From a virus, in IMG/VR virus record IMGVR_UViG_3300037095_000059: a DNA stretch of 64,000 nucleotides. The stretch is one strand, 5' to 3'. The position numbers and the translations under genes are program-made. A model generated the notes under the pieces. The model was not told the origin of the DNA. It did no database searches and was given only the letters and a program-made list of their open reading frames with translations. Within the stretch, counting starts at the first letter, position 1. Each line of letters begins with the position of its first letter. Positions 1-64,000 of the stretch are shown here, piece after piece.

Positions 1-3000
1 GGTTCCGGTGACAGCCTGTCCGATAGCCTGTCCAGGGATAGGCATCATGTTGTGGAACACGTCAGCCCACAGGTCTTCCGGACCTAGCTTACGCCCGAAG
101 GAGTCGCGCTGCGTCAGTAGTTCTTGTCCGGCATGAATTGTGGGCGACAACCGGCCCTTGATGAAGCCCACAGGGTCTGTAGCAGCGTGAAGAAGGTCAG
201 TCGGCAACGTCCTCATCCCGAAGATGATTTCCTTGCCTTCCTTGTTCTTGACAGCCAAGCCGAAGGGGGCTTCCAAGTGCGGACTTCCCGTGGACAAGGT
301 GTTGAGGACTCTTGCGATTCCCCACATTCCCAGGGTCATCATCACGACCTGTTTGCGGCCTATGTTACCTTCTTCTCGGTTGAAGAGTCGGGCCCCACTT
401 CTCATTTCCGATTCTAACCAGTCCGGGGCCAGAAGCATTAAGCGGCCCCAGTCCTGCGTAGTTGTGGAGCGCCCCATCGCTCTCCAATTGATACCGCCAA
501 AACTTTCGTTTGCGTGCAGAGCCGCAGCTTTGGCCACGCGGTCATTGGACCACTCTGGGTGAGACGCTCGGTACTGGTCAAACAAGTGCTCGCCCGCCGT
601 CGCTTTCATGGCAGGAATGTAACGTTTGAACAAGAAGTCCTGATACCAGTTCATGGAGTTGGCAATTGTGTTTCCAATTCCTGGAATCCTGCGCAAGGCA
701 TCACCCCCCGTGGACAAGCCTTCGGACATCTGTTGTTGGCCCCGGAAGTCCGTTCCAGTGGTGTAGCCCTGGCGAACCATTGCCAGGAGCTTCGTTTCTG
801 AATGTGGATTAGATGGGTCGATCTTAGCCCCATCCAAAAGGTCAGGTCCGTGGAGAGTAAACGGGTTGATCCCAGTCATCACACCACGGAGCCCAATCTG
901 GACCATGTGGAATGGAGACAGAGACAGCAGGACATGCTTAGCCGCAGACCCCGCGCCCAACAACGCTTTGCCTATGGGGTTTTTGGCGATTCCAGACTCT
1001 TCCAAGCCCAGCCTGTTCTTCAGGTACTGAGCAAATTCGGGGTGGGCCTTGATGTCGGCATCAACTAGGATACCGTGCCCGGCGGAGTCGTTGGTCACAA
1101 AGTTCCAGCCGCGCATAGCGTTGTGATCCAGCGTGACGTAGTCCTGCGGGTCCCAGGCATAGACGGGCTTCTGTGCGCCGTTGAACTCGCGCAGGCCCGA
1201 GTAGTCTTTGTTCGCCAGCATGGACTTCAGGTACATGAGGTCGGTCCGAAGTTTATTGTTTCCCATTTCGTCGTACTGTGCGTTCTTACTCAGAGCCTGC
1301 TTTTCCAGACGATCAATTGCCATCCCGATGTTGTCCGGATGAACGTGGGGCGTTATGTCCTTGATGGTGCCGTCGGCCAGGAAGCGGTCGAAGTACCCCG
1401 TCTTCTTCATTTCGTCAATGTTGCTCTGCGCGATGTTGATTTTCTGCACGCGGTCCGGGGAGATGAATGTCTTGGGGTCTTCCCCGTCTTGACCAGTTAC
1501 AACTCTGCCCGATCCCGCGAGAACCACCGCCGGTCGGCCATCGCTTCCCCGGGAGAAATCGTCTCTCAGGCTACGAATGAACTGCCGGTTGGCTGCGGCC
1601 TTGATGATTTCGGCTCTGCCCCTGGCCATGTTGTTCACTATGTCGAACTTCAACTGCTTGGGGGATTTCAACAGCCCGGTCAAGGTTGAGTCATATACGC
1701 GGCGGCGTGCCATCGTTACGTTGGTGGCAAACTTTCCGTTCTTGGCATCAGAGGATATAACTCGACCTTCCGGGTTGGAGTTATCCCATGTCCGCTGGAA
1801 GTAGTCGTCGATGTAGTGTTGCAATATGTCGTTTGTCGAGCCTATTTCGAAGCTGCGGTCGTGCTCGTTCCTGATGAAGTCCATTGCGGATTTCATCTGG
1901 GGGTCAGGCGCGGTGGTTGCCGCTTTCCTATGCACACTCATCACCAAGTCCCGGTATTCCTTGGGCTTGTCTTTGAAGACGTTATTCTGGATCATGTCGT
2001 CGATGTTCGGCGGGAGATGTCCATTATCCGGACTTTCTCTTGAGAACAGCGGCTGACCTTGATGCAGGACAGACTCACGCATGGAATCTGTGATGGGGAA
2101 GTAGGGAACAGCAGAAGTTTTGACTTCCTTTTGGATATTTAACTTTCCGCCGATTTTTTCTGCGTAGGCTTCCGATCCAAAATCCCGTACAGCTTCTGCA
2201 AAAGGAATCCGGCTATAACGCACTTCATAAGCAACAGCCCGGGCTTGCCCCTCAAGTTGAGTTCCTTCTGCTTCCGAAGCTATTTTGTCTAGGTCCGCTG
2301 TCGATAGGGTCGGTCCCTCATATATTCTTGTTTTAGACCCGTCAGATACCTTGATCTTCGTCTCCCCAACCTTAGCCCCAAACTGTTTTCCAAGTTTGTT
2401 GGCAACCTGCGGGGTGATCTGATCGTAGTAGCTTTCGAATCCTTCCTTCCGGGGCATGCTCGCTCCGGTTGGCTCTGTCTGCATCCGATCCCAGAGTTTC
2501 TTGGTGACAGCGTCTACCTTCTCACGACCAGCAATATGCAGGACCCGGTGTACAATTGCTCTCAGGTCGGCTTGGGACTTTACTTGTCCTCCACTTTTGT
2601 TGAGCAATCCCCGGCGCGTAGCTTCGCCTTCTAGATCAACCCCTCCGGCATTTCCGCCGTGCTGATATGTTCCAGCAACCGTCCATTTTCCGTCTTCGGT
2701 CTTTTCCCAATCGAAGCGTTCCGACCCCCACCGGTTGAAGTGTTCAACTCCCGGGGTCCACGAGATTCCATCATATCCGTTTTCGGCGGCGTATCGGATC
2801 ATTCTCTTGAAGAATAATCCGGTCCATTCGTCTGTCTTCTTGAAGGGGGCGTCGGGGACTCCAGAATGGACAGTCTCTTTGCTGATTTCGTTCAGACGAG
2901 CCTGTAGCTCCGGATGAACGTCTCCGGCGTCCGGTCTTGTTGAGTGGGTCCGGTCGTATTCTCGGGGGTCTAGTTCTCCCGTTTCCGGGTCTATCGCATG

Positions 3001-6000
3001 AACCTTGACACTCCAAACACGATCCCATCCCTTTCCGTTGGGGTCTGCGGGATGGAAAGAGATTACCTTGTCTTTTCCTCCGTAGCTGTTTACAATATTT
3101 CCTGGCTTGAAGTAGTTCGCAAGTTCTTCGTCGGTTACCGGGTCCTTCAGTCTTTCGCGGAGATCGGACGCTTCCTTACGGAGACTCTCAATTCTTGCTG
3201 GGTCGAGATTGTACCCCTGTGTCCTTCCTTTCTGGTGCCAATCAGATTGCAGTTCTTCCAGGTGCAGCAGCTTCTCGCCGTTGGGGCCTGTGCGGTCGTT
3301 GAAGCGGACATGGCCTACTACGTTGGGTTCGTCCCAGTGAGCGGAGCGGAAGTCCTCGTTATAATCGAATACATTCTTCGATTGCCCGTAGTTTGGAAGC
3401 GTCATCAACAACTCTCGGTACGAACCTGGTTCTGCTCCGGGGAGGGTGTATGTGCCGAATTTGGCGGGGTCAAATTTTTCTCCGGCATCCCACCTGTTTA
3501 CCGCACTATCAACGACCTCTCTTTGGTCTTCAGAAAGACCACCATAATCTCTTCCATAAAGCTGTCTGGAAATCCTATCCGGCGGGGGAGTGTTTTCCTG
3601 TTTCGTAACCTCTTGTACCTGCAAGTTATTCGCCGCCAGGTAGTCCTTGACTTCTTCCGGACGCACGGGGGCGCTTCCCTTCTCGCGGAGGAAGTCAGAG
3701 AGACCTGTGTATTTTAGCTCGTCCGGTTTTACGCCGTTGTTCTCCAGCATTTTGAGAACGGTGTCGGCGGGCATGGGTCCTTGCATCCGGCTATCAACTA
3801 GCTGGTTGGACTTCAAGTACCAGACGGGAGCGCGGTTATCCTTCTCTTTGGAAAACAGTCCATTATCCGGACCGAATTCTGTGTCAAATAATGAAGCTCC
3901 TGATTTCCGAGCAAGGTGTGAGGCTATCCGCGAGTCTCTGCGGGCGGCTTCGAGTCTACCAGCCGCGTTAAGAAGTTCAGGACTAGAGCCCGCAGCTTCT
4001 CCGGTGGAAGGTTTTCTTGGGACGTAGGTTTCGAGTTTTGTGTCGAGGGCATTGAGGTCTCCTCCAAGTTTCTTGATTACGCCCCTGATTTCGGGGTTGG
4101 TTTTGAGCATGTCCGCAAAGTCAGCAGAGTGTTGGGCCACAAGTTCGGGTGTTAGCAGTCCTTGCTTGATAATTTCTTGCGGGGGTATCCAGCGGTCGTT
4201 CCCCCAACCAGACAGTTCGGCCAGAGATTTGATGAAGCACCAGATTGCGGCCTGCGCCTGGCGAGGCTCGACGCCCTCCGCCTTGGCCGCTTCGCGGACC
4301 TTGGCAGACATGGCGTCATAAACTGCTGGTTTGTTAATCCGATTCGGGTCGTGATCTCCGAAGACCGCCATCCAGGTGTCGTTTGTGACCCGGCTTGAAT
4401 CCTTGCCCAGGTTCTTTGTGAAAGAAGATACCTTGGGGCCGGATAGAGGCTCTCCCTGTAAGGCGTGAATAGCGTTGCCCATTCTTGCAGGCAGGTCTAC
4501 GCCTTGTGTTTCTCCACGACCGGCGAGAACTCTGTAGAGAGAAGCGTTCTTGCTGGCGACCTTCCCGTCTTTCCAGGTTACGTCCTGGGGGCGGCCCGCC
4601 TTGTCCCACTTGGCCCAGAGGTTGAGGGCCATGCGCAGGTTGGCTTGAACCGGCTGAACCGGGGATAGAGCGGCGGTAAAGTTCAGGAACTTGTCTTTGT
4701 CCGCTTTCCCCAGCCACGGAATTCCAGAGTCGATCAGAGCGTCGAAGGCCCGGGTCGATCTTTCATACCACAACTGTCCGGCTTTGCCCGCACGAATAGC
4801 AGCCGTCCACTCTTCGTGGTCGGGCATGGAGTTGAAGGCGGCGGTGAGCAGGTTCTGCTTTTCGGGTGTGTCGTGCTTCTGAACTTCCTCTGGGGTAAGG
4901 TGGGACTTGATGTCTTCCCACTCTGCGGGTTTTTCTCGGGAAGCCAGTCCGGATAATGGACTGATTGGTTCTCCGCGAAGAGCAGCTTTTTGAACGGCTT
5001 CCCCGCCTTGGTATGAGTCTACCCGTACCCCTTGTCCGGGTTCGTAAGGTCCTTTGTACGTTGGGTCATACGCCATGAACACAACGTCGGGATGGCCACC
5101 GTTGTACTGCTTCATTTTGTCGTAGTTCCAACCTTCGGGGGCATATGCGTCATTCCACGGAAGACGAGCCACGACCTTCATTCCCTCCCGAGCGTTTATT
5201 GCCGGAAGGTAGGTATCGAATCCGTCGGACCGACGCCCTCCATTTTCAATAGCAACGCGCATCAAATTGGCATTAGCTCTTGGGGTATCAGTAGGATGAG
5301 AGAACTTCGACACAATAAGGTCTCCATCCAGAGCGATTCCGGTCTTTCCGTCCGGGCTCATAAAGGTTTTCATTCCTTTATACTCTTCTGGAGAGTAGAC
5401 AGAAAGCTGCTGATCCGCTCCGGAGGACTCGTGCGCTTTCTTGACTTGGGAAATAGCAGAGTGGAACTTCTCCGCCGACGTTGGCACTATGCCATAGTCA
5501 CGGAAAACTTTGACAGGTTCGAAGGATTTGACTACGTTTTGGGCTCTGTACCCGGAGAAGCCTTTTTGCTGAAGCAGCTTTTCGAGGTTATATTCAATCG
5601 GATCGCCATTTTTGCGAGTTAATTTGCGGGCCTGGTCTACAAGACTGAGCGGGTCTTTCGCCCTGTCGTAGATTTTGTTGTAGTCAAGGTTCGCAAAATA
5701 CTTCTTGGAGTTTCCCTGGACAGCGGGTTCTCTGTAGGATTCTTCTCCGAAGTACGTTCCTGGAACCTGTAAACGATCCCGTTCGGCCCCGCGCACACCT
5801 GTTCCTGCCAACTCCGGGTTGGTTTCCGTGAAGTCTGGTTTTCTGCTCCAATGGTAGACGCGGCGAAGGTCCTTGTTTTCGTCCAGTTCCCGGACGCGGG
5901 AAGCTAGACCTTGCTGTTTTCCTTTAGTAGGCTCAAATCGAACTTCAGCCTGAGTGCCCTCAGATTCTGCTGCTTTGGTAGCTTCTTCGTGGGTTGGGAA

Positions 6001-8424
6001 AGAATCTAGGAGATGGCCTTCCCCGTCGTAGACGTACCATTCTCCTTCAGCACCTTGGCCAGCCCCGCCTTCCCCTCCTTCTTCCAGGCGTCGTACACTT
6101 CCAGCGCCCGTTCCTTGCTCGGCCAACCCACTTGCTCTTGCTTCTGCTGCTTGTCTTTCGGCATAAATGTCCTCCACGTGTTGTCTTGCAATTTCGTTGA
6201 TGCGGGCAAATTTCTCCCGCGCTTGGGGTCCGTGCTTGGCTTCAAGTTCCTTGAAATACTCATCTAGGAAATTGATTCTCTCTGTTTTTGATGCGCCCGT
6301 GTCCACGCCCGCCTGATATTTAGCAGCGGTCTCGGCCACACGAACAACCGGGTTTTGGTCATAATCCAGCGAATCAAAATATGAATGAGTCACTGTTGGT
6401 ATTATACCATGTAAACGGTCCCAGGGGGAACCCGGTTCCACTTTAATTTCTCCGCTTGGAAGCCTTGTGGCCCCGTCTAGGAGGTTGTATACCTCCCCGT
6501 TTTGGGAGAGCCATCTTTGCTCGGCGTGTTGAGCTTCTTCTTGTGCAACTAGAATTGAAAACTCAGGATTCTCCCCCGGGGTTTTGAGGACAGATGTAGG
6601 TCCGGCGAGTTGACGGGCCTTGGAAATCAACTGTCCGATTGAACTCTCTGGATTGAAACGACTTAGGAGGATGTCCGCTTCCCTCGGAGAGTAGTTTACG
6701 CCCGTGCCCGGAGCTTGAGCAATCGTTTGAAAGTCGCCGTAATCTTCTGGACTGAGCCAAACAACAGGCCGACCATCTGAGCCTACACGCACTTCTCCCG
6801 AAGAGGTAGTAGCAACGGACTTGGTTCCTGCTCTCGGCGGGGCTTCGTTGTCGGCTAGAGGGGTTCCCAGCGGGGCCGGTATGGGCTGGTACTCTCCACC
6901 ACCTTGGGCTTCAACCAAAACGTTATGTAGTACCCGCGCCTTTTCCGGGTCGGTTTCTGTCGCTATACGGGTTTGGCATTCGGCGAGGCGCTCGGTATTG
7001 AAGGCTTTATCCTCTTTGGACAAACCGAGAACTGGGTGTGCTTTTCGGAGACCTAGCAGGTCGAAGGCTGTGTTGTACTTGTTGACAGCGTCCTGCTCAG
7101 CGACCGCGTGGGCGGCCTCCCTGTCCTTGTTGACTCTCTCTATTGCCAACCAGCGGTCGGACAGCCTGGGAACGTCTGTGGAGCCTAGCAGGGGGTTAAA
7201 CAACTCGCCCGCCGAGCGCAAAGCGTGCGGGGCCCCCAAAGCTCCCATAGCCCCGGAGGCGAACATTTCTGTTCCATATTCCCAAGCGTGATCGGCGTCC
7301 CCTTCTTTCAGGGCGTCGAAGAACCGGGGCGACATCTGAGCCGCTGTTTCCAACTGTTGGTAGGTGAATCCCCAGTTCATCACAGTGTTCGCCGTGTCGG
7401 CGGCCTTGGTCAGGGCCCCAAAAGACACATCGGGCGCTGCTTTGTGCAGAATCTGGAAGGCTCCTCTTTGGAGAAGGTTTCCTCCCAGAAGGTCCTTGGT
7501 CACGTCCAGTTTTTTATCGGACAGTATGGCAGTTGCTTTTTTCCAATTGTCTACGTTGTACCCGGCGTCACGAACCGCGTCAGCCAGGGGGAGGAAACCG
7601 GACTTGGCTTTGGCTACCGTATCGCCCGTATCCGACAGAGCCTTCAGTTCGTCGGTGGAAAACCCGGGCATCTTTGTGTTCGCCGTGGCGATAGCAGACC
7701 TTTCCGCTTCGGAAAGTGTTCCTTCCTTTAGGGCAGTCCTCTGTGCTTCGCTCAAGCCTACTTCAGACAGGTTCTTCTGAAGTTCTTCCGAGGCTAGTTC
7801 TGCGTCCCTGTTGATGGGGAAGGTTAGAGCCCGGGCTCGTTCCAACAAACCCAGGTCGTGTCCGCCCGCTTTCAGGGCACCAGAGATGACCGGCTCAATA
7901 TCGGGCATACTCTTGGCGGTCTTCAGCGCGATTTTTGACGCACTTATGGCGTCGGCGATCTGAGCGGCGGTAAATTCCCCAGACTCTTTGAGCGCAGTTT
8001 CGCCCGCTCCGGCGATAAATCCTCCGGAGCCGAAAGTTGCGGCAGCTAGAGCCAGCGAAAGTGGACTCGTGAGACCCGCCGCGATGTGCTCCACACCGCG
8101 CCCAAACCCGCCCATTCCCAAATCTTCGGGAAGACCAAAGACAGAGGAGTCGAGCAGGGGGGTGTTCGCCCAATCCCAAGCGCGAGAGTACCAGCTTTGA
8201 CTTGGGTCTTGGTACAAGTGCTGAGGAGGAGTGGCGGGGCCAACAGATTGTTGTCCATTACCCGGACTAGAAGCGGAAGAACCCCCAAATAATAGGCCAA
8301 ACGCAGAAGACCCAGAACCCCCAACAGCCGGGGCCGCTGCGCCAACGGCGGCCTCTCCTGTCGAAGGAGTCTGGGTTTCTTTGTTTTCCGAAGAGAAAAG
8401 CAGGGAGTAAGCTGAATCGGGCAT
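1..8424 (-). CDS. giant (>2808 aa) multidomain virion/ejection-type protein; C-terminus lies beyond the window edge
   Basis: Manual translation from ATG 8424-8422 (MPDSAYSLLFSSENK...) to position 1 met no stop. No other minus-strand ORF in the track uses this frame, and it is absent from the track only because its stop is outside the window. It has Gly/Ala-rich hydrophobic stretches at both ends. It follows three low-complexity proteins, as in podovirus internal-core gene blocks. Confidence 0.8.
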   Translation of the reverse strand, partial: MPDSAYSLLFSSENKETQTPSTGEAAVGAAAPAVGGSGSSAFGLLFGGSSASSPGNGQQSVGPATPPQHLYQDPSQSWYSRAWDWANTPLLDSSVFGLPEDLGMGGFGRGVEHIAAGLTSPLSLALAAATFGSGGFIAGAGETALKESGEFTAAQIADAISASKIALKTAKSMPDIEPVISGALKAGGHDLGLLERARALTFPINRDAELASEELQKNLSEVGLSEAQRTALKEGTLSEAERSAIATANTKMPGFSTDELKALSDTGDTVAKAKSGFLPLADAVRDAGYNVDNWKKATAILSDKKLDVTKDLLGGNLLQRGAFQILHKAAPDVSFGALTKAADTANTVMNWGFTYQQLETAAQMSPRFFDALKEGDADHAWEYGTEMFASGAMGALGAPHALRSAGELFNPLLGSTDVPRLSDRWLAIERVNKDREAAHAVAEQDAVNKYNTAFDLLGLRKAHPVLGLSKEDKAFNTERLAECQTRIATETDPEKARVLHNVLVEAQGGGEYQPIPAPLGTPLADNEAPPRAGTKSVATTSSGEVRVGSDGRPVVWLSPEDYGDFQTIAQAPGTGVNYSPREADILLSRFNPESSIGQLISKARQLAGPTSVLKTPGENPEFSILVAQEEAQHAEQRWLSQNGEVYNLLDGATRLPSGEIKVEPGSPWDRLHGIIPTVTHSYFDSLDYDQNPVVRVAETAAKYQAGVDTGASKTERINFLDEYFKELEAKHGPQAREKFARINEIARQHVEDIYAERQAAEARASGLAEQGTGAGSVRRLEEGGEGGAGQGAEGEWYVYDGEGHLLDSFPTHEEATKAAESEGTQAEVRFEPTKGKQQGLASRVRELDENKDLRRVYHWSRKPDFTETNPELAGTGVRGAERDRLQVPGTYFGEESYREPAVQGNSKKYFANLDYNKIYDRAKDPLSLVDQARKLTRKNGDPIEYNLEKLLQQKGFSGYRAQNVVKSFEPVKVFRDYGIVPTSAEKFHSAISQVKKAHESSGADQQLSVYSPEEYKGMKTFMSPDGKTGIALDGDLIVSKFSHPTDTPRANANLMRVAIENGGRRSDGFDTYLPAINAREGMKVVARLPWNDAYAPEGWNYDKMKQYNGGHPDVVFMAYDPTYKGPYEPGQGVRVDSYQGGEAVQKAALRGEPISPLSGLASREKPAEWEDIKSHLTPEEVQKHDTPEKQNLLTAAFNSMPDHEEWTAAIRAGKAGQLWYERSTRAFDALIDSGIPWLGKADKDKFLNFTAALSPVQPVQANLRMALNLWAKWDKAGRPQDVTWKDGKVASKNASLYRVLAGRGETQGVDLPARMGNAIHALQGEPLSGPKVSSFTKNLGKDSSRVTNDTWMAVFGDHDPNRINKPAVYDAMSAKVREAAKAEGVEPRQAQAAIWCFIKSLAELSGWGNDRWIPPQEIIKQGLLTPELVAQHSADFADMLKTNPEIRGVIKKLGGDLNALDTKLETYVPRKPSTGEAAGSSPELLNAAGRLEAARRDSRIASHLARKSGASLFDTEFGPDNGLFSKEKDNRAPVWYLKSNQLVDSRMQGPMPADTVLKMLENNGVKPDELKYTGLSDFLREKGSAPVRPEEVKDYLAANNLQVQEVTKQENTPPPDRISRQLYGRDYGGLSEDQREVVDSAVNRWDAGEKFDPAKFGTYTLPGAEPGSYRELLMTLPNYGQSKNVFDYNEDFRSAHWDEPNVVGHVRFNDRTGPNGEKLLHLEELQSDWHQKGRTQGYNLDPARIESLRKEASDLRERLKDPVTDEELANYFKPGNIVNSYGGKDKVISFHPADPNGKGWDRVWSVKVHAIDPETGELDPREYDRTHSTRPDAGDVHPELQARLNEISKETVHSGVPDAPFKKTDEWTGLFFKRMIRYAAENGYDGISWTPGVEHFNRWGSERFDWEKTEDGKWTVAGTYQHGGNAGGVDLEGEATRRGLLNKSGGQVKSQADLRAIVHRVLHIAGREKVDAVTKKLWDRMQTEPTGASMPRKEGFESYYDQITPQVANKLGKQFGAKVGETKIKVSDGSKTRIYEGPTLSTADLDKIASEAEGTQLEGQARAVAYEVRYSRIPFAEAVRDFGSEAYAEKIGGKLNIQKEVKTSAVPYFPITDSMRESVLHQGQPLFSRESPDNGHLPPNIDDMIQNNVFKDKPKEYRDLVMSVHRKAATTAPDPQMKSAMDFIRNEHDRSFEIGSTNDILQHYIDDYFQRTWDNSNPEGRVISSDAKNGKFATNVTMARRRVYDSTLTGLLKSPKQLKFDIVNNMARGRAEIIKAAANRQFIRSLRDDFSRGSDGRPAVVLAGSGRVVTGQDGEDPKTFISPDRVQKINIAQSNIDEMKKTGYFDRFLADGTIKDITPHVHPDNIGMAIDRLEKQALSKNAQYDEMGNNKLRTDLMYLKSMLANKDYSGLREFNGAQKPVYAWDPQDYVTLDHNAMRGWNFVTNDSAGHGILVDADIKAHPEFAQYLKNRLGLEESGIAKNPIGKALLGAGSAAKHVLLSLSPFHMVQIGLRGVMTGINPFTLHGPDLLDGAKIDPSNPHSETKLLAMVRQGYTTGTDFRGQQQMSEGLSTGGDALRRIPGIGNTIANSMNWYQDFLFKRYIPAMKATAGEHLFDQYRASHPEWSNDRVAKAAALHANESFGGINWRAMGRSTTTQDWGRLMLLAPDWLESEMRSGARLFNREEGNIGRKQVVMMTLGMWGIARVLNTLSTGSPHLEAPFGLAVKNKEGKEIIFGMRTLPTDLLHAATDPVGFIKGRLSPTIHAGQELLTQRDSFGRKLGPEDLWADVFHNMMPIPGQAIGQAVTGT
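2029..2043. repeat. 15-bp GTCC-N7-GGAC motif copy
   Basis: GTCCATTATCCGGAC; inside the giant ORF, encodes SPDNG. Confidence 0.9.
3858..3872. repeat. 15-bp GTCC-N7-GGAC motif copy
   Basis: GTCCATTATCCGGAC; inside the giant ORF, encodes GPDNG. Confidence 0.9.
4947..4961. repeat. 15-bp GTCC-N7-GGAC motif copy
   Basis: GTCCGGATAATGGAC; inside the giant ORF. Confidence 0.9.
8253..8267. repeat. 15-bp GTCC-N7-GGAC motif copy
   Basis: GTCCATTACCCGGAC; inside the giant ORF, encodes SPGNG. Confidence 0.9.
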
Positions 8425-8436
8425 GTTGTCCTATAT

Positions 8437-10257
8437 TTACCGAGAGGCGCTGGTTGTTACGTTCGAAGAATTCAAATTGGGATAGGGAGACATTACGCGG
8501 CCATCGGTTGGGCGGGGGGCAACAGTGATCCCCTTCTCCTGCGCCTGTTGAATTACTTTCCGAAGAGCAGCTTCTCGGGACATGGGGGTCTTAGCTATCA
8601 ATTGATCGGCGGCTTCCGTGGCTCTTATCCAAGGCATCGGAGTTTTGGAATCCCGCAGCGCGGCTTGTTGGTCCTCTGGTTTGAGATTAGAAGACGTGAT
8701 ATACCTGTAAGCGTCCGGGGTTCCTGGCTGAATTTTATCATCCTGTTGCATCTTACCCAAGAGCAGGGATGAAGGCGCATCGGGCGGAGGTGGCGGGTTA
8801 ACTATGTCTTCTTTCTTCTTCTTGGTTCCGGGATGTAGCTCGTGGTACTTGTCCACGACAGCTTTCCAACCGTCGTCCATTTGCGTCTGAAGAGCTTTGT
8901 AATTTGGGTCTGTTGGTTGCAATTCTTTCTGTTGCTTCAAAAGCTCGTCGTTCTGTGCCTTAGTTAGGTCGAACAAGTCCTTGTATTCCCTCTCCCCCTG
9001 CTCTCTGCTTGCGTTAGTATTCGCACGGTTCATATTTTGTTGCGCTCTAAATTGATTTCCCAACCCAATAACTCGGTCAAGAGACATGTTGACAGTGCCT
9101 TCGGGATTCGGGAACACCGTTTCTCCCGCGAGTTTGTTTACCTGCGCCTTGTCCATAGGGAACAACTTAGTCATAGAATCTACCGGAACGTCGTAAATTC
9201 GAACGTTGGTATTCGCGGTCTTGTCCATTGGCTTGCCCGTGGTTTGATCCGTCCAAGCGTTTTGGTCTGGGTCCCATTTCTCTTGGTCCCCAGTAATCGT
9301 GTCCACGAAAATGCGATGTGAGTTTTGTTCTGTCGGATCATTATCCGGGTGTAGCGCAGCCCCTTTAGTCTCCACGACTTTGTCTCGAAGAGCATAGAAA
9401 TTCATAATCGGGGGCAAGTCTTTAGGGTCTTGGGCCCCCCGCGCCTCTAGCGTGTCCATTATGACTCTTGTCGAATCATTGATCTTGTCAATACGACCCT
9501 GATCCTCAAAGTCCATTGTGTGCTGGGACTCTATGATGTTGTGCTGATACATTTTTATTTGGGCTTGTGACACCAGCTTTTGTTGGTAAGCAGTATCAGC
9601 CTTCTGTGCATCTTCAGTCGCCTGCCGCTGGTTCTGCCATTGTTCTTGTGCTTGGTCGTGGGCCCGCGCTCTTGCTTTGTCTTGCATTTCGGTTGCGGCG
9701 TTCCAGCCCATACCAGCACCAGCAACACCGTGCCCCGCTCCGGAGGCGGCCCCGGCCAAAACCCCGGCCAGGAGATTGCGGAAGAAGAAGCCAGGAGAGT
9801 TTTGTTTTGGCTGATTGACCGGAGCCCCTGTAGGATTTCCATCCGCGTCTACCGGCTGAACATATTGGTCGCTCTTGCCTTCGATGGCTTGCATGATCTT
9901 TGAATGAAGAAAACCGTGCTGCACGACGGGGTCCGATAGAGTGGTATGAAACGGCTTTCCAACATCGGACATCGGCACAAACCCGACGGTCTTCCGAACA
10001 GCAGGAGCCGCCCCCTCAGCAGGGGTTCCGCCTGCCCTCGAAGCGGGGGCCGTCGTGGTTTGAGCCGGAGCTTGAGTAGGCGCAGGAGTTCCCGGGGTCG
10101 TGTTCGCCGCCGCAGCGGGGGGAACAGAAGACACGGTAGGCGGCACCTGGGCTGCTGCGGCGTCCCCGTTAGGCGACGGGGAAAAGCCCGACATATTGGA
10201 AGTTGCTGCGGGGGAGGGGGTTGCCATTGCGTTTGGGGAGTCGGTTGGTCCTGGCAT
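8437..10257 (-). CDS. Pro/Ala/Gln-rich structural (internal-virion-like) protein, 606 aa
   Basis: Track ORF. Low-complexity P/A/T N-terminus and Q-rich coiled segments. Stop lies 13 nt upstream of the giant ORF start. Confidence 0.6.
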   Translation of the reverse strand: MPGPTDSPNAMATPSPAATSNMSGFSPSPNGDAAAAQVPPTVSSVPPAAAANTTPGTPAPTQAPAQTTTAPASRAGGTPAEGAAPAVRKTVGFVPMSDVGKPFHTTLSDPVVQHGFLHSKIMQAIEGKSDQYVQPVDADGNPTGAPVNQPKQNSPGFFFRNLLAGVLAGAASGAGHGVAGAGMGWNAATEMQDKARARAHDQAQEQWQNQRQATEDAQKADTAYQQKLVSQAQIKMYQHNIIESQHTMDFEDQGRIDKINDSTRVIMDTLEARGAQDPKDLPPIMNFYALRDKVVETKGAALHPDNDPTEQNSHRIFVDTITGDQEKWDPDQNAWTDQTTGKPMDKTANTNVRIYDVPVDSMTKLFPMDKAQVNKLAGETVFPNPEGTVNMSLDRVIGLGNQFRAQQNMNRANTNASREQGEREYKDLFDLTKAQNDELLKQQKELQPTDPNYKALQTQMDDGWKAVVDKYHELHPGTKKKKEDIVNPPPPPDAPSSLLLGKMQQDDKIQPGTPDAYRYITSSNLKPEDQQAALRDSKTPMPWIRATEAADQLIAKTPMSREAALRKVIQQAQEKGITVAPRPTDGRVMSPYPNLNSSNVTTSASR

Positions 10258-10652
10258 TATTTGTTCTCCAAGAAGTAGCTAAGTGGTGTGGTCCGGGAAA
10301 TGGACGTGTCTTTCAGGGCCCTCTTCAGGAACTTCAAAATCTGATCTTGTCCAAGTTTTTCATTGAATCCCAAGACCCTCATAAGGTTTTCGAGTTTGTC
10401 GTCCTTTTTAATACCGGCGCGAGACTCCCCTTTGATCTTGATCTCCAGGTCAAAGCAAGAAGCACGATACCCGGCGAGCCACGACGTAAACAACCTCATG
10501 CCTTTTTCATCTATCGAGTTTTTGCCCGGGCGACTGAAGTTCAAGACTCCAATTGGATTACGAGCCTGGTAGAGGTCTCCATCGGGGTTTGTGGTTGCCC
10601 CTTTGAGGTGCGCCAAAGCATCAACTAGGGCTTCTACGCGATTAACGGACAT
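10257..10652 (-). CDS. hypothetical protein, 131 aa
   Basis: Track ORF. Its stop overlaps the start of the 606-aa gene by 1 nt. Confidence 0.6.
   Translation of the reverse strand: MSVNRVEALVDALAHLKGATTNPDGDLYQARNPIGVLNFSRPGKNSIDEKGMRLFTSWLAGYRASCFDLEIKIKGESRAGIKKDDKLENLMRVLGFNEKLGQDQILKFLKRALKDTSISRTTPLSYFLENK
10291..10305. repeat. 15-bp motif copy (variant)
   Basis: GTCCGGGAAATGGAC; in the 3-prime end of the 131-aa CDS. Confidence 0.8.
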
Positions 10653-10706
10653 GGCGTACCTTCTCTCTGTGCTTTTGCTTTTGCGAGTAAGTATTCAAAC
10701 ATCAGG

Positions 10707-11420
10707 CTATCCTCCCGACATCACTTTAGCGGCCCCGCCCATAGCTCCGGTAGCCAGACCCATGATGTTGTTCATCTCTTCTTGGTTGGCAGCCTGAACG
10801 GCGTTGGCCTCGGAGTTGGCGGAGTTGCTCATGCCCGTGGCGGCGTTGGCCATACCCGTAGCGTTTTGCTGACCGGCCACACTTAGTTCTCCGGATAAGG
10901 CGTTGTTGTAGTTCTGATAGCCTTGGTTGTAGCTGGCTTGCAGGTTTTGGGTCAGGCCGGATTGGGTTTCGTTTGCGGCGGCGGTTGCGAGGGTGGCCGC
11001 TTGCTGCGAAGCTACGCCGGAGGGCAGCATGGAGTTTCCTCCACCTTGGGCGGCTTGGTTTTCTTGCAGAGTCTTTTTCGCCGAGGCGTACTGCTGTCCA
11101 GTATTCTGAATCACCGAGGAGTTCAGGGTGTTCATTTCCTGCGTGTTGTAGCCCTGCTGGTTCGAACCCGCAGCGATTACAGAAGCGAACGTCGTGTTCA
11201 AAGACCCCAGGATGCTTTGGTTCGCCGCAAACTGTGTGTTTACGTCGTCAAGATAAGTCTTTTGCGCGGCAAGCTCGGCGTCCTGAGCTTGTGTTTGGGC
11301 TGCCGAAGCACCTTTCAGGAGAGCAAAGGGGCCCGTCCGGGTAATGGACTTTTCATAGAGCAGGATATAGCGGGATTGGCGCTCGCTCCAAACATAGACT
11401 GCTTTTGTAGTGACCTTCAT
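10707..11420 (-). CDS. Gln/Asn/Ala-rich structural protein, 237 aa
   Basis: Track ORF. Strongly Q/N/A/G biased, as in internal virion or ejection proteins. Confidence 0.6.
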   Translation of the reverse strand: MKVTTKAVYVWSERQSRYILLYEKSITRTGPFALLKGASAAQTQAQDAELAAQKTYLDDVNTQFAANQSILGSLNTTFASVIAAGSNQQGYNTQEMNTLNSSVIQNTGQQYASAKKTLQENQAAQGGGNSMLPSGVASQQAATLATAAANETQSGLTQNLQASYNQGYQNYNNALSGELSVAGQQNATGMANAATGMSNSANSEANAVQAANQEEMNNIMGLATGAMGGAAKVMSGG

Positions 11421-11831
11421 TTAGCCCTCTAATTCTCTGATCTTAACGCGGTAAACGGACCAAGGCAGCTTCTCAAAGACTTCCTGGTTCGTTGTCATGT
11501 GGTTCGTTCCGTCCTGTGTCCCCAGGAAATAAATCTCACCCACGCCCTTGAGGTGGGCTTGCGTAACCGTCTCCTGAAATAATTCTTTCATCGCGGTTGC
11601 AATTTGAAGCTTGGTGGCTCCCGGGCGGGCGGCGAAGCTGTCCATTATGAACGCTTGCTGAATCGGTTGGTAGGCCAAGGCCCCGTCTTTGTCGTAGGCG
11701 CAGAGCACGAACGTAGACGGGTATTTGACAACCTCCGGGTCGAACTCGTTGTCCGGGGTCTCCAGGGACCAGTCTACAAATTTCTTCGTATCGTCAGGTT
11801 TTGCAGGCCGCACGAAAACAAGATTGTGCAT
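11421..11831 (-). CDS. hypothetical protein, 136 aa
   Basis: Track ORF 11421..11900 trimmed to ATG 11831, which is preceded by GGAGAAACA. Longer starts would overlap the upstream gene. Confidence 0.5.
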   Translation of the reverse strand: MHNLVFVRPAKPDDTKKFVDWSLETPDNEFDPEVVKYPSTFVLCAYDKDGALAYQPIQQAFIMDSFAARPGATKLQIATAMKELFQETVTQAHLKGVGEIYFLGTQDGTNHMTTNQEVFEKLPWSVYRVKIRELEG

Positions 11832-11845
11832 TGTTTCTCCTTTAA

Positions 11846-12232
11846 CTATTTCCAAAAATGCCCTACGGCGTACATTATGGCGGCTAAGAACAAGGGCCAA
11901 AACTTTTCCAGCAAGCTCTTCTCACCGGACGAAGAGTCACGACTTGCCCGCAGGTCGTCTATCTCCTCGCAAAGCCGCTGATGCTCCCGGTCGTACACCT
12001 CTCGCTTGACAAAGTCCGCCCGGTCTTCGGCGAGTTGTTCCTTTGTCCTGTTTAGGTGTACCAAGTGAATATCAGTTGCTGCCTTCGCCAAATCAAGAGC
12101 TTTGGCTTCCAGCCGATGGGTCTCCGGGTGCTGATCCTGCCACTTCTCAACCACCGCCAGGCGAACAAAGATCGACGGAAGAGCGGCGTGAACCTTCTCG
12201 AATTCTTTTGAAAGGTGATCTATGTCGGTCAT
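11846..12232 (-). CDS. coiled-coil protein with C-terminal transmembrane anchor, 128 aa
   Basis: Track ORF. C-terminus is FWPLFLAAIMYAVGHFWK. Confidence 0.55.
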   Translation of the reverse strand: MTDIDHLSKEFEKVHAALPSIFVRLAVVEKWQDQHPETHRLEAKALDLAKAATDIHLVHLNRTKEQLAEDRADFVKREVYDREHQRLCEEIDDLRASRDSSSGEKSLLEKFWPLFLAAIMYAVGHFWK

Positions 12233-12601
12233 CTACGGCATCCTTGAGAGTAAGATGTTGATGCTGTCGCTTAAACGAGAAAACCCGTCTCGTAGGTCTT
12301 CTCGCAAGCCGTATAAAGCGTCGTTGGTCTTGTCCAGCTTATCGTTGGTCTTTTCCTGCTCGGCTTGAATGTGCGCTAAATGGTTGTCTTTGATTTGGAC
12401 AAGGTCGCCGCTGGCGGTATCAAGCTTATCCCCGTATTTTTCAAACTTACGGGCGACAGAATACAGCCGCTGAAGAAATAGCAGGAGCGCAGCCCAGCCC
12501 GCAACATACTGCCAGTTTTGAGAGAGCCACACACCGGGGTTCCAAGGAGAATTAAACATTTGTCGGCCTAAAGCAAGGGATGAGTCTCTAACGTAGTCCA
12601 T
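12233..12601 (-). CDS. membrane plus coiled-coil protein, 122 aa
   Basis: Track ORF. The ATG GAC start is embedded in a motif copy. Hydrophobic segment WQYVAGWAALLLFL. Confidence 0.55.
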   Translation of the reverse strand: MDYVRDSSLALGRQMFNSPWNPGVWLSQNWQYVAGWAALLLFLQRLYSVARKFEKYGDKLDTASGDLVQIKDNHLAHIQAEQEKTNDKLDKTNDALYGLREDLRDGFSRLSDSINILLSRMP

Positions 12602-12610
12602 TATCCGGAC
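12596..12610. repeat. 15-bp motif copy
   Basis: GTCCATTATCCGGAC; the minus strand reads GTCCGGATAATGGAC and supplies the ATG GAC start of 12233..12601. Confidence 0.9.
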
Positions 12611-13113
12611 TAATTTACTGCAATAATGCTGAAAGTCCCCCCGGCGGTTGCGGGGTGTGTCACGGTAATCTGCCCGTTGTTGGACTTCCCCGAAATATAT
12701 ACACCCGTCATGGCAGCGGCTGTCGCGTTGGTCGGGGTGAGCGTTACCGAACTGTTGGAAGTCACCCCCACGATTGTGACTATGTCCGAAGTTGAAGCTG
12801 TAGTAGTTAGCGTGCCAGTTAAAGACTTAGCCGGAGCGAGTGCCGGGGCTAACGTCGGAACAACAGCAGCGGGACTAGCAGTTAAAGCAGCGGCGGGGGT
12901 AAGCCTGTACTGCGGAATTTGCCCTCCGGTCTGATATTGACGAAGGCCATCAGGCGTTGAAGCCGTGGGCATGATCGGCAAGGGGCAGCGCAGAATCGGG
13001 CTCACTCCCGAGGTGGGCAAAGGAGGATGTGGTAGACTCCGGGGGGGAATTGGTCCTGCCCCCACAGCACCGGAGCGTGGTTCGGAATCGAGTCTGGAGG
13101 CTATGCTTGGCAT
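12610..13113 (-). CDS. fibre-associated protein with shared C-terminal THPATA module, 167 aa
   Basis: Track ORF. TAATG stop-start overlap with the 1018-aa gene. The last ~65 aa resemble the C-terminus of 20454..20969. Confidence 0.55.
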   Translation of the reverse strand: MPSIASRLDSEPRSGAVGAGPIPPRSLPHPPLPTSGVSPILRCPLPIMPTASTPDGLRQYQTGGQIPQYRLTPAAALTASPAAVVPTLAPALAPAKSLTGTLTTTASTSDIVTIVGVTSNSSVTLTPTNATAAAMTGVYISGKSNNGQITVTHPATAGGTFSIIAVN

Positions 13114-16100
13114 TACAATTCCTGTTCCCAGTCCCCGAACAAGGACAAGCTAAGTAGCTCATTCTTAACCACATCAGACCCAAAATTGACTTGTACCTGA
13201 AGGTGACGGCAGAGCGCGGGTTCTTCAGTTTGAGACAGCCAGAATCTTTGTGCTTCTACCGAGAGACTGGGAGACAACTGCGGGGGGTCTGTTGTGTAGA
13301 CCGTCAGGGGTTCGAAATACCCGGAGGACACAGGAGCTATCTCGTCCAACTGTACAGCCAGAGTAAGGGGGGTTCCGACCTTGACCGAGTCCGTGGTGAA
13401 AAATGCGGTGTGTGCAGTTTGGCCGGGCTGTGCCAAAACCAAACTGCCCAATATGGCCCAGGCCGGGTAAGGAGCCCCGTCGTCCTCGTAAACAGCGGAA
13501 TCCCGCTTCAGAATGGGTCCGCCTGCGGCTGGGGGGCCTATCAGAAGGGCATGAACCCCAGAAGAAGTCTCGACGGACTGCACCGCCGAAAAACCGGAAA
13601 CGATTTGAGCTTTAGGGCTCCACACAGTTCCGGTCTCGGGCGAGGGGGTGGGACACATCCTCCACCACGTATCGGCATAATCGGAGACGTACAGACCTTT
13701 GTCCGCCGACCCCGAAACGTGCCAAGTCAACTGAGTTTGCAGAGCGGTAAAGGTTGAGGTCGGGAACTGATCTCCAATTGGAAAGCCGATTTCGGACAGA
13801 CCCGAACTGGGGTCCAGGGTTAAAATCTGATTGTCCGAGGAATACAGGAACACGATGCTTCCGTTGACGGCAAAAGCGTCGTAGGAAGACAGCCCGATCC
13901 CGGTCATAAATGGAGTAGAGAAAAAGGAGCTAGACGAAGTCCCAAGCCCCTGAATGAGGTAGATGTCTGCTGTTGTGAAGACATACAAACCACTCGTGGT
14001 GGGGAACATCCGAATTACTGTGTCGGGGAAGACAAAGACATTGGCCGGAGGCCAAGCTTCATTTCCGCTCCCAACCAAAGCATCAGGACCGGCGGAGAAA
14101 TAAACAGAGGTATTGACCGCGCCCCAGATTCTTCCCAAGTGATAAACCAAGGCGGATATTCCAACAGGCGGAGGGTCGTTCGAGTTGTCTACCGGAGCTT
14201 CAATAAGTTCGTCTAGGTTCGTGTCCGCTGTTGTGTCCGTGTAAATCCAGGTTTTTCCCCCGCCGGGGTTTGGAATTTCATCCAAGTAAAAGAGAGTGGA
14301 ACCCCCTTGAACTGTGCGCCAAATGTAGATTTCATTAACCTGCGGGTCGGCTGATCCTAAACCCTGCACCACGGCGAGGTTTCCAGCAGATACAACTATC
14401 GGAGCACTTTGAGGATCAGAAGTGCTGACTGTGTCCGTCAAAGTGTTGACGTAGCTGAAGGCATATATCCACGCGCCCGTGTTGGCGGCTGTATACGGTC
14501 CGGTGTTTAGCCAAGTTTGCGTGTTATCATAAGTATAAGCTCCTGTGGTTGTGCTCCATCCTCCGGTAGGAACTGCCCCCGCTCCAGTTTCTCCGAACGC
14601 TTGTACTTGCTGTAAATTTCCGTTGGAGTCAAGAATCTGTGTAGCCAAACTTAGATTTTGACTAGCTCCCGGCCAGGTGGAAGAGGAAGCTCCCCGGTTA
14701 GTCCAGGACACCCCCGTGGTCTCGGTTACGGTTGTGCCGAGCCCATTAGTCCACTGCGGAGCCGAAGTCCCAGTTGTTCCCGCAACAGTGCATTGGAAAA
14801 CACCCTCGGCGCTAACAAGCTGTTGGACATTGACTGTGGTGTAGGAGTAGTGGCCCGGGATCGACCCATTAGCCGGAATCCATGTTGTTACAGTTTGCGG
14901 GACAGTGATGTAATAAAAGATGAGAGCTTCTATTACGTCCCCAACTGTGTAGGGAGTTGCGGCGACCCAAGCGGGGGTGCCAAGGCAAGTCCATTGTGCT
15001 GGGGTGGCTGGGGACCCGTGGTTGTCAATAGTAACGTGTCCTGTGTGTGTGTCCCAAGTAGGAGCCGAAGTCCCAGTTGTTCCGGCAGAAGTTAGCTGAA
15101 ACAGATAGAGATTGCTCCCGACCGTGACTTCAATAACGAACGACGGAGCGTACCATGTGTTCTGTGCCCAGGATGAAGACAACGGAGCGGGAGCCTGTGT
15201 TACGAGAGGCGCGGAAACCGGAGTTGCTATTCCCCAATTCTCGGTCTGAAGCCCCGCGTTTTCCCACTGAGCCCCGCCATCTTGTGTTATTGCTCCAAAC
15301 GTAGTGGCCCAGGTGGGTTGAGATGGTCCGGCTCCGCTCACTCCTGTTCCTGTGGTGGCGGTTCCGGTTTCTGCACGAGTACTTTGCGTCAGGGCGGAAG
15401 CGAATTGGACCTGTTGTCCGTTCACAACAGAAGTAACAGTTTGAGTAGTGCCGTTGAGAGCGGGAACCGAGGTTAGCCCGGTCAAATATAGCTTTGTACC
15501 AACAGGAATGGACAACTGAGTCGAAGGATCGAAAAACAGCGTGGCCGTGCCCGACCCAATCGAAATGTTGGTGATGGTCGCTGTCTGGCTGCCAATAACA
15601 ACTTGTAGGTATCCGTTCGAGTCTACAATGAAGTTGCCTTGGTCATAGGAAGTCGAAGCCGTCCAGGACAGCAGGCTTCCGACAATCTTTTGCACATCCA
15701 CGCCGTCCGAAAAATACAGCGTGTTGCCCACACTCAGGAACGAGGATTTTCCAGCCCCCGCAGATTTAGTAAAGACCGGAGTTGGGCTCGCGTTTCCCGA
15801 GCCTGCGGGCGGAACATCGTAGACAGCATTCGCCGTATCCGCCAGAACTTTTATCTTCTCGGTATTGGAATTGAATAAGTGCCAGGAGTACCAGCGGTCA
15901 ACGGCGGGGAAGGTGTCGGGAGTTCCTGTCTGATAGGGAGACGATCCTGGGCGACGGACAAGAGTTAGCTTGGTGCTGATCTCGGTGTTTAGGCCGTCGA
16001 TCAGACATTCGGTTCTCTCGCCATAGAACTCAGCCTCAATATGCGCGGCGTTAGAACGAAGTGGGTTTCTTTGAGTTACGATACCGTCATAGAAGGAGTT

Positions 16101-16169
16101 GTTCCAGAGAACTCCGAACTTCGGCGGGCGGCTAGGCTGTGATCCCTTTTTCGCTAACTCGTTTGGCAC
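13113..16169 (-). CDS. large tail/baseplate-like structural protein, 1018 aa
   Basis: Track ORF with a GTG start. Repeated G-T-S-A-P-x-W...G...W motifs; the C-terminal half looks beta-propeller-like. Confidence 0.65.
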   Translation of the reverse strand: MPNELAKKGSQPSRPPKFGVLWNNSFYDGIVTQRNPLRSNAAHIEAEFYGERTECLIDGLNTEISTKLTLVRRPGSSPYQTGTPDTFPAVDRWYSWHLFNSNTEKIKVLADTANAVYDVPPAGSGNASPTPVFTKSAGAGKSSFLSVGNTLYFSDGVDVQKIVGSLLSWTASTSYDQGNFIVDSNGYLQVVIGSQTATITNISIGSGTATLFFDPSTQLSIPVGTKLYLTGLTSVPALNGTTQTVTSVVNGQQVQFASALTQSTRAETGTATTGTGVSGAGPSQPTWATTFGAITQDGGAQWENAGLQTENWGIATPVSAPLVTQAPAPLSSSWAQNTWYAPSFVIEVTVGSNLYLFQLTSAGTTGTSAPTWDTHTGHVTIDNHGSPATPAQWTCLGTPAWVAATPYTVGDVIEALIFYYITVPQTVTTWIPANGSIPGHYSYTTVNVQQLVSAEGVFQCTVAGTTGTSAPQWTNGLGTTVTETTGVSWTNRGASSSTWPGASQNLSLATQILDSNGNLQQVQAFGETGAGAVPTGGWSTTTGAYTYDNTQTWLNTGPYTAANTGAWIYAFSYVNTLTDTVSTSDPQSAPIVVSAGNLAVVQGLGSADPQVNEIYIWRTVQGGSTLFYLDEIPNPGGGKTWIYTDTTADTNLDELIEAPVDNSNDPPPVGISALVYHLGRIWGAVNTSVYFSAGPDALVGSGNEAWPPANVFVFPDTVIRMFPTTSGLYVFTTADIYLIQGLGTSSSSFFSTPFMTGIGLSSYDAFAVNGSIVFLYSSDNQILTLDPSSGLSEIGFPIGDQFPTSTFTALQTQLTWHVSGSADKGLYVSDYADTWWRMCPTPSPETGTVWSPKAQIVSGFSAVQSVETSSGVHALLIGPPAAGGPILKRDSAVYEDDGAPYPAWAILGSLVLAQPGQTAHTAFFTTDSVKVGTPLTLAVQLDEIAPVSSGYFEPLTVYTTDPPQLSPSLSVEAQRFWLSQTEEPALCRHLQVQVNFGSDVVKNELLSLSLFGDWEQEL

Positions 16170-16185
16170 TAGAAGTCTCCGAAAA

Positions 16186-16200
16186 GTCCATTATCTGGAC
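16186..16200. repeat. 15-bp motif copy
   Basis: GTCCATTATCTGGAC; 17 nt upstream of the 1018-aa gene start. Confidence 0.9.
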
Positions 16201-16267
16201 AGAAAAGTGTTGACAAAACTTGGGCGGGTGTGGTACAGTAATCTTGGAGGACTTATCTTGAGAAGTA

Positions 16268-17362
16268 TCAGAAACCTACGCCCGGACAAGGTCCATAAGG
16301 CCAAGCCGCCCCAATGTTTTGAGGAGCGTTCATCGCCCCATAGCCGCCGCCCATCAGGCTCTGCTCCGGTGTGAATCTGAAATCTTCTTGTTGACGATCT
16401 GCGGCGCGGAGGGCTTTTTGAAGAGTTTCGAGCCATTCGCCGTACATCTGCATTCCTTGTTGTAGATTGTTTTCTCTATAGAGGGCCGCCCGAACTCCAG
16501 CACGAAACAAATAAGACAGCTCAGCGGGAAGCGGCCAGATTGTCTGCTGCAAGGTATATAGTACGGGAGGCCGTACCTGGTATTGTACAACTGCCCACCA
16601 CTCCAGCCCATTCAACGCGGGAACGGGGCTCATTCTCAAGCACATCCCCAACGGATCGGCGACGGTCCACACAACCGTCCCATCCTGAATCATGGTCCCG
16701 GGCGTTGCGTTTGGGGGAGCGAAGGGTTGTGTGCTTCCCGAAATTCCATAGGGATAAAATCCGGGTGGGGTTAGGGTAGTTCCTGTGTAGCCGGGGGACT
16801 CGATGTTCAGCCCCAGATTGGTGGAGTCGATGTACAGGATGTTCCCGTTTATGTCCATGAATTGCTGAATGGGCGACCGGGGAAGTTGAGCCTGGCCATA
16901 CCCGCAGCTATACGCAGTATTAGCCTGCCACAAGCCGAGAGAAGCAAGAGAATTGGGAATGAAGGAGATATTGAAGGGAACCGTCTGCGCGGCTGTCCAA
17001 GTCAAATCCCGGACAGTCTCCATCTCACGAATTGGCTTCGGCGCTCCGTTGTTGTTGGATGTGGAGTTGTTGATGTCCACGACCCAAGCGTTTTCCAGCC
17101 AGCCTATGTCGGTAACTTGCGTGCAATAGTCCTGCTGTAAGCTCACGGTCAGAAATGGGGGAATGATTTTCCGGTTCCACTTCCAAGGCATGTTTTCTGC
17201 CAGAATCCGCGAAAGCACTTCATTGCAAATGGAAAGGAAAGGTTCTGTGGTGTAACCAGGAGCGCCGCCCAAGACGCTATAGAAATCCGGATTCGCCTTC
17301 ATCTGCATAACGATGGTTTGCAACGTCGGGCTTGTGCTCTGGCTTCCTGACAATACTGTCAT
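16268..17362 (-). CDS. structural protein, 364 aa
   Basis: Track ORF. The C-terminal half has the same layout as 21721..22659 (...P.P......YQ..P..L.......P.PD/AELSYL...). Confidence 0.6.
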   Translation of the reverse strand: MTVLSGSQSTSPTLQTIVMQMKANPDFYSVLGGAPGYTTEPFLSICNEVLSRILAENMPWKWNRKIIPPFLTVSLQQDYCTQVTDIGWLENAWVVDINNSTSNNNGAPKPIREMETVRDLTWTAAQTVPFNISFIPNSLASLGLWQANTAYSCGYGQAQLPRSPIQQFMDINGNILYIDSTNLGLNIESPGYTGTTLTPPGFYPYGISGSTQPFAPPNATPGTMIQDGTVVWTVADPLGMCLRMSPVPALNGLEWWAVVQYQVRPPVLYTLQQTIWPLPAELSYLFRAGVRAALYRENNLQQGMQMYGEWLETLQKALRAADRQQEDFRFTPEQSLMGGGYGAMNAPQNIGAAWPYGPCPGVGF

Positions 17363-17371
17363 ACTATCTCC

Positions 17372-17386
17372 GTCCGGTTAATGGAC
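17372..17386. repeat. 15-bp motif copy
   Basis: GTCCGGTTAATGGAC; 10 nt upstream of the start at 17362. Confidence 0.9.
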
Positions 17387-17412
17387 TTTTTGTGTCTGTG
17401 TTCGGATCGTTT

Positions 17413-17480
17413 CCGATTACTGGATATGCAGCGCGTCCGTGTTCTGATTTCATGCCCTAGTTTCCGTCGCAGTGATAGAA
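17413..17480. repeat. 68-bp segment identical to 40872..40939
   Basis: CCGATTACTGGATATGCAGCGCGTCCGTGTTCTGATTTCATGCCCTAGTTTCCGTCGCAGTGATAGAA. It covers the last 7 codons, the stop and 44 nt downstream of the 994-aa gene. Confidence 0.9.
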
Positions 17481-20441
17481 CAGGTTGCCGGTCAGTGCCG
17501 GAAAAGTGAATGTCACCGCTGTCTTGCTTTGGGTGCTGTTATAGACGTTGGTTGCCAGCGTTGTACTGGAATTGGCCGTGCAGAACGCTGCGTTCGTCCA
17601 GCCTGAGTTGGCAAAGGTGATGGTGACACTCGTTGCCGCGCTCAGGCCGGTGATCTTGCCACCTGCATTGGTGGAGTAGGCTGCGATAGTTCCCGCTGAG
17701 GTTATGGGCGCTGTTGCTGTGATGTGCTGAGTGCCATTCAGCCATGTTCCCAGCGTTGTTGTGTTGCCCAGCGTTGTTGTGTTGCTGCCCTCCCCAACTG
17801 CTCCGTTGCCAATCACATTTTCATTCGTGTCGCCGCTGGCATTTGCCTCCGTGTTAACGCCCAAATAGACGCTGTTTGAAGAGGTTGTGTTGGCTGTCGA
17901 ACCGTCGCTGATAAATTGACCAGCGCTGTACCCCTGCGCGGTGTTGTTGTTGCCGGTGGTGTTGGAGATGAGGGCCAGATACCCATTCGCGGTGTTGTCG
18001 GCGCCGGTGCCAGTCAGGTTTCCCGCTCCCCCAGAGTAGTAGTTATTGAGTGATGTCTGCGCCTGTAGGGCCGGAACCCCATTTAACAAAACACCGTTTG
18101 ATCCTATGGTCGTAGGTGTTATAGTGCCAGCCGCGACGGTGCCTGGAAATGTGCTGACCTGCGAACTTGTGCCAAGCGTGCCAGTCTGTGTTACGCCGGT
18201 GATGTTCAGGTTTGCCCCCGCTGCTGTGGTTGCGCCTGTGCCGCCCGACGCCGGAAGCAATGGCGATCCAAGCGTCTCACTGCCAGCGGCCAAATTTCTG
18301 GAGACTAGCACGTCGCCTGTGGTATTAAGGGCTGGAGGTGTAAAAGACACCACAGATTGTCCAATATCGCTGGATGATGGTAGTGCGTTAGAGTTTGGAC
18401 ATACACTCGCTCCACTAGCCGAATTCTGCGGAAGCTGGTGTGCCGTATCAGTTTTAAGGACATCCCAACAAACAACACCATCAATCGAAGGGGGTACGAT
18501 AGTTATATAGTGCGTAGAATCCAATGTGGCAGGCCCGCTCACAGTCGCAAAAGCAGATGGCATTGTAATTCCGCCGTTAGCGTCATAGCCTATCACTGCA
18601 TAAGTGTAAGTTGTTCCGGTACCTCCAGTGGCTGTGAGTGTCGGCGTCGCCGGATTTGCAATGGCGCTTACTGTCACCTTTCCTGTACTAGCGATCCCCG
18701 ATGTTGGAATGAGTTCGCCTGCATAAAATGGAGCACCCCCATAACGACCGTAAATCGAAGTTTGTAGCCCTTGATAGGATAAGCTCAAACCGCCATTGTT
18801 CAATTGCAGTAGATTGCTAACATCGTACCCATTGCTGTACATGAACTTTGAACCAAAATAGATGCCTGTCCTTAAGCCGATGGTCGGTGTGGTAGCATCA
18901 GGCCCCCAAACGAAGTTAGTGCCGTATCCTCCGCAAGGTGCCCACGCACCACCGCCGTAGGACATCGGGCCTAGTATAAGATTGTCGGTCCCGCCAAGAA
19001 CGTCACACCCGTTAGCCTCTTCATAAGGACTGATGATTGAGTCGCCATAATCGTTAAGGTTAATTCCGTGCAGACTAGCACCTTCGATATCTGGATGAAT
19101 GAAGGTATTTTTCGCTCCACCAGAGAGATACAGTCCCGTAGCTCCCCACCACGTACCACCGTAAAAGCTGTTTGAGTTGACTCCTGAAGGGTAACCACTG
19201 CTGTTTTTTGTGTACAGTCCGTAGGTAGCTCCATTGGAATCAACATCATGAAAACTGTTGTAGCAGGTGCACCCTCCGGGGCCGTCCATATAAGTTCCAG
19301 TATCAAACGCATTGATGGTCAACCTCTCAATGCGAGTGCCTAGTACATTGCTTCCATTACCACCTACCATAAGCCCGATAGAACCACTCGCAGGAGTGAC
19401 CCCAAATACAGACTGAATACTAAAATCGGCAAGCTGTGCCCCCTGTAAACCAGCGAAGGTACTTCCACTCTCGTTATAGTTTTGCACACACACGCTAGTT
19501 GTTGATGTAGCGCAATAGATGATCGAACCACTACCAGCAGGCTGTCCGTAGTAGTTATAAGTTCCGAACATGCCCACGCCTAAGATTTGAGCGTGAGAGC
19601 GGTAAACCATATTCGTCCCTGCGGCAAACGATACTGACGCGGCAGGAAGCAGGAGCGTTACGGAGAGTGCTCCATTACCTACTGTTACCGTGCTAGACGA
19701 GGACTGGAGGCCAACGAAGTTCCGTGCATCACAAGTGCCTCCCCCTGCCACCACTACGGCTGCGAGACAAGCGTTTACTTTCGCGCCCCAGTCCGCCCCC
19801 GGAAACTGATCCGCCTGAAAGGGTGCACCGATCTGCTTTCCAGTTACCGAAGTGGCCGCCGCAACGGTGCCTGGGAAAGTGGCCGTACCACTAGCCCCGA
19901 TGGCCCCTGTCTGCGTTGCGCCAAGGTTGACTTGAGCGCCGATACTCGCTGGCACTTCCACGCTGATGTTGCTGCCGCTGTGCTTCCACGTTCCGAGCGT
20001 GTAGCCCGCGTCTGCCGTTGGCGTTGTGCTGTCCAGGTTGGGGCTGGATACTACCGTGCCGTCCACGCTGAGAGTGCCGCCTCCGCCCGAGCCTCCAGAA
20101 CAAATATTGGGCATATTTTGAATCCCTTGGCCCGGGAACGAAACGGACTCCGTGACGCAGTAGCTTAGCGGTATGTAGTAGCTATAGTTGCCCGAGGCGT
20201 CTGCATGTACAACGGGGGGAGAAATCAGAGCAGTCAAAAGAGGATCAGAATAGATAGTTGCCGCTAGGCCGGTGGTGGTGCTAGTTACCGAAACCGTTGC
20301 ATAGGGAACCACGTTCGCCGCAACCCCTTGGGGGGCGCGGGCGATAACCTGAGACAAACGATGGTAGCCCGTAGTGGACTGTCCGGATAATGGACAAATC
20401 GACAGGGCGGCGAGCACGACGGCGAGCAGAAACTTTTTCAT
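17457..20441 (-). CDS. tailspike/depolymerase-like beta-helix protein with Sec-type signal peptide, 994 aa
   Basis: Track ORF. N-terminus is MKKFLLAVVLAALSICPLSGQ. A segment like ADQFPGADWGAKVNACLAAVVVAGGGTCDARNF is typical of pectate-lyase-type tailspikes. Modules are shared with 40916..42526 and 20454..20969. Confidence 0.7.
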   Translation of the reverse strand: MKKFLLAVVLAALSICPLSGQSTTGYHRLSQVIARAPQGVAANVVPYATVSVTSTTTGLAATIYSDPLLTALISPPVVHADASGNYSYYIPLSYCVTESVSFPGQGIQNMPNICSGGSGGGGTLSVDGTVVSSPNLDSTTPTADAGYTLGTWKHSGSNISVEVPASIGAQVNLGATQTGAIGASGTATFPGTVAAATSVTGKQIGAPFQADQFPGADWGAKVNACLAAVVVAGGGTCDARNFVGLQSSSSTVTVGNGALSVTLLLPAASVSFAAGTNMVYRSHAQILGVGMFGTYNYYGQPAGSGSIIYCATSTTSVCVQNYNESGSTFAGLQGAQLADFSIQSVFGVTPASGSIGLMVGGNGSNVLGTRIERLTINAFDTGTYMDGPGGCTCYNSFHDVDSNGATYGLYTKNSSGYPSGVNSNSFYGGTWWGATGLYLSGGAKNTFIHPDIEGASLHGINLNDYGDSIISPYEEANGCDVLGGTDNLILGPMSYGGGAWAPCGGYGTNFVWGPDATTPTIGLRTGIYFGSKFMYSNGYDVSNLLQLNNGGLSLSYQGLQTSIYGRYGGAPFYAGELIPTSGIASTGKVTVSAIANPATPTLTATGGTGTTYTYAVIGYDANGGITMPSAFATVSGPATLDSTHYITIVPPSIDGVVCWDVLKTDTAHQLPQNSASGASVCPNSNALPSSSDIGQSVVSFTPPALNTTGDVLVSRNLAAGSETLGSPLLPASGGTGATTAAGANLNITGVTQTGTLGTSSQVSTFPGTVAAGTITPTTIGSNGVLLNGVPALQAQTSLNNYYSGGAGNLTGTGADNTANGYLALISNTTGNNNTAQGYSAGQFISDGSTANTTSSNSVYLGVNTEANASGDTNENVIGNGAVGEGSNTTTLGNTTTLGTWLNGTQHITATAPITSAGTIAAYSTNAGGKITGLSAATSVTITFANSGWTNAAFCTANSSTTLATNVYNSTQSKTAVTFTFPALTGNLFYHCDGN
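20381..20395. repeat. 15-bp motif copy
   Basis: GTCCGGATAATGGAC; inside the signal-peptide codons of the 994-aa gene. Confidence 0.9.
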
Positions 20442-20453
20442 CTTTCCTCTTGA

Positions 20454-20969
20454 TTAGTAGGGGGTAACGATTATGTCGAAGGTTGCTGCCGCTGTTGCGG
20501 GGTGCGTTACCACAAAACTTCCAGCAGACTTGGACGAAATATAGGTGGAGGTGAGCATTGTTGCAGCCGCCGCGTTGGTGGGTTGTACAGAAAAATGGCT
20601 AGTGCTTAAAGCTCCTGCGAGGATGACCGTGTCCGTTGTGTTTGCGGTTGTAGTCAGAGAAGCAACTAGAGGGCCATTCTGCACAACATTCACAAGCGTC
20701 AGCAAAGCTCCGCTCGGGGAGGAAATGGTTTCGGTAACTGAGTAGTTCAGGGGGATATAGTAGTCATAAGCTCCTGTTACATCGGCTACCACCAAGGACC
20801 CAATGATAGAAATGGACAGCCCTGGGTCGGAATAAATGATTGCCGCATCCCCGGTAGAAGTCAAGGTAACATAGATCGAAGCACCAGGGACAACCTGTTG
20901 CTCTATTCCTGCCTGTGCCCGGGCCGTAACAGAGCCAAAGCGGTGGTATCCGGTTGTGACAACTCCCAT
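20454..20969 (-). CDS. fibre-module protein, 171 aa
   Basis: Track ORF. The N-terminus (TTGYHRFGSVTARAQAG...YDYYIPLNYSVTE) parallels the mature N-terminus of the 994-aa protein. The C-terminus parallels 12610..13113. Confidence 0.6.
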   Translation of the reverse strand: MGVVTTGYHRFGSVTARAQAGIEQQVVPGASIYVTLTSTGDAAIIYSDPGLSISIIGSLVVADVTGAYDYYIPLNYSVTETISSPSGALLTLVNVVQNGPLVASLTTTANTTDTVILAGALSTSHFSVQPTNAAAATMLTSTYISSKSAGSFVVTHPATAAATFDIIVTPY

Positions 20970-21724
20970 TATGAATCTCCTGTGATTAAAATCTTAGCGC
21001 CTTTTGAGAAGTTTTCTTTCTGCCAGAGAGGCTGGAGGTTTGTATAGTGGCAGACGTGAAGAACGTCTTCTCTCTTAGTGAGGTCATGCACCGCGAAAGG
21101 AATAATGTGGTCTATGTTCCATTTGTCATCGCCCGCACCATAGTTGTCCCAGGACATCCCCGATTGAAATTTAGATTCTAGGTATACTTTTAGTTCCGCA
21201 GCGGTACACCCCAAATCTCGTACAGCGTGGCCCGTTTTATACCCTTGTTTAAGGAGCTTTTTTAGGCGAACGCGAAGGTTAGTGGCAATTCTTACCTGAG
21301 GGTTGTTAGTCCTTCTTTGCCTCACATAAAGGTTTCGCTCTTCTTGATATTCCGGACCCTGTGCTTTTACCCACGCCCTTTGACTAATTCTTTTTCGCTC
21401 TCGCTGCTCTTCGGTGGGTTCCTCAAATTTTCTTATCGTTGCCCAATAGATAGCGTTTCTTACGGACTGCTCTTTCGCATGAGTTTTTCTGTACTCAGCC
21501 AATTCTTCCGCATGTTCTTTGCGATAAATCGTATGATAGGATTTTATTTCTTCTTCGTGTTGTTTGGCGTGTTTGGCGGAGTATGCTGCTCTTTCTGGTT
21601 TATGTTCTTCATAATACTTTTTGCTGTCTTCGGACCTACAGGGCTTACATCGAACCTTTCCGGGAGAAAAGCACGAAATATCTTTTTCAACCCCACACTT
21701 AGCGCAAACCTTAGTCATCGTCAA
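20969..21724 (-). CDS. HNH homing endonuclease
   Basis: Track ORF. N-terminal Cys-rich finger and C-terminal WNIDHIIP...HYTNLQPLWQKEN HNH-N motif. Sits between fibre genes with 1-4 nt overlaps. Confidence 0.8.
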   Translation of the reverse strand: MTMTKVCAKCGVEKDISCFSPGKVRCKPCRSEDSKKYYEEHKPERAAYSAKHAKQHEEEIKSYHTIYRKEHAEELAEYRKTHAKEQSVRNAIYWATIRKFEEPTEEQRERKRISQRAWVKAQGPEYQEERNLYVRQRRTNNPQVRIATNLRVRLKKLLKQGYKTGHAVRDLGCTAAELKVYLESKFQSGMSWDNYGAGDDKWNIDHIIPFAVHDLTKREDVLHVCHYTNLQPLWQKENFSKGAKILITGDS

Positions 21725-22659
21725 CCGCGCCCTTGCTGAACTTGCATCGTTTGGCGCATAGAGGCTAACTTACTGTCCAGCCACAGGTTACGTTGTGTAA
21801 TGTTTAATCCTTCGGACACTCCTACTAAATCTGTGAGGAAAAGCTGCAAGGCTCCCTGAGAGCGGGGGTCACCGCAATACTCGGCGCACTTCGCCAACAT
21901 TCCCTCGTTGTAGATATACGATAGGTAGTCTGGTACGGGGGACCACGTTTGCGTGAGCGCGGAGAATTGAGGAGCAGATTTCTGGTACTCGACAACAATG
22001 TTGTAAATCTTGTCCGGGGCCGGGGTAAGGCGGAAGGTTATGTTGTCGGATGTGTCTCTGTATTGCGCCGCAATCCTGGTCATTTGGTTGGGCAGCGTCT
22101 CCGCCCCCATAACCAATTCGTTCTGCAACTCGAAAGCGTAGTATCCGCTGCTCGGGTCGTAGGCCACAGCTTTTTCGATCCATCCGAAAGAGGGTAGATT
22201 GACTTTGTAGTCTGTATTCCCGATTATAGTGGGAAAAGTTGGAACAGAAGGCGAGGCCCCCGCTCGGTTCCAAGACCAGGCGAAGGGGGGAGCAAGAATA
22301 GTCTGCATCACCCAGTCTGCGTTCGAGAAGGCGGGGTCAGAAGACGTGGAGGTGTTGACCTTCAAGCCGGACCCGGTCCCCCCTGTAGTGACAACTCCGG
22401 TGGCTCCGTTGATGTACCCAGCCCCGCCGGTAAGAACGTTTAGTCCGGTTACTGGACCTGTTGCTCCACCCCCACTGATATTGGTTACTTGCGCGGTTCC
22501 GCCCGAGCCCCCAGCCACCGTAACAACATCCCCAACGGTGTACGCAGTTCCACCCGCGCTGACCGTCAGGCTAAATAGCGCGGAGAAAGTCAGCGGGCGG
22601 TTGTACAGGTATTGCTGGGCCAATCCAATGGTCCTAGACAGTTGTATGGTGCTTGCCAT
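21721..22659 (-). CDS. structural protein with Gly-rich N-terminal domain, 312 aa
   Basis: Track ORF. Related in layout to 16268..17362. Confidence 0.6.
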   Translation of the reverse strand: MASTIQLSRTIGLAQQYLYNRPLTFSALFSLTVSAGGTAYTVGDVVTVAGGSGGTAQVTNISGGGATGPVTGLNVLTGGAGYINGATGVVTTGGTGSGLKVNTSTSSDPAFSNADWVMQTILAPPFAWSWNRAGASPSVPTFPTIIGNTDYKVNLPSFGWIEKAVAYDPSSGYYAFELQNELVMGAETLPNQMTRIAAQYRDTSDNITFRLTPAPDKIYNIVVEYQKSAPQFSALTQTWSPVPDYLSYIYNEGMLAKCAEYCGDPRSQGALQLFLTDLVGVSEGLNITQRNLWLDSKLASMRQTMQVQQGRG

Positions 22660-23065
22660 TCTTTGGCCTCGGGGGAATGAGTTTCTTGGGGAGGGTTTTG
22701 CGGATGACCATCGTTATCTTTTGCGTTTGGTTTTCGAGGGTTCCCATGAACAACGGGGTCGTTGTCAGGGACAGATGCGGGTGCATCCAATCCTGAAACG
22801 GGTCAACAAAGATATGGACCATCTCATGCACGACTGCCGTGATTAAATGGTCCATTTCTCCCGCTTCAAAATCTAACCGGGACTGCCTATAAAACGTCAG
22901 GGTGGAGTACATATACAAGGAGTTGATGTCGTTCTCCGCATACGTGCCTATTTTGTCTTCCGCCTCGGAAAACTCGACAAGGATCGTCCACCCGGACAGA
23001 TTAAAGTAGTCCGAGAGATTCTCTACGAAACCAACAACCCAGCTTTCGTAAGCTGATCTCTTCAT
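22634..23065 (-). CDS. HExxH (HEMVH) metallopeptidase-like protein, 143 aa
   Basis: Track ORF. The only support is the single AVVHEMVH motif. Confidence 0.45.
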   Translation of the reverse strand: MKRSAYESWVVGFVENLSDYFNLSGWTILVEFSEAEDKIGTYAENDINSLYMYSTLTFYRQSRLDFEAGEMDHLITAVVHEMVHIFVDPFQDWMHPHLSLTTTPLFMGTLENQTQKITMVIRKTLPKKLIPPRPKNGKHHTTV

Positions 23066-23080
23066 GTTTACCCTTCGGAA

Positions 23081-23731
23081 CTAGCTATCGCGCAGAACTG
23101 ATTTATCCAGAGCGTCCGCGTAGTTCAACACAGTGCGCTGGCCCGCAGAAGACATCTTGCCAAACTGCGGCTTTCTCCGCCACTCCATGTACCTCGGATT
23201 GTCGGGCAGAAGGATGTCCTGGCAGATGCTGCAAACGCCGACTTCTACGCCGACATCGTTGCGGTGCCACTGGTAGGACGTTCGTCCTTGAAGGTCCTTG
23301 AAACCCTCGCCGATCTTGTTACTGCCCGCGATGTGCTCGCAGATACCGTGGAGATACTCGTCGTTGCGTTTCTTCGTGCGCTCCAAAGCAATCTGACGGT
23401 CCTGGAACAGCTTCTCGTTTTCTTCGTCAGCGACCTGCTTGCGGGACTTGAGCGGAGCTTTGGGTGTCGCCAGGTCCTTGATGGCTCCGGCCAGTTCGGC
23501 GGTGGCAGATTGGGACGCCAGCAACTGCTTCTGCATCGAAGCAATAATGGTGAGCAAATCAGTTTGCGTCAAGGCAGGTAAAGTTTCGGGTTCGGCCTGG
23601 GTTTCCACAACTTCGTTTTCAACGGCTGTTGAATCAACGGATTCGGGTGAAACTGGGTTCTTGCGGGGTCTTCCTGCGGGCATAGCGGTCTCCTCGGGCA
23701 AATCCGGCCCGGCGGGTTGGGTTGTGTCCAT
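23081..23731 (-). CDS. hypothetical protein, 216 aa
   Basis: Track ORF. The start ATG GAC lies in a motif copy. Confidence 0.6.
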   Translation of the reverse strand: MDTTQPAGPDLPEETAMPAGRPRKNPVSPESVDSTAVENEVVETQAEPETLPALTQTDLLTIIASMQKQLLASQSATAELAGAIKDLATPKAPLKSRKQVADEENEKLFQDRQIALERTKKRNDEYLHGICEHIAGSNKIGEGFKDLQGRTSYQWHRNDVGVEVGVCSICQDILLPDNPRYMEWRRKPQFGKMSSAGQRTVLNYADALDKSVLRDS

Positions 23732-23740
23732 TAGCTGGAC
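23726..23740. repeat. 15-bp motif copy
   Basis: GTCCATTAGCTGGAC; supplies the ATG GAC start of 23081..23731. Confidence 0.9.
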
Positions 23741-23743
23741 TGA

Positions 23744-24415
23744 TTAGTTTTGATTGCGGTACTGACGGAGTTTCTTGTACCAAATGGAGTTCTCTCCGCC
23801 GGACGGGGGTCCGAATTCGGCGAGAACCTGGGCTTCGGTCAAAATCTTCTTCTCGATGAAACGCAGAAGAATAGACCGCCAGCCTATATGAGAAGCTCTA
23901 AGCATAATATCGCGGGCCCGGTCGAACTCGTACTTCGAGAATTCGGGCATGACACCGAGAGTAGCATACCCGGCGTAAGCGAAAGTGTTGCCGCCCCATT
24001 CGGGTTTGGCTGTGCCGGACGTGGCGTAGAGGGCTATGTCCCCAAGGATTCCGCCTTGCGTAATATAGAGGGCTGTGTACAGGTGATGGAGCTTCTGGAG
24101 GAATAACGAGCAGTCCATCGGGCGGCCTGTGCGGTCTTGGTGGAAGAACTCTTGATCTTCGTGTCTTTGGCGACGAGTTCCGGCAGAGTTATAGTTCATC
24201 TCCTGGAGACGGGCCGTGTGTTCTTTGAGGCTGAGCCGGGGTTGGGCGAGGCACCAAGAGCACTGGTACTTGCGTCCGCCCTCGCAAGAGGAGTCTCGGT
24301 CGAAGAAATTCCAGGTCAGGAGACGGAAGCAAGAACTACACTCGCGGCCCCGGACCTCGTTATCTACCCCGGCTTCGTAGTTTATAACGTCGTAGTCGGA
24401 TTGAATTAGTCCCAT
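23744..24415 (-). CDS. hypothetical Cys-rich protein, 223 aa
   Basis: Track ORF 23744..24538 trimmed to ATG 24415, which forms a TAATG overlap with the groES stop. Confidence 0.55.
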   Translation of the reverse strand: MGLIQSDYDVINYEAGVDNEVRGRECSSCFRLLTWNFFDRDSSCEGGRKYQCSWCLAQPRLSLKEHTARLQEMNYNSAGTRRQRHEDQEFFHQDRTGRPMDCSLFLQKLHHLYTALYITQGGILGDIALYATSGTAKPEWGGNTFAYAGYATLGVMPEFSKYEFDRARDIMLRASHIGWRSILLRFIEKKILTEAQVLAEFGPPSGGENSIWYKKLRQYRNQN

Positions 24416-24696
24416 TAGAGAACCCCGAGTATTTCTTCCTCGCGGAGAATAAGCAAGTCCTCTCCGTCGATCTTGACCTCGGTTCCAGAATACTTTCCAA
24501 ACAGAACCCGGTCCTTGACAGAAACATCGACGGGCCACAACTTTCCATCACTTCTCCAAACGCCTTTTCCTATTGCAAGAACTTCCCCTTCTAAAGGCTT
24601 TTCTTTGGCTACGTCTGGTATATAAAGTCCGCTCTGAGTCTTCTCTTCGACTTCGACGACTTTAACTACTACTCGGTCGCGCAAGGGCTTAAACAT
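24415..24696 (-). CDS. groES: co-chaperonin GroES (Cpn10)
   Basis: [27 protein letters not shown]...GEVLAIGKG...VKDRVLF aligns along its length with bacterial GroES as I recall it. Start taken at the second Met of track ORF 24415..24714. Confidence 0.85.
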
Positions 24697-24725
24697 ACAA
24701 ACTCCTCTGTCCATTTCTCGGGCGG

Positions 24726-24986
24726 TTAGTTGGGGAGCCAGAGCTTTGGCTCAGGTTCTTTGTTCGGGTCGGGGAAAGCCTCGTTCAGCTTGGCCTCAAT
24801 TTCCTTGACCGTTGCTTCTGCGAGTTGGTTGTCCTCCGCAGAGTCGGCGTTGACAGCAATGTCTCGCTCAAGAGTAATCGAGCCGTCTTCACCTTTTACA
24901 ACAAGGGCAAGGACGTGGCCTATGACCCCATCATAGTATTTGGTGTGGTCTATATCCGACGTTTCTACACCTATCGTGATTGCCAT
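24726..24986 (-). CDS. hypothetical acidic protein, 86 aa
   Basis: Track ORF. GAGGTAAA RBS upstream. Confidence 0.55.
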
Positions 24987-24999
24987 TTTACCTCACTTA

Positions 25000-25014
25000 G
25001 TCCATTAACCGGAC
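25000..25014. repeat. 15-bp motif copy
   Basis: GTCCATTAACCGGAC; 14 nt upstream of the start at 24986. Confidence 0.9.
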
Positions 25015-25102
25015 AAACTTCTTGTCTTGGAAATACTAATGATTCCCAGATACGGAGGCCCAGCCGTTTGCCAGCGGGCTTCCGTATCGTGGGCGTGTGC
25101 CA

Positions 25103-25840
25103 TTAGATAGTCGAAAGCGTGAACTCCAGAGGAGTCACCTTGACCACAGCACCTGCAACGGTTGTGTACGTCAGCGTTGCGAAGAAGTTCAACGCTGTGT
25201 AGGCAACTACCGAGGCTCCCGCTGTGTAAGCACGGGTGGCGTAGGTGGGTGTGGAGCCGTAAGCTGGGCCGTAGTGTACCCCGAAGTATTCACCACCCAG
25301 AATCTGCGTGGTAGAATCCCAGAAGAACGAAGCGCCTGCCAAGAAGTTGTAGGTTCCAGTCGCCGCTGTTGTGGTTCCGGCTACCGAGAAGAGAGCAGCC
25401 GAAGCGGAAACGAGGGCGGCGTTTCCACCTGTACCAGCAGCCAGCGCGGTTGCCATAGTAGCCGCAGAACACTGATATACGTTGATAGTTGGGGCCACAG
25501 AGCAAGCACCAACCGACACCACATACCGGCCTTGAATCTCTAACGCGAGGGGGTGACCGTCGAAGCTGGACGAACTAAAGAATGGAGACGCCCCGCGATC
25601 CTCGCCGGTACGACCAAAGTTGTTCTTCAGCGCCGCCGCGTTCCGGTTAATGTCAAGCGGAGTTTTGGTTCCGATTACCGAAGTCTGAAGAGGGACGCTG
25701 GCAAAGTACGGAAGGTTAGTTCCGGAGTCGGTCTGAACCTGGAACAGACCAGTAGAGGCCGAACCTGAAGTTGCTGTCACGGTTGCGAAAGTGTTGCGTG
25801 TTGTGCCGAATCCGGCAGAAGAGAAGGAATCAGAGTTCAT
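25103..25840 (-). CDS. structural protein, 245 aa (paralog of 43428..44060)
   Basis: Track ORF. Shares FDGH..., F(F/L)WDS(T/L)T(Q/K)IL and LNF... blocks with the 210-aa protein. Confidence 0.6.
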   Translation of the reverse strand: MNSDSFSSAGFGTTRNTFATVTATSGSASTGLFQVQTDSGTNLPYFASVPLQTSVIGTKTPLDINRNAAALKNNFGRTGEDRGASPFFSSSSFDGHPLALEIQGRYVVSVGACSVAPTINVYQCSAATMATALAAGTGGNAALVSASAALFSVAGTTTAATGTYNFLAGASFFWDSTTQILGGEYFGVHYGPAYGSTPTYATRAYTAGASVVAYTALNFFATLTYTTVAGAVVKVTPLEFTLSTI

Positions 25841-25906
25841 TTTGTGTCCTTTGTTGGTTGGTTGCCTTGTTCGGCTGTTGAGGTCATTTCGGCCATAAGC
25901 CCGAAA

Positions 25907-26542
25907 TTATGTTATTGTCTCCGCGTGGGAACCCGGAGCCTTCAGGGGTTTGAAGATAGCCTCGGCGTCGAGCTTGGACCCGTTGAAGAAAATTGCAACC
26001 GCTCCGCCAGGCTCCACTAGAAGGGCGGTATGCTTCCCTTTTAGTAGCGTTCCTATTTCATGGATGATTGACGAGTGCGCAACAATTAACGGGGGAACCC
26101 CGCACTTAGAAAACAACTCTACTGCTTCTTGCAGGCACGGGCCAATTCTTTGCTTGAAATCGTTCAGAGATTCTCCGCCCGGAATAGGGGTATCGGGGTC
26201 ATCCAAGTATGTTTGAAGGTTGGCTTCGGACTCGGGAGTGCGCTTCTGACCCGAAAATTCTCCTACGTCGAGGGCCTGCAAAGCCGCAGATGTGTGTACT
26301 TGGGCGTGCTCGACTTCGGCTATGATGTCGGCTGTCTGAGTTGCTCTTTGTTTATCGGAGCAAAAGATGTGGGAGATTTCTATTGGCGCAAAAAGCTCGG
26401 CCAGTTCCCGCGCCTCTTTTACGCCCACCGAATCGAGGGGAGGGTTTGCTTGCCCTCGGAACGAATTTGAGGCGTTCAAGGCTGTTCTGCCATGTCTGGC
26501 AACGAAGCAGACCGCAGTTCCTTTAGGGATTTTCAGTGGCAT
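25907..26542 (-). CDS. histidine phosphatase (phosphoglycerate-mutase-like) family protein
   Basis: Has the VARHGRT (RHG) motif and a later VAHSSIIH. Start moved to ATG 26542, preceded by GGAGAA. Confidence 0.7.
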   Translation of the reverse strand: MPLKIPKGTAVCFVARHGRTALNASNSFRGQANPPLDSVGVKEARELAELFAPIEISHIFCSDKQRATQTADIIAEVEHAQVHTSAALQALDVGEFSGQKRTPESEANLQTYLDDPDTPIPGGESLNDFKQRIGPCLQEAVELFSKCGVPPLIVAHSSIIHEIGTLLKGKHTALLVEPGGAVAIFFNGSKLDAEAIFKPLKAPGSHAETIT

Positions 26543-26834
26543 TCGGTTCTCCGAATAAGTTTTTGGTGGTAAACCCGGCCACCATCGGCCCGGGGCCCGG
26601 CTCGGGCGCAGGATAATCAAACTGAAGTTCTCCCATTTCGGCTTCTAGTTCCCGGACAAACTCTCTCAGGTCTTCGTGTTCGGCGTAGGGGGATTTTCTT
26701 GCGAGAAGCAGTTCGACCGCGAACTTCCGGTAGTCGTGGGGGGCACTGTCGTTACGGGCCACATCCCGGAGGATCGAATCAGTAAGATGTTGCAGGTGGG
26801 AGTAGTGGTCGTCGAGCGGGTCTGCTAGGATCAT
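26523..26834 (-). CDS. hypothetical protein, 103 aa
   Basis: Track ORF trimmed to ATG 26834, preceded by AAGGAAA. Confidence 0.45.
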   Translation of the reverse strand: MILADPLDDHYSHLQHLTDSILRDVARNDSAPHDYRKFAVELLLARKSPYAEHEDLREFVRELEAEMGELQFDYPAPEPGPGPMVAGFTTKNLFGEPNATENP

Positions 26835-27061
26835 AGGTTTCCTTGGTCTTGGGTAACGGACGAGAAATAATGTAAAAAGTGCGGGCCGATGAACTCTCGG
26901 TTTTGGACCGACGTTGCCCGGTTCGGCTTCTGAGCGGACAAGCAGGGAGATCGTCCGTTGCTTAACCAACTCGTCGTCCTTACCTGCCGGAACAATCTTG
27001 CCTCCGCTCTAGGGCTAGTAGAGAAGCGGTTTGACCCCTGCTGAACAAAGGCCCGCTGGAA

Positions 27062-27076
27062 GTCCATTAACTGGAC
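27062..27076. repeat. 15-bp motif copy
   Basis: GTCCATTAACTGGAC; intergenic. Confidence 0.9.
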
Positions 27077-27169
27077 TAAACTTGAAGGAGCGGGGGTCGG
27101 AGAAAGGAGAGAAGCCGACCCCCGGGACCGCCGCGAAAAGGAGGAGTATGCGCGACGGTCGATCTTGAT

Positions 27170-27391
27170 TTAACTTACTCTAGTAATTTCGTGCCCACCC
27201 TTTACAAAGACCTGGTGGAAGAATTTTCCGTGGCTGTCCGCTTCTCCAAACGCTATGGCCTTGTCTTGATCGACATTCTGGACAGCGAAGGTTCCGTCGT
27301 TGAGCTTGACGGTCAAGCGTTGGGCTCTCGGGTCGTACCGGGCCTCATGTACGTTCGTGCTCGGCTTCAAGCGCATGGGGATGTCGGCCAT
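27170..27391 (-). CDS. KTSC-domain-like small protein, 73 aa
   Basis: Pattern ...ARYDPRAQRLTVKLNDGTFAVQNV...AIAFGEADSHGKFFHQ resembles the KTSC family as I recall it. Confidence 0.5.
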   Translation of the reverse strand: MADIPMRLKPSTNVHEARYDPRAQRLTVKLNDGTFAVQNVDQDKAIAFGEADSHGKFFHQVFVKGGHEITRVS

Positions 27392-27516
27392 TACTTCTCT
27401 GCCTTCTTGTCCACTTTTCGGGCAACGAGTCGTCCATCAGGAAGTCGTAAAGCAATACCCACGTGTTTGGGAAGGGGCCGGAAATCGGGAAGAAATAGAA
27501 CGTAGTGCTCGTCCAT
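27391..27516 (-). CDS. micro-ORF, 41 aa
   Basis: TAATG overlaps at both ends. Called on coupling only. Confidence 0.3.
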   Translation of the reverse strand: MDEHYVLFLPDFRPLPKHVGIALRLPDGRLVARKVDKKAEK

Positions 27517-27608
27517 TAGTTGGGCTCCTTTATGTTGGCCCCAAAGGCCAGGTAGGTCAGAAACCCGAAGCAAGCCGCCAACCCGAGTATGGTTAGGAAG
27601 AGGAGCAT
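27516..27608 (-). CDS. micro-ORF, 30 aa, hydrophobic
   Basis: MLLFLTILGLAACFGFLTYLAFGANIKEPN; TAATG overlaps at both ends. Confidence 0.3.
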   Translation of the reverse strand: MLLFLTILGLAACFGFLTYLAFGANIKEPN

Positions 27609-27721
27609 TACTTTTTCTTCGGCTTCTTCTTGGTCTTCGGTCTGGGTTTGGTTCCGTAGTAGACAGCGGTCGTGCTGGGAAGTGCGGCGGACGTTACTGC
27701 TGAGGCGGGGCTGGCGGGCAT
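27608..27721 (-). CDS. micro-ORF, 37 aa, Lys-rich tail
   Basis: MPASPASAV...KPRPKTKKKPKKK. Overlaps its neighbours. Confidence 0.3.
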   Translation of the reverse strand: MPASPASAVTSAALPSTTAVYYGTKPRPKTKKKPKKK

Positions 27722-27861
27722 GTGGGCTCCAAAAGTTTTTCTGCTTCTTCGAGATATTCTTCGCACTGAGAACAAGTACAACCGCAATCTTCGTCGAGCC
27801 AAAGGTGGACAAGGAACCGAAATCTCTCGCAGGCTGACTTGTATTTTTCTAGGTCGGTCAT
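27694..27861 (-). CDS. Cys-rich small protein, 55 aa
   Basis: MTDLEKYKSACERFRF...CGCTCSQCEE. ATGA overlap with the GIY-YIG stop. Confidence 0.4.
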   Translation of the reverse strand: MTDLEKYKSACERFRFLVHLWLDEDCGCTCSQCEEYLEEAEKLLEPTCPPAPPQQ

Positions 27862-28664
27862 GGGGTCTCCACGTTCTTGACTCGAATTTCTTGTTCGGGG
27901 CCGAAGCCTACGCGGTTTGATAGCTGGTAGCCCAAAGCGACCGGGGGTTGCTGGAAGGAATCGAGAGGGAAAGTTGCTCTTCGGCGATCCCAAGCTCTCT
28001 CCATACTGGCTTTAATCTTAGCCTTGGTCTCTTCCGTCTGTTTTGTTCCCAGTTTGTGGTTTCCGGTGTGGTTCTTGGCGATGTTCGCTCGTCCTTCGGG
28101 AGTATGATGCTTTCCCGTATTAGCGGCGGACATGCGGGCCGCGTACTCGGGGTCTTTCCATCTTTCTTTGCATTTGTCCCCGATTAACTTCTTAATTTCA
28201 TCCGTGTGGGGTTGACCCAGGTCGTGGCGACCAAACATCGGGTTGCGCTCCCCGACTAAAAGACCTTTACGGGATTCTGAAGCTCGCTTCTTGTTCTCGG
28301 GGTTCTGCCACCACTCTTTGCTCTTCTTTGAAATCTTAACTTTGTTCTCTGGGAGGTGTCTACCAGCCCGACCACCCAACATTCTGTTATATCCAACAGA
28401 GGGGTCGGTGGCATTAAAATGAGCGATGTAGAAGGTTTCGAGTTCGTTGCCCTCTTCTCGACTGGGCGCCTCGTCTATTTTCTCAATAACGAAGGAGTCT
28501 TTTCCGTGGTCTCGAATTGCTTGGTGAAAATCTTGTGGGGCCTTCTTAACGAGGGCGTCGTACAAATGACGACTCCAACGCCTCCGCAGAATCTGTACCG
28601 TCTGCCCGACGTAGATAATACCGTTAGTCGAGTCTGTGACTTTGTAAATGCTTACTGTTTCCAT
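27858..28664 (-). CDS. GIY-YIG homing endonuclease (I-TevI-like, NUMOD3-type repeats)
   Basis: SIYKVTDSTNGIIYVGQT...RRWSRH...N is the GIY-YIG core. Repeated G..H(T/S)(P/E)E.(K/R).K(I/L) DNA-binding repeats follow. Confidence 0.85.
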   Translation of the reverse strand: METVSIYKVTDSTNGIIYVGQTVQILRRRWSRHLYDALVKKAPQDFHQAIRDHGKDSFVIEKIDEAPSREEGNELETFYIAHFNATDPSVGYNRMLGGRAGRHLPENKVKISKKSKEWWQNPENKKRASESRKGLLVGERNPMFGRHDLGQPHTDEIKKLIGDKCKERWKDPEYAARMSAANTGKHHTPEGRANIAKNHTGNHKLGTKQTEETKAKIKASMERAWDRRRATFPLDSFQQPPVALGYQLSNRVGFGPEQEIRVKNVETP

Positions 28665-28741
28665 TTTGTCCTCATCTTGCCATGAGGGTTTGGGGCCGAG
28701 GGCAAGCTCGACCCCTTACCGTCTGATTCGAATCTACTTGT

Positions 28742-28769
28742 ATTATACCACACTTTCATGCTTCTGCAA
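28742..28769 (-). promoter_or_regulatory. sigma70-like promoter upstream of the GIY-YIG gene
   Basis: Minus strand reads TTGCAG-16 nt-(TGg)TATAAT. The GTGTGGTA-TATAATA core is shared with the promoter at 31209..31237. Downstream hairpin CCTCAT-GGCAAG-ATGAGG covers the GAGGA RBS. Confidence 0.5.
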
Positions 28770-28824
28770 CAAGTATTTTCGAACTATTTTCGTCCTAGCT
28801 GGACGATGTCTGCGCCTGAATACG

Positions 28825-29039
28825 CTGTCTGTTACCCGTTTAGAATCAACGGACTGACTCATTTCTGGTCAGTTCATACGGTTTTCTTTCCCGTATGGTC
28901 GGACTATTGCATGTCCTTTCGGACCCACTTCGCTTAGTCTCTCAGCCTGCTTTCGCTTGGCCCTCCTTGGCATTTCAGCGTCGGAGTCAATCAGAAGGGG
29001 TTTATCCTGCGCCGTTGTGTTAACGCAGTGTCATTGTAG
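28825..29039 (-). mobile_element. group I intron-like core, copy A (approximate ends)
   Basis: Minus strand reads CACTGCGTTAACACAACGGCGCAGG...TTCTGATTGACTC...GCTGAAATGCCAA...GAGAGACTAAGCG...GCAATAGTCCGACC...GGTAACAGACAG. Clearly similar to copy B (not quantified) and carries the AGACTAA / ATAGTC core elements. Confidence 0.5.
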
Positions 29040-29049
29040 AACCCGGCGG

Positions 29050-29300
29050 CTCTGTTACCTCGTCCAGGTAATGGACGCGGGCAAGTCGTTTCTGTTCCGC
29101 TTGCCTCATACGGTTCGTTTCCCGTATGCCCAGACTGTTGCATACCCTTTCGGGTCTTCTTCGCTCAGTCGTTCACGGTCTCTTTCGAGTTCCGCCTCGT
29201 TGGCATTTCAGCGTTCGAGTCAATCAGAAGAAGTTTTACCTGCGCCGATGTTTTAACGCAGTGTGTTGGTGTAGCGAACGTTGTAGCTCACCCACGGAGA
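29050..29300 (-). mobile_element. group I intron-like core, copy B (approximate ends)
   Basis: Same architecture as copy A (..GACGCTGAAATGCCAA.., ..GCAACAGTCTGGGC.., ..GGTAACAGAG). Lies directly after the first in-frame stop of capsid exon 3. Confidence 0.5.
29062..29076. repeat. 15-bp motif copy
   Basis: GTCCAGGTAATGGAC; near the 3-prime end of intron-like copy B. Confidence 0.9.
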
Positions 29301-29304
29301 CTAC

Positions 29305-29489
29305 TTACATCAACTTTGTTGTCGGAGGCTGGGTTTGGTCACCACCGATTTGCCGAGCGGGGTCAGAACTGGAACCCTGCTCAGGTGCGCTCTGGATAAA
29401 CAGCTTGTAGTTCTTGCTGTTATCATTCGGGTTTTTGCCCAGGAAAACGCTGAAGATCGCGTCTTCACCGAAAATATAAGTGTTATAAA
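29305..29489 (-). CDS. major capsid protein, exon 3 (read to the first in-frame stop)
   Basis: (F)YNTYIFGEDAIFSVFLGKNPNDNSKNYKLFIQSAPEQGSSSDPARQIGG... is typical of HK97-fold capsid C-terminal regions. Whether further exons follow is unresolved. Confidence 0.5.
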
Positions 29490-29714
29490 CTCTCTGTTAA
29501 CTGCTGTGTTATCAGCAAGATACGTCATTTCTGCGTATCTCTCATACTTCATTTCGTATGAGAACGGACTATCGCATCGTCCATTACCTGGACGCCCCAT
29601 CGTTTAGTCTCTCACGGTCCCTTTCGGGTTCCGCCTTGTTGGCTTCTCAGCTTCCAAGTCGATTAGACGGGGTTCTCATTCGAGGGTTTCACCTCGATGA
29701 CGCCTACATTATTG
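29490..29714 (-). mobile_element. ORF-less group I intron C in the capsid gene
   Basis: Minus strand has P1 ACGT|...GCGT with U:G at the 5-prime splice site. Core elements GTCTAATCGAC, AAGGCGGAACC, GAGAGACTAAACG and GCGATAGTCCG, three terminal hairpins, and an end at ...CAGAGAG. Splicing joins ACG T + TT TAT in frame (..SGNT-F-YNTYIFG..). Confidence 0.65.
29579..29593. repeat. 15-bp motif copy
   Basis: GTCCATTACCTGGAC; inside intron C between the AGACTAAACG and GATAGTCC elements. Confidence 0.9.
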
Positions 29715-30293
29715 ACGTGTTGCCACTTATAGTCACGGTCGGAGCAGTTGTGGTTTGTTTGAACGTTACGCCAGCGAACGAGATAACATCCTCGTTCTTC
29801 GGCAGTTCAAACAGCATGGAACGCATGGAGTCGTCGCGCTTGATGATGTCGGACAATCCGTTGAAGGACGTGTCGTTCAGGATGTCGCGGACCACTGACG
29901 GGTGAATGATTCCGCCAAATTTGTTGTCCACGAGCGGACGTGCGTTCACGGCTACCAGGGACTGAGCGGCGGAACGAACGTTGTTGGCCGTCAGGTAGGA
30001 ACCGTTTGCGAGTTGAATGTTGACCAGGTTGTCAATCGCAACAGCCGAGTCAGCGGTAAGCTGGACAAGGGTGTTGAGGGTGAGGGCCAAGCGGTAGTTC
30101 AACTCATTTGCGAGATTCTGGAGTAGACCGGGGTCGTCGATTGCGACATCAAGTGCGAGGTCGCTAGAATTTATAAAATCGGCGTATTGCCCAATTGTGG
30201 CCAAAATCTTGTTGCTGGATTCAGAGATCGGACTTCCGACAGTGCCTTCTGCGGACTGGTTCAGGTTAGCGGAAAGCAGTGCGTAGGTGTAGA
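29715..30293 (-). CDS. major capsid protein, exon 2
   Basis: Frame is open from 30303. (F)YTYALLSANLNQSAEGTVGSPISESSNKILATIGQYADFINSSDLALDVAIDD... matches the usual capsid pattern (G.t..f..Y..l....l.EG..p......v.a....yG..). Track ORF 29704..30204 is the part after an internal TTG. Confidence 0.6.
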
Positions 30294-30303
30294 CTTTATG
30301 TGT

Positions 30304-31191
30304 TTAGGCCGTCAGCATCTCTGCTGGGGCGCTCTCGTCGTCGCCGACGAGAACAGGCTGTGTCTTCGGATTATTGAGAAAACGAATTGCATCGCACAAC
30401 TTCTTACGAAGCTCCCTATTTGGAGTTCTTGGAAGACGGACAAGCTCTAGAGCTATCTTGGCTTGCGGCCTCTTTGTTCTCAGGTAGGGTAGCACTTGGA
30501 GTAGAAAACTTTTGCGGTTCTCTTTTCCGGTGAGTTCCCAAGTGTAGAACTCTCTGGTGTTTCCTTTGGCTTCTTGCGTGTGAAACCACCCGCCGTACAA
30601 CCGCAGAAACAACTGGATAAGAGGGGCATAATTGTTGCCCATTCTAATTCGTAGCATCGGTTTACCGTCAGGAGTAAAAGCTGCTGATATGCAACCTTCG
30701 CCGTCCATGATTCCGGCCACGTATGCGTGCGTTAGTTTGTCTTCAACAAACCCGTCTAGCGTGTCAGTCGTTACGCATTCCCTGTTTTTCATCCCCCGGA
30801 TTTTGTCCATCAACTCTTTGCGTTTCGATGGGTTCTGCTGATCGCCGAGGTCGTAGAACTCCTGAAGTACCAGAGCCTCTTCCTTTTTGATTCGCAGATA
30901 CGGAAGGATATAAGAGAGAAATTGTGGGGCGGCATTCCTGCCGTTGATGTTCCACTGATACCAAACTTGGCCGCGTGCTGGCGTGTGCTTGGTGTAGAAG
31001 CCCCCAAAAGTTTCGACTAGCCCCTTTACCAGGGACAGTTCAACGCTGCTCATAACGATTCTAGGTTGGTAAGGAGTTGCTTTTCCGCCTTCTTTTACAG
31101 TCGGCTTGTATATCGAAAAGCACCCTTCCGCGTCCATCAAACCAGCGGCGTAGGCTTTTGTTCTTTCTCTCATAGGGTCTTTGCTCGGCAT
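30304..31191 (-). CDS. LAGLIDADG homing endonuclease (double motif)
   Basis: AAGLMDAEGCF and VAGIMDGEGCI motifs. Start taken at ATG 31191 after TTGGAGCAGACA. Has its own promoter upstream. Confidence 0.85.
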   Translation of the reverse strand: MPSKDPMRERTKAYAAGLMDAEGCFSIYKPTVKEGGKATPYQPRIVMSSVELSLVKGLVETFGGFYTKHTPARGQVWYQWNINGRNAAPQFLSYILPYLRIKKEEALVLQEFYDLGDQQNPSKRKELMDKIRGMKNRECVTTDTLDGFVEDKLTHAYVAGIMDGEGCISAAFTPDGKPMLRIRMGNNYAPLIQLFLRLYGGWFHTQEAKGNTREFYTWELTGKENRKSFLLQVLPYLRTKRPQAKIALELVRLPRTPNRELRKKLCDAIRFLNNPKTQPVLVGDDESAPAEMLTA

Positions 31192-31208
31192 TGTCTGCTC
31201 CAATTATT

Positions 31209-31237
31209 ATACTACCACACCGATAGTATTTTGTCAA
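31209..31237 (-). promoter_or_regulatory. sigma70-like promoter upstream of the LAGLIDADG gene
   Basis: Minus strand reads TTGACA-17 nt-(TGg)TAGTAT. Confidence 0.5.
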
Positions 31238-31283
31238 GCAGATTTTCACCGATTTAGCTAGATTTTAATTCAGCACCATAGAT

Positions 31284-31446
31284 ACTGAATCTGGTTGCCT
31301 TGGCGCAACGGCAGCGGACGCTGCTTGGTCATGCTAAGGAATGGAGTGTTTGCCTTCAGGTTAGGAATTGCTTCCCGCTCGTAGTGAATTGCTACCAAGT
31401 TGGGGAGAGCGCCCGAGGTGACTATACTGGCTGGTGAATAACTCAT
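31284..31446 (-). CDS. major capsid protein, exon 1
   Basis: ATG 31446 after AAAGGAGTAACTCAA. MSYSPASIVTSGALPNLVAIHYEREAIPNLKANTPFLSMTKQRPLPLRQGNQIQ. Unspliced, it stops after 58 codons, so it is absent from the track. Confidence 0.6.
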
Positions 31447-31464
31447 TTGAGTTACTCCTTTGTG

Positions 31465-32604
31465 TTAGATAGAGCGCCGACTTTTTGCAATGTGCATCTG
31501 AGTTGCCCGCCACAATGCTTGGTGGGCTTCGTCTGACATATTGTTTAAGTCCTCGGCTGAGGGCGCTGTGAGGGTCTCGGGCGGCGCGACGGGTGTTACG
31601 TCGTTTCTCCCAATTCCCAAAGCCGCTCTCGGGCGCGTCACCACTTGAACAATCCGTTCGTTGGGGCGCGGCGCAGGCAGTGCCGGTCCGTTTGACGGAA
31701 CCGCTACCGGCGGAGTGGGTTCGGCCTGTGGTTCAGGCGGAATTTGTCTTGACCTCGGGGCCGTGAGTAGCAATCCATCGCTGCTCAGGTCCGCAAAAGC
31801 CTCTTCAATGTTTGAAACTGTCCATTGTCCGGCGGAGTGAAGATCGAACATATTCGCGTCGGGTTTGCCGAGCTTGAACTTGCTCAGCCAGCGGACAATG
31901 AGGTTGAAATTCTTTCCCTCTCTGTCCGGGTAATAGTCGGGGTTCCTTCGAACAAACTCCTCGCCCACGGCCCCGGTTTCGAGGTTGGCGTCCGCGTTCG
32001 CTCCCTTTTGCGCCAAGGAGAACACTTCGTCCATTGTTACTCCCCGTGTCTTTTGCATCAGAGCATCGAAGGCAGCAGAGGGATCGGATTCCCACATGGT
32101 CTTGATCTCGAAGACTTCGTCCGCCGTCAGCTTCCGGGTAGTGGTCGCCATCTTTGGCGTGGCGGGCTGCGCGGGGGCGGGCGTTCCGAACTTCAGCTTC
32201 CCACTCAACTCCCGGATTTTCTTCGTGGCGTTCAGCTTGCCGGTCAGAACGTTAATCAGAAGCTCGTCTTTGTTCTTGCCCCAGAAGACCTCCGGTTTAG
32301 CGCCAGTGCCTGGGTCGAGCACAGCCTTCCACTGCCCTTTTTCCTTCGTGCGGGTAACGTAGGCCCCGTCTTCCAACTGAAAGACTTCCGGGCCTTCGGG
32401 CTCGGGCTCCACTACGGGAACAACGATCTCTGGTTCCGGCTGAGGATAGTTTGTAACTATCTCCGGAGTGATTAAGGGGTGCTCGTCCAAAAGGTCGGGG
32501 TTGATCTCGTCCAAGTGGGTTGCGCTAAAATCAACGTTGTTGAAAGGGTCGGGGGTGCCGTCTGAATTGAGGGCCCAGGGATCAATTACTGGTTGGTTTG
32601 CCAT
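31465..32604 (-). CDS. scaffolding-protein candidate, 379 aa
   Basis: Track ORF. Acidic and Pro-rich, immediately upstream of the capsid gene. Assigned by position only. Confidence 0.5.
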   Translation of the reverse strand: MANQPVIDPWALNSDGTPDPFNNVDFSATHLDEINPDLLDEHPLITPEIVTNYPQPEPEIVVPVVEPEPEGPEVFQLEDGAYVTRTKEKGQWKAVLDPGTGAKPEVFWGKNKDELLINVLTGKLNATKKIRELSGKLKFGTPAPAQPATPKMATTTRKLTADEVFEIKTMWESDPSAAFDALMQKTRGVTMDEVFSLAQKGANADANLETGAVGEEFVRRNPDYYPDREGKNFNLIVRWLSKFKLGKPDANMFDLHSAGQWTVSNIEEAFADLSSDGLLLTAPRSRQIPPEPQAEPTPPVAVPSNGPALPAPRPNERIVQVVTRPRAALGIGRNDVTPVAPPETLTAPSAEDLNNMSDEAHQALWRATQMHIAKSRRSI

Positions 32605-32645
32605 GTCTTTCCTTCTTCCTGGAATCCCCAGGAACGCTTAGGTTT

Positions 32646-32660
32646 GTCCATTATCCGGAC
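32646..32660. repeat. 15-bp motif copy
   Basis: GTCCATTATCCGGAC; intergenic, 42 nt upstream of the start at 32604. Confidence 0.9.
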
Positions 32661-32663
32661 GGG

Positions 32664-32897
32664 TTAGTTGTAAGATTGAACTTGAGGGCCTTCGAACGTA
32701 TTACAGCCGCCCGTCGTGTAAACAGGATTATAAGGCACCCAAAAAGGAATAGGATCATACGGCGAAGGACAACCCGGCCACGGAGGGTAAGAAGGAACCG
32801 GCACCGCGTTTTTGCGTCCACAACAGGGGCAATAGCCGCAAGCAGGACATACGTGCTGTTGGCCGCTCTGATAGTTTCCCAAAGGTTCTAAAGTCAT
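32664..32897 (-). CDS. Cys/Pro-rich small protein, 77 aa
   Basis: Track ORF trimmed to ATG 32897 (TAATG overlap). Confidence 0.45.
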   Translation of the reverse strand: MTLEPLGNYQSGQQHVCPACGYCPCCGRKNAVPVPSYPPWPGCPSPYDPIPFWVPYNPVYTTGGCNTFEGPQVQSYN

Positions 32898-33256
32898 TAT
32901 GCCCCCCTCTCTTTCATTAACTGAGCTACATCCGCTGCTTTGTACGCGCCGGACAACCAAGCGGCCACTTCTTCTGACGGGTGGTTGGCCGCCTCAATAG
33001 CCGAGTTGATGTCTTGTTGAAACTTCACAAACTGATCGTCCAAGGCAGAGGCCGCAGCGTGTACGGTCGGGACTGTGGGGTCGCCTGGGGGGAGATCGAC
33101 TAAAGCTTGTACTGCCTTGTCCCTATAGTCCCGCAAAACCTGAATGACGGTTTCCCACCCGGGGTGTGTGGTGACTATGCGAAGGGCCCGGCCTTTCTCG
33201 TACAAGCCGAGTTGGGCTTCTATCTCGGAAGGTTCGTATCTCTCATCTTCCAACAT
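32897..33256 (-). CDS. hypothetical protein, 119 aa
   Basis: Track ORF. Confidence 0.55.
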   Translation of the reverse strand: MLEDERYEPSEIEAQLGLYEKGRALRIVTTHPGWETVIQVLRDYRDKAVQALVDLPPGDPTVPTVHAAASALDDQFVKFQQDINSAIEAANHPSEEVAAWLSGAYKAADVAQLMKERGA

Positions 33257-33474
33257 TACAGTCCCCCGAGGATGTGTTCCAGGTTAACTACTCGTTTAGC
33301 GACCGGGGGCGGGGCGGAAGACAAGTTTCCTGGTCTTCCTGTCTTGACTTGGTGGGCCGCGTTGATGAGTCGCTGCAAATCGGCTTCCGACATGTTATCG
33401 AATTCGGTGCCCAGAATTCTGGCATCGGTGCTAGTATTTACTTGAAAATTGGGTTGGTACGTTGTACTAGACAT
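33256..33474 (-). CDS. hypothetical protein, 72 aa
   Basis: Track ORF trimmed to Met 18 to limit overlap with the upstream gene. Confidence 0.4.
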   Translation of the reverse strand: MSSTTYQPNFQVNTSTDARILGTEFDNMSEADLQRLINAAHQVKTGRPGNLSSAPPPVAKRVVNLEHILGGL

Positions 33475-33832
33475 TCTCGGCCCCCCGTTTCCAGGGCTTA
33501 TAGGCGTCCTGACCGGAGCATCCATCCCAACTAAACCCGCAAGGCGCTCCGCTGCCGTCTCTGTCGGAGACCACTAGATCATACAGCCAGCTATCTTTTG
33601 ACTTGCTTGGTCGTATCTTAGCCGCGAAGTATTTATCCACGAAAGCCGCTGGGTTCTTCTTGGCTTCCCCGTAGGCTGTTCCCGCAAGCAGCAAGGCTGT
33701 GATCTGAGAGTCCGAGTATTCTTCTAAAGAACTCGGCCTAATCTTTACACCCCGAAATTCAAGCCAGCGGTATTTGAGGCGTAACTTGGCAAGTCTAAGG
33801 CGCTTCCAAAGGTCTTCAAACCAATTCTTCAT
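33467..33832 (-). CDS. hypothetical protein, 121 aa
   Basis: Track ORF. Confidence 0.55.
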   Translation of the reverse strand: MKNWFEDLWKRLRLAKLRLKYRWLEFRGVKIRPSSLEEYSDSQITALLLAGTAYGEAKKNPAAFVDKYFAAKIRPSKSKDSWLYDLVVSDRDGSGAPCGFSWDGCSGQDAYKPWKRGAENV

Positions 33833-33873
33833 TCAATTTCCTCTCGGCAATCCGCCGAAACGGGTAGGTTGTT

Positions 33874-33888
33874 GTCCGGGAAATGGAC
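33874..33888. repeat. 15-bp motif copy (variant)
   Basis: GTCCGGGAAATGGAC; between the portal stop and the next start. Confidence 0.8.
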
Positions 33889-33891
33889 GGC

Positions 33892-35976
33892 TTACGCCTG
33901 ACTCCCAAACCCGGTCGTCTGAGTGTCCGGAGAGCCGGAAAGTTCTTCCGGTTCCACTGCTTTCTTGAAGGTCTCGCGGAGTACGTCACGCGCGGCGCGA
34001 GCCGTGTTGTCGGCATCCGCTTGCTGTTGCTGAGCCGCTGATTTCTGAGCGAGCAGAGCTTGCTGCGCCTGGAACTTTTGTTGCAGAACCCCGCCCTGGC
34101 TTTGCTGTTGCTGTCTCTGCAAGTCCTTGGGCGTCATCGGAACAACAACATCGTTCTGATTTTTCCAGTCGCTGGCTTCAAACCACATGCGAACTATCTC
34201 GTTTACGTCAATCTTCTTGCCTTCGACCGCAAGCTGTTCTACGATGGCGGGGTTGGACAGGAACTGTGATAGCATGGGCAAGCCCTGGGCCATGTTTCGG
34301 CGGGTCTGCATTTTGCTTCCAGCCAGTATCGCAAACTTGACTTTGGCATTCAGGATGTCGATCAAGTCGCCGCCCTGCGTCACATAGTCGTGCTTCAACT
34401 CCTCGCTCATAATCCAATCAAGCTGAGAAAGCGGAAGCATCATCTGGTTCATTTCCTGCATATCATATAGAAACGGAACGATAACCTGGTTGGCAATTTT
34501 GTCCACGAATTCGGAGACGGGGGTGCTTGCGCCTTGCAGCAAGCCTTGGGCTCCGGCAGAGGATCGAGCGAGATTTGAGTGTCCGCTTGCTCCCGATACC
34601 CCTTGCCCGCTCATTGAGCTATTTCCCGATACCGAGTCTACTCGGCTTTGGGACATGCCCAAGATTTGTCCAGCCTCGGGGACTGGGTCTCCAAATTTGA
34701 GGACCTCTAAATCTCCCTTGGTATCCACTTCTATCATCTTGGCGGGTCCGATGCGCACGCTCTGCGTCGGGATGCTCTTGCCTCGCACGCGGACAAACGG
34801 GGCTTGCAACTTCAAACTTACTGTATCAAGCAGCAGGTTTGTGGTTCCGGTTTGCAGGCGTTGTTCCGTGCCCACGGTCCGGCCCAAACCCATGCCCCAG
34901 AAACTTCCGGGGCTGTCCCACCAGCCAATGCTGAGGAACGGAATCTTGCCGTAGACGTTCTTGTCGTTGTAGATGACAAGTTTCTTTTGCAGGACGATGA
35001 TGTAGGTTTTATTGTCCCACCGCTCCAAAACCTCTAGGGGTTTTTGGAAAGGATCGGCAGTCGTCTCTTCCCACCGGGATTCAGCCCTTGCGTCATACAA
35101 GGGATTTCTTCCTTCTTCCTCTTGGATGTTGGACTCAACAGGCTCCTGTGGGGGGAAGAACAATTCGAGGAGTTTTTCCCTTGAAGGAATATCATAGCCT
35201 TCCCGGTCGCGCAGCTTGTCCAGGTCATCCCACGTCATGTAGCGGCGGCGGATAACATACTTCGCTTTGCGAATGTCCGGCACGTTTAGTCCGGGGTCCA
35301 CCAAGACTTCTTTCAGGTTGACGATGTGCTCGAAGGTGGGTCGGTCTATGACCTCTTCTATGATGTCTTCTTCTAACTCATCGTCCCCAATCGTAGTATC
35401 GGGGGCTCCGGGGATCGCGCTCTTGATTGTTACCGAAGGTGTTTTGCGCTTGACTATTTTGCGCTCACGTGTGAACTTTTCCCATCCTTCCTGGAATATG
35501 GCCGTGCCAAACAACAGGCAGTTTGCCATTCCCAAGCGCAGTTCTTCCCTGAAGTTGATGTCTTCCAGTTGGAAACCGAGCAACGCTTTTACTGCTCGGG
35601 CACATTGCGAACTTGTTCCCGGTCTTTCCTGAGCGAGGAATGGTGGGTTCTCGTAGAACAACCCGGCCAGGGCTTGGGGATTTATGCCGTTGACAGCGAG
35701 CGCGACCGTGAAGAAATTGACGGAGGCGGCTTCGAGTTGAGTGCCAGGCCAGTATCGAGCAACGAACTGCGAGTTATACAGATCGCGGGCCGTCGCAAAT
35801 TGAAGAATCCATTGGCGACGATTTTCTTCCTGCTCCGCTCTTTCAGTATCCTGAATAACCAGTTTCAAACTGGCATTCTCTTCGGAGGCCCAGGACCCGA
35901 CAGAAAGGAAGGACTTCGCTTCTTTGAGCGTTATGTCTTGGTGCGGATTAGGTACGGGCTCTGGAAGAATGCTCAT
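33892..35976 (-). CDS. portal protein candidate, 694 aa
   Basis: Size, position just downstream of the large terminase, and an acidic Q-rich C-terminal tail. No motif-level proof. Confidence 0.65.
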   Translation of the reverse strand: MSILPEPVPNPHQDITLKEAKSFLSVGSWASEENASLKLVIQDTERAEQEENRRQWILQFATARDLYNSQFVARYWPGTQLEAASVNFFTVALAVNGINPQALAGLFYENPPFLAQERPGTSSQCARAVKALLGFQLEDINFREELRLGMANCLLFGTAIFQEGWEKFTRERKIVKRKTPSVTIKSAIPGAPDTTIGDDELEEDIIEEVIDRPTFEHIVNLKEVLVDPGLNVPDIRKAKYVIRRRYMTWDDLDKLRDREGYDIPSREKLLELFFPPQEPVESNIQEEEGRNPLYDARAESRWEETTADPFQKPLEVLERWDNKTYIIVLQKKLVIYNDKNVYGKIPFLSIGWWDSPGSFWGMGLGRTVGTEQRLQTGTTNLLLDTVSLKLQAPFVRVRGKSIPTQSVRIGPAKMIEVDTKGDLEVLKFGDPVPEAGQILGMSQSRVDSVSGNSSMSGQGVSGASGHSNLARSSAGAQGLLQGASTPVSEFVDKIANQVIVPFLYDMQEMNQMMLPLSQLDWIMSEELKHDYVTQGGDLIDILNAKVKFAILAGSKMQTRRNMAQGLPMLSQFLSNPAIVEQLAVEGKKIDVNEIVRMWFEASDWKNQNDVVVPMTPKDLQRQQQQSQGGVLQQKFQAQQALLAQKSAAQQQQADADNTARAARDVLRETFKKAVEPEELSGSPDTQTTGFGSQA

Positions 35977-36014
35977 CTTTCCCCTTGTCGTTCAATATTC
36001 AAGAATATAGAATA

Positions 36015-36029
36015 GTCCATTAACCGGAC
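36015..36029. repeat. 15-bp motif copy
   Basis: GTCCATTAACCGGAC; 39 nt upstream of the portal start. Confidence 0.9.
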
Positions 36030-36298
36030 TACTCGCAGTCGTGGCTTCCGGAAGTTAGGTTCACGGAACAAGCGACTTTCACCGCTGTTCCGGCATCCGC
36101 CGAACTTGAGCCAACCTTGAAGTCGGAAGCGGTCACGTCGTTATTGACGTTCTGTGTCGGGGATTGTTTGACCAACTGGCCTTCGCCAGATGAAGAACCT
36201 TCGGCTCCGGTAGGGCCTACGGCAGGATAGTCAGACGGCTTGGAATCACGAGGATTTTCGAGATTGCCGCCACTTTTTACTAGAGTTCCAACAGCCAT
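36029..36298 (-). CDS. hypothetical protein, 89 aa
   Basis: Track ORF trimmed to ATG 36298 after AGAGGTTAAAA. Confidence 0.45.
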   Translation of the reverse strand: MAVGTLVKSGGNLENPRDSKPSDYPAVGPTGAEGSSSGEGQLVKQSPTQNVNNDVTASDFKVGSSSADAGTAVKVACSVNLTSGSHDCE

Positions 36299-36300
36299 TT

Positions 36301-36693
36301 TTAACCTCTTGATGTAGGCGCGAAGCCCAGGGTTGAGTTGTTCGTTAATTGTGGTGTCGGGGCAGACGCGCCCCACATGCTTATGGGCTTAGCCCCTTGT
36401 TGTTTAGGGAGAAGCCCGGGAGGAAAGTTCGGAGGAAGCGCCGGTCCATTATTCGGACCAGGGGGCGGGGTCGTCCACCCGTTGGGGCGGTCTACTTTGA
36501 GATGCGGCTGAAACGTAATTCCGAAGATTTCATACGTTCCGTTGTTTTCCACGTCCGAGGCGTTGCGCGGCATTTTGCTTATGAGCCGCTGTCCGATAGG
36601 TATGTTCCACCGGCTAGGAGTAGACAGGTGGTCCGCGTCGTGTGTGTAGAGGACCGTTCCGTCATCATCTTGGATTTCTACGTGGAGTTTCAT
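36301..36693 (-). CDS. hypothetical protein, 130 aa
   Basis: Track ORF. 1-nt overlap with the terminase stop. Confidence 0.55.
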   Translation of the reverse strand: MKLHVEIQDDDGTVLYTHDADHLSTPSRWNIPIGQRLISKMPRNASDVENNGTYEIFGITFQPHLKVDRPNGWTTPPPGPNNGPALPPNFPPGLLPKQQGAKPISMWGASAPTPQLTNNSTLGFAPTSRG

Positions 36694-38729
36694 TAACCAA
36701 ATATACCAGCGCCCAAAATGTTAGGCATTCCGTGGGGGGTTCCCGACCAAACTTCTGGTTCGGGGGAGAACATATCAGAAACAACAGGTTCCGGCTGAGC
36801 ACTCACGATGTTCCCGTTTTCGTCCAGGTACGAGCCTTTCCTTGCCATGTACTCTTCGTCAAACAATTGACCCCAGCCCTGTCGGTCGATATTGAAGAAC
36901 ATCTCCGTGCTGTTTTCGACTATGGCTTGAGTCGCCCTCGGCGCGTAGCGAGGTTGGTATCCGAGGTTGTCTGGAATATCATCGTGGTGGTGACTGGACA
37001 TGCAGGCTTGGAATTCTTTGTAAAGAGCGTCCAGGGTTGGATACTTCGGCTGCATCGCAAAATTAGCGAACTTCAGTCTGCCTTCTTGAATCCAGGGGAG
37101 CAAACTGCCCATGCGAATTTTCTTGGCGTCCTTCTCGTTGCTGGGGGTTACCCAATCTATGTGCGTGCAAACCGCAATAACATAAGGATCGCCTGTCTTT
37201 TGCGCCTCGGCGTGGATGGCGGGCTCTAAGTTCTTGGAGCCGCCCGCGTCTTCTATCCCAAGGATGAAAGGTCGTTCTTCCACGACAAGTTGGACAATGG
37301 CTTGGGCCGCCGAGAAAGGGTTGAATCGGTCCCGAATGACTTTTCGAACATAGCCTACGGTTTTGCGTGCTCCGGTTCTCTTCTCAACAGAGTCAAGTAC
37401 GTCTTCTTCCCCCCACATTACAGAGCTTCCAACGCAGTAGTCGGTGCCTTTCTTTTCGCTGAAGGACAAGTCCCAAAACTGGGATACTGGGCCCTGGCGC
37501 GGCAGCATGTGATAAGGAACCGTAGCGCGTAGAAGGGAAGGCAGGTCGAAGACCACCGAGCTTGCGGTCCTGGGGTTCTGATTTAGCTGCCCCTCGAAGA
37601 CCCTCTCGTTGTTCGCGTACTCGCCCATCAACCAGGGATAGGGTTGCTTTTTGGGAAGCAGGAGTATGCAGCCGTCTTCTCCGGCCTCGATGTAATTTAC
37701 CGGCTTACCTTCGCGTCGGAGCCGTTCTTCAACTTCTGGATTGATCTGACAGGCTTTGCCAATCAGTATTTTAATGGCGTAGGTTTTGTTGTAAGTGAGC
37801 GTCCAACCAACTCCGGTCGTGGTTTCGATCTCGCCGTTGGTTAGGTACTTGTCGAGCAAAATCCCATAATGATCTTCTTCCGCATAGCGGGTTCCCACGT
37901 AGTCTTTGTAAAAACCGCCAGGCATCAGCAGCTTTTCGGAAAGAAACAGCTTCTCCGACACGGTGGAACACTGTTCCGAGGTTTCAGTATTCTTGTCCGA
38001 AACGGCGTCGTCTGACTTGATGACTTCGTAGTGCCACCCGGATTTAGTCTTTCCCACAGAGGAAGCAACAACCGTCGGCTCTTTGCGGCCCGTCTTTTTG
38101 GCCTTGTATACCGGGGTTGTAAAAAGGGTTCCAGCCCCCATATCTTTGGGCAAGCAGCAATGTTCGGGAAAGAATAGATTGAAGAGAGTCGGAGCGTCTT
38201 CTCTCAGAGTAAAATACCCTTTCAATTCTCCGGTAAAGCCCTTGGACAGCGTGGCTTCGGCAGTTTGGTACAGGATTCTAAGTACGGGAAAAGCTATAAT
38301 CCATTGAAGGGCGTCGATATGGTCATACGACGATTTTGCGCCGCCACGCGGCCAGAGCAAAACTCGGGTCTTAACCGGGTCCTGATCCTGAATGGATTTG
38401 GTTGGGTCCTTCTTAACGAACAACTCAGCGAAAATGTCGTACTGCGGGTCGAGGAAGATGTTCTCTGAAATCGGGACTTCGCCCCCGTTGCTCACGGACA
38501 TGGAGTCCCACAAGAAATACTTTGCCAGCCACTTCAGGTCTGCGATGCTGCGCCTGCGAACTTCCTTGCCCAGGTTGGAATTGGGGATGTGGTCCGAGCC
38601 CAGCTTGGACATGTTGACCAGGTCCTGCTTGCCGCCCTGAAGGAGGTCATAGAGCGCGTCATCGGGGATTAGCTCGTACCCACCGTATTGGTCATAGAGC
38701 GCGTCTATTTGGTCAGAGAAACTAAGCAT
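36693..38729 (-). CDS. terminase large subunit
   Basis: 678 aa. Walker-A-like LLWPRGGAKSS, later acidic motifs, and a position next to the portal. Confidence 0.75.
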   Translation of the reverse strand: MLSFSDQIDALYDQYGGYELIPDDALYDLLQGGKQDLVNMSKLGSDHIPNSNLGKEVRRRSIADLKWLAKYFLWDSMSVSNGGEVPISENIFLDPQYDIFAELFVKKDPTKSIQDQDPVKTRVLLWPRGGAKSSYDHIDALQWIIAFPVLRILYQTAEATLSKGFTGELKGYFTLREDAPTLFNLFFPEHCCLPKDMGAGTLFTTPVYKAKKTGRKEPTVVASSVGKTKSGWHYEVIKSDDAVSDKNTETSEQCSTVSEKLFLSEKLLMPGGFYKDYVGTRYAEEDHYGILLDKYLTNGEIETTTGVGWTLTYNKTYAIKILIGKACQINPEVEERLRREGKPVNYIEAGEDGCILLLPKKQPYPWLMGEYANNERVFEGQLNQNPRTASSVVFDLPSLLRATVPYHMLPRQGPVSQFWDLSFSEKKGTDYCVGSSVMWGEEDVLDSVEKRTGARKTVGYVRKVIRDRFNPFSAAQAIVQLVVEERPFILGIEDAGGSKNLEPAIHAEAQKTGDPYVIAVCTHIDWVTPSNEKDAKKIRMGSLLPWIQEGRLKFANFAMQPKYPTLDALYKEFQACMSSHHHDDIPDNLGYQPRYAPRATQAIVENSTEMFFNIDRQGWGQLFDEEYMARKGSYLDENGNIVSAQPEPVVSDMFSPEPEVWSGTPHGMPNILGAGIFG

Positions 38730-38733
38730 AGTT

Positions 38734-38748
38734 GTCCGGGTAATGGAC
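38734..38748. repeat. 15-bp motif copy
   Basis: GTCCGGGTAATGGAC; 5 nt upstream of the terminase ATG. Confidence 0.9.
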
Positions 38749-38894
38749 TATTTCTTCTTGGCTTTCTTGGGGAGCGGGATTTTAGCCCCCTCTTTCCGGG
38801 CGTATGAAATTTCAATTGCCCGGGCTTGGGCCGCGTTTTTGACGATGGGGCCGCCTTTTCCCGAGTGCAGTTTTCCGGCTCTAAAATCCGTCAT
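38748..38894 (-). CDS. small basic protein, 48 aa
   Basis: Not in the track (<60 aa). MTDFRAGKLHSGKGGPIVKNAAQARAIEISYARKEGAKIPLPKKAKKK. TAATG overlap with the upstream gene. Confidence 0.45.
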   Translation of the reverse strand: MTDFRAGKLHSGKGGPIVKNAAQARAIEISYARKEGAKIPLPKKAKKK

Positions 38895-39079
38895 TATTTC
38901 TTTGGCTGGCATTCGTTCTCCAAGTCTTTGAGAATAAGATCGGCAAAAGCCGCCTCGTTCTCGTGCTCCAGGGCGACAGCTTTGTATCCGTTTTCTCGGG
39001 CGTACACGGCGGCTACTAAAGATTTGTGCCGATGTCCAAGAACAAATAGTCTGATTCTTTCCAAAGACTCAGATGTCAT
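38894..39079 (-). CDS. hypothetical protein, 61 aa
   Basis: Track ORF. Confidence 0.45.
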   Translation of the reverse strand: MTSESLERIRLFVLGHRHKSLVAAVYARENGYKAVALEHENEAAFADLILKDLENECQPKK

Positions 39080-39099
39080 ACGCCTCTTGTTAGAGCTTG

Positions 39100-39255
39100 T
39101 TAGAGCTTCTTTGCAACCGCAGTTTCGATGCCCTTCAAGCGGGCTTCAATGGTGGTTTCCAAACTTGCGACAGCGGCGGCCAACTGCTTCGAAAAGTAGT
39201 GACCCCCGACGAATCCGACGATAGCCGACAATACTGCTGTGTAAACGTAGTCCAT
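39100..39255 (-). CDS. small membrane protein, 51 aa
   Basis: Not in the track. MDYVYTAVLSAIVGFVGGHYF...; GGAGAACAA RBS. Confidence 0.45.
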   Translation of the reverse strand: MDYVYTAVLSAIVGFVGGHYFSKQLAAAVASLETTIEARLKGIETAVAKKL

Positions 39256-39274
39256 TTGTTCTCCTATGGTGCTG

Positions 39275-39601
39275 TTATGGTGCTGGTGTGGTGGGTGGTT
39301 GAACTTGCTGGGTTGCGTTCGGTGCCCGGTTGTTCACGGCGTCCGCGCTGTATTTCAAACCGGCAAGCACTCCGCAAAGCATAGTGGCGAACGTTCCGAC
39401 CGACCCGACAAAAGTAACGATGTCAGTGACCGAGATGGCCCCGTGGAGTTTGTAAATCAGGCAGCTAATCCAGGACAGGGCCGCTGTCACCACCATCAAG
39501 ATACAAACCTTAGTGTTGCTAACCGTCCCGTCTTTGTCAGACAACTGCGACCGCAGGAACCCCGCCGCCCAGTTGCCGCCTAATGTTGAAGTTCCGTTCA
39601 T
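39275..39601 (-). CDS. multi-pass membrane protein, 108 aa (holin-like by shape only)
   Basis: Track ORF trimmed to ATG 39601 (TAATG overlap). Two to three hydrophobic segments. Confidence 0.45.
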   Translation of the reverse strand: MNGTSTLGGNWAAGFLRSQLSDKDGTVSNTKVCILMVVTAALSWISCLIYKLHGAISVTDIVTFVGSVGTFATMLCGVLAGLKYSADAVNNRAPNATQQVQPPTTPAP

Positions 39602-40233
39602 TACTTTTTCCCAAGGGCATAGGCCGTGCCACCCGCGACAACAGCCGTAATCCCGATGATTTTTGCGTCGTGCCGGAACCTCTGCCAAAACGTACCGCCT
39701 TTAAGCGCGGTCTTATAGGCATCCCGTTGGGTAGTAGTTTCTTTCAGTTCGTCCACAGTCGTTGCTTGAGTAAGAGTACACGCTGAGAGTTTCGCGCTGT
39801 TTTCTTCGCAGTTAATGGCGTAGTCCTGAAGGGTCTTCAAATCCACGGCAGGAATCTGAACTACAGGAGCAGACGGAACTTCCGTTGGTTTTCCGTTCAC
39901 GACTTGTTGCGTCGGAGGAGGAGTAACCACTTGCAAGGGCTGAGCCAGATTGGGAAACAACTTGGAGGCCGAAATGACAATCTGCTGCGGAGTCGCTGGG
40001 AGGCTTCTTGCTGATTCCAAATCGGACAGTCTTGCCGCCAAGTCTGTTTGAACTTTGGCTGCGTTAGCTTTGTCCGCCTGAATCTGCGTCTGGGCAGTAG
40101 CCACCGTTGCCTCGGCCTTGATGCGGGCGTCGTGCTCTTGTAACCATTCGTAGGCACCAAAGATCAGAACCGCAGCGACGACAGCGGTAACGATCCAGCC
40201 CAGCTTCGAACTTGGAACGACGGTGGTTGTCAT
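39601..40233 (-). CDS. membrane-anchored coiled-coil protein, 210 aa
   Basis: Track ORF. N- and C-terminal hydrophobic segments. Confidence 0.55.
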   Translation of the reverse strand: MTTTVVPSSKLGWIVTAVVAAVLIFGAYEWLQEHDARIKAEATVATAQTQIQADKANAAKVQTDLAARLSDLESARSLPATPQQIVISASKLFPNLAQPLQVVTPPPTQQVVNGKPTEVPSAPVVQIPAVDLKTLQDYAINCEENSAKLSACTLTQATTVDELKETTTQRDAYKTALKGGTFWQRFRHDAKIIGITAVVAGGTAYALGKK

Positions 40234-40608
40234 TTACATTCCTTGCTGCGGCGCGGGAGCCGGGGGTCCGCCCGGTCCGGGGGCTGCCGCTCCTGCGGCT
40301 GCGGGTCCTGCTTGAGACATATCCGGAGAAGGAGCGGCCTGCGGAACGGGGGCCTGATCTCCCATGTTGGCATCCATGTGCGAATGCAAGGCTTCGAGGT
40401 CTGGGAGGACATGCTCTTCATCCGGCTCGGGAGCCGTGTCGGGAGAGTTGGGGTCTGCGTCGTGAATATGCTTGGCGATAAAGCCGCCAGACTTACCGCG
40501 CCGGATATGAATTTCCTTTGGGTGCTTCTTGGTCTTCGACTTCTTGGAGGACTTCTTGCTGCCCCCGCTCATTGCGGAATGAGCCCGGGATGTTTTTTCT
40601 TCTGCCAT
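40234..40608 (-). CDS. hypothetical basic/Pro-rich protein, 124 aa
   Basis: Track ORF. Confidence 0.5.
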   Translation of the reverse strand: MAEEKTSRAHSAMSGGSKKSSKKSKTKKHPKEIHIRRGKSGGFIAKHIHDADPNSPDTAPEPDEEHVLPDLEALHSHMDANMGDQAPVPQAAPSPDMSQAGPAAAGAAAPGPGGPPAPAPQQGM

Positions 40609-40626
40609 ATTGGTTTCCTTTGTGCT

Positions 40627-40641
40627 GTCCGGGTAATGGAC
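40627..40641. repeat. 15-bp motif copy
   Basis: GTCCGGGTAATGGAC; 19 nt upstream of the start at 40608. Confidence 0.9.
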
Positions 40642-40659
40642 GGGGTTAGAAAAAGTCGG

Positions 40660-40773
40660 TTACTTTTTCTTTGCGATAGCTTTCAAACCTGTGGCTACCT
40701 GTTGGGGCGAGCCCTTCAGCTTGATTTTGATCTTGGCCTCTGGGGCCTTGACTGACGGTTTCTTCGTGGTCAT
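40660..40773 (-). CDS. small Lys-rich protein, 37 aa
   Basis: Not in the track. ATG 40773 after CAGGAGAAACAC. Confidence 0.35.
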   Translation of the reverse strand: MTTKKPSVKAPEAKIKIKLKGSPQQVATGLKAIAKKK

Positions 40774-40871
40774 GTGTTTCTCCTGTTGTACCTCTGGTCT
40801 ATTGTCGCGTGAAATCTCCTCGGCCAGCATCATCTCTCCTGGCCGCTTCCCTGGCCCGTTGTTGCGCCGCC

Positions 40872-40939
40872 CCGATTACTGGATATGCAGCGCGTCCGTG
40901 TTCTGATTTCATGCCCTAGTTTCCGTCGCAGTGATAGAA
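40872..40939. repeat. 68-bp segment identical to 17413..17480
   Basis: Same 68 nt across the last codons and 3-prime flank of the 536-aa gene. Confidence 0.9.
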
Positions 40940-42526
40940 AACTACGCCTGTTTCCGCTGCCGTGAATGTGATCGTGAACCCCGTCTTGCTGATGGCGCTG
41001 ATGTAGGGAATGGCCGTCGCATTATCCGGTGTCACCACACAGAATGCCGCGTTCGTCCAGCCGGAGTTGGCAAAGGTGATATTCACACTTGTAGCTGCGC
41101 TCAGGCCAGTGATCTCTCCGCCCATGTTGCTGCTGTAAGCGGCTACGCTTCCTGCTGAGGCTGTTGGGGCTGTGGCTGTGAGCGATATTGTGCCCCCACC
41201 TTTGATCCTAAAAGCCTCTCCCAGTGTGCCATTCAATACAGTTCGGAAAACTAAATCCGCACTCAGAGTTGCTTGACGGTAATCAGTAGTTGTGGCAGAG
41301 ACTTCTCCTTGTACGGTAGAATTCTGTGTGGAAGTTGGAAGCATGAAACTAAACCCAGCCTTACTTCCGTTTGCGTTTGCGTCCGCTCCTGCATATGCTT
41401 CAACTGGAATCATCAACGAGCTGTTGAAGCCGCCCGTGGTAGACTGAAAGGTTATGCCATTACCATTACTCTGTATAAGAATGCCAGAGCTACCATTTAT
41501 CTCAAAACGATTATCGCCGCCCCCAGCTATACTTATACTTCCACTATGGGTACTATTATCGGTAACTGAGAATGCTGGTATACCCATATTCAGTGGTACA
41601 GTGGAGGCAAAAGTTGTTGCGTTGACATACCCCGTTGTATTCGCGGTAGGATACGCCCCACCTGCCGGGTAGCTTGCCGCTGCTGTGTAGGTAGTAGCCG
41701 CCGCGTTCTGCTGGAAGCTCGTTCCGGTCGCTACTGAGTAGTAAGCGAACGATCCGGTATTCTTCATCCAAATGTAGCCCGTCGTGCAGCCACTCGGCAG
41801 CGTATAGCTCCAGACGATGTAGCTTGAGCCGCCGGTTGTAGTGACGTTGGCGGATGCAACGCCGAGCGTTGTGTTTGCTCCGCTAGAATCAATGCACGTT
41901 ACCGCAGCTTCGTTCGTGGTGCTTGCGCCTACAGACTGGCCGGAGTTTGTCGCTACGCCTGTTGGCGCTGCTGCGTTGGCAACTGTGCTCAGCGTCAGGC
42001 CGGTCATGGACTGATTCTCTGTAAACGTGTTGGCAATCCCCGTTCCTGCCGCGCCTAGACTTGTCAATGCCGCCGCAGCCGTAGTTGCACCTGTGCCGCC
42101 CGACGCCGGAAGCAATGGCGATCCAAGCGTCTCACTGCCAGCCGCGATGGTACCTGGGAAAGTGGCCGTACCACTAGCCCCGATGGCCCCTGTCTGCGTT
42201 GCGCCAAGGTTGACTTGAGCGCCGATACTCGCTGGCGTCGCCGAGATCACGCCTGCTGTATTGAGTATCGTAGTCCCATCCGGCATCACGCCGCCCAGTA
42301 CACTGCTGGTTGCCGTGGGCAGTGAGTAACTTGTTGCTGCCCAGGTGCCGTTATTGCAAGTATACACAACCCCTGTAGAGATCACAACTTCAATAGGGGG
42401 AGAAGCGGGGCACGCTCCCGAGGGGGCGACTGGGACATAGATAACTTGGTTGTTCACCGGCAGTTGTGCCGAGGCTGTCCAGGTAATGGACAACATGAGC
42501 GCGGCGAGAAAAAGGAGTTTCTTCAT
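40916..42526 (-). CDS. fibre / receptor-binding-like protein with Sec-type signal peptide, 536 aa
   Basis: Track ORF. Signal peptide is MKKLLFLAALMLSITWTASA|Q. Shares SIGAQVNLGATQTGAIGASGTATFPGT, GSETLGSPLLPASGGTGATTAA and the ~85-aa C-terminal domain (...FYHCDGN) with the 994-aa protein. Confidence 0.7.
   Translation of the reverse strand: MKKLLFLAALMLSITWTASAQLPVNNQVIYVPVAPSGACPASPPIEVVISTGVVYTCNNGTWAATSYSLPTATSSVLGGVMPDGTTILNTAGVISATPASIGAQVNLGATQTGAIGASGTATFPGTIAAGSETLGSPLLPASGGTGATTAAAALTSLGAAGTGIANTFTENQSMTGLTLSTVANAAAPTGVATNSGQSVGASTTNEAAVTCIDSSGANTTLGVASANVTTTGGSSYIVWSYTLPSGCTTGYIWMKNTGSFAYYSVATGTSFQQNAAATTYTAAASYPAGGAYPTANTTGYVNATTFASTVPLNMGIPAFSVTDNSTHSGSISIAGGGDNRFEINGSSGILIQSNGNGITFQSTTGGFNSSLMIPVEAYAGADANANGSKAGFSFMLPTSTQNSTVQGEVSATTTDYRQATLSADLVFRTVLNGTLGEAFRIKGGGTISLTATAPTASAGSVAAYSSNMGGEITGLSAATSVNITFANSGWTNAAFCVVTPDNATAIPYISAISKTGFTITFTAAETGVVFYHCDGN
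42477..42491. repeat. 15-bp motif copy
   Basis: GTCCAGGTAATGGAC; inside the signal-peptide codons of the 536-aa gene. Confidence 0.9.
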
Positions 42527-42530
42527 TTAA

Positions 42531-42851
42531 TTAGACCGTCCACCAAATCCAGAGTTTTGTTCCCGTTGCCGTCAGTCCCGTTACAGCAAAGTCGCGCCAA
42601 GTCAAAGCACCTGTTGTATCAGTCGGGCTGTCGAGAAACAATTCCGTATTGGCGGCTGTTGAAGCTGCAACTGACATTACGGGATATAGCGGAGCACTAT
42701 CAGAGGGTGCGGTAATCGCTACCGTTCCTACACTGGCCGCGCTCGCCCCGACAATGAGTAGAAGTTTTTGGACCCGGATTCCCGTGGTGTAGCCAGCACC
42801 GGAAACAACTGCGCTGTTTCGCCAGGTTGTAATGTCAGAATCCAAAATCAT
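42531..42851 (-). CDS. hypothetical protein, 106 aa
   Basis: Track ORF trimmed to ATG 42851. Confidence 0.45.
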   Translation of the reverse strand: MILDSDITTWRNSAVVSGAGYTTGIRVQKLLLIVGASAASVGTVAITAPSDSAPLYPVMSVAASTAANTELFLDSPTDTTGALTWRDFAVTGLTATGTKLWIWWTV

Positions 42852-42871
42852 TGGTTGTGTTGTAAGTGAGT

Positions 42872-43153
42872 TCAAAGAATTACTCCTTGTACGGAAGAAG
42901 CAAGTTTCGCGCCCCGCCCGTTGCTTCCATATTTCTCGCGCCGTTTTACCCAAGACGCAGTAACAGCTTCGCTGACGTTGGCTCTATGATTTTCAGACAA
43001 AGGCTTGCCCAATTTAGCGATCCGTTGCTTTTCTTTGGTTTCGGAAGATCGAAACTTGCCTTTGCCTACGTAATACGGAGAACCCTCTTCGCCGTACTCC
43101 GAAGATTTAGAACGTAAATAAGCATAGACATAGTAGCCGGTCTTCTTGCTCAT
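42872..43153 (-). CDS. short GIY-YIG-like nuclease-domain protein, 93 aa
   Basis: GYYVYAYL...PYYVGKG plus one NUMOD3-like GKPLSENHRANVSEA. Much shorter than 27858..28664, so possibly a remnant. Confidence 0.55.
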   Translation of the reverse strand: MSKKTGYYVYAYLRSKSSEYGEEGSPYYVGKGKFRSSETKEKQRIAKLGKPLSENHRANVSEAVTASWVKRREKYGSNGRGAKLASSVQGVIL

Positions 43154-43162
43154 TAGGTTCCT

Positions 43163-43381
43163 TTACAACTTGAAGTGTTTTCTGATTAGAACTTTGATAG
43201 CAGCAACCTGCGCCTGGTAGTAAACCTTTATTGATTTTTCTGCGGCGTCTCGGGCAACCAATGAATCGCCCAAGAATTCTTTCAGGTCCTTTTCGATTTC
43301 CTTGATCCACAACTGCCGATCAGCAGCGAAAATCACCGTCAAGACGAAAACCACAACGAGTACCCAAAGCATGGCTTCCAT
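43163..43381 (-). CDS. small membrane protein, 72 aa
   Basis: Track ORF. N-terminal segment is MEAMLWVLVVVFVLTVIFAA. Confidence 0.5.
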   Translation of the reverse strand: MEAMLWVLVVVFVLTVIFAADRQLWIKEIEKDLKEFLGDSLVARDAAEKSIKVYYQAQVAAIKVLIRKHFKL

Positions 43382-43427
43382 ATTGATCTCCTTGTAGGGG
43401 CCCGAAGGCCCCCATAAGTTGTTGATT

Positions 43428-44060
43428 TTATATCCGGTTAATGCAAAACTCCTTGAAGTTGATTGTCGTCGTAGCTGCGGACGCCAACGTGAAGGACGGA
43501 ATGAAGTTCAGGTCGGTAACGGCAACGGAAGTGGCGTTGGCATTTGCCGCGTTGGAAATCAACACACCGTTCTGATACTGAGAAGTTCCAGCCCAAGACA
43601 GAATCTTGGTAAGACTGTCCCACAGGAACTGGGTCTTCATCACGTAGTTGACAGTAACGCTCGAAGTCAGGTTCGCGGTCGCCGTGCCCGTAACAACCTT
43701 GGTACAGCCCGTGCTGAGAGTACCCAGGGTGTATCCCGTGGCTGCTGGGCCGCCCGCGAATGTCGATGCCTTGGCATTGTACAGGTTAACCAACAGGTTG
43801 GTTGTCGCCGTGCTTGACGCGGTGAAAGCCAGAACAACCTCGAACAGATGACCGTCGAAAGCGCCGCCCGCGATGTCAGACGAAACACCAACATATACGC
43901 CGGACGGGTAGGTCGAAGTCGAAAGCGGAAATTCGGGGGAAGGGAAGTAGGGAGATACTCCAGCGGCGGTGGGGGCGAGAAGCGGAGTTTCGGAGGTTAC
44001 CGCGATCACCTGCGAGTAGTTAAAATTGGGGAAGCCTGCAACTGTGTCTTGACGAGCCAT
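43428..44060 (-). CDS. structural protein, 210 aa (paralog of 25103..25840)
   Basis: Track ORF trimmed to ATG 44060 (MARQDTVAGFPNF...). Confidence 0.55.
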   Translation of the reverse strand: MARQDTVAGFPNFNYSQVIAVTSETPLLAPTAAGVSPYFPSPEFPLSTSTYPSGVYVGVSSDIAGGAFDGHLFEVVLAFTASSTATTNLLVNLYNAKASTFAGGPAATGYTLGTLSTGCTKVVTGTATANLTSSVTVNYVMKTQFLWDSLTKILSWAGTSQYQNGVLISNAANANATSVAVTDLNFIPSFTLASAATTTINFKEFCINRI

Positions 44061-44079
44061 GATGTTTGTCCTTTGGAGG

Positions 44080-44328
44080 CTAAAGAGCCTCGATTGTGAT
44101 CTTGAGTTTTCCGATGGAAGGAAGAACGGGATGTCCGGGAGGAGTGGTAAAGTGGAGGGAAATAGGATACGGAATTTCTGATTTCCAAATCCCTTCGGCT
44201 TTGATCTCCCAAACCTCTTCAGTTTTCTCGTTCCAATAAGGCAATGCCTTTTTGGGGGGCTTGGGGAATCGGCCAACCACACAACTCTTCACGCGCAGTT
44301 CCGCGACGATTTTGGATTCATCTGTCAT
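44080..44328 (-). CDS. hypothetical protein, 82 aa
   Basis: Track ORF. Confidence 0.45.
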   Translation of the reverse strand: MTDESKIVAELRVKSCVVGRFPKPPKKALPYWNEKTEEVWEIKAEGIWKSEIPYPISLHFTTPPGHPVLPSIGKLKITIEAL

Positions 44329-44371
44329 TTTTGGCTCTCTGGGATTCCGGCGCTCTGGCTCGGATCGGCGA

Positions 44372-45022
44372 TTAGTCCATTACCCGGACTAAAACTTTTT
44401 GTTTCTTCTTTGGTCTCCTCGAAGGAGCTTTCTTTCTGCAATCAATACATTGACCTTGCAGCCCGTTCCAACGAGAAGCATTTCTTTCGAAACTAGAAAG
44501 GGAGATAAAACTTTTGTGTGTGCTACACCAGGAGGTTCCTTCTGGACCCACTTTTCTAATGTTTCTGGGGGCTCTTTTTGGCTTCTCCGGAAGAGGAGGA
44601 AGCTCGGCACCTACCATTTGGAAAAGCTCTTGCCAGACTTCTCTGTCGTACCATTTCTTTCGGGCGGAGAAAATATCCCAGAGTTCGGATAGGGTCAGCG
44701 TCGGCTCGTCTTTTTCCAAACGAGAAATGGTTCTTATTCTGTGGCAATTGGCACAAACTAATTCGCACTTTTTAAGCTCAGAAACCAGAGCCGCAGGAGT
44801 GCAGCGCCTGACTATTGAGGCTATATTCATAACTTTGTCCCCGTCGATGTGGTCAAAATCCATAGCACAAGAGGGGAATTTTCCCCCACAATCCAGGCAG
44901 GGTCTGTTTTTCAAAAGGACCAAAAGGGCTTCAAAAACCCTTTTATACTGTTTATTCTTTTGTAAATAGTCCTCTTTGTTTTCCTCGTAGTGGGCGCGAT
45001 GATAGGCGGGGTCAGAGGGCAT
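44372..45022 (-). CDS. HNH homing endonuclease
   Basis: DFDHIDGDK...CANCHRIR. The track ORF start (45184) overlaps a tRNA, so the start was moved to ATG 45022. The last codons VRVMD are a motif copy. Confidence 0.8.
   Translation of the reverse strand: MPSDPAYHRAHYEENKEDYLQKNKQYKRVFEALLVLLKNRPCLDCGGKFPSCAMDFDHIDGDKVMNIASIVRRCTPAALVSELKKCELVCANCHRIRTISRLEKDEPTLTLSELWDIFSARKKWYDREVWQELFQMVGAELPPLPEKPKRAPRNIRKVGPEGTSWCSTHKSFISLSSFERNASRWNGLQGQCIDCRKKAPSRRPKKKQKVLVRVMD
44375..44389. repeat. 15-bp motif copy
   Basis: GTCCATTACCCGGAC; encodes the C-terminal VRVMD of the HNH protein. Confidence 0.9.
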
Positions 45023-45034
45023 ACTTCTCCAGAA

Positions 45035-45116
45035 TGGAGCGGAAGACGGGATTCGAACCCGCATGTCAAAGACAGTTGCTTGGAAGGCAACGGCTCTACC
45101 ACTGAGCGACTTCCGC
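45035..45116 (-). tRNA. tRNA, anticodon UCC (Gly) with an unusual 12-nt extra arm
   Basis: Acceptor GCGGAAG/CTTCCGC, T-arm GCGGG-TTCGAAT-CCCGT, anticodon arm GTTGC-CTTCCAA-GCAAC, CCA encoded. Confidence 0.7.
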
Positions 45117-45203
45117 ATGAAACTTGGTAGGCGACTGTGGAATCTAACCACAATGACACCCCTATCGAGGGTGCGTCCTAACATTGGACGAGTCGCCCGT
45201 AAA

Positions 45204-45279
45204 TGGTGTGGTCGGCAGGACTCGAACCTGCGGTGAACTGGGTGTAGGCCAGCCGATTTAGCCGCTAATCTACGACCAC
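45204..45279 (-). tRNA. tRNA-Val (UAC)
   Basis: Acceptor GTGGTCG/CGACCAC, T-arm GCAGG-TTCGAGT-CCTGC, loop CCTACAC, CCA encoded. Confidence 0.8.
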
Positions 45280-45284
45280 AGAAA

Positions 45285-45359
45285 TGGGGCGCGTAGCCGG
45301 AATCGAGCCGACATTCTGACCTTCGGAGGGTCGAGTTCTGTCCGTTGAACTATACGCGC
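45285..45359 (-). tRNA. tRNA-Arg (CCG)
   Basis: Acceptor GCGCGTA/TACGCGC, T-loop CTCGATT, anticodon loop CTCCGAA. Confidence 0.75.
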
Positions 45360-45363
45360 AAAC

Positions 45364-45439
45364 TGGAACCGACCACGGGACTTCAACCCGCATCAACTTC
45401 GTTAGGACCGAAGGGCTCTGTGCATTGAGCTAAGTCGGC
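45364..45439 (-). tRNA. tRNA-Arg (CCU)
   Basis: Acceptor GCCGACT/GGTCGGT, T-arm GCGGG-TTGAAGT-CCCGT, loop GTCCTAA. Confidence 0.75.
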
Positions 45440-45443
45440 GAAA

Positions 45444-45518
45444 TGGAAACCCCATCCGGAGTCAAACCGGAATCTAACGAATAGAAGCCGTTGCTCTCTT
45501 CCCTTGAGCTATGGGGTC
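45444..45518 (-). tRNA. tRNA-Arg (UCU)
   Basis: Acceptor GACCCCA/TGGGGTT, T-arm TCCGG-TTTGACT-CCGGA, loop CTTCTAT. Confidence 0.7.
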
Positions 45519-45524
45519 AAAATT

Positions 45525-45600
45525 TGGTGCCTCGCCAGGGAATTGAACCCTGTCCAATCGGCTTAAAAGGCCGTTATGCCAGCCATCACACTCACGAGGC
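45525..45600 (-). tRNA. tRNA-Lys (UUU)
   Basis: Acceptor GCCTCGT/GCGAGGC, T-arm CAGGG-TTCAATT-CCCTG, loop CTTTTAA. Confidence 0.75.
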
Positions 45601-45648
45601 AACGTTTGTCGTCCTCGGATTTTCGACTTGTCATAACGTCCTCCAAAA

Positions 45649-45725
45649 TGGTGGGTCGCCAGGAACTCGAATCCTGCTCTGTCGGGTAAGAACCGACTGC
45701 TTCAAACCATCAAAGCTTGCAACCC
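45649..45725 (-). tRNA. tRNA-Lys (CUU)
   Basis: Acceptor GGGTTGC/GCGACCC, T-arm CAGGA-TTCGAGT-TCCTG, arm GTCGG-TTCTTAC-CCGAC. Confidence 0.8.
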
Positions 45726-45726
45726 G

Positions 45727-45820
45727 TGGTAGGCGACCAGGGGGTCGAACCCTGCCGTTGCGCTATTCGAGGCGCTCTCCCGGGGATATAAAGCCCAGCC
45801 GCACACCGATGCTATCGCCC
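45727..45820 (-). tRNA. class II (long-arm) tRNA, anticodon not assignable by eye
   Basis: 94 nt. Acceptor GGGCGAT/GTCGCCT, T-arm CAGGG-TTCGACC-CCCTG, long extra arm GCGC-CTCGAATA-GCGC. The anticodon region GGGC-TTTATAT-CCCC can be registered as UAU or UUA. Confidence 0.6.
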
Positions 45821-46186
45821 AAAACTTTTGTCCATTAACCGGACAATATCCTTCTTCAACTGTGCAACCTTCGCGGGCGGCATGTACAACTCGCCCTTCT
45901 TGACCAAGGCTATTCCTCCCTTTTTCACCGTGCCGCCTTTGTGAAAAGTAGCGGGAGACGCTTTGCTAAAATTGGGAGTCGGCAGGCTCGGGGTGTAGCT
46001 GGGGCCCGGGGCTTGCCTTGTATTCGCTTGTAGATCGTCTGTTGTTGCTGCGCGAGCAGCGGCGTTCTTGGCTTCAGCGGCCTGCATAGCAGAGCCCACG
46101 GCCCCGACGGCGGACCCTACTTTCTGCTTAGTGGTCTGCGGTGTTTTGGAGTCCGGTTTGTCGGTGCCTACCATTGCGTTTGCCAC
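45812..46186 (-). CDS. hypothetical protein, 124 aa
   Basis: Track ORF. The 3-prime end overlaps the tRNA by 9 nt and contains a motif copy (..VRLMD..). Confidence 0.5.
   Translation of the reverse strand: MANAMVGTDKPDSKTPQTTKQKVGSAVGAVGSAMQAAEAKNAAARAATTDDLQANTRQAPGPSYTPSLPTPNFSKASPATFHKGGTVKKGGIALVKKGELYMPPAKVAQLKKDIVRLMDKSFGR
45830..45844. repeat. 15-bp motif copy
   Basis: GTCCATTAACCGGAC; near the C-terminus of the 124-aa CDS. Confidence 0.9.
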
Positions 46187-46326
46187 GTATTCTCCTTGTG
46201 TTGTCTTGGTGCCGCACGAGCTAATCGAAAGCTAACTCCGAAGTCCTTATGAGAGACTCGTCCAACCTTTGGTGCGCGGCTTACGCAAACTGCGTACATT
46301 TGTACTCAAAACGAGTACATTCAAAA

Positions 46327-46401
46327 TGGCAGGAGATGTAGGATTTTAACCTACAAGTTCCGTTTTGGAGACGGACAGTTTGACATTGAGCTTAATCTCC
46401 C
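46327..46401 (-). tRNA. tRNA-Trp (CCA)
   Basis: Acceptor GGGAGAT/ATCTCCT, T-arm GTAGG-TTAAAAT-CCTAC, arm TCCGT-CTCCAAA-ACGGA. Confidence 0.8.
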
Positions 46402-46408
46402 GTAAAAC

Positions 46409-46483
46409 TGGTGCCCGGTAGAGGAGTCTAACCTCTGTCTCGAAGTTCGTAGCTTCGTGTCTTATACGTTATACGAACCGGAC
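46409..46483 (-). tRNA. tRNA-Arg (ACG)
   Basis: Acceptor GTCCGGT/ACCGGGC, T-arm AGAGG-TTAGACT-CCTCT, arm CGAAG-CTACGAA-CTTCG. Confidence 0.8.
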
Positions 46484-46554
46484 TCAGCGCGAATCGAATC
46501 GAACGATTTCCACGAGCATCCGAGGCTCGGAGGCGACCACTACCCCACGCACTG
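46484..46554 (-). tRNA. tRNA-Pro (CGG)
   Basis: Acceptor CAGTGCG/CGCGCTG (C1:G72, A73), T-arm AATCG-TTCGATT-CGATT, arm CGAGC-CTCGGAT-GCTCG. CCA not encoded. Confidence 0.75.
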
Positions 46555-46561
46555 CTTAATA

Positions 46562-46637
46562 TGGTCAGCGGGCCGGGCTCCGCTTCCGGGACACGTGCTT
46601 CCGGAGCACGGAGGTTACTAGGCTACACTACCCACTG
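46562..46637 (-). tRNA. tRNA-Pro-like (CGG), atypical T-loop
   Basis: Acceptor CAGTGGG/CCCGCTG, arm CGTGC-TCCGGAA-GCACG, T-loop AGCGGAG, C at position 33. Confidence 0.55.
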
Positions 46638-46643
46638 ATAAAT

Positions 46644-46717
46644 TGGTCTGGGAGGGGAATTATGCTATCCCGACACAAGCTTCCAGAGCTTGGATGTTTC
46701 TTCTACACTACTCCCAG
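46644..46717 (-). tRNA. tRNA-Pro (UGG), atypical T-loop
   Basis: Acceptor CTGGGAG/CTCCCAG, arm CAAGC-TCTGGAA-GCTTG. The T-arm is irregular. Confidence 0.6.
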
Positions 46718-46718
46718 G

Positions 46719-46795
46719 TGGTCAGGGCGGTGGGAAATCGAACCCACTCCACAAGTCTCCCAGACTTGGATGCACAACCTCTACACTACACCCTG
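46719..46795 (-). tRNA. tRNA-Pro (GGG)
   Basis: Acceptor CAGGGTG/CGCCCTG, arm CAAGT-CTGGGAG-ACTTG, T-arm GTGGG-TTCGATTT-CCCAC. Confidence 0.7.
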
Positions 46796-46803
46796 ATAAA
46801 ACA

Positions 46804-46881
46804 TGGTGCGGATTCAGCGAATCGAACGCTGTTCTTTCGCTCTTCAGGCGAACGCTAAATCACCAGACTAGCTCAATCCGC
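46804..46881 (-). tRNA. tRNA-Phe (GAA)
   Basis: Acceptor GCGGATT/AATCCGC, T-arm CAGCG-TTCGATT-CGCTG, arm TTCGC-CTGAAGA-GCGAA. Confidence 0.85.
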
Positions 46882-47049
46882 AAAACTGTGCGTGGTCTCT
46901 CCCCGCCGTCACTCCACTCAGCCCCAGGCGATCAACGGGAGACTGCTGCCGCAGGTGTCGCGGTTCTCAGCTTTGGTGGACCAGGAGGGGCTTGATTCCT
47001 CGCGCAGACGCTTGCATCCATCTGAAAGTACTGGCCCATTGTTAAACCA

Positions 47050-47274
47050 CTACCAAATATCCCATGCCACAGTCTTTTTCACAGCAGGCATTTCTTTCTC
47101 CTGCGCGACTGCTGCCGTTGCAGCACGTCGATACTTGCGATTCCTGATCTTTGCCCAGGATTTACGCCCCGGCCATGCTCCACCATAAGCGCCAGGATAA
47201 CCACAGAGTTTGCGCCACGCCTCACGAGTCGCTTCCTGTATCTTCCAAGGCATCGTGTTAATCGTTCGGGACAC
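47050..47274 (-). CDS. small basic protein, 74 aa, inside the tRNA array
   Basis: Track ORF. GTG start 6 nt after GAGGAG. Confidence 0.45.
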   Translation of the reverse strand: MSRTINTMPWKIQEATREAWRKLCGYPGAYGGAWPGRKSWAKIRNRKYRRAATAAVAQEKEMPAVKKTVAWDIW

Positions 47275-47347
47275 AACTTACTCCTCAAACTTGGTGGAGC
47301 CTGTTGTCAGCCACCGGATCGCGCCCGGCCCCATGATGGTTTACATT

Positions 47348-47422
47348 TGGTGGAAAAGAGGAGAATCGAACTCCTACCTACTGGGTGCAGACCAGTCGTG
47401 CTCCCATTACCACTACTTCCCC
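47348..47422 (-). tRNA. tRNA-Ala (UGC)
   Basis: Acceptor GGGGAAG/CTTTTCC with G3:U70, T-arm AGGAG-TTCGATT-CTCCT, arm ACTGG-TCTGCAC-CCAGT. Confidence 0.75.
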
Positions 47423-47597
47423 ACATTTCAAACTTACGCCGAGGTCCTACCTTAGATGATGGTGCGGAACTCACCGCATATTCCAGGGAGAGTCGAACTC
47501 CCGTTTCTCGGCGCTTCTCGCCAGACGCTTTACCCAAAGCTACTAGGTGGTTTTACCCGGGCCTAGTCCGGACTCGAACCGGATTCTTCTGGCTGCT

Positions 47598-47673
47598 TGG
47601 AGGGAAGGGGACGAGTTGAACGTCCTAGAGAGTGGATTCACAGACCACCGCCGCACCGTTTGGCTTCCGACCC
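47598..47673 (-). tRNA. tRNA-His-like (GUG)
   Basis: T-arm GGACG-TTCAACT-CGTCC, arm GTGGT-CTGTGAA-TCCAC, CCA encoded. The acceptor GGGTCGG/CCTTCCC has two internal mismatches. Confidence 0.55.
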
Positions 47674-47781
47674 AAAATTTTCCGAGCTTTAGGCTGATCT
47701 GCTGGCCAGCTAAAGGGCTAGGCCCACGATCAACTTTTCACTGCACCCTATTTCTAGGGGGTACCCGGTGTAGGACTTGTT

Positions 47782-47796
47782 GTCCATTACCTGGAC
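47782..47796. repeat. 15-bp motif copy
   Basis: GTCCATTACCTGGAC; tRNA-array spacer. Confidence 0.9.
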
Positions 47797-47880
47797 GAAT
47801 CTTGAAGCAAGGTTTACTCTGAAACCCGGCAGAAAAGTCAGACCACTTCGTTTGGTAGAACCAGGCAGGTGTCGCCTGTG

Positions 47881-47955
47881 TGGAGCGCCCGGACAGATTC
47901 AAACTGCCTTCTCCCGGGTACAGGCCGGGCGAATCTTCTGGTATTCTTCAGGCGC
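47881..47955 (-). tRNA. tRNA-Thr (UGU)
   Basis: Acceptor GCGCCTG/CGGGCGC, arm CCCGG-CCTGTAC-CCGGG, T-loop TTTGAAT. Confidence 0.75.
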
Positions 47956-48024
47956 AAATCTCAACTAAAGACATTGTACCACAGCAGTCTTCAGCTTGTC
48001 AACAACTATTTCAGAAAAACTTTG

Positions 48025-48098
48025 TGGAGCCGACGAGGGGAGTTCAACCCCTATTTCTGACGTACCAGGTCAGCGTTGTAGCGTTGAACCACATCGGC
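48025..48098 (-). tRNA. tRNA-Thr (GGU)
   Basis: Acceptor GCCGATG/CGTCGGC, T-arm AGGGG-TTGAACT-CCCCT, arm CTGAC-CTGGTAC-GTCAG. Confidence 0.8.
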
Positions 48099-48099
48099 T

Positions 48100-48173
48100 T
48101 GGAGCCCGGTCGGGGAATTCAACCCCGGTCTTCGCGGTACGAAGGCGAAAGTCTAGCACTGACCTAACCAGGC
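48100..48173 (-). tRNA. tRNA-Thr (CGU)
   Basis: Acceptor GCCTGGT/ACCGGGC, T-arm CGGGG-TTGAATT-CCCCG, loop TTCGTAC. Confidence 0.75.
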
Positions 48174-48176
48174 GTT

Positions 48177-48191
48177 GTCCATTATCTGGAC
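48177..48191. repeat. 15-bp motif copy
   Basis: GTCCATTATCTGGAC; 3 nt from the tRNA-Thr 5-prime end. Confidence 0.9.
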
Positions 48192-48375
48192 GAAACATTG
48201 CCGCTTGAGGGCCGGATGCTTCCCCGGCTTTTACGAACCGCGTGGTAGGGCGGCCAACCTCGGAGTGCGCATCTCCTGCGGCAAACTAATCGCGCCGTTC
48301 CGACCTGCTTAGACCTTCCATAGAAGGCGAGGTTTGCAACCCTCGACAGGCACCTTTCTGGATACTGCGCGAACT

Positions 48376-48450
48376 TGGAGCGAAGGACCAGACTCGAACT
48401 GGCGTCTACGGACTGGCAATCCGAGGTACTAGCCGCTGTACGACCTTCGC
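48376..48450 (-). tRNA. tRNA-Gly (GCC)
   Basis: Acceptor GCGAAGG/CCTTCGC, T-arm GCCAG-TTCGAGT-CTGGT, loop TTGCCAG. Confidence 0.8.
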
Positions 48451-48455
48451 AAAAA

Positions 48456-48530
48456 TGGCAGGGGGTACTGGAATTGAACCAGTCTTCAGGGCTTCAAAGA
48501 CCCTTACCTAAACCAATCGGTCAACCCCCT
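48456..48530 (-). tRNA. tRNA-Gln (UUG)
   Basis: Acceptor AGGGGGT/ACCCCCT, T-arm ACTGG-TTCAATT-CCAGT, arm AGGGT-CTTTGAA-GCCCT. Confidence 0.8.
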
Positions 48531-48535
48531 AAACT

Positions 48536-48609
48536 TGGCTCGGGCAGATGGAATCCAACCACCGCCATTCGGGTCAGAGCCGAATGTCCTAGCACTAAAC
48601 GATGCCCGA
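48536..48609 (-). tRNA. tRNA-Gln (CUG)
   Basis: Acceptor TCGGGCA/TGCCCGA, arm TTCGG-CTCTGAC-CCGAA, T-loop TTGGATT. Confidence 0.75.
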
Positions 48610-48617
48610 TTAAATTT

Positions 48618-48693
48618 TGGCTCACCCGGAGGGCCACGATCCCCCAACCTCTCGGTTAACAGCCGAGCGTTCTGCCAATTGAACTACAGGTGA
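48618..48693 (-). tRNA. tRNA-Asn (GUU)
   Basis: Acceptor TCACCTG/CGGGTGA, arm CTCGG-CTGTTAA-CCGAG. T-loop ATCGTGG is atypical. Confidence 0.7.
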
Positions 48694-48703
48694 ACATTAA
48701 ACT

Positions 48704-48780
48704 TGGTAGGGTTGATGGAGCTTGCATCCATTAGGGCCTGCGTGAAGGGCAGGGTGCTCGACTACTTTGCATTCAACCCC
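48704..48780 (-). tRNA. tRNA-Glu (UUC)
   Basis: Acceptor GGGGTTG/CAACCCT, arm CCTGC-CCTTCAC-GCAGG, T-arm ATGGA-TGCAAGC-TCCAT (atypical loop). Confidence 0.7.
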
Positions 48781-48788
48781 AAAACTAA

Positions 48789-48866
48789 AACGGATGGTGG
48801 CCCTACACTTCTTACGCCACTGTCGATGAGGCTTAACTTCCCCTCGTTGCCGAGTGTTGCATCCGT
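48789..48866 (-). ncRNA. tRNA-sized element with a perfect acceptor-like stem but a non-canonical interior
   Basis: ACGGATG...CATCCGT (7 bp) encloses 64 nt. I could not draw standard D, anticodon or T arms. Confidence 0.35.
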
Positions 48867-48872
48867 TTAACT

Positions 48873-48946
48873 TGGCGGCCTACCAGGGAGTCAAACCCTG
48901 ATCGTGAGGATGAGGACCTCACATCCTGTCGTTAGAAGAGTAGGCC
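48873..48946 (-). tRNA. tRNA-Glu (CUC)
   Basis: Acceptor GGCCTAC/GTAGGCC, T-arm CAGGG-TTTGACT-CCCTG, arm TGAGG-TCCTCAT-CCTCA. Confidence 0.8.
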
Positions 48947-49220
48947 AAAACATGGCCGACTTACATCCCGAAGGAAAGCGGCAAAACTTTGCCGGTCTTT
49001 CCCGGCGGTCAGGAGTAGCACTAATCGAGCCTTCTTAACCACGCTCGGGTGGAACCATCAAGGTGAGGGGTTGCCCACGGTTTCCAAACCGTCTCGTTAC
49101 TGGACTTCGCTGTGCTCACCACAGCCGCCCTATCCGAGTAGCGCGGAAGAAGGGTGCTCAATTAGCTCCTTGAGACGGAGGGGAGCCTGTACAAGCCTAC
49201 CGGCGGGTACAACATCAAAA

Positions 49221-49299
49221 TGGCGCGAGCGAGGGGACTCGAACCCCCGAATAAATCCTCATGGACAGTGAGGTGCAGTTGCCGCTGTGCTACGCCCGC
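49221..49299 (-). tRNA. tRNA-Asp (GUC)
   Basis: Acceptor GCGGGCG/CGCTCGC, T-arm GGGGG-TTCGAGT-CCCCT, arm CCTCA-CTGTCCA-TGAGG. Confidence 0.8.
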
Positions 49300-49460
49300 G
49301 TAAGATTGTACTCCAGATTATAAGAGATGAATTTTATCACATCTCCCGCTGCCGGGGTATTAAGTCCATTGTCTGGATGAAGTTCGCAGTATTTGTCCCA
49401 CGCAGTCTTGTGCGGACATGGTCTGCTGTAATAATTAGAAATACATTCTTCCAGATTCAT
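49290..49460 (-). CDS. small protein, 56 aa, inside the tRNA array
   Basis: Not in the track. ATG 49460 after GAGGAAGC. MNLEECISNYYSRPCPHKTAWDKYCELHPDNGL...; the stop overlaps the tRNA-Asp 5-prime end. Confidence 0.4.
   Translation of the reverse strand: MNLEECISNYYSRPCPHKTAWDKYCELHPDNGLNTPAAGDVIKFISYNLEYNLTRA
49364..49378. repeat. 15-bp motif, degenerate copy
   Basis: GTCCATTGTCTGGAT; encodes HPDNG in the 56-aa ORF. Confidence 0.5.
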
Positions 49461-49472
49461 GCTTCCTCAAAT

Positions 49473-49549
49473 TGGTTCAGGGAGGGCGATTCGAACGCCG
49501 CTATTCATTCGAGCTTATGAGGCTGAATGCCACACCAACGGGCCCCTGT
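49473..49549 (-). tRNA. tRNA with CAU anticodon (Met/fMet/Ile2 type)
   Basis: T-arm GGCG-TTCGAAT-CGCC, anticodon loop CTCATAA, acceptor ACAGGGG/TCCCTGA with a 1:72 mismatch. The D arm is irregular. Confidence 0.55.
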
Positions 49550-49570
49550 ATAAACATTATACCACAAAAC

Positions 49571-49661
49571 TGGTGCAAGCAGAGGGATTCGAACCCCCAA
49601 TGTCATCAAAGATAATCCAGATTTACAGTCTGGCGCACCCAACCGTATGTGCCTTACTTGC
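49571..49661 (-). tRNA. tRNA-Tyr (GUA), class II
   Basis: 91 nt. Acceptor GCAAGTA/TGCTTGC, arm CCAGA-CTGTAAA-TCTGG, T-arm GGGGG-TTCGAAT-CCCTC. Confidence 0.85.
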
Positions 49662-49662
49662 G

Positions 49663-49747
49663 TGGAGGAGAGCAGCCGAATCGAACGGCCATCCTTGCGG
49701 AGCCCCGGTTTTCAAGACCGGCTGTATCACCATCAACAGTGCTCTCC
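49663..49747 (-). tRNA. tRNA-Ser (UGA), class II
   Basis: 85 nt. Acceptor GGAGAGC/GCTCTCC, arm CCGGT-CTTGAAA-ACCGG, T-arm GGCCG-TTCGATT-CGGCT. Confidence 0.85.
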
Positions 49748-49993
49748 AAAACTTACCGCAATCCCTGCGGCCTCACTTTCTGAGCGGTTCAGAGGAAGTG
49801 TGTTCAGTAACCCCGAATCCAGGGTGAGCCTTACAGACCGCTAGCGGTACAACGTCAAAACTTAACTCCCCGACTTCTACGCGACACCTTGCTGAGCTTG
49901 TCAGGGCCAGCCGGGCTCGGGGAACCGGGTCATATTCCAACCCTTTGACAAGGGAATAAGGAACAGGGGACGACCGGCGGCACACGTCAAACA

Positions 49994-50080
49994 TGGCGGA
50001 AGATGAAGTATCGAAACCTTGTCCATTATCTGGACAGCACCGGGTTCGAGCCGGTTTGGGCACCTTGCCCGCCATCTTCC
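49994..50080 (-). tRNA. tRNA-Ser (CGA), class II, extra arm formed by the 15-bp motif
   Basis: 87 nt. Acceptor GGAAGAT/ATCTTCC, arm ACCGG-CTCGAAC-CCGGT, extra arm GTCC-AGATAAT-GGAC. The T-stem is weak. Confidence 0.65.
50021..50035. repeat. 15-bp motif copy
   Basis: GTCCATTATCTGGAC; forms the variable arm of tRNA-Ser(CGA). Confidence 0.9.
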
Positions 50081-50085
50081 TAAAA

Positions 50086-50171
50086 TGGCGGAAAGTACAG
50101 AACTCGAATCTGAATCCTTGCGGATCGCACCGCTTTCCAAGCGGGCCCAGGCCCTGCCCGGTCTACTTTCC
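50086..50171 (-). tRNA. tRNA-Ser (GGA), class II
   Basis: 86 nt. Acceptor GGAAAGT/ACTTTCC, loop TTGGAAA, T-arm TCAGA-TTCGAGT-TCTGT. Confidence 0.8.
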
Positions 50172-50217
50172 ATTAAGGAAAAACTACCTACTTTTTCTTG
50201 CACAAAACTTGACAAAA

Positions 50218-50305
50218 TGGCGGAAGAGGGGAGACTCGAACTCCCAATACCCGAAGGTATCGCTGCCTTAGCAGAGCAGTGCAGTACCAATTGTGCCACT
50301 CTTCC
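50218..50305 (-). tRNA. tRNA-Ser (GCU), class II
   Basis: 88 nt. Acceptor GGAAGAG/CTCTTCC, arm CTGCT-CTGCTAA-GGCAG, T-arm GGGAG-TTCGAGT-CTCCC. Confidence 0.85.
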
Positions 50306-50310
50306 AAACT

Positions 50311-50393
50311 TGGTGCCGATGAGGGGGATCGAACCCCTACCCCGAAGGACTAGGTTTTGAATCTAGCGTGGCTCCCAATTACACCACATCGGC
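50311..50393 (-). tRNA. tRNA-Leu (CAA), class II
   Basis: 83 nt. Acceptor GCCGATG/CATCGGC, loop TTCAAAA, T-arm AGGGG-TTCGATC-CCCCT. Confidence 0.8.
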
Positions 50394-50397
50394 AAAG

Positions 50398-50568
50398 CTA
50401 CTCTTCGTCACACCCGACGTACTCAGACAAAGCGTCGGCAGCCTCGACGTAAGCCCGGCGAAGTTTGTGAAACTCTTCGTCCTTGACTTCGGAAAAATCA
50501 CTGTAATTCCGGAAGGCATAATCGAAGCCTTCGTTCTCGACGCAAGCTGCAACTTCCCAGAGCTTCAT
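50398..50568 (-). CDS. small acidic protein, 56 aa, inside the tRNA array
   Basis: Track ORF 50398..50700 overlaps two tRNAs, so it was trimmed to ATG 50568 after AGGAGGAAAG. Confidence 0.5.
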   Translation of the reverse strand: MKLWEVAACVENEGFDYAFRNYSDFSEVKDEEFHKLRRAYVEAADALSEYVGCDEE

Positions 50569-50583
50569 CTTTCCTCCTAATCT

Positions 50584-50669
50584 TGGTGCGGTTGAAGAGA
50601 GTCGAACTCTTACGCTTGTTACGGCGTCTGGTTCTGAGCCAGGTGCGTCTGCCATTCCGCCACAACCGC
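50584..50669 (-). tRNA. tRNA-Leu (CAG), class II
   Basis: 86 nt. Acceptor GCGGTTG/CAACCGC, loop CTCAGAA, T-arm AAGAG-TTCGACT-CTCTT. Confidence 0.8.
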
Positions 50670-50670
50670 G

Positions 50671-50747
50671 TGGTGCCGTCGAGCGGATTCGAACCGCCAC
50701 TCAATATCTTCTCAGAATATCCCCTCTGCCAATTGGGGTACGACGGC
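50671..50747 (-). tRNA. tRNA with GAG (Leu) anticodon but class I shape
   Basis: 77 nt. Acceptor GCCGTCG/CGACGGC, T-arm GGCGG-TTCGAAT-CCGCT, arm ATATT-CTGAGAA-GATAT. The variable region is only 5 nt. Confidence 0.65.
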
Positions 50748-51137
50748 GATTCCGTTCCATCTTGGAACTAAAACTTTGCCGGATTCTGTTCCCAAGTTCC
50801 GGCAGACTCGGGCGGTTCTTAAGCCGCCATTGGCAATTCGAAAGGAACTGCGTTTAGTTTTCCGTGTCCCGTTACGGTGGGCCACAGCATCCCGGCACGA
50901 AGCTACGGTTCACTGGTTCCGTCGAAACCTGGACGCCCCCTCAATGGTGGAGGCGGCGGGAGTCGAACCCGCGTCCGAAATCATTTCCCCGCAGGGTTGA
51001 CGTGCGTACTTGGGGCCCCTCTTTTAGGCGGGGGTTGAGAACTGAACCGCGCTCGACTGAGAGAGTCTCTGCGGAGCGGGCGGAACAACAACAGCGTTCG
51101 TGGTGATAGTGAACGACATAATCATCACTCGAAACTT
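50748..51137 (-). ncRNA. ssrA: tmRNA (SsrA), circularly permuted two-piece gene; outer ends approximate
   Basis: Acceptor piece ends ...GGGGAAATGATTTCGGAC-GCGGG-TTCGACT-CCCGC-CGCCTCC-A-CCA (CCA at 50945-50947). The coding piece starts 4 nt later at 50940 with GGGGGCG-TCCAGGTTTCGACGG (G3:U70 with the acceptor piece). Tag frame at 50851..50822 is GCA GTT CCT TTC GAA TTG CCA ATG GCG GCT (AVPFELPMAA). The TAA stop (50821-50819) lies in the loop of GGCGG-CTTAAGAA-CCGCC. Confidence 0.75.
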
Positions 51138-51213
51138 TGGAGGACCGTGTCGGAGTCTCGCCGACTAAAGTGGGTTTGCAATCCACTGGTTCCAAAACTT
51201 TACCTTCCGGTCC
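51138..51213 (-). tRNA. tRNA-Cys (GCA)
   Basis: Acceptor GGACCGG/ACGGTCC, T-arm GTCGG-CGAGACT-CCGAC, loop TTGCAAA. Confidence 0.75.
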
Positions 51214-51214
51214 T

Positions 51215-51293
51215 TGGTGCGGGCGGCTGGATTCGAACCAGCAGGAACCGGGTTTTTAGGACCCAGATGTCTTCCTAGTTGCATCACGCCCGC
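51215..51293 (-). tRNA. tRNA with UAA (Leu) anticodon, short variable region
   Basis: 79 nt. Acceptor GCGGGCG/CGCCCGC, T-arm GCTGG-TTCGAAT-CCAGC, arm TGGGT-CCTAAAA-ACCCG. Confidence 0.65.
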
Positions 51294-51480
51294 ACCGGCT
51301 CAAAACTTGCGTTCAAAACTAAATGGCTGCCGAATGTCGCAAGGCCCCCGAATTCCCCGGCAAGGGCGGTTGTTTTGTACCACGCAGGATTGCCGTCCGG
51401 CGCGTTTTGTCAACCCTTATAACAGCCAAACTGTGTCCACCAAAATTATTGTACTACAGGAGGGTTCGGTTTGTCAAGCC

Positions 51481-52047
51481 CTAAGAAGAGTACAGGTAAG
51501 GAGCCCACCGGGCGTCTTCAGCCAACCCCACAAGCCTCAGCAACATACGGGACGTATGGATCGTCAACCGACCAGGGGTGTGCAGCAGCTTCATGCCCGC
51601 TTCGTCCGGAGTCCGGTCGCCCTTCTTCCGATTGCATTCCCGGCAGCACGCACAAAGGTTATCCCACCAAAAGCCACCCCCGCGAGATTCGGGCAGGATG
51701 TGGTCCAGTGTCAAGACAACTTTACACGGCTTCCCATTTACAATCCGGGTTGAGCCTTCTTTGGCCCCGCAGTATTGACACAAATACCTGTCCCGGGCGT
51801 AGATGTTTGACCGAGTCAGAATCGAAATCCGGATCGGAATTTTTTTGTAGTTCCGCAGCCGGATCACACACGGCAGCAGGATCGGAGGATTCTGTCCATT
51901 TCCCGGATAAACCGCAACCCCGTAGTCTTCTTCCGTGACCGCCGCACCTTTGACCAGGAGCTTGATCGCGTTCTTGGCCCGGCAAATGCTAACTGGTTCG
52001 AACGAGGCATTAAGCACGAGTACGGCTTTGTTAATTAAATTTCCCAC
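51481..52047 (-). CDS. HNH endonuclease (McrA-like small HNH family)
   Basis: AVLVLNASFEPV... and LDHILPESRGG...NLCACCRECNRKKGDRTP. Start placed at GTG 52047 after GAGG; ATG 52143 (the track start) is an alternative. Confidence 0.75.
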   Translation of the reverse strand: MGNLINKAVLVLNASFEPVSICRAKNAIKLLVKGAAVTEEDYGVAVYPGNGQNPPILLPCVIRLRNYKKIPIRISILTRSNIYARDRYLCQYCGAKEGSTRIVNGKPCKVVLTLDHILPESRGGGFWWDNLCACCRECNRKKGDRTPDEAGMKLLHTPGRLTIHTSRMLLRLVGLAEDARWAPYLYSS

Positions 52048-52078
52048 GTTCAAACCTCTCGGTTCTGATCGGCTTCCT

Positions 52079-52342
52079 TCAGGCGCAAGTGTTTGCTTCT
52101 CTGTCCCCGTTTTGGGCGGATTTGCGTGTTGCACATTTTCCATCCTGTGCTTTTAACAGAGCCTCGTAGTCTTCAACAGAAATCCCGAAGTTGTGCATCA
52201 AACTATTACTGCGACTATTTCTTCTTCCCTTTTCAGATTGGTTGTATTCGTGGAAAACAACGCTTCTTTTGGCCCGCATAATTTCGTCGGGAGTCAAATC
52301 AGAAAAATCTGCCGTAAGATACAAAGGTTTGGCTAGAGGCAT
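52079..52342 (-). pseudogene. Endo VII-like N-terminal fragment (truncated)
   Basis: ...FGISVEDYEALLKAQDGKCA parallels FNLTLDQYDAILRKQKGACALCG of 53551..54216. It then leaves that pattern and stops, with the HNH gene beginning in another frame at the break. Confidence 0.45.
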
Positions 52343-52557
52343 TTAGAACCTCTCGCTTTAACTTTGATGGGTTCTCCAAGCACGGCTCCATTGTCTGCTC
52401 GGTCCACATAAAGAAACCCATCTCCTTTAGAATCAAACCAAAGTATCCAACGCGGATTCTTGCAAGCCGGTTCAATCCACCCGAGAATGCCCGAGCCTTC
52501 CTGCTCGTTTGCATACTCCCCTATTTTGACGCCTGATTTTCCTACACCTATTTGCAT
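52333..52557 (-). CDS. hypothetical protein, 74 aa (paralog of the N-terminal half of 52644..53126)
   Basis: Trimmed to ATG 52557 after GAAGGAAAA. MQIGVGKSGVKIGEY...WILWFDSKGDGFLY compares with MQIGKGKQGVNVVEY...WILWFDLKGDAVLY. Confidence 0.5.
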   Translation of the reverse strand: MQIGVGKSGVKIGEYANEQEGSGILGWIEPACKNPRWILWFDSKGDGFLYVDRADNGAVLGEPIKVKARGSKCL

Positions 52558-52643
52558 ATTTTCCTTCTCTGCCTGGTGGTTAATGCTACTCCAGATCAGT
52601 TTCAATAAAGCCATTATACCACAGGTTGTTCCACGTGCAACAA

Positions 52644-53126
52644 TTATTTTTCTGATCTGTCTACCCGATTGACCAGAATGATTGTTTGTGTTCTGCCCAC
52701 AAGGTTCACACACTGTTCGGGGTCTCGACCACCATAATCGTGGCCGTCTCCCTCTTTGCCAAACACAATGTCGCTCGCGTCTCCATCCGGCCACAGGTGT
52801 TTCAGAGTGCCGCCTTTTTTATCGACCTTCAGGGTGAGGTACTCTTCGCCTCTGATCGTCGCCCGGCCTATTTCCATGTTTCCAGTAATGGAGGATTGTG
52901 GCGCTCCGGATACTCTTCGGGTCCGACCTTTTGCTTTGAGCCGGATTGGTTCCCCAACAACAGCCCCGCCAGGTTCGCGCTCTGTGTAAAGAACCGCGTC
53001 CCCTTTTAGGTCAAACCAAAGAATCCATTGAGGGTTATCACACGTGGGTTCGATGTATCCGAGGGGGTCCTCGTGCGGCCCGTATTCAACTACGTTTACG
53101 CCTTGCTTGCCTTTTCCTATTTGCAT
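52644..53126 (-). CDS. hypothetical protein, 160 aa
   Basis: Track ORF. GGAAGGAAAACA RBS. Confidence 0.55.
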   Translation of the reverse strand: MQIGKGKQGVNVVEYGPHEDPLGYIEPTCDNPQWILWFDLKGDAVLYTEREPGGAVVGEPIRLKAKGRTRRVSGAPQSSITGNMEIGRATIRGEEYLTLKVDKKGGTLKHLWPDGDASDIVFGKEGDGHDYGGRDPEQCVNLVGRTQTIILVNRVDRSEK

Positions 53127-53184
53127 TGTTTTCCTTCCGTCTCGTAGTGGTCGTTGTTACTCTACGAAGACTGTACAACACTTT

Positions 53185-53198
53185 GTCCATTTCCGGAC
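53185..53198. repeat. motif variant (14 nt)
   Basis: GTCCATTTCCGGAC; intergenic. Confidence 0.6.
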
Positions 53199-53200
53199 GA

Positions 53201-53554
53201 CTACCACAACCCGTTGAAAGCCCCGAGGGCCGCCAACTGCTTCATACGTTTTTGGAACTTGCGCCCGTGCGCTTGTTCCTCGGGAACCTTCCACTGTTGT
53301 ACGTGGACCATCTCGTGGATTAAAGTCCCAATCCAAATCCGGGATTGCTTTCGGTACAGGGGGTTGAGACTAATCCGGATAGGTCGTCCCGTTTCGTGGT
53401 CGGACCAAGTACTCCCCAAGATCATTCTGGCTCTTCCTCCCGCAAATGATCTTTTGTCGAAGCCGACGCGAAGGTCTTTGGGAAGTCTTCCCCCGAAGTA
53501 CCGGGAGTTTAGAAGGTGGTACAGTTCTTTGGGGGTCGGCGGTTTTTCCTTCAC
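53201..53554 (-). CDS. SprT-like zinc metallopeptidase-domain protein, 117 aa
   Basis: LNSRYFGGRLP...LIHEMVHV...HGRKF is the SprT pattern. Confidence 0.65.
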   Translation of the reverse strand: MKEKPPTPKELYHLLNSRYFGGRLPKDLRVGFDKRSFAGGRARMILGSTWSDHETGRPIRISLNPLYRKQSRIWIGTLIHEMVHVQQWKVPEEQAHGRKFQKRMKQLAALGAFNGLW

Positions 53555-54216
53555 AGGCTTCTTTTGCCCCCACGAGGATTCATTCGGACCCCGGCTTGCT
53601 TAAGCCGTCTTGAAATGGTCTCTCGGGTGGTTCCAAAGAGTTTCCCTATCTCTTTCGCCGACAAACCGCGACCGGAATCGTACAATTCAATGATCTTTGG
53701 AAGGGGGAGTTCTAATCGTCCGTAGCCGCCCATTGGCAAGGGCTTCGGTCTGTTTTGGTTCTCGACAACCTCTTCCGTTCCCCAAGGCACAAAAAAGGGA
53801 ACAGAAGCCTCTTCGACATAGTTCGCTGCTTTTCTGAGAAGAGTCGAGTCGTCGTGAAGCTGCCCGATTCCACGGTTACATAAATCGCAAAGCAACCCGC
53901 GTACCTGCCCCGTGATATGATCGTGGTCCACGGCTAAGCTTTTACCAGACCGATGGGTGTCCGATCCAGAAGGAACAAACCCACACAAGGCGCAAGCTCC
54001 CTTCTGTTTTCTCAGTATTGCGTCGTATTGATCCAGGGTAAGATTAAAATTATCCCGGAGTTTAATCTTTCTTGAACTATGCCGAGCCCTTGCTTTCACT
54101 TCTTCGGGGTGGGTTGCCCTGTATATTTCTCCTCGAATCTTGCTCCGGAGTTTTTTCTGTTCTTCTTTTGGCAGAAGTTCGATACCCTCGATACGGTGTT
54201 TTATTGGGACACCCAC
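53551..54216 (-). CDS. recombination endonuclease VII-family nuclease with C-terminal HTH
   Basis: GACALCG...LAVDHDHITGQVRGLLCDLCN, plus IIELYDSGRGLSAKEIGKLFGTTRETISRRLK. GTG start after GAGGAG. Confidence 0.8.
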   Translation of the reverse strand: MGVPIKHRIEGIELLPKEEQKKLRSKIRGEIYRATHPEEVKARARHSSRKIKLRDNFNLTLDQYDAILRKQKGACALCGFVPSGSDTHRSGKSLAVDHDHITGQVRGLLCDLCNRGIGQLHDDSTLLRKAANYVEEASVPFFVPWGTEEVVENQNRPKPLPMGGYGRLELPLPKIIELYDSGRGLSAKEIGKLFGTTRETISRRLKQAGVRMNPRGGKRSL

Positions 54217-54228
54217 GCAACACTCTCC

Positions 54229-54549
54229 TCAGCGGTCAACAAGATAGTCAATAAGACTTGGATTTTCTTGCAATACTTGGAGGAGAACAGGAGACACGGC
54301 TAACACAAACTCCTCATCATCCAACTTTCCTCCCATCACTACAGTAGGATGCGTACAAGCATGGAGGCACTCGTGCAACAAAATTTCACGGGCTTTGGAC
54401 TTCCGTAGTCTCGCTCTTACACAAATCTGAAGATCATTTGTCGAGCAATGACCGAGGTCATTAGGCATGAAAGAGGCGGGTTTTCGGAGAATAGTATAAA
54501 CGTGGGGCCCCACCCTAACACTGCTCGGCATTGGAACGGGCTTGGGCAT
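54229..54549 (-). CDS. small HExxH (HECLH) protein, 106 aa
   Basis: Track ORF. ILLHECLHA motif only. Confidence 0.45.
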   Translation of the reverse strand: MPKPVPMPSSVRVGPHVYTILRKPASFMPNDLGHCSTNDLQICVRARLRKSKAREILLHECLHACTHPTVVMGGKLDDEEFVLAVSPVLLQVLQENPSLIDYLVDR

Positions 54550-54604
54550 CAGTCTCCTACTCGCTAAAACAACGTCCCAAGAAAAAGGCCACCCAGAACA
54601 CCGG

Positions 54605-54721
54605 CTACATCAAAGCCCAGAGAGCGGAGGAAAACCATAAACACCTAACGCCGTCCGTCATCACAGAGAAGGACACGGCACAACCGGCGGCATAAACAAT
54701 CAACAGGGAGATTAAGAGCAT
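54605..54721 (-). CDS. small hydrophobic peptide, 38 aa, downstream of the lysin
   Basis: MLLISLLIVYAAGCAVSFSVMTDGVRCLWFSSALWALM. ATG lies 2 nt after the lysin stop. Confidence 0.35.
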   Translation of the reverse strand: MLLISLLIVYAAGCAVSFSVMTDGVRCLWFSSALWALM

Positions 54722-54723
54722 AA

Positions 54724-55218
54724 CTACTCCGGCATCGGAACTTGGTAGTTGGCCGTCAGCTTTTGGACGTAGGAAGCGACACCGGGGGAAAGATTCACCA
54801 TCGGATGTCCGGCGTTCCAGCACTCCCCAATTCCGGCCAGGCTTGAAGGCTTCCACCGAGCCAAAAGGTGGTTCAGGAACCCGACCGTGGCCGAAGCGCA
54901 TTTCCCGAGATCGGACATATCCTTGGGCGAGAACCCGGGAGGGCAATTAGGAAACATTATCTGCCAGGGACCGTAAGAGCACGCTGCGGCAGAGCCGTAC
55001 TTCTTCAGGAGGGGGGCCATTACCGGACCGGAGCCATAAACACCCCCCGAGTCGAAGGCCGGTTCGTGCCGGGGAACGCAATTAACACCAAAGCTCGACT
55101 CGTTCCCGCTCATAGCCCATAGTAGTTGGGTTCCGTCAACACCGGGAGGCAGTCCGAGTAGTTTGGGACCCGATACCCGGCATTGGTCTGCGATCTGTTG
55201 GGGGGTAAAATTAGTCAC
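54724..55218 (-). CDS. lytic transglycosylase-like endolysin candidate, 164 aa
   Basis: MSGNESSFG (catalytic E-S) and SYGPWQIM resemble SLT-domain motifs. Confidence 0.55.
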   Translation of the reverse strand: MTNFTPQQIADQCRVSGPKLLGLPPGVDGTQLLWAMSGNESSFGVNCVPRHEPAFDSGGVYGSGPVMAPLLKKYGSAAACSYGPWQIMFPNCPPGFSPKDMSDLGKCASATVGFLNHLLARWKPSSLAGIGECWNAGHPMVNLSPGVASYVQKLTANYQVPMPE

Positions 55219-55275
55219 GCAGGTTTCCTCGGGGTTGGGTGTTGGTTATTTAATCAACATTTGCTTTTGGTTTGG

Positions 55276-55297
55276 AAAAAGCCCCCCAAGGGGCCCC
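55276..55297 (-). terminator. possible intrinsic terminator (minus strand)
   Basis: Minus strand reads GCCCC-TTGG-GGGGC followed by TTTTT. Confidence 0.35.
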
Positions 55298-55512
55298 AAA
55301 GTACCAAGCCGGTTTTTGGGAGACCCCTTTTCAATTCTAAAGGGGTTATGAACCGAGAGGATTTGAAACTGTTTACTACTTAATCAACTTTTCTCCTCAA
55401 AACAGAATCTGAGAAGAAGGAAGGGGGTTTACTAGGTCACGTAGCCTCCCCACGGCACCCCTAAGGGGGCAAGGCCACCCCCACCTAAAAACCACTCAGG
55501 GTCCCCTCTATC

Positions 55513-55525
55513 CTATTGATTCTAA
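55513..55525 (+). repeat. 13-bp direct repeat CTATTGATTCTAA, copy 1
   Basis: Identical to 55610..55622. Lies in the divergent non-coding region. Confidence 0.8.
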
Positions 55526-55609
55526 ACACTCTAGTCTCAGTCGCGCTGTACTGTGCTGCGCCGTTCTTCGCTCTGTCTTGTCTCGTCTACGGCACAGTCT
55601 GGCTGTAAG

Positions 55610-55622
55610 CTATTGATTCTAA
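55610..55622 (+). repeat. 13-bp direct repeat CTATTGATTCTAA, copy 2
   Basis: Identical to 55513..55525. Confidence 0.8.
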
Positions 55623-55745
55623 TACTTGATTAGCTAACGATCATTAGTAATGGGCAGGTTTCACTACGATCTGCTCGCTGGTCAGGCGCTTCCAATGTAA
55701 AGCTGGCTTGCCATGTAACCACCATACATCGACTCAGGCAGCAAT

Positions 55746-55943
55746 CTACCTAGTACCTAGAGCCGCTTCAACCGTACCAGACAGCTTAGGCGCAACCCTG
55801 CGCGGCTTGGGCTTAACTCGTTTGATTCCAACCAGTTGCCGTGTGGCGTCTAATCTCTCTTGCACAGTTGCGTTCTTATCCTCAGCTATAGCGACTAGCA
55901 CCCGTTCAATACGTTTGGTGAATGACAGAGAATGTGCGGGCAT
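55746..55943 (-). CDS. possible small protein, 65 aa
   Basis: Track ORF in an otherwise non-coding region. No convincing RBS. Confidence 0.3.
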   Translation of the reverse strand: MPAHSLSFTKRIERVLVAIAEDKNATVQERLDATRQLVGIKRVKPKPRRVAPKLSGTVEAALGTR

Positions 55944-56086
55944 GACCTATGTGCTTTGCTATGAGATTACGAGGCCAGTGTGACTATTGCAGTCAGGCGT
56001 AGAAAACTGGCAGCGCGGTGTGCGCTTTGCGCGTATGCTGGCCTCTACTCGCTATAGATAACGATTGACGATACAATGGGCGATCC

Positions 56087-56101
56087 GTCCATTACCCGGA
56101 C
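56087..56101. repeat. 15-bp motif copy
   Basis: GTCCATTACCCGGAC; at the start of the rightward gene block. Confidence 0.9.
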
Positions 56102-56236
56102 AAATGAAAATAAATTACGACCGCATATTCATTGGCTGGATTGAGTTTTGCACAGCCTGACCGCTTGACACGTCTCGGTAATAAGCGCAGTCTCGAATAT
56201 GTAAGCAGTTGAGCAGCACAACAGGGAGACAAGACA

Positions 56237-56449
56237 ATGGGTGACAATGCAGCGGTATTACAAGGATTCACGCGGGAAGTGGTTGCTTCCAATGCAGCGA
56301 TGGACCTGTTCTTGCTCGTCAAGCCGGGTACCGACTTTGATGATGCGTTCCGGGCTTGGGATGCAGACGGGCAGGAATTTATCCGCGTCAATGGCTGGCT
56401 GTTCTCAGTTGAGGATACAGCAGCATCTTCACGGCATTTTAATTCATAG
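56237..56449 (+). CDS. hypothetical protein, 70 aa
   Basis: Track ORF. GGGAGACAAGACA RBS. Confidence 0.55.
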   Translation: MGDNAAVLQGFTREVVASNAAMDLFLLVKPGTDFDDAFRAWDADGQEFIRVNGWLFSVEDTAASSRHFNS

Positions 56450-56464
56450 GAAAGGGGTTACACC

Positions 56465-56719
56465 ATGTATCGCATCTACACTGAGGACGTGAACAGACAG
56501 GACGTTTACGCTACCCTCGATTCTCACGTCTCAGGTTACACTGTTCTGGAAACCATCGGCTCGTGGAAAGGGCAGCGGGAAGATTCTCTAATCATTGAAC
56601 TGTTGGACGTTCCGGCCTCTACAGTCACGGCAATAGCTCGAACGATCAGAGCGCACAACAAGCAAGAATCTGTGCTGGTCGTGGTCGTGCCGGAATCCCA
56701 TGTTTTTATCACTGACTGA
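56465..56719 (+). CDS. hypothetical protein, 84 aa
   Basis: Track ORF. AGGAAAGGGG RBS. Confidence 0.6.
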   Translation: MYRIYTEDVNRQDVYATLDSHVSGYTVLETIGSWKGQREDSLIIELLDVPASTVTAIARTIRAHNKQESVLVVVVPESHVFITD

Positions 56720-56851
56720 TCTTCGCGGGCTGGCCGGTCCCGGTAAACTGGCCATTCATACGGACTTATGAAGAGGGCATGGCCGTTGGAATGAAGATCG
56801 CGGCAGCGGGCGGCAACGGCACTTTGGGCGCTATCTTCCGCTAGTAAACCT

Positions 56852-56866
56852 GTCCAGATAATGGAC
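56852..56866. repeat. 15-bp motif copy
   Basis: GTCCAGATAATGGAC; intergenic. Confidence 0.9.
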
Positions 56867-56945
56867 AATCGCAGAGTGAGGCACGGCGCAGCGTGCCTTT
56901 AATGCGGCGGTATCGTTTCAAGCCGATACGCATAGAAAGGGAGCT

Positions 56946-57587
56946 ATGAATCAACCCATCACCACGGCGGAGTATATCACACTGCAAACGGCTTACGACT
57001 TCTTCAATCAGGAGCTATTTGCCGGGAAGTTGCCGCAATGCCTGATTACCTTGCAGCGCAAGAAAGGCGCAAGGGGTTATTTTAGCCCGGACAGATTCTC
57101 AGGTCGCGGCTTCGAGGGCAAGGCGCACGAATTGGCCCTGAATCCAGATTGTTTCGTGGACCGCACGGATGAAGAGATTCTTTCCACTCTGGTACACGAG
57201 CAAGCGCACGTTTGGCAGCAGGAGTCAGGCAAGCCCGCCCGCAAGGGCTATCATAACAAGGAGTGGGCCTCGAAGATGAAGGATGTGGGCCTCTATCCCT
57301 CGGATACGGCGCAACCTGACGGCAAGGAAACCGGCCAGAAAGTGTCGCACTACATCATCGAGGGAGGCGTTTTCTCTCTGGCCTGGGCCAAACTTGCCAA
57401 GACGGGAATCAAGCTGTCCTGGGAATCCAAAGGCAAGGCAATAGTCCGCACGGCGAAAGCCGAGAGTAAGGTCAAGTACACTTGCCCCAATTGCGAAGCG
57501 AACGCCTGGGCCAAACCGGAAGCTAACCTGCTTTGCGGCGCTTGCTCCTCCGAAGACGGCGGGCTAGTCGATATGATCGCGGCCTGA
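56946..57587 (+). CDS. SprT-like zinc metallopeptidase with C-terminal zinc ribbon, 213 aa
   Basis: FFNQELFAGKLP...LVHEQAHVWQ...HNKEW, then CPNC...CGAC. Confidence 0.75.
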   Translation: MNQPITTAEYITLQTAYDFFNQELFAGKLPQCLITLQRKKGARGYFSPDRFSGRGFEGKAHELALNPDCFVDRTDEEILSTLVHEQAHVWQQESGKPARKGYHNKEWASKMKDVGLYPSDTAQPDGKETGQKVSHYIIEGGVFSLAWAKLAKTGIKLSWESKGKAIVRTAKAESKVKYTCPNCEANAWAKPEANLLCGACSSEDGGLVDMIAA

Positions 57588-57593
57588 TTGCAA

Positions 57594-57613
57594 GTTGTTT
57601 CGTACCATACAAA
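57594..57613 (+). repeat. 20-bp repeat GTTGTTTCGTACCATACAAA, copy 1
   Basis: Identical to 60889..60908. Both copies follow a stop codon. Confidence 0.8.
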
Positions 57614-57694
57614 CCGCGCCTATCCGATGGTAGGCAAACGGGAAAGGCTCTCAGGTCACAGATAGTGACTGGCAAGAGAGCAGAAAGGGAGAAA

Positions 57695-57868
57695 ATGAGC
57701 AAGACAAGGCTAGTGGTAATCATCCGGCAGCACGGTTTCAGAGCGTGGATTTCAAACGGTCACATCTTCGCCGAGGATGTAGTTTACGACCGGGCGGGCG
57801 GCAAGCACCTGGCCGCCGTGGAACTCTGGCCGTCCATCAAGGCAGTCAAGGCTTTTCTCGGATACTAA
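57695..57868 (+). CDS. hypothetical protein, 57 aa
   Basis: Track ORF trimmed to the ATG after AAAGGGAGAAA. Confidence 0.5.
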   Translation: MSKTRLVVIIRQHGFRAWISNGHIFAEDVVYDRAGGKHLAAVELWPSIKAVKAFLGY

Positions 57869-57895
57869 CTTCAACCAGAATCGAGGCGCAAGACA

Positions 57896-58072
57896 ATGAC
57901 AGTGCAGGAGTTGATTGACAAGCTAAACACAATGCCCGCAGAATTACGGAGTGCTGAGGTTGTAGTTCAAACCGAAAATGACTACGGCGGCGCGGAGTCG
58001 ATAACGGCAAAGTGCGGAGAAAATCAGTTCTGGTGGGCGCCCGCACAAGTTATTATCTCCGCACGATACTAG
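57896..58072 (+). CDS. hypothetical protein, 58 aa
   Basis: Not in the track. The ATG follows GAGGCGCAAGACA. MTVQELIDKLNTMPAELRS... Confidence 0.5.
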   Translation: MTVQELIDKLNTMPAELRSAEVVVQTENDYGGAESITAKCGENQFWWAPAQVIISARY

Positions 58073-58086
58073 TCCAGGTAATGGAC
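58072..58086. repeat. 15-bp motif copy
   Basis: GTCCAGGTAATGGAC; abuts the preceding stop codon. Confidence 0.9.
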
Positions 58087-58168
58087 TTCCACAACCAGCA
58101 CTTGACACGTTTGATCGTTAGGTGTAACGTCAATCAAGATGTATCACGGCGCAAGGGGGCGCAAGAAA

Positions 58169-58327
58169 ATGTCAGACACTCGGATTGTAAACGCAATAGC
58201 GGCGAGAATTGCCGGAGTTTTCGATGATCGTGACTTGCGAGAACTAGGGCCACTTTTCCCTGACCGCATGGAGGATATTGCAAGGCTGCTCTCCATGCGA
58301 ACCTCACGACGCAAGATCAAGACGTAA
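58169..58327 (+). CDS. hypothetical protein, 52 aa
   Basis: Track ORF trimmed to the ATG after AAGGGGGCGCAAGAAA. Confidence 0.45.
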   Translation: MSDTRIVNAIAARIAGVFDDRDLRELGPLFPDRMEDIARLLSMRTSRRKIKT

Positions 58328-58402
58328 CCGGCCTCAAGGCCGTAACGCACCTTTGCCCTATCTCAAGCTAGGGATGAGAAAGCCGGAGAGCGGAGGAACA
58401 AA

Positions 58403-58672
58403 GTGAACGATTCAACTGTAAAACTCGCGGGGCTTGCTGGTCTGGTAGTCTTCGCTATACTCGTTCGACTGGCTTATGCGTGGGCCTCGCGGCGCGATGC
58501 TAGAGCCAGGGCCAGGAGCCGAGACGCTGAACACAACCGGATGGTGGAAGAACTAGCCGCCAGATGGTGGTTTGAAGAGGTCTTGCTCATTCCCGATTCA
58601 CACGAACCACGGCATTACACGGACGCAAACCAGTTTGACATAATGATTATCAACCCGCGTCTACGGTGGTAA
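58403..58672 (+). CDS. membrane protein, 89 aa
   Basis: Track ORF. GTG start after GGAGGAACAAA. Hydrophobic segment LAGLAGLVVFAILVRLAYAWA. Confidence 0.55.
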   Translation: MNDSTVKLAGLAGLVVFAILVRLAYAWASRRDARARARSRDAEHNRMVEELAARWWFEEVLLIPDSHEPRHYTDANQFDIMIINPRLRW

Positions 58673-58675
58673 ACA

Positions 58676-58690
58676 GTCCAGATAACGGAC
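58676..58690. repeat. 15-bp motif copy
   Basis: GTCCAGATAACGGAC; intergenic. Confidence 0.9.
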
Positions 58691-58718
58691 TACCGCGATT
58701 GACCAGAAAAGAGGGGCT

Positions 58719-58907
58719 ATGATTGACGTTGGCCTAAAACTCGCAAGGCGATACGCTCGTGGTGAATGTATTGCTTGCGGCCACAAAGTTTGCTCGTGCA
58801 AGACGAAAGGCAAGCTCCGCAACCATCCAAAGGGCATTGGACGCGCCGAAACAAGAGAGCCGTCTATGACCATAATCCGGCACGAAGCCGGGCAACTGTC
58901 CGGGTAA
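58719..58907 (+). CDS. Cys-rich basic protein, 62 aa
   Basis: Track ORF. AAGAGGGG RBS. Confidence 0.5.
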   Translation: MIDVGLKLARRYARGECIACGHKVCSCKTKGKLRNHPKGIGRAETREPSMTIIRHEAGQLSG

Positions 58908-58912
58908 TGGAC
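58898..58912. repeat. 15-bp motif copy
   Basis: GTCCGGGTAATGGAC; its TAATG is the stop of 58719..58907 and the start of 58907..59275. Confidence 0.9.
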
Positions 58913-59275
58913 TTCTCACTCAGTCTCACGGCGCTCAGGAGGGCGCGAAACATGGACAAGATCAGGGCGCAGCGGGCAATCGAGGGTGTGCTGGCGCAGT
59001 TCGACTTTGAGCCGGTACACGATCACATGTTACGGGTCAACTGGCAGTATTCGTCAGATTCTATGCGGGAACCCTCGGCGGTTCCGGGCATCGACCGGCT
59101 CAAGGATATGGCGCGGGAAGTCCTTCAATCGGCGGTTTACGGGAAGTATTGCACCGAGGGCCACGCTTCCGTTAGGTGCGGCGGGTTTGAGGCCCGGATT
59201 GACAGATGGCCGAACTCTGACACTTTCACGATGGCCCTTTCTTTCGTTCCGTTCCGCACCGAGGAGAGATTCTAG
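58907..59275 (+). CDS. hypothetical protein, 122 aa
   Basis: Track ORF trimmed to the motif-embedded ATG (MDFSLSLTALRR...). Confidence 0.5.
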   Translation: MDFSLSLTALRRARNMDKIRAQRAIEGVLAQFDFEPVHDHMLRVNWQYSSDSMREPSAVPGIDRLKDMAREVLQSAVYGKYCTEGHASVRCGGFEARIDRWPNSDTFTMALSFVPFRTEERF

Positions 59276-59349
59276 CCGGGCGTAAGCCCGTAATGCGCCG
59301 ATGGTCCGTCTCAAGTCGGACAGGTGGAAAGCAGAGAGCGGAGGAAACA

Positions 59350-59979
59350 ATGGAAACCACGATTCCCTTTACCGGATTTTACGAATCGGACCACGAGTCA
59401 CTGATCGAGAACGAATTGGAGCAGATGTTCTCGGACAATAACGGCGACCCTTTGCCCAGTGCGGGCGACTCCTGGGAACACATCGACTGGGCCAAAGTCC
59501 ATCTGGCCTATGCTCAAGAGTACGCGGGGCAGTTCTTCGCGCTGCTCTCGGACGCGGCGAAGATCAAGATTCCATACAAGTTTGTGGAGTTGACTTCGCC
59601 CGGCTCCTACAACTTCACAACTGATCGAATTTTCTGCACGGTTTCGCAACGCACGGCGCGGGCCTTGTACAAGCTGGCGGACAAAACCGCGCTGGACAAG
59701 CTGATCAGAGACAAATTCACGTCCTATGACGGGTTCACGTCCTACTATGACAATTCCCTCACGGCATGGCCGAAAGACGTTTTGAAGTGGGACGCAAACC
59801 AGATCGGCACCCTGGTGGAGTCTGTTTTCTTCCAGTTCTTCGCCCGGAAGGACTTCCACGCATACGAAATGATGGTAGATGAAAACGGCGAGATCGACTC
59901 CCTGCTGTATGACGCCTTGGACGCGGAAGGGCGCAAGATTCTCAAAACCGAGAGAGCAACGGCAGACGGCGAAGAGTAG
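59350..59979 (+). CDS. hypothetical acidic protein, 209 aa
   Basis: Track ORF trimmed to the ATG after GGAGGAAACA. Confidence 0.6.
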   Translation: METTIPFTGFYESDHESLIENELEQMFSDNNGDPLPSAGDSWEHIDWAKVHLAYAQEYAGQFFALLSDAAKIKIPYKFVELTSPGSYNFTTDRIFCTVSQRTARALYKLADKTALDKLIRDKFTSYDGFTSYYDNSLTAWPKDVLKWDANQIGTLVESVFFQFFARKDFHAYEMMVDENGEIDSLLYDALDAEGRKILKTERATADGEE

Positions 59980-59993
59980 TTCATTACCCGGAC
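59979..59993. repeat. 15-bp motif, variant
   Basis: GTTCATTACCCGGAC; abuts the stop codon. Confidence 0.7.
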
Positions 59994-60044
59994 GGCGGGC
60001 CGGTAGATTCCCGCCACTTTTTACCGGCATCATTGGAGGACAAC

Positions 60045-60293
60045 ATGGACCACCAAAAACTAGCACGGATTAACAACCTGGGGCGCGAAATTATGGCCCT
60101 GGAATCACGGCTGGCTTCTGTCCAGTTTCACATTCAGGCCGCACGCGAGCGTTTGAATGAAGACAACCTGACTTTCCGGGATTGGAGCGAAGCCGCGCAC
60201 GAGTACGGCGTATCCTCCGCTTCTGCCTTTGCCCTTGACCACCGCTTGACTATCGTCCGGGGCCGGTTTCACTTCGAGGCGGACACGATTTAG
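60045..60293 (+). CDS. coiled-coil protein, 82 aa
   Basis: ATG after GGAGGACAAC. Confidence 0.5.
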   Translation: MDHQKLARINNLGREIMALESRLASVQFHIQAARERLNEDNLTFRDWSEAAHEYGVSSASAFALDHRLTIVRGRFHFEADTI

Positions 60294-60307
60294 TCCATTA
60301 CCCGGAC
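60293..60307. repeat. 15-bp motif copy
   Basis: GTCCATTACCCGGAC; overlaps the stop codon. Confidence 0.9.
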
Positions 60308-60385
60308 AGAGTTTTCCACGGCCTGGGCTTGACAACGATTTTTAACCGTGCTATGCTAAGCACATCCTCAAGAAAGGGGCGCACA

Positions 60386-60886
60386 ATGAAGGCAGGAGAC
60401 ATAATTCACATCAACGCCGACACGAAAGATTGGGGGCGGGTTGCCTCAGACGGCCTCGTGGTCGCGGTCTACTCCAACCAGTTCATCCAGGTCTACGCAA
60501 ATAGCATCCTGGCAACGGTCACAGTCCGCAAGGCGGAAGTTTCCCCGATTCAAAACCCGGTCGAGGACTTCGCCGAGCGCATCAACCCCACCAACCTCGG
60601 ATTCTCGCCGAAAATGACCGCTCTGATCAGGGCCATTATCGGCCATGACTACGGAGTGCGGGACGGGCGCGGCGGAACGCTCACCAGCTTGTCCATTACC
60701 TCCGATGGATTCGTGATCTGCGGCAGCACGGCATCAGACGGGGGCGGCGCTTTCATCGGCTCGGCCTCGGACCTAGACAGGAACCTTGCGGATTACCGTT
60801 TCCAACTGGCCGCTGAGAATGACGAAGACGCGGAAGAATTCGACCGGCTGTATGTCGCCAACGTCAAGGACTGGCGGAACTACTAG
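60386..60886 (+). CDS. hypothetical protein, 166 aa
   Basis: Track ORF trimmed to the ATG after AAAGGGGCGCACA. Confidence 0.55.
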   Translation: MKAGDIIHINADTKDWGRVASDGLVVAVYSNQFIQVYANSILATVTVRKAEVSPIQNPVEDFAERINPTNLGFSPKMTALIRAIIGHDYGVRDGRGGTLTSLSITSDGFVICGSTASDGGGAFIGSASDLDRNLADYRFQLAAENDEDAEEFDRLYVANVKDWRNY

Positions 60887-60888
60887 CC

Positions 60889-60908
60889 GTTGTTTCGTAC
60901 CATACAAA
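60889..60908 (+). repeat. 20-bp repeat GTTGTTTCGTACCATACAAA, copy 2
   Basis: Identical to 57594..57613. Confidence 0.8.
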
Positions 60909-60911
60909 ACC

Positions 60912-60926
60912 GTCCAGATAATGGAC
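60912..60926. repeat. 15-bp motif copy
   Basis: GTCCAGATAATGGAC; 15 nt upstream of ATG 60942. Confidence 0.9.
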
Positions 60927-60941
60927 AGAAAAGGGGAGCCG

Positions 60942-61121
60942 ATGGCGCACGAGTATAACGAATGGTATGTGGACGTTCCCAAGCAGCCCAACCTCGATCC
61001 GGGAATGGACAACGAGTGGGAGAACGTCCAGACCTTTGCAACTAGGGAAGAGGCTATTGCCTTTGCCAAAGAGCAGTTTGGTGCGGACGATGAAGGGCGC
61101 GTCTCGCTCGTAACCAGCTAA
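60942..61121 (+). CDS. hypothetical acidic protein, 59 aa
   Basis: ATG after AAAAGGGGAGCC. The in-frame motif ATG at 60920 is an alternative start. Confidence 0.5.
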   Translation: MAHEYNEWYVDVPKQPNLDPGMDNEWENVQTFATREEAIAFAKEQFGADDEGRVSLVTS

Positions 61122-61207
61122 TCCAACCCGCGCCCGCCCGGTATGGCGGGAAAACGGGAAAGTGACCCAGGCGGCCCAACCGCTGGCGAGGGTCGAGAAA
61201 GGGTAAA

Positions 61208-61534
61208 ATGCTAAGCGGAGAGCAGTTGATAATCGTTGCCTACACGCGGGAAGATGAAGTGATCTGTCGCGCTTGCGGCGAAGCCGGACACGAGAGTATG
61301 GGTCACGCTCTGTCCGCATACGAAGCCGGGGAGTACGCGGGAGCCGATGGTCTGACCTGCGAAGACTGCGGGAAAGAAATCATCGAAGCCTACCAGTGGG
61401 CCTGCCCGCATTGTGGCCGCTTGTACGAGGGCTTTGAAGCGGAAGACTCGGAGAACGAGGAAAACAAGACGGGGAAGTGCTTCGAGGACTGCCCCGGCGA
61501 AGACACCGAAGACGAAGACGAGGAAACGGACTGA
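61208..61534 (+). CDS. zinc-ribbon protein with acidic tail, 108 aa
   Basis: Track ORF. CRAC...CEDC...CPHC motifs and an acidic C-terminus. Confidence 0.6.
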   Translation: MLSGEQLIIVAYTREDEVICRACGEAGHESMGHALSAYEAGEYAGADGLTCEDCGKEIIEAYQWACPHCGRLYEGFEAEDSENEENKTGKCFEDCPGEDTEDEDEETD

Positions 61535-61545
61535 CTCCTCGCGGC

Positions 61546-61560
61546 GTCCAGGTAATGGAC
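61546..61560. repeat. 15-bp motif copy
   Basis: GTCCAGGTAATGGAC; intergenic. Confidence 0.9.
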
Positions 61561-61597
61561 TTTTAACCCGGCCCGGATGGGCGAGAATTGAGGCGGC

Positions 61598-61831
61598 ATG
61601 AAAGTCGAATTTGTAAGAGAGTTGCCCAGGTCTGGAACGGGGGCCAGCCAGTGCCTTGTGAAGAAGGGCGAGGAGTTCTTCGTCGTGTCTTCGGTAGTCG
61701 TCATGTTTAGCGGGTTTGAAACCCTAGTCTTTCCCGCTGATAGCGCCGGGAAGATCACGGACTGGATGGAAGTTGCGGGCGGGCGCGGTGTGTCCCGCGA
61801 AACGGCCATTGAAGACCTGGAACACGTCTAG
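61598..61831 (+). CDS. hypothetical protein, 77 aa
   Basis: Track ORF. Confidence 0.55.
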   Translation: MKVEFVRELPRSGTGASQCLVKKGEEFFVVSSVVVMFSGFETLVFPADSAGKITDWMEVAGGRGVSRETAIEDLEHV

Positions 61832-61930
61832 CCTAACCGTTCGCCGGGAGCGTAACCCGGTATGACCTCAAGAGCAAGCCTTCACGCGGCGGGGTTGAGC
61901 GACTACTAATTGCTCGGAAAGCAGGACACA

Positions 61931-62182
61931 ATGGCAATGCCCAAGAAAGATTTTATCGCCCTGGCTGACAAGGTGCGCGGCCTTCAACCCCTCAACGGTC
62001 AGGGAACAATCCTGGCTCAGCGGGCCGAAGATTGGACCCGCTTGGTTTACGCTCTGGCCGACTTCTGCGCGGAGCAAAACCCGGCCTTCAACCGCGCCCG
62101 GTGGATTGGCTACATCAAGGGCGAGTGTGGGCCAAACGGCGGCGCTGTCAAGCCGGTAAAGGCCAAGCAGTGGCTCGGATAA
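61931..62182 (+). CDS. hypothetical protein, 83 aa
   Basis: Track ORF trimmed to the first ATG. Confidence 0.5.
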   Translation: MAMPKKDFIALADKVRGLQPLNGQGTILAQRAEDWTRLVYALADFCAEQNPAFNRARWIGYIKGECGPNGGAVKPVKAKQWLG

Positions 62183-62192
62183 CCATCAACCA

Positions 62193-62207
62193 GTCCATTA
62201 CCTGGAC
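62193..62207. repeat. 15-bp motif copy
   Basis: GTCCATTACCTGGAC; intergenic. Confidence 0.9.
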
Positions 62208-62223
62208 TAGAAAGGCGGCGCGT

Positions 62224-62967
62224 ATGGCCGTTCCTCAAAACGTACTCGATGCCGTCTACGGCTCAAAACCGGCAGACTGGCGTCAACACAAAAATGGTGG
62301 GGGTTGGGTGTACAAAACCGCCACAGTTGAAGACTCGGCCTATCTTCATCCAACCTCAATCGTGTTCGGCGATGCGCAGGTGTCCGGCGATGCGGGGGTG
62401 TTCGGCGATGCGCGGGTGTTCGGCGATGCGCAGGTGTCCGGCAAGGCGTGGGTGTTCGACGATGCGCGGGTGTCCGGCAAGGCGCAGGTGTCCGGCAAGG
62501 CGCAGGTGTCCGGCGATGCGTGGGTGTTCGGCGATGCGCAGGTGTTCGGCGATGCGCAGGTGTCCGGCAAGGCGTGGGTGTTCGGCGATGCGCAGGTGTC
62601 CGGCAAGGCGTGGGTGTTCGACGATGCGCGGGTGTTCGACGATGCGCGGGTGTTCGGCGATGCGCAGGTGTCCGGCGATGCGGGGGTGTTCGGCGATGCG
62701 CGGGTGTTCGGCGATGCGTGGGAAACAACCCCCCCTCTCCTGTATGGAACCAAGCACCCCCTTTCGCTTTGCTCCCTTACGCAGATCGCCATCGGCTGTC
62801 GCGTTCACGACTTCGCCTATTGGCTCGAACACGGACCGGCCATAGGCCGCTCCGAAGGCTACACAATCGAGCAGATCGCGGAGTACAGGCGACACTTCAT
62901 GTACCTCAAGGCAATTGCCAAGAGGCTCCAGGCCGCGCAGAAGAAGGCGGCGAAAGCCAAGAAGTAA
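62224..62967 (+). CDS. hexapeptide-repeat (beta-helix-like) protein, 247 aa
   Basis: Track ORF trimmed to the ATG after GAAAGGCGGCGCGT. About 20 tandem units of V-(F/S)-G-(D/K)-A-(Q/R/W/G), followed by a unique C-terminal domain. Confidence 0.65.
   Translation: MAVPQNVLDAVYGSKPADWRQHKNGGGWVYKTATVEDSAYLHPTSIVFGDAQVSGDAGVFGDARVFGDAQVSGKAWVFDDARVSGKAQVSGKAQVSGDAWVFGDAQVFGDAQVSGKAWVFGDAQVSGKAWVFDDARVFDDARVFGDAQVSGDAGVFGDARVFGDAWETTPPLLYGTKHPLSLCSLTQIAIGCRVHDFAYWLEHGPAIGRSEGYTIEQIAEYRRHFMYLKAIAKRLQAAQKKAAKAKK
62363..62720 (+). repeat. 18-bp tandem repeat array (about 20 units)
   Basis: GTGTTCGGCGATGCGCAG and close variants, in frame within 62224..62967. Confidence 0.9.
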
Positions 62968-63035
62968 AACCCGGCCCAGCGGAACCTGGGATGCTCCCTA
63001 ATCAACCAGCGTCCAAGTCGCGGGGAGCGGGCAAC

Positions 63036-63050
63036 GTCCAGATAACGGAC
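63036..63050. repeat. 15-bp motif copy
   Basis: GTCCAGATAACGGAC; intergenic. Confidence 0.9.
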
Positions 63051-63074
63051 GGCTAATGGTGAAAGAGGTTTGAA

Positions 63075-63302
63075 ATGAGTCTATCAGAGCAAGCGAGGAA
63101 CTTGCATAATTGCTACGAACTAACCGAAGGGCAGGTCCGCGAGGCGACTGATGAGGCTTTCAACGCCGCACAGGCTGTGCTAAGCGACTACGGGTATTCG
63201 GTCAGCAACACCGACCCCGCCGAGGAACTTGTAGCGGCAATCTACAAGTATTTCGTGGACTCCGCCGAACCAGACGCTCCGGGGGATACGGAATCGTGCT
63301 AG
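63075..63302 (+). CDS. hypothetical acidic protein, 75 aa
   Basis: Track ORF. Confidence 0.55.
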   Translation: MSLSEQARNLHNCYELTEGQVREATDEAFNAAQAVLSDYGYSVSNTDPAEELVAAIYKYFVDSAEPDAPGDTESC

Positions 63303-63514
63303 TTCGCTCCTTCATCCAACCCCCGGCAAGGCTAAGCCGCCGATCTGTTCACTCCCTGGCGGACGCCGCACACTCCTTGTCCAGCTTTCTCCGGGCCAAG
63401 GCCAAACCCCGCACGGCAAAACCGGAGTGGACGTGTACGGCTTGCTTGGCGGGAAAATGTAGTCTCTGCGTCAGCGCCCGGTGTGTTTGCGGGCAGAAAG
63501 AGGGGCACAAGTGA
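63296..63514 (+). CDS. Cys-rich protein, 72 aa
   Basis: Track ORF. Overlaps the previous stop. Confidence 0.45.
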   Translation: MLVRSFIQPPARLSRRSVHSLADAAHSLSSFLRAKAKPRTAKPEWTCTACLAGKCSLCVSARCVCGQKEGHK

Positions 63515-63702
63515 CCGTCCAGCAAGCCGCATGGCTCGGCGAAGACGACGTGGTAGCCTCCGCTTTTCAGCACGACCGGCTGACCCCGGTCCTGACACCG
63601 CGCCATAGTTTTCCACAGGCGGACTTGACAAGCAGAGCCAGGTGCGCTATTATGATTTTAGCGGTCGCAGTGCTGATCTGGCTGTAGGCCCCAAACCGAA
63701 AA

Positions 63703-63717
63703 GTCCATTAACCGGAC
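63703..63717. repeat. 15-bp motif copy
   Basis: GTCCATTAACCGGAC; intergenic. Confidence 0.9.
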
Positions 63718-63731
63718 AGAAATGAGACCAA

Positions 63732-63923
63732 ATGACCGGCCAGCCCAACAGCACGAGATTCTACCAGGAGGAGATCGAGAACGTCACCCTCCAACTCACG
63801 CAGGACGTGACCCCGAAGCAACGGCACGACCTCGAAACCAGGCTCCGGGTCGCTAAGCAGTATTTGGCTGAACCCACCCCTGTCCCGCACACACATCAGC
63901 AGCGTCTAGACGATCACCGGTAA
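63732..63923 (+). CDS. hypothetical protein, 63 aa
   Basis: Track ORF. Confidence 0.5.
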   Translation: MTGQPNSTRFYQEEIENVTLQLTQDVTPKQRHDLETRLRVAKQYLAEPTPVPHTHQQRLDDHR

Positions 63924-64000
63924 AGATTTTCACCCGCGTAAACACTGGAGATAAATGAGATTTGCACAGATTATCCACAGTTTAGTGCGATATTGCACTT

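Follow-up and report, generated by a model that had tools for sequence, protein, structure and literature searches.

A 15-base near-palindrome with the consensus GTCC-RGNTAAT-GGAC recurs about once per 1.6 kb in an uncultured phage of ~110 kb and its relatives, and selection on it acts on the DNA, not on protein or RNA. The motif is built of two half-sites, is conserved across a phage family, is evenly spaced and is labile in its orientation. We see about an even chance (a probability of roughly 0.5) that a putative phage-encoded protein recognises it in double-stranded DNA, the copies forming an operator-like array.

Results

Frequency and architecture of the motif

The window, i.e., the whole 64,000-nucleotide stretch that was analysed, holds 41 matches to GTCCNNNNNNNGGAC compared with 1.26 expected from shuffles, where the maximum was 4, which bears out the preliminary description of a 15-mer too frequent to be chance. 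The first site lies at 2019-2033, 10 nt from the position 2029 given there, and the 12 copies reported in the rightward block are present as 11 exact copies and one near copy (Table 1). Of the GTCC-N7-GGAC matches in the window, 40/41 are the motif proper; the match at 45175-45189 (GTCCTAACATTGGAC) was rejected as a chance match within tRNA-Ile. With up to two mismatches allowed, GTCCRGRTAATGGAC gives 44 matches in the window vs 0.32 expected, and across the family two-mismatch copies occur at about the frequency expected by chance. Within the early block the phage family has ~1 site every 0.7 kb, and outside it ~1 every 1.7 kb; by extrapolation, the whole 110-kb genome would carry roughly 70 sites.

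Each site consists of a pair of 7-bp half-sites in inverted orientation, of type A (GTCCRRN) or B (GTCCATT), with one central base pair between them. The usual form is A-T-B', and A/B' makes up 83% of 461 unique sites, while palindromic A/A' and B/B' forms are found in sister clades. The palindrome GTCCAGA(T/A)TCTGGAC occupies five of nine sites in a clade at 59% portal identity, and the low-GC clade has the palindrome GTCCATTTAATGGAC at the portal-stop junction (33874).

The motif is characteristic of an entire family of uncultured phages, 104-113 kb in size, across a range of portal identity from 98% to ~59%, and these portal relatives (59-98% aa identity) mostly carry 0.2-0.75 copies per kb. 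The distant relative Tunturi_3 (TerL 27% identical) lacks such a motif density, and of the 120 bacterial genome stretches among the matches listed, none held more than one copy. The consensus shifts between clades (G6/T8, A6A7, A8), as would be expected from a co-evolving phage-encoded reader.

Table 1. Motif copies and near copies in the window. The giant ORF spans 1-8424 on the minus strand; L numbers are our handles for relatives.
Positions	Strand	Form	Context	Relatives
2019..2033	-	copy GTCCGGATAATGGAC	giant ORF ~aa 2131, SPDNG, sense	motif at same codon in orthologues L238, L241, L271, L232, L247 (59-69% aa identical)
3858..3872	-	copy	giant ORF ~aa 1518, GPDNG, sense	position kept in L238, L241, L232; identity 0.87 in motif vs 0.51 in flanks
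4947..4961	+	copy	giant ORF ~aa 1155, antisense, SPLSG	flipped in place: L238 sense at same codon (SPENG)
5881..5895	-	variant GTCCGGGAACTGGAC, A/A'-like	giant ORF ~aa 844
8253..8267	-	copy	giant ORF ~aa 53, SPGNG
10291..10305	+	variant GTCCGGGAAATGGAC	34 nt before end of CDS 10257-10652; next gene start just downstream
11335..11349	+	antisense copy	71 nt within 5' end of CDS 10707-11420
12596..12610	-	junction copy	upstream TAG stop overlaps G1; motif ATG starts ORF 12233-12601
16186..16200	-	intergenic copy	1018-aa gene (13113-16169) 16 nt downstream
17372..17386	+	intergenic antisense copy	9 nt upstream of start 17362
20381..20395	+	antisense copy	46 nt within 5' end of 994-aa gene (17457-20441)
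22443..22457	+	variant GTCCGGTTACTGGAC, A/A'-like	within SU10-adaptor-like gene 21721-22659
23726..23740	-	junction copy	stop 3 nt upstream; motif ATG starts 216-aa ORF
25000..25014	-	intergenic copy	13 nt upstream of start 24986	conserved in L042, L210
27062..27076	-	intergenic copy	motif ATG starts ORF 26831-27067	conserved in L019, L042, L206, L210
29062..29076	+	copy	ORF-free stretch 28.66-29.70 kb	core inverted in L035, L054, L189, L190; flanks otherwise near-identical
29579..29593	-	copy	ORF-free stretch 28.66-29.70 kb	short hairpins in its place (see text)
31924..31938	+	near copy GTCCGGGTAATAGTC	2 mismatches; may be chance match
32646..32660	-	intergenic copy	41 nt upstream of 379-aa gene (31465-32604)	sense copy at junction in 18 loci
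33874..33888	+	variant GTCCGGGAAATGGAC, antisense	3 nt past portal stop	junction flipped in L212
36015..36029	-	copy	between upstream stop (TAG overlapping G1) and portal start	sense in window, L184, L210; antisense in L197, L201 (both overlap stop exactly as in window), L202 (directly after TAA stop)
36444..36458	-	copy	within CDS 36301-36693, GPNNG	L192 SPNNG (sense); L204 SPLSG, L022/L054 SPLPG (antisense); L044/L028 without motif; no indel in any of these
38734..38748	+	antisense copy	4 nt upstream of terminase large-subunit start (38729)	flipped in L207
40627..40641	+	intergenic copy	18 nt to neighbouring gene on each side
42477..42491	+	copy	35 nt within 5' end of 536-aa gene (40916-42526)	conserved in L007, L055, L206, L210
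44375..44389	-	copy	between gene 44080-44328 and tRNA array
45830..45844	-	copy	18 nt before end of CDS 45812-46186
47782..47796	-	copy	spacer within tRNA region	conserved in L055
48177..48191	-	copy	tRNA spacer adjoining tRNA-Thr (48100-48173)
49364..49378	-	near copy ATCCAGACAATGGAC	2 mismatches; may be chance match
50021..50035	-	copy	long extra arm of tRNA-like cloverleaf, anticodon CGA (minimum-free-energy fold)
51894..51908	-	near copy ATCCGGGAAATGGAC	2 mismatches; within otherwise motif-free 50.0-56.1 kb
56087..56101	-	copy	ORF-poor divergent region; first rightward gene 135 nt downstream
56852..56866	+	intergenic copy	4 nt upstream of Twister-P5 ribozyme	adjacency not conserved
58072..58086	+	copy	adjoins stop of ORF 57896-58072
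58676..58690	+	variant GTCCAGATAACGGAC	3 nt past stop of ORF 58403-58672
58898..58912	+	copy	its TAA ends ORF 58719-58907; its ATG may start next ORF
59979..59993	-	near copy GTCCGGGTAATGAAC	1 mismatch
60293..60307	-	antisense copy	adjoins stop of ORF 60045-60293
60912..60926	+	intergenic copy		flipped in 85%-identical L031
61546..61560	+	intergenic copy
62193..62207	-	intergenic antisense copy		conserved in L031, L043
63036..63050	+	variant GTCCAGATAACGGAC, intergenic		reads GTCCGGGTAATGGAC in L021, L031, L043
63703..63717	-	intergenic antisense copy

Placement and spacing

The sequence outside genes is enriched in sites by a factor of about five, in keeping with the concentration at gene boundaries first described, and 54% of the sites adjoin or overlap the upstream stop. 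As had been proposed, the motif supplies stops, upstream ORFs being ended by its TAA or by a TAG overlapping G1; its ATG starts ORFs at 12601 and 23731, and also at 27067, but only possibly at the third proposed place, 58907. Spacing is more even than chance (CV 0.44 vs 0.95 for random placement and 1.08 for random gene boundaries; P<1e-4). We count this evenness in favour of the operator-like array, but, being unusual for operators, it also weighs against it. Motif-free stretches lie at 50.0-56.1 kb and, in the parent contig, at 63.7-67.5 kb; the genes there are lineage-specific, which fits sites having been built in place over time.

The copy at 50021 does form the long arm of a minimum-free-energy cloverleaf, as in the tRNA-Ser(CGA) that had been described, but ARAGORN called no tRNA there and Rfam returned nothing even at E<=1. 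The copy at 29579 stands where L192, L196 and L202 have a short tetraloop hairpin (CACCC-NNNN-GGGTG), and a comparable short hairpin, ACCC...GGGT, is present in L011 and L199; Rfam gave no known family at this place and, in a search of 27-33 kb, none of the introns previously suggested.

Selection on the DNA and orientation

Positional conservation in related phages, to which the preliminary description had in part tied its reading, was found, with sites kept at equivalent junctions and codons. The giant ORF holds five copies, one more than first counted, and its orthologues, at 50-75% identity, have sites at the same codons, with third-codon identity of 0.8-1.0 within the motif vs 0.27-0.38 outside. 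Sites are also flipped in place, which alters the peptide while the motif stays perfect, as in CDS 36301-36693 (PNNG vs PLSG/PLPG) and the giant ORF (SPLSG vs SPENG); other flips occur at 29062, 33874, 38734, 36015 and 60912. The arms show neither variation nor covariation, and outside the 15 bp conservation is limited to a weak, symmetric preference for Y at -1 and R at +17, without base-pair covariation. It is the shared codons in diverged orthologues, the flips in place and the lack of flank covariation that place selection at the level of DNA.

Copies lie in both orientations, as originally observed, with ~70% sense overall (about 2:1; antisense share ~28-35%), ranging from 11/11 sense copies in L196 to a clade with ~27% sense and ~73% antisense. 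This non-random orientation counts against an operator array. The sense fraction is the same in perfect (0.68) and one-mismatch copies (0.64), which indicates that both orientations are maintained.

Discussion

The functional readings offered by the preliminary description differ in how they fare against these observations. Stoperators, its chosen precedent, all face one way with respect to transcription and cease to work when reversed (PMC9283540), whereas the motif is ~28-35% antisense and is flipped in place; as a genome-wide array they are still the nearest functional analogy, but the antisense copies, the ~73%-antisense clade and the flips rule out a strict stoperator. A directional promoter or terminator is opposed by the same mixed orientation and flips and by palindromic variants that lack TAATG. 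The evidence also disfavours an RNA-processing hairpin, given that the arms never covary, the flanks do not pair and both orientations are equally well kept, and a nicking site or recombination hotspot is a weak candidate.

For the operator-like array, we infer a reader protein, and its identity and the effect of its binding are put forward here conditionally. It would most likely have two DNA-reading heads, either as a dimer or heterodimer of the helix-turn-helix-operator type or as a two-domain monomer; the dominance of A/B' over palindromic forms means that a plain homodimer does not explain the sites. Pfam and PHROGs scans of ~45 window proteins and ~83 of a relative identified no classical repressor and no reader, and overlap with a promoter was shown for none of the copies; both results count against the array. 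Most sites lie in the brief interval that separates a stop codon from the ribosome-binding site that follows; where there is no such room, they are accommodated in coding linkers that tolerate them or in RNA hairpins. The bound protein would act genome-wide and independently of orientation. Its most plausible role may be that of a transcriptional roadblock or global silencer, followed by that of a genome-organising or genome-protecting protein for which the sites serve as loading or anchor points. Given the copies in late genes and the giant ORF, a roadblock protein would need to be absent late in infection, and a lysogenic silencer is unsupported since no integrated prophage copy was seen, all long contigs being 104-113 kb.

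Among known systems, Cluster O mycobacteriophages offer the nearest parallel, a 17-bp dyad repeat that is itself unexplained. The phage 434 operators (ACAA-N6-TTGT) combine arms of 4 bp that do not vary with a centre that is not contacted, and the motif shares this layout of invariant 4-bp arms around a centre.

Phage and genome layout

The window lies inside a longer JGI contig of 110,535 bp (3300036787 Ga0334798_000076, the parent contig), and its relatives include many contigs of 104-113 kb and none that is longer. When the window was compared with 50,697 deposited phage records no DNA match was found. At the protein level, the portal and adaptor match the SU10 families (SU10_portal, SU10_adaptor), and the nearest TerL, that of Tunturiibacter phage Tunturi_3, has 27% identity to the window terminase. 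A rough gene map places a giant ORF at the left end, extending past the window edge, followed by a leftward late block up to about 55.2 kb and a rightward early block that starts at 56.2 kb. The RNA genes of the window comprise at least 28 tRNAs, a permuted tmRNA and a twister ribozyme. Outside the window, members of the family of 104-113 kb phages that carry the motif encode a T7-gp4-like primase-helicase, a family A DNA polymerase, and a PD-(D/E)XK nuclease that adjoins a UvrD-like helicase. Features with coordinates are collected in the table.

Features of the window and of related loci (window coordinates unless a related locus, L, is named)
Feature	Position	Strand	Remarks
Giant ORF	1-8424	-	At least 2808 aa, past window edge; sole Pfam match DUF7178
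ORF-free stretch, about 1 kb	28664-29704	-	Hairpins kept in relatives
LAGLIDADG endonuclease ORF	30304-31203	-	Adjoins the ORF-free stretch
Coding sequence with site 36444	36301-36693		
tRNA array	45035-51293	-	At least 28 tRNA genes
tRNA-like cloverleaf	49990-50080	-	Anticodon CGA; T arm looks weak
Permuted (two-piece) tmRNA	50728-51037	-	Within tRNA array; Rfam bit scores: tmRNA_permuted 94, alpha_tmRNA 53
Nuclease gene cluster, likely mobile	51481-54549	-	Within largest motif-free stretch
HNH endonuclease	51481-52143	-	Nuclease cluster
Endonuclease-VII-like ORF	52079-52342	-	Nuclease cluster
SprT-like protein	53201-53554	-	Nuclease cluster
Endonuclease VII and sigma-r4-like HTH protein (HNH-HTH)	53551-54216	-	Nuclease cluster
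ORF-poor stretch, about 1 kb	55220-56230		Between divergent leftward and rightward blocks
Small early protein	56465-56719	+	Sub-threshold match to S-adenosylmethionine lyase family
Twister-P5 self-cleaving ribozyme	56870-56927	+	Early intergenic gap
Second SprT-like gene	56946-57587		
Gene with tandem repeats	62224-62967		Protein matches YdcK beta-solenoid repeat and bactofilin families
54-bp tandem periodicity	62362-62722	+	From BLAST self-offsets
Twister-P5 in three relatives	L255:1259-1313; L260:1900-1958; L296:2916-2973		
Type II hammerhead ribozyme	L255:1540-1608		Near Twister-P5, one relative
Sigma-region-4 protein, 195 aa	L274:5505-6092	-	Homologues in L214, L223, L256, L271, L314
Xer-like tyrosine recombinase, 290 aa	L317:17723-18595		In parent contig, about 7.5 kb right of window

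Several of these features deserve comment in their own right. The giant ORF has a counterpart of 2322 aa in the relative L241, and BLAST matches suggest that it contains internal repeats. The ORF-free stretch and the endonuclease ORF beside it resemble intron or intein territory, yet Rfam recognises neither a group I nor a group II intron there, and for the introns proposed earlier it gives no match in 27-33 kb even at E ≤ 0.1. Some relatives of the portal carry LAGLIDADG_3 inserts that bring the protein to about 1040 aa. The small early protein is among the few early proteins kept in distant relatives, and its lyase match suggests an anti-restriction function. The ORF-poor stretch between the blocks holds a single motif copy and G/C-rich hairpin-like runs (e.g., 55280-55330 and 55440-55500), and could be an origin, the site of the main promoters or a source of small RNAs. 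The repeat number in the gene with tandem periodicity appears to vary among relatives. We know of no role for self-cleaving ribozymes in a phage early operon.

Two proteins encoded outside the window bear on what follows. The sigma-region-4 protein of relatives parallels the sigma factors of phiEco32-like phages; its gene is not in the window and in this phage is probably located just to the left, because the L214 and L271 stretches also carry the 3' part of the giant ORF, and its only full-length match is a weak one to an ECF sigma factor (E = 0.37). The Xer-like recombinase has intact catalytic residues and 41-64% identity within the family, and since every long contig has unit length, its role may be dimer resolution or genome cyclisation and not integration.

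Occurrence of the motif

The claim that the motif recurs beyond chance was borne out by a pattern search, in which GTCC-N7-GGAC was matched 41 times in the 64-kb window against 1.26 matches expected from dinucleotide-preserving shuffles, and the fuller consensus, at up to two mismatches, 44 times against 0.32. One exact match, at 45175 inside a tRNA-Ile, is due to chance; the remaining 40 share the core RGNTAAT. When the window copies are aligned by orientation nothing is conserved outside the 15 bp, and a larger site set brings in no more than a slight preference for Y at -1 and for R at +17, part of which arises because TAG stops overlap the first G.

Scans of IMG/VR with two motif variants yielded many related contigs with several copies each, and the loci around portal relatives (61-98% identity) mostly carry 0.2-0.75 copies per kb. 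Tunturi_3 has no copy. Among the 120 bacterial-genome stretches listed, none has more than one, these being single chance matches, and in the library of papers searched none contains any of the four commonest 15-mer variants. The consensus shifts by clade, from GTCCRGNTAATGGAC in the clade of the window to GTCCRAATAATGGAC in the clade of L196, L199 and L202 and GTCCAGAAAATGGAC in a low-GC clade. In sum, the motif is a real element that is shared across the family and strongly selected.

Position, spacing and orientation of the sites

In agreement with the preliminary description, which placed the motif mostly at gene boundaries, about 28 of the 40 window sites are intergenic or at the edge of a gene. 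The giant ORF contains another five, where coding copies had been reported but counted as four, and most other coding copies are no more than 75 nt from a gene end. In the family, as judged from crude gene calls in 77 loci with 351 unique sites, 60% of the sites are intergenic or on a gene edge, compared with 23% of the sequence being non-coding, and sites are approximately five-fold enriched outside genes. Furthermore, 54% touch or overlap the upstream stop, with the next start typically 10-50 nt away.

The sites are also evenly spaced. The coefficient of variation of spacing is 0.44 in the late block (mean spacing 1.7 kb) and 0.41 in the early block (0.76 kb), against 0.95 and 0.88 under random placement and 1.08 when gene boundaries are sampled at random. 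In regions without gaps the motif occupies tolerant places, such as Pro/Gly-rich protein linkers, the position of a tetraloop hairpin in the ORF-free, apparently structured stretch (29579), or the long extra arm of the tRNA-like cloverleaf. This cloverleaf had been described as a tRNA-Ser(CGA); ARAGORN does not call it and Rfam returns nothing at E ≤ 1, and it may be a pseudo-tRNA. Two stretches lack the motif, one at 50.0-56.1 kb of the window and the other at 63.7-67.5 kb of the parent contig; the genes in both are lineage-specific, which fits with sites being built in place over time.

The orientation of the sites relative to transcription is biased. Of the 40 window copies 25 are sense and 15 are antisense, and the family is about 68-72% sense, but all 11 copies in L196 are sense and only ~27% are in the L321 clade. 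Orientation thus varies by lineage, and the bias is lineage-dependent and follows no rule. The sense fraction is equal for perfect and one-mismatch copies, therefore antisense copies are not decaying, and we rejected the idea that they are decaying remnants. Genes that are packed tightly can use the TAA and ATG of the sense strand, which may account for part of the sense bias.

Little else accompanies the sites. Across 55-64 kb, sigma-70-type promoters and intrinsic terminators are no more frequent than chance predicts, no promoter is seen at 56087, and a search of 387 de-duplicated sites found no second conserved element within 60 nt. Two apparent associations were discarded: the adjacency of site 56852 to the twister ribozyme is absent from relatives, and the clustering of sites at the recombinase gene, three in the phage of the window, is absent from distant relatives, which have none.

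Selection on the DNA and half-site architecture

Positional conservation in relatives, a point raised in the earlier account, was confirmed within coding sequence. The giant-ORF sites at about aa 1518 and 2131 keep their codon positions in orthologues with 50-75% identity, and in a small, ungapped comparison third-codon identity was 0.8-1.0 inside the motif vs 0.27-0.38 in the flanks. Moreover, sites can reverse orientation in place. At site 29062 the core is AGGTAAT in the window, whereas four relatives with nearly identical flanks have ATTATCT, and the site after the g18 gene has opposite orientations in the window and in an 85%-identical relative. Ahead of the portal gene the motif lies directly at the upstream stop codon, in an orientation that differs by lineage, with L197 and L201 showing the motif-stop overlap exactly as in the window. 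Within coding sequence such flips change the protein: the same codons of CDS 36301-36693 give PNNG from sense copies and PLSG or PLPG from antisense copies, and SPLSG of the giant ORF in the window is SPENG in L238. The motif in CDS 36301-36693 arose by substitutions with no indel and is therefore not an inserted mobile unit. Judged from these comparisons of sequence, selection acts on the DNA and overrides both codon choice and amino-acid sequence. The flips could have proceeded step-wise via palindromic intermediates that still function, or in one step by inversion through template switching at the 4-bp arms. They also caution against relying on orientation statistics drawn from one genome alone.

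Each site, read from both ends, is a pair of inverted 7-bp half-sites with one base pair between them. With A for GTCCRRN, B for GTCCATT and a prime for the inverted half-site, the 461 unique sites of the family are A/B' in 83% of cases, A/A' in 3% and B/B' in 1%. In a clade at 59% portal identity five of nine sites are the palindrome GTCCAGA(T/A)TCTGGAC, and in a clade at 63% portal identity the two half-sites are alike but for one base. The palindrome GTCCATTTAATGGAC occupies the portal-stop junction of the low-GC clade, where other lineages have the site in either orientation. The site thus has dyad arms, invariant GTCC and GGAC, along with palindromic A/A' and B/B' variants. The hairpin that it could form in isolation has little stability (RNA, -3.4 to -5.5 kcal/mol; DNA, -1 to -3 kcal/mol); no variation occurs in the arms, and the flanks, searched for an extended hairpin, are without base-pair covariation.

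Interpretation of the array

We rank first the reading that the motif forms an operator-like array, with a probability of about 0.5. A protein with a pair of DNA-reading heads, co-evolving with the site, would recognise the double-stranded DNA, and its likely role would be that of a transcriptional roadblock or global silencer, or else the sites would load a genome-wide protein. Scans for such a reader yielded only the HNH-HTH endonuclease, the sigma-region-4 protein and the Xer-like recombinase, and no repressor-like protein was found by Pfam and PHROGs among the early and other window proteins or by Pfam among 83 ORFs of a relative.

The array can be read in another way, which we hold to be possible though unlikely: the phage would write the motif evenly along its own DNA, coding sequence included, as a tag and not as a gene-regulatory operator. 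A phage-encoded machine would then always meet a tag within about 2-3 kb. Such a machine might load at the sites, as a clamp or a condensing protein, or it might be the PD-(D/E)XK/UvrD helicase-nuclease of the family, which the sites would attenuate much like a Chi private to the phage; whichever the machine, phage DNA would be told from host DNA, and the two unlike half-sites would reflect a reader that is a heterodimer or has two domains.

A phage-specific promoter had been among the earlier proposals. It would be an element for a sigma factor of the phage's own, with transcripts starting just downstream of sense copies. This reading draws on the SU10 portal and adaptor matches, since phiEco32-like phages share these fold families, and on the 195-aa protein of relatives, which has a full sigma-70 region 4 and 32-47% identity across several members. 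The motif also includes NTAATG, is ~70% sense and often lies 10-50 nt upstream of start codons. However, the ~30% of antisense copies are equally well preserved and reach ~73% in one clade, sites flip in place, some of them inside genes, and TAATG is missing from the palindromic variants. There is no second element within 60 nt, though the sigma-like protein has region 4, and in a subset of sites a ribosome-binding site follows the motif by 1-4 nt, leaving no room for a start site 6-9 nt downstream. The array of an inferred ~70 copies over early and late blocks compares with 6-8 promoters in phiEco32 and 7-11. Not all copies are co-directional with downstream genes, and the promoter proposal fails on this, on the flips and palindromic variants, on the missing partner element and on the abutting ribosome-binding sites; we consider it quite improbable. 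Somewhat better placed, while still improbable, is a small hairpin in RNA or single-stranded DNA, with a 4-5 bp stem and a 5-7 nt loop, which might, for instance, direct the processing or stability of transcripts between cistrons, or mark the lagging-strand template for priming. In its favour are the motif at the position of a tetraloop hairpin of relatives (29579) and as the long arm of the tRNA-like fold, the sense bias, and an R5-U11 pair (A-U or G-U) that is possible in 195 of 202 sites. The 1-2 kb spacing is close to the length of Okazaki fragments and the family has a T7-gp4-like primase-helicase; self-cleaving ribozymes in the early region show that RNA is cleaved between genes in this family. 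Yet the stem is invariant in sequence and never covaries, the flanks give no extension, folding energy is weak, and the complement of the conserved loop is kept equally well in antisense copies. A cleavage signal would be harmful in a tRNA-like gene or a structured RNA, and one clade has the reversed orientation bias. Neither the compensatory stem changes nor the single transcript orientation of T7 RNase III-type sites is seen, and the suggestion of an RNA processing hairpin falls on the invariant arms, the missing covariation and the equal retention of both orientations.

Among the readings that act on DNA, the sites might be crossover sites or recombination hotspots that shuffle genes among co-infecting relatives, possibly through the Xer-like tyrosine recombinase. 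Core sites of tyrosine recombinases have two inverted binding arms of ~9-13 bp around an asymmetric overlap of 6-8 bp, and the inverted arms around a 7-bp asymmetric core share this generic layout. The recombinase itself, apparently intact in its catalytic residues, is kept across the family, the early region resembles a cassette array with gene content that varies among relatives, and many BLAST homology blocks end no more than about 15 nt from a site. Such block ends are expected anyway, because the sites are conserved islands in divergent spacers. The conserved arms are only 4-6 bp, with information content near zero beyond them; each side offers 4 bp plus the weak Y/R two positions out. 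Sites 2019 and 3858, 1-2 kb apart in the apparently essential giant ORF, have identical cores in direct orientation, and recombination between them would delete essential sequence; cores that are palindromic, as in the L320 clade, would leave no directionality. The sole indel examined (61349-62150, compared with L031) is not bounded by the motif, and comparisons with relatives found no rearrangement bounded by sites. Recombination, which fails on arm length, palindromic cores and the direct identical copies, we hold to be as improbable as the promoter. Lower still we place a site-specific nickase or DNA-modifying enzyme with the sites as its targets. Nicks occur in T5-like and phiKMV-like phages, the target is long and asymmetric as is typical of homing-endonuclease-like enzymes, the window encodes HNH and Endonuclease-VII proteins, one with a helix-turn-helix tail, and spacing is even on both strands. 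However, the endonucleases look sporadic and mobile, with few and divergent homologues among the family loci, and nothing accounts for a need of nicks beside stop codons. We give least credence, and very little, to a selfish or mutational by-product without phage function, such as a miniature mobile repeat. The copies are short and palindrome-ended, many are in non-coding gaps and some lineages have decayed copies, but site 36444 arose by substitution, the portal junction shows neither target-site duplication nor empty sites, and no transposase or RAYT-like gene was found. TA...TA flanks are not in excess. Perfect copies at the same codons across 25-50% protein divergence also argue against it, and even spacing needs selection; the substitution origin and the missing empty sites set the motif apart from REP and MITE elements.

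Among dispersed phage repeats the family is an unusually clean case. Hundreds of related metagenome genomes carry the motif, selection at the DNA level is strong, spacing is even, and the half-sites are paired with their own or with the other kind, depending on the clade. Together these make the reader and the way it works directly testable, with a 19-bp duplex sufficient as bait.

Comparison with known systems

To our knowledge, dispersed short repeats occur in several phage groups and have a known function only in the stoperators of Cluster A. The operator of phage 434, ACAA-N6-TTGT, has invariant 4-bp inverted arms and an asymmetric, constrained centre, and is bound as double-stranded DNA by a helix-turn-helix dimer. 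The motif resembles it in size (14-15 bp) and in the layout of arms and centre. However, phage 434 has six operators in two control regions, as opposed to an inferred ~70 sites placed evenly along the genome, and no Cro/cI-like protein was found here.

The promoters of phiEco32 gp36 (tAATGTAtA) and of phage 7-11 (GTAAtg-N16-aCTA) are likewise short, highly conserved elements that have TAATG in common with the motif (PMC8948821). The phages themselves share related virion fold families and, in relatives of the window, a sigma-like protein. In contrast to those 6-8 promoters, all co-directional with genes, the copies here are far more numerous, lie in both orientations, flip, and include palindromes without TAATG. 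The T1-like phage TLS has eighteen intergenic repeats of 21 nt with no known function, which its authors compare with stoperators (PMC11447400). Unlike the motif, these lack dyad arms and all run along transcription, with a start codon about 76 nt further on.

Stoperators, the precedent named in the preliminary description, are found in Cluster A mycobacteriophages and Cluster CA Rhodococcus phages at more than 20 copies per genome, with 25 in the Cluster CA phage Rasputin (PMC9283540, PMC13313380), and give one phage protein control over the whole genome. This precedent stands in part. The density (40 copies in the 64-kb window) is comparable, the sites are intergenic or overlap gene ends, and the consensus differs between subclusters there and between clades here. 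It does not extend to the single orientation or the full asymmetry. Stoperators are fully asymmetric 13-14-mers bound by a monomeric repressor of two domains, whereas the motif has dyad arms and palindromic variants. They are strictly oriented to transcription and lose function when reversed (PMC9283540), whereas ~30% of copies here are antisense and sites flip in place. Phages with stoperators are temperate and have an immunity repressor, and one stoperator serves as operator at their early lytic promoter. With regard to a temperate lifestyle, the phage of the window has an Xer-like recombinase, the Pfam and PHROGs scans returned no repressor, and the long contigs are all 104-113 kb.

By analogy, the closest known phenomenon is the 17-bp dyad repeat of the Cluster O mycobacteriophages, 5'-TGTTCGGNNNCCGAACA, which has 34 copies in Corndog and no known function (PMC4351075). 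Both have more than 30 dispersed copies per genome with invariant inverted arms, and in both the copies are found in intergenic gaps, a little way into 5' ends and far inside ORFs. The central asymmetry of the Cluster O repeat has no consistent orientation to transcription (PMC4351075), and orientation here is labile and lineage-dependent, with an overall sense bias of ~2:1. The sequence (TGTTCGG-N3-CCGAACA there) and the phage lineage are unrelated, however, and the Cluster O arms of 7 bp around a 3-bp centre differ from the 4-bp arms and conserved asymmetric 7-bp core found here, for which two different half-sites are the better description. In-place flips, even spacing and codon-level conservation have not been reported for Cluster O. 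The motif is a variety of the dispersed operator-like phage repeat that shows even spacing, codon-level conservation and in-place flipping, three properties apparently undescribed for such repeats, and identifying its reader could also explain repeats of the Cluster O type.

Follow-up and report, generated by a model that had tools for sequence, protein, structure and literature searches.

In a soil-type tailed phage the gene for the major capsid protein, encoded on the minus strand of the window (the whole 64,000-nucleotide stretch of IMG/VR virus record IMGVR_UViG_3300037095_000059), is divided into six exons by five intervening sequences. Four of these, designated introns 1 (990 nt), 2 (225 nt), A (209 nt) and B (198 nt), belong to a single family of related group I introns; no other feature of the locus is as unusual as the fifth, a 46-nt insert without a catalytic core. 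We hold with modest confidence that the gene carries, besides its four group I introns, a core-deleted mini-intron which is served by the ribozyme of a neighbouring intron. The observations consist of an exon/intron map, a covarying group I structure, a covarying guide complementarity and a full-size intron that invariably lies downstream of such inserts; that any of these RNAs is spliced, and that the mini-intron is removed by the neighbouring core, we infer.

The capsid gene extends from 31446 to 28795, encodes an N4-gp56-like protein of 327 codons, has a ribosome binding site (AAAGGAG) at 31461-31455, and belongs to a head module that includes an SU10-like portal. Its exons of 163, 579, 149, 39, 24 and 30 nt sum to 984 nt (327 codons and the stop), and in a protein-to-DNA spliced alignment the joined exons are colinear, with zero frame errors, with residues 1-327 of the uninterrupted homologue P0001. 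The spliced protein has 278 homologues, the best of which is uninterrupted and matches with 91% identity over 100% of the query. The original prediction had described a capsid gene broken by at least two introns, which is borne out by a gene that is more fragmented still, and the joined exons align with uninterrupted homologues over their full length. Exon 1 (31446-31284, 163 nt) encodes MSYSP...GNQIQ and supplies the first base of a Phe codon, exon 2 (579 nt) occupies 30293-29715 in the spliced alignment, and exon 3 (29489-29341, 149 nt) ends in ...SSSDPARQIGG; the limits previously proposed for exons 1 and 2 and for the start of exon 3 are all correct. The proposed in-frame joins Q-F-Y and T-F-Y were recovered independently by the spliced alignment with P0001, as Q-F-Y at residue 55 and T-F/Y-Y at residue 248, and both junctions are crossed without a break by uninterrupted homologues of 327-329 aa. 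Exon 1 runs on into exon 2 in P0001 and P0006, and the homologue P0077 is continuous over the junction of exons 2 and 3, where it reads GNTFYNTYIF.

Downstream of exon 3 the map departs from the original prediction, which had placed intron A directly after the in-frame stop of that exon. Exon 3 instead ends at 29341, and the stop (UAA, 29307-29305) lies inside the 46-nt insert at 29340-29295, which is followed by exon 4 (29294-29256) and then by intron A (29255-29047). The 46-nt insert between exons 3 and 4 had been missed. It had been left undecided whether further short exons exist or A and B are non-coding passengers; the short exons are real, and since they lie between and around A and B the passenger interpretation is ruled out. 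Micro-exon 4 (39 nt; WVSYNVRYTNTLR) is identical to residues 298-310 of P0001, micro-exon 5 (29046-29023, 24 nt) encodes PGSTMTLR, and exon 6 (28824-28795, 27 nt and the stop) encodes RIQAQTSSS. Together they specify 30 residues, 28 of them identical to P0001, with both differences in the C-terminal RIQAQ/RLQSE segment. When A and B are excised after a U and through a terminal G, the result is ...NTLR-PGSTMTLR-RIQAQTSSS-stop, as in intron-less homologues.

The group I model suggested earlier as a check (Rfam RF00028) gave zero matches to any insert even at E <= 10, and the assignment to group I therefore rests on covariation rather than on a database model. In an alignment of 35 related introns (A2) that includes introns 2, A and B, ten helices were tested (P1, P3, P4, P5, P6, P7, P8, P9, P9.1 and P9.2), with P7 pseudoknotted with P3. 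Paired cells amount to 89.9% over the ten helices, compared to 35-39% when the partners are slid, and compensatory changes occur in 47 of 54 pairs, a level reached by 0 of 500 shuffles. P7 has a G-C pair where guanosine binding is expected, and this pair does not vary. Covariation backs P1 and the helices from P3 to P9.1; P9.2, with 45% of its cells paired, is without covariation support. A covariance model (R1) built from 35 related introns scores intron 2 at 178.5 bits, intron A at 182.9 bits and intron B at 197.3 bits, all in-sample values because the three are training members. The second insert, previously described as a 225-nt group I element with no ORF, is upheld by covariation, and the tandem copies A and B are indeed real and mutually related. 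All four introns are preceded by a U that pairs with G in P1 and have G as their last base, and this U...G rule is obeyed by 93 of 100 non-redundant full-size inserts of the capsid family. The family introns are small (about 190-240 nt), most have P1 joined straight to P3 with no P2, and their capsid family is a hot-spot for introns, with insertion at about 35 sites and up to 9 inserts in one gene.

Intron 1 (31283-30294, 990 nt) has the P1 pairing originally proposed, AUUCAGU (31290-31284) with GCUGAAU (31274-31268), a P3 formed by UCUAGC (within 31262-31249) with GCUAGA, an R element AACGACUGACACGCUAGA at 30772-30755 and an S/P7' region GAAGACACAGCCUG at 30367-30354. Its 5' 100 nt and 3' 75 nt are homologous to an ORF-less 228-nt intron at the same site in another contig (L084), whose R element matches at 13 of 14 positions. 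The ORF in this intron, from an ATG at 31191 to 30304, is a LAGLIDADG homing-endonuclease gene (Pfam LAGLIDADG_1, E = 3.5e-8) threaded through two peripheral loops; the original prediction had recognized this gene and had given it its own promoter, for which a promoter scan supplies a sigma-70-like match at 10 of 12 positions (31237-31209). The other three introns are ORF-less. Intron 2 (29714-29490, 225 nt) has the guide GGCGU within 29707-29696, R GAGAGACUAAACG at 29613-29601 and S GCGAUAGUCCG at 29575-29565, and a near-identical copy of it is present at site 293 in three contigs (L068, L075 and L077). Introns A and B are both preceded by ACACTGCGU, and share the 5' exon end ACACUGCGU and the guide GCGCAG. 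In intron A (209 nt) this guide, within 29246-29233, pairs with CUGCGU to form P1, R is GAACGACUGAGCG (29174-29162), S is GCAACAGUCUG (29141-29131), P7 has compensatory G-C for A-U and A-U for G-C pairs, and the 3' end is GGUAACAGAGCCG (29059-29047). In intron B (29022-28825, 198 nt), which is identified by its R1 score and by covariation, the guide lies within 29013-29000, R at 28943-28931 and S at 28910-28900, and the 3' end is GGUAACAGACAG (28836-28825).

The mini-intron is preceded by U29341 and has G29295 as its last base. Its guide, ACCCA/GCCUCCGA (29334-29322), is one contiguous stretch complementary to both flanking exons: it pairs with UGGGU of the 3' exon to form P10, and with UCGGUGGU of the 5' exon to form a P1 of 7 out of 8 pairs with U.G at the splice site, while GCUAC in exon 4 forms a helix with the tail, GUAGU (within 29306-29299). 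The P1 hairpin is present in both the MFE and the centroid folds. This P1 contains a U-U mismatch, and tested by itself against shuffles the pairing falls short of significance (p about 0.36); it is significant only in the family-wide pattern. The end of exon 3, the mini-intron and exon 4 together fold no more stably than shuffles (z = 0.14). Removal of the insert restores the codon for Trp298, which is invariant in 43 of 43 uninterrupted homologues. An independent ENA contig (L002) has the same 46-nt insert with one substitution, while its exon 2 is just 89% identical. A scan of JGI metagenome contigs found no spliced exon 3/exon 4 junction of this lineage.

Related phage contigs contain 27 distinct inserts of 32-59 nt with the same anatomy, at residues 30, 32, 40, 186, 297-299, 309 and 310, and all 27 can be placed so as to follow the U...G rule with a U.G wobble. 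Across these minis the junction-anchored P10 and P1 complementarity exceeds that of shuffles (Fisher combined p = 2e-33), as does the helix between the tail and the 3' exon (p = 1e-5). Synonymous changes in the exons are matched by changes in the guides (GGUGGAU/GUCCACC, GGUGGCU/GGCCACC, GGAGGGU/GCCCUCC, GGGUAA/UUACCC and GGGUCA/UGACCC), and such covariation over 27 distinct minis requires selection on the pairing. In all 22 minis with enough 3' sequence a full-size intron comes next, after 16-52 nt (152 nt in one), and in the remaining 5 the contig stops within the first bases of the next intron, although this association in 27 of 27 overstates the number of independent events because the contigs are related by descent. 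Full-size introns behave differently: of 100, 37 are followed by no further insert, and among the 63 that are, the distance is 55 nt or less in only 15. The constant upstream position of the minis could also stem from how such deletions arise in DNA rather than from functional dependence. Sites 32, 40, 186 and 310 contain a full-size intron in some genes and a mini in others, the two forms having homologous 5' ends, and for sites 186 and 310 the resemblance extends to the 3' ends; at site 310 a mini (in L063) has the form GCGCAG...GGUAAUCCG, intron A the form GCGCAG...GGUAACAGAGCCG. On these sequence comparisons, the best reading of the minis is that they are core-deleted, non-autonomous group I introns, putatively spliced by a neighbouring ribozyme.

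Since it has no catalytic core of its own, the mini-intron of the window probably borrows the ribozyme of the adjoining intron. The 46-nt insert would be a core-deleted derivative of a group I intron like its neighbours, which would have kept only the internal guide for both exons (P1 with U.G at the 5' splice site, and P10), the short pairing to the exon that follows, a 3' motif resembling GUAA and the terminal G. The pre-formed substrate helix would dock into the core of intron A, the proposed helper ribozyme 39 nt downstream on the same transcript, which would then perform the usual two transesterifications on the mini-intron; alternatively, free intron RNA might act on it in trans. Against this model, the spacing between mini and helper ranges from 16 to 152 nt and so implies no fixed geometry, and to our knowledge no group I core has been demonstrated in nature to work on a second substrate helix that brings its own guide.

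Other explanations of the 46-nt insert must be weighed against this one. Programmed translational bypassing, in which the ribosome skips the 46 nt of an intact RNA and the P1-like hairpin is the take-off stem-loop, has models in the 50-nt gap of phage T4 gene 60 and in the "byps" of Magnusiomyces mitochondria, and the size of the insert, its in-frame stops and the location of the last codons before the gap within a hairpin all fit such a scheme. It is nevertheless very unlikely, because the take-off and landing codons do not match (GGU is read last before the gap, and CCG immediately precedes the point of resumption), the sole downstream GGU would as a landing site lead into the wrong frame (ELQRSLH...), and in the window GAC rather than a stop comes after the take-off codon. 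Bypassing also provides no role for the U...G rule and U.G wobble held by 27 of 27 minis, and a hop cannot rebuild the invariant Trp298 codon, which the insert splits as U/GG in many of the mini-bearing genes. Least credible of all is that the insert is simply retained, so that the gene is damaged or the capsid is truncated at ...QIGGDQTQPPTTKLM, with exons 4-6, A and B as remnants or assembly artefacts. Gene prediction in relatives yields precisely such a truncated product (P0077 and P0139), and the exact spliced 327-aa protein is missing from a collection of 15 billion proteins, but the near-identity of exons 4-6 to P0001, the invariance within the family of W298, Y301, N302, T306, P311, G312 and R318 past the insert, and the guide covariation all speak against it, as does the same architecture in contigs from other sources (ENA L002, JGI L097 and IMG/VR contigs of 92-105 kb).

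Two further explanations accept that the insert is removed from the RNA, and we give each of them a low probability. The mini-intron might self-splice, alone or with just guanosine and Mg2+, the adjacency of a full intron being a historical by-product; putative group I introns of 63-75 nt with P1, P7, P10 and an intron:3'-exon helix are known, the 67-nt PaSSU intron of Phialophora is cited as splicing in vitro (PMC3160393), and the phage minis have P1, P10 and the intron:3'-exon helix in common with them. At 32-59 nt, however, the minis are too short for a P7 or guanosine-binding site, only about 20 nt being left after the guide and much of that paired to the 3' exon, and autonomous minis would be expected to occur alone or downstream of other introns, where 0 of 27 are found. 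Removal by proteins, whether a phage or host endoribonuclease with an RNA ligase or a dedicated splicing factor, with the guide as a splint, seems comparably unlikely. Degenerate, non-self-splicing group I introns of lichen rDNA are removed in vivo, which has been read as a sign of dedicated machinery (PMC8527467), and the P1 and P10 guide would create a nicked duplex fit for a ligase; against this, no RNA ligase or candidate nuclease was found among the 10 large window ORFs scanned, the strictly kept 5' U.G and 3' G are specific to group I chemistry, and the constant full-size intron just downstream is left unexplained.

The spread of the introns may involve a free-standing homing-endonuclease gene directly 3' of the capsid stop (27858-28769, minus strand), whose ORF (28664-27858) has GIY-YIG (Pfam E = 1.9e-9) and NUMOD3 domains and is preceded by a promoter-like TTGCAG-N16-TATAAT at 28769-28742. 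This endonuclease likely mobilizes the neighbouring ORF-less introns, and introns 2, A and B have probably spread by co-conversion with its gene. The block from the mini-intron through exon 4, A, exon 5, B and exon 6 to the GIY-YIG gene is 97-100% identical to contig L002, compared to 89% for exon 2. Guide-directed insertion of ORF-less introns into look-alike sites may also occur, as A and B both lie after ACACUGCGU within a repeated TLR motif.

The full-size inserts resemble known phage group I introns, such as those of T4 td, nrdB and nrdD, the SPO1 DNA polymerase gene and the Tuc2009 capsid gene, in the U at the end of the 5' exon that pairs with G in P1, the terminal G, the P3-P9 core with its P3/P7 pseudoknot, the optional LAGLIDADG or GIY-YIG gene, and the highly expressed essential gene that hosts them. 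They differ in their density, with five interruptions in 984 nt (up to 9 in relatives), micro-exons of 39 and 24 nt and about 35 sites in one gene family, and also in their small size, the usual absence of P2 and their invisibility to RF00028; Twort orf142 reportedly contains three group I introns. The capsid gene of mycobacteriophage LittleE carries a group I intron as well (PMC3706429). Like T4 gene 60, the present gene has a non-coding gap of roughly 50 nt with a hairpin at its 5' edge and internal stops, but it differs in its U...G junctions, its two-exon guide, the lack of matched take-off and landing codons and a split Trp codon that is restorable only at the RNA level. Among the degenerate group I introns of fungal nuclear SSU rDNA, those of Phialophora (PaSSU, 63-75 nt) and of Porpidia and Arthonia (56-81 nt) have P1, P10 and intron:3'-exon pairing and are reported to self-splice (PMC3160393). 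The phage minis share with them a length of tens of nucleotides, these pairings and the loss of most of the core, but are shorter, have no P7, occur at several sites, and interrupt a bacteriophage protein-coding gene rather than rDNA; a full-size intron follows them in every case at a distance of a few dozen nucleotides, which suggests a helper, unlike the self-splicing fungal introns. Trans excision-splicing ribozymes are engineered group I reactions with separated parts, in which, as proposed here, the substrate helix processed by a group I core is not the P1 attached to it, and a short internal segment ending in G is cut out and its flanks are joined. An Azoarcus ribozyme can also work with a guide sequence supplied in trans (PMC2709566). 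These systems are laboratory constructs, whereas the phage case, if true, would be a natural one with the guide inside the excised segment. Dependence of a reduced element on a complete one has precedents: the group III introns of Euglena plastids are reduced group II introns, and MITEs are non-autonomous elements dependent on an autonomous relative. A defunct I-TevIII intron is trans-homed by mobE (PMC2790892). Like such non-autonomous elements, the minis appear to be internally deleted, to have kept their recognition ends and to draw functions from a complete element nearby, but the function borrowed would be RNA catalysis, namely splicing, rather than that of a transposase, maturase or endonuclease.

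Reading window positions 31800-28300 and translating the pieces bore out the three capsid exons of the original prediction, together with both of the junctions between them. The conceptual protein obtained by joining exons 1, 2 and 3 has 278 homologues, the best of which matches the whole query at 91% identity; most are uninterrupted proteins of 327-329 amino acids. Because these homologues run across both junctions without a break (NQIQFYTYALL and GNTFYNTYIF), the first intron, I1, can be placed at 31283-30294 and the second, I2, at 29714-29490. Full-length homologues end in ...ARQIGG-WVSYNVRYTNTLR-PGSTMTLR-RLQSETSSS, and the window contains all three C-terminal segments, which lie in different frames and are located between the tandem cores or beyond them. 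A self-written spliced aligner of protein to DNA, in which introns may fall in any of the three phases, was run with the uninterrupted homologue P0001 as query and aligned residues 1-327 along a single colinear path interrupted by five inserts of 990, 225, 46, 209 and 198 nt, one-base ambiguities at the junctions being settled in favour of the pattern U/...G/ (a slash marks a splice site). On the minus strand the resulting order is exon 1 (31446-31284), I1, exon 2 (30293-29715), I2, exon 3 (29489-29341), the 46-nt insert (29340-29295), exon 4 (29294-29256), insert A (29255-29047), exon 5 (29046-29023), insert B (29022-28825) and exon 6 (28824-28795). The exons sum to 984 nt and give a clean 327-amino acid ORF, so A and B are true introns between micro-exons of 39 and 24 nt; where it had been proposed that these copies either separate additional short exons or are non-coding passengers, the short exons 4-6 have thus been found.

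The five predicted spliced junctions read ...AUCGGUGGU/UGGGUGAGC..., ...CACUGCGU/CCGGGUUC..., ...CACUGCGU/CGUAUUCAG..., ...AUUCAGU/UCUACACC... and ...AACACGU/UUUAUAAC.... The exact spliced protein is absent from the protein collection, and an exact scan of JGI metagenome contigs yielded no spliced junction of exons 3 and 4. The closest full-length relative (protein P0140, locus L087) was considered as a cDNA of the window lineage and rejected, since its DNA identity of just 87-95% marks it as an intron-less relative.

A search with Rfam RF00028, which had been suggested as a check, gives no group I match at the gathering score over the whole window and none even at E <= 10 over 27500-32000; whole group I subgroups are missing from the Rfam seed (PMC11878797). 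Rfam was replaced by our own alignment, a covariation count and a covariance model. Relatives were drawn from 80 IMG/VR contigs and from contigs reached through truncated proteins, all of which were run through the spliced aligner, and they present the capsid family as an intron hot-spot with 124 non-redundant inserts at about 35 sites and at most nine per gene. The most fragmented copy seen, at 1059-4682 of the 105.8-kb contig L084 (IMGVR_UViG_3300032893_000735), carries eight full-size inserts and one short one. The U/...G/ placement is possible for 93 of the 100 full-size inserts, and 66 of the 70 ORF-less inserts of 185-240 nt fall into a single similarity cluster. In I2 the 5' exon ends in ACGU/, the guide is GCGU and the 3' end is ...GAGAG/; in A and B the exon sequence CUGCGU faces the guide GCGCAG, and the ends are ...GCCG/ (A) and ...ACAG/ (B).

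The alignment of 35 related introns, which includes I2, A and B, has the helix order P1, P3, P4-P5-P6, P7, P3', P8, P7', P9, P9.1, P9.2, with a P3/P7 pseudoknot. It comprises 10 helices with 54 pairs, and the paired share of the cells is 89.9%, as against 35-39% when the partners are slid; 47 of the 54 pairs show compensatory changes, a level reached by none of 500 shuffles. P3, P4, P6, P7 and P9 are 99-100% paired, and P9.2, with 45% of its cells paired, is the sole helix that lacks support. At the splice site, 26 of the 35 sequences have a U.G pair, the remainder being mis-aligned P1 extensions. One G-C pair of P7 (alignment columns 130/172), next to an unpaired base at column 129, is invariant in 35/35 sequences, while the pair beside it covaries (G-C in 27, A-U in 8); by analogy, the invariant pair would be the guanosine-binding site. 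In intron A its G lies in the R element (GAACGACUGAGCG, 29174-29162, minus strand) and its partner in the S element. The covariance model identifies exactly three introns in the 64-kb window, I2, A and B, all of which are training members, and nothing else; a second structural subtype is found by the model in the relatives at lower scores.

I1 has the boundaries U/...G/ and a P1 in which AUUCAGU pairs with GCUGAAU. Its first 100 nt and last 75 nt align with an ORF-less intron of 228 nt at the same site, to which its R element matches at 13 of 14 positions, and its P3 has 6 of 6 base pairs; the core is split by ORF segments and escapes the covariance model, and its P7 contains an A.C mismatch. 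The LAGLIDADG gene that the original prediction assigned to this insert scores above the gathering score for Pfam LAGLIDADG_1 (34.7 bits, cut-off 23.1, E = 3.5e-8), and its ORF threads through the counterparts of the P6 and P8 loops. The two-domain ORF (30304-31191, minus strand) is thus interlaced with the ribozyme: the core elements P7(5')-P3' (AACGACUGACACGCUAGA, 30772-30755) supply the coding sequence between its two halves, and its C-terminus overlaps J8/7-P7'-P9. A promoter remnant (TTGACG...TATGAT) is present in the P5 loop of the ORF-less relative L084_55_228. The central claim that group I introns break the capsid gene is upheld by the covariation in 35 relatives together with the clean joined ORF, and all four large inserts are very likely group I introns, the predicted splicing of which restores the reading frame.

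In public gene calls, this capsid family is represented in part by many "proteins" of 236-302 amino acids that are runs of exons ending inside introns (for example ...QIGGEQTQPPTTKLM), among them P0002, P0006, P0015, P0027, P0034, P0042, P0077, P0079, P0080 and P0089. The introns systematically cause mis-annotation of the family, because gene callers split or truncate the gene; databases have in this way accumulated truncated capsid proteins, and a whole intron family has been missed by Rfam.

The identification of the host gene as a major capsid protein is well supported, and its membership of the N4-gp56 family is probable. The spliced protein scores 41.7 bits against TIGR04387 (N4-gp56 capsid), below the 60-bit cut-off, and many homologues of 70-97% identity are labelled "N4-gp56 family major capsid protein" by JGI. 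The nearest protein from a cultured relative is the annotated major head protein of Tunturi_3, a phage of Tunturiibacter (Acidobacteriota), at 39% identity; there is no Pfam match, no PDB sequence match with the capsid profile, and no DNA similarity match among GenBank phages. An AlphaFold model built from a 43-sequence alignment has low confidence (pLDDT 49), owing to the low diversity of that alignment, and the top Foldseek matches of this poor model, at E about 1e-3 and TM about 0.3, are almost all HK97-fold capsids or encapsulins, including that of phage N4, which points weakly to the HK97 fold. Synteny with an SU10-type portal and adaptor supports placement in a head module.

The remaining insert, between exons 3 and 4, poses a different problem. 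These exons lie 46 nt apart in different frames, and simple frameshifting cannot connect them, since UAA at 29307-29305 shuts the incoming frame before the outgoing frame opens, past UAG at 29303-29301, so that the two do not overlap. The insert is found again, with one substitution, in the independent ENA contig L002, and the JGI contig L097 equals the window over 2.7 kb; as judged from these contigs, the insert is not an error. In other relatives this position is occupied by inserts of 38-59 nt whose sequences are unrelated. Many of these cut a Trp codon as U/GG, and this residue, Trp298, is invariant in 43/43 uninterrupted homologues. Aligner artefacts at contig edges and in divergent stretches were discarded (L057 at residues 12 and 20, L002 at residue 55, L085 at residue 291, and loci L095 and L098).

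The related contigs contain 27 distinct mini-inserts, at residues 30, 32, 40, 186, 297-299, 309 and 310, and all 27 have a U before the insert and a G at its end. Each also contains a guide, one unbroken stretch that can pair with the last 6-10 nt of the 5' exon and sets a G opposite the splice-site U; directly 5' of this P1 part, the guide can pair with the first 3-9 nt of the 3' exon (27/27). Junction-anchored complementarity exceeds that of shuffles in most single mini-inserts (combined Fisher p = 2e-33), and the guides vary in step with synonymous exon changes. By these comparisons it is the internal guide, P1/P10, known from group I introns. The insert's tail forms a third helix with nt 7-13 of the 3' exon (combined p = 1e-5), which likewise covaries, UGUAGC with GCUACA becoming UGUAAC with GUUACA, and ACAACGA with UCGUUGU becoming AACGACG with CGUCGUU. 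In the window, ACCCA/GCCUCCGA faces the exon sequences UCGGUGGU/UGGGU with one U-U mismatch, the complementarity of the guide sets U29341 opposite G29329 (minus strand), and the terminal G is G29295. The P1 hairpin appears in both the MFE and the centroid folds, and the thermodynamic stability of the region is no different from that of shuffles.

A catalytic core (P3-P8 with a G-binding site) was also sought in the 46-nt insert, which has neither an R nor an S element, gives no match to the covariance model and leaves no room for such a core; it is therefore not classed as an autonomous group I ribozyme, and in its sequence it looks like a group I substrate. The guide of intron A, GCGCAG, was considered as acting on the end of exon 3 and was rejected for want of complementarity, so the mini-insert must use its own guide. 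Removal of the insert at the RNA level by group I chemistry, at U29341/...G29295/, is predicted with reasonable confidence. The original prediction as a whole describes a real finding and interprets it correctly, and the gene is now read as four group I introns plus one core-less mini-intron, with splicing as a prediction only.

Full-size and mini forms both occur at sites 32, 40, 186 and 310 with homologous 5' ends, and at 186 and 310 the 3' ends are also alike, from which it follows that the mini-introns derive from ordinary introns, of both structural subtypes, by internal deletion. A full-size intron lies downstream of every mini-intron: the exon between them measures 16-52 nt for 21 mini-introns and 152 nt for another, and for the remaining five the contig breaks off after the opening bases of the next intron. 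A JGI metagenome scan for 30-60-nt inserts at site 298 yielded no mini-intron without a downstream intron among 13 true capsid loci, and 37 of the 100 full-size introns have no insert of any kind downstream. Survivorship would be the simplest reading of this pattern, in that loss of the core may be tolerated only if an adjacent core still processes the intron. The restriction to upstream positions could be explained if the helper, in the window putatively intron A, must stay attached to the transcript, in which case the mini-intron would already have been transcribed and folded by the time the helper core forms. Such an intron would amount to no more than a guide to both exons (P10 and P1), a clamp on the 3' exon and the G at its end.

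That the catalyst is the core of the neighbouring intron is a proposal whose chances we put near even, and we advance somewhat more tentatively still the general claim that phages harbour a class of non-autonomous group I mini-introns, 32-59 nt long, spliced by the core of the downstream full-size intron in the same transcript. Autonomous splicing of the mini-intron and its removal by proteins are less probable alternatives, and both leave the obligatory downstream intron unexplained. The idea that the insert is retained and the gene dead is contradicted by the agreement of 28 of the 30 residues of exons 4-6 with P0001, by the covariation of the mini-intron guides, and by the recurrence of the architecture in viral contigs of 92-105 kb. 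Translational bypass was rejected for the class, given the split Trp codon and the U.G/G rule, and for the window, where the take-off codon GGU is followed by GAC, CCG precedes the point of resumption and the sole downstream GGU is in the wrong frame; bypass of the T4 gene 60 type has identical take-off and landing codons and a stop right after take-off, whereas the window mini-intron has neither.

Related introns at look-alike sites fit a guide-directed spread resembling reverse splicing. A and B share the guide GCGCAG and are each preceded by the same nonamer, ACACUGCGU, from the repeated ...TLR codons (NTLR, MTLR; 29264-29233 and 29031-29000), and I2 (compared over 29723-29696) is nearly the same as the site-293 introns of L068, L075 and L077, where the exon also ends in ...CACGU; AACACGU at site 248 resembles GCACGU at site 293, and the guides match accordingly. 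From the mini-intron through exon 4, A, exon 5, B and exon 6 to a free-standing GIY-YIG gene, window positions 27858-29340 are 97-100% identical to L002 824-1861, while exon 2 is just 89% identical, and it looks as if the whole cassette was recently transferred. The gene after the capsid matches Pfam GIY-YIG (38.1 bits, cut-off 22.6, E = 1.9e-9) and NUMOD3 (22.9 bits, cut-off 20.4). These similarities suggest joint movement of the endonuclease gene, the ORF-less introns and the mini-intron as a single cassette, and the endonuclease probably drives the transfer; T4 mobE offers an analogue, in the trans-homing of a defunct intron (PMC2790892).

Translation of the inserts of related loci (L004, L012, L081, L084, L071, L076, L068, L042, L080, L067, L079 and others) in the frame of the upstream exon often gives a read-through peptide that ends in Ala-Ala, as in QIGGYQLAA, FLNSGDLAA and KLYSSRKAA, each followed by a stop. 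Of 82 inserts that extend the peptide by 2 amino acids or more, 20 end in AA (10 sites, varied codon contexts) and 12 in VA, while AA ends number 0/75 and 0/79 in the other two frames; none of the window's own five inserts has such an end. These ends look like ssrA-type C-terminal degrons on truncated capsid from unspliced mRNA, and their presence in many introns suggests a quality-control device against such products. The window also encodes, at 45038-51037 (minus strand), an array of about 24 tRNA genes together with a two-piece (permuted) tmRNA gene, located by Rfam at 50819-51005 (94 bits) and by ARAGORN at 50728-51037, with the tag peptide AVPFELPMAA before its stop. A match to the type-P5 twister ribozyme (56870-56927, plus strand, 42 bits, gathering score 37.6) lies 19 nt upstream of an ORF at 56946-57587.

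Five intervening sequences and micro-exons of 24-39 nt in an essential late gene of 984 nt illustrate the extent to which introns can colonise a phage. Should a neighbouring ribozyme prove to excise the mini-introns, then natural introns can share group I catalysis, and these phages would provide the first example from nature of a group I ribozyme that serves a second intron devoid of a core, an analogue in RNA of MITE-like parasitism. Such sharing would open a route by which introns could shrink to a few dozen bases while the host gene survives, it would supply a natural model of the trans- or cis-helper ribozyme action described to date only in engineered systems, and short unexplained frame-breaking inserts beside introns elsewhere would deserve a second look. 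The system is compact, with mini-intron, micro-exon and helper contained in about 350 nt.

No report of comparable mini elements in phages or protein-coding genes was found in the literature that was searched, an absence that is not proof. An Azoarcus ribozyme works with a guide given in trans (PMC2709566), and lichen rDNA introns that are unable to self-splice are nevertheless removed in vivo (PMC8527467). Fungal rDNA contains degenerate group I introns of 56-81 nt, which have P1, P10 and a helix between the intron and the 3' exon; those of the PaSSU type fit P1, P7, P10 and the intron:3'-exon pairing into fewer than 100 nt (PMC3160393). The window mini-intron has P1, P10 and the intron:3'-exon helix in common with them, but a P7 is not possible in it, and it differs from them in host gene and in organism.
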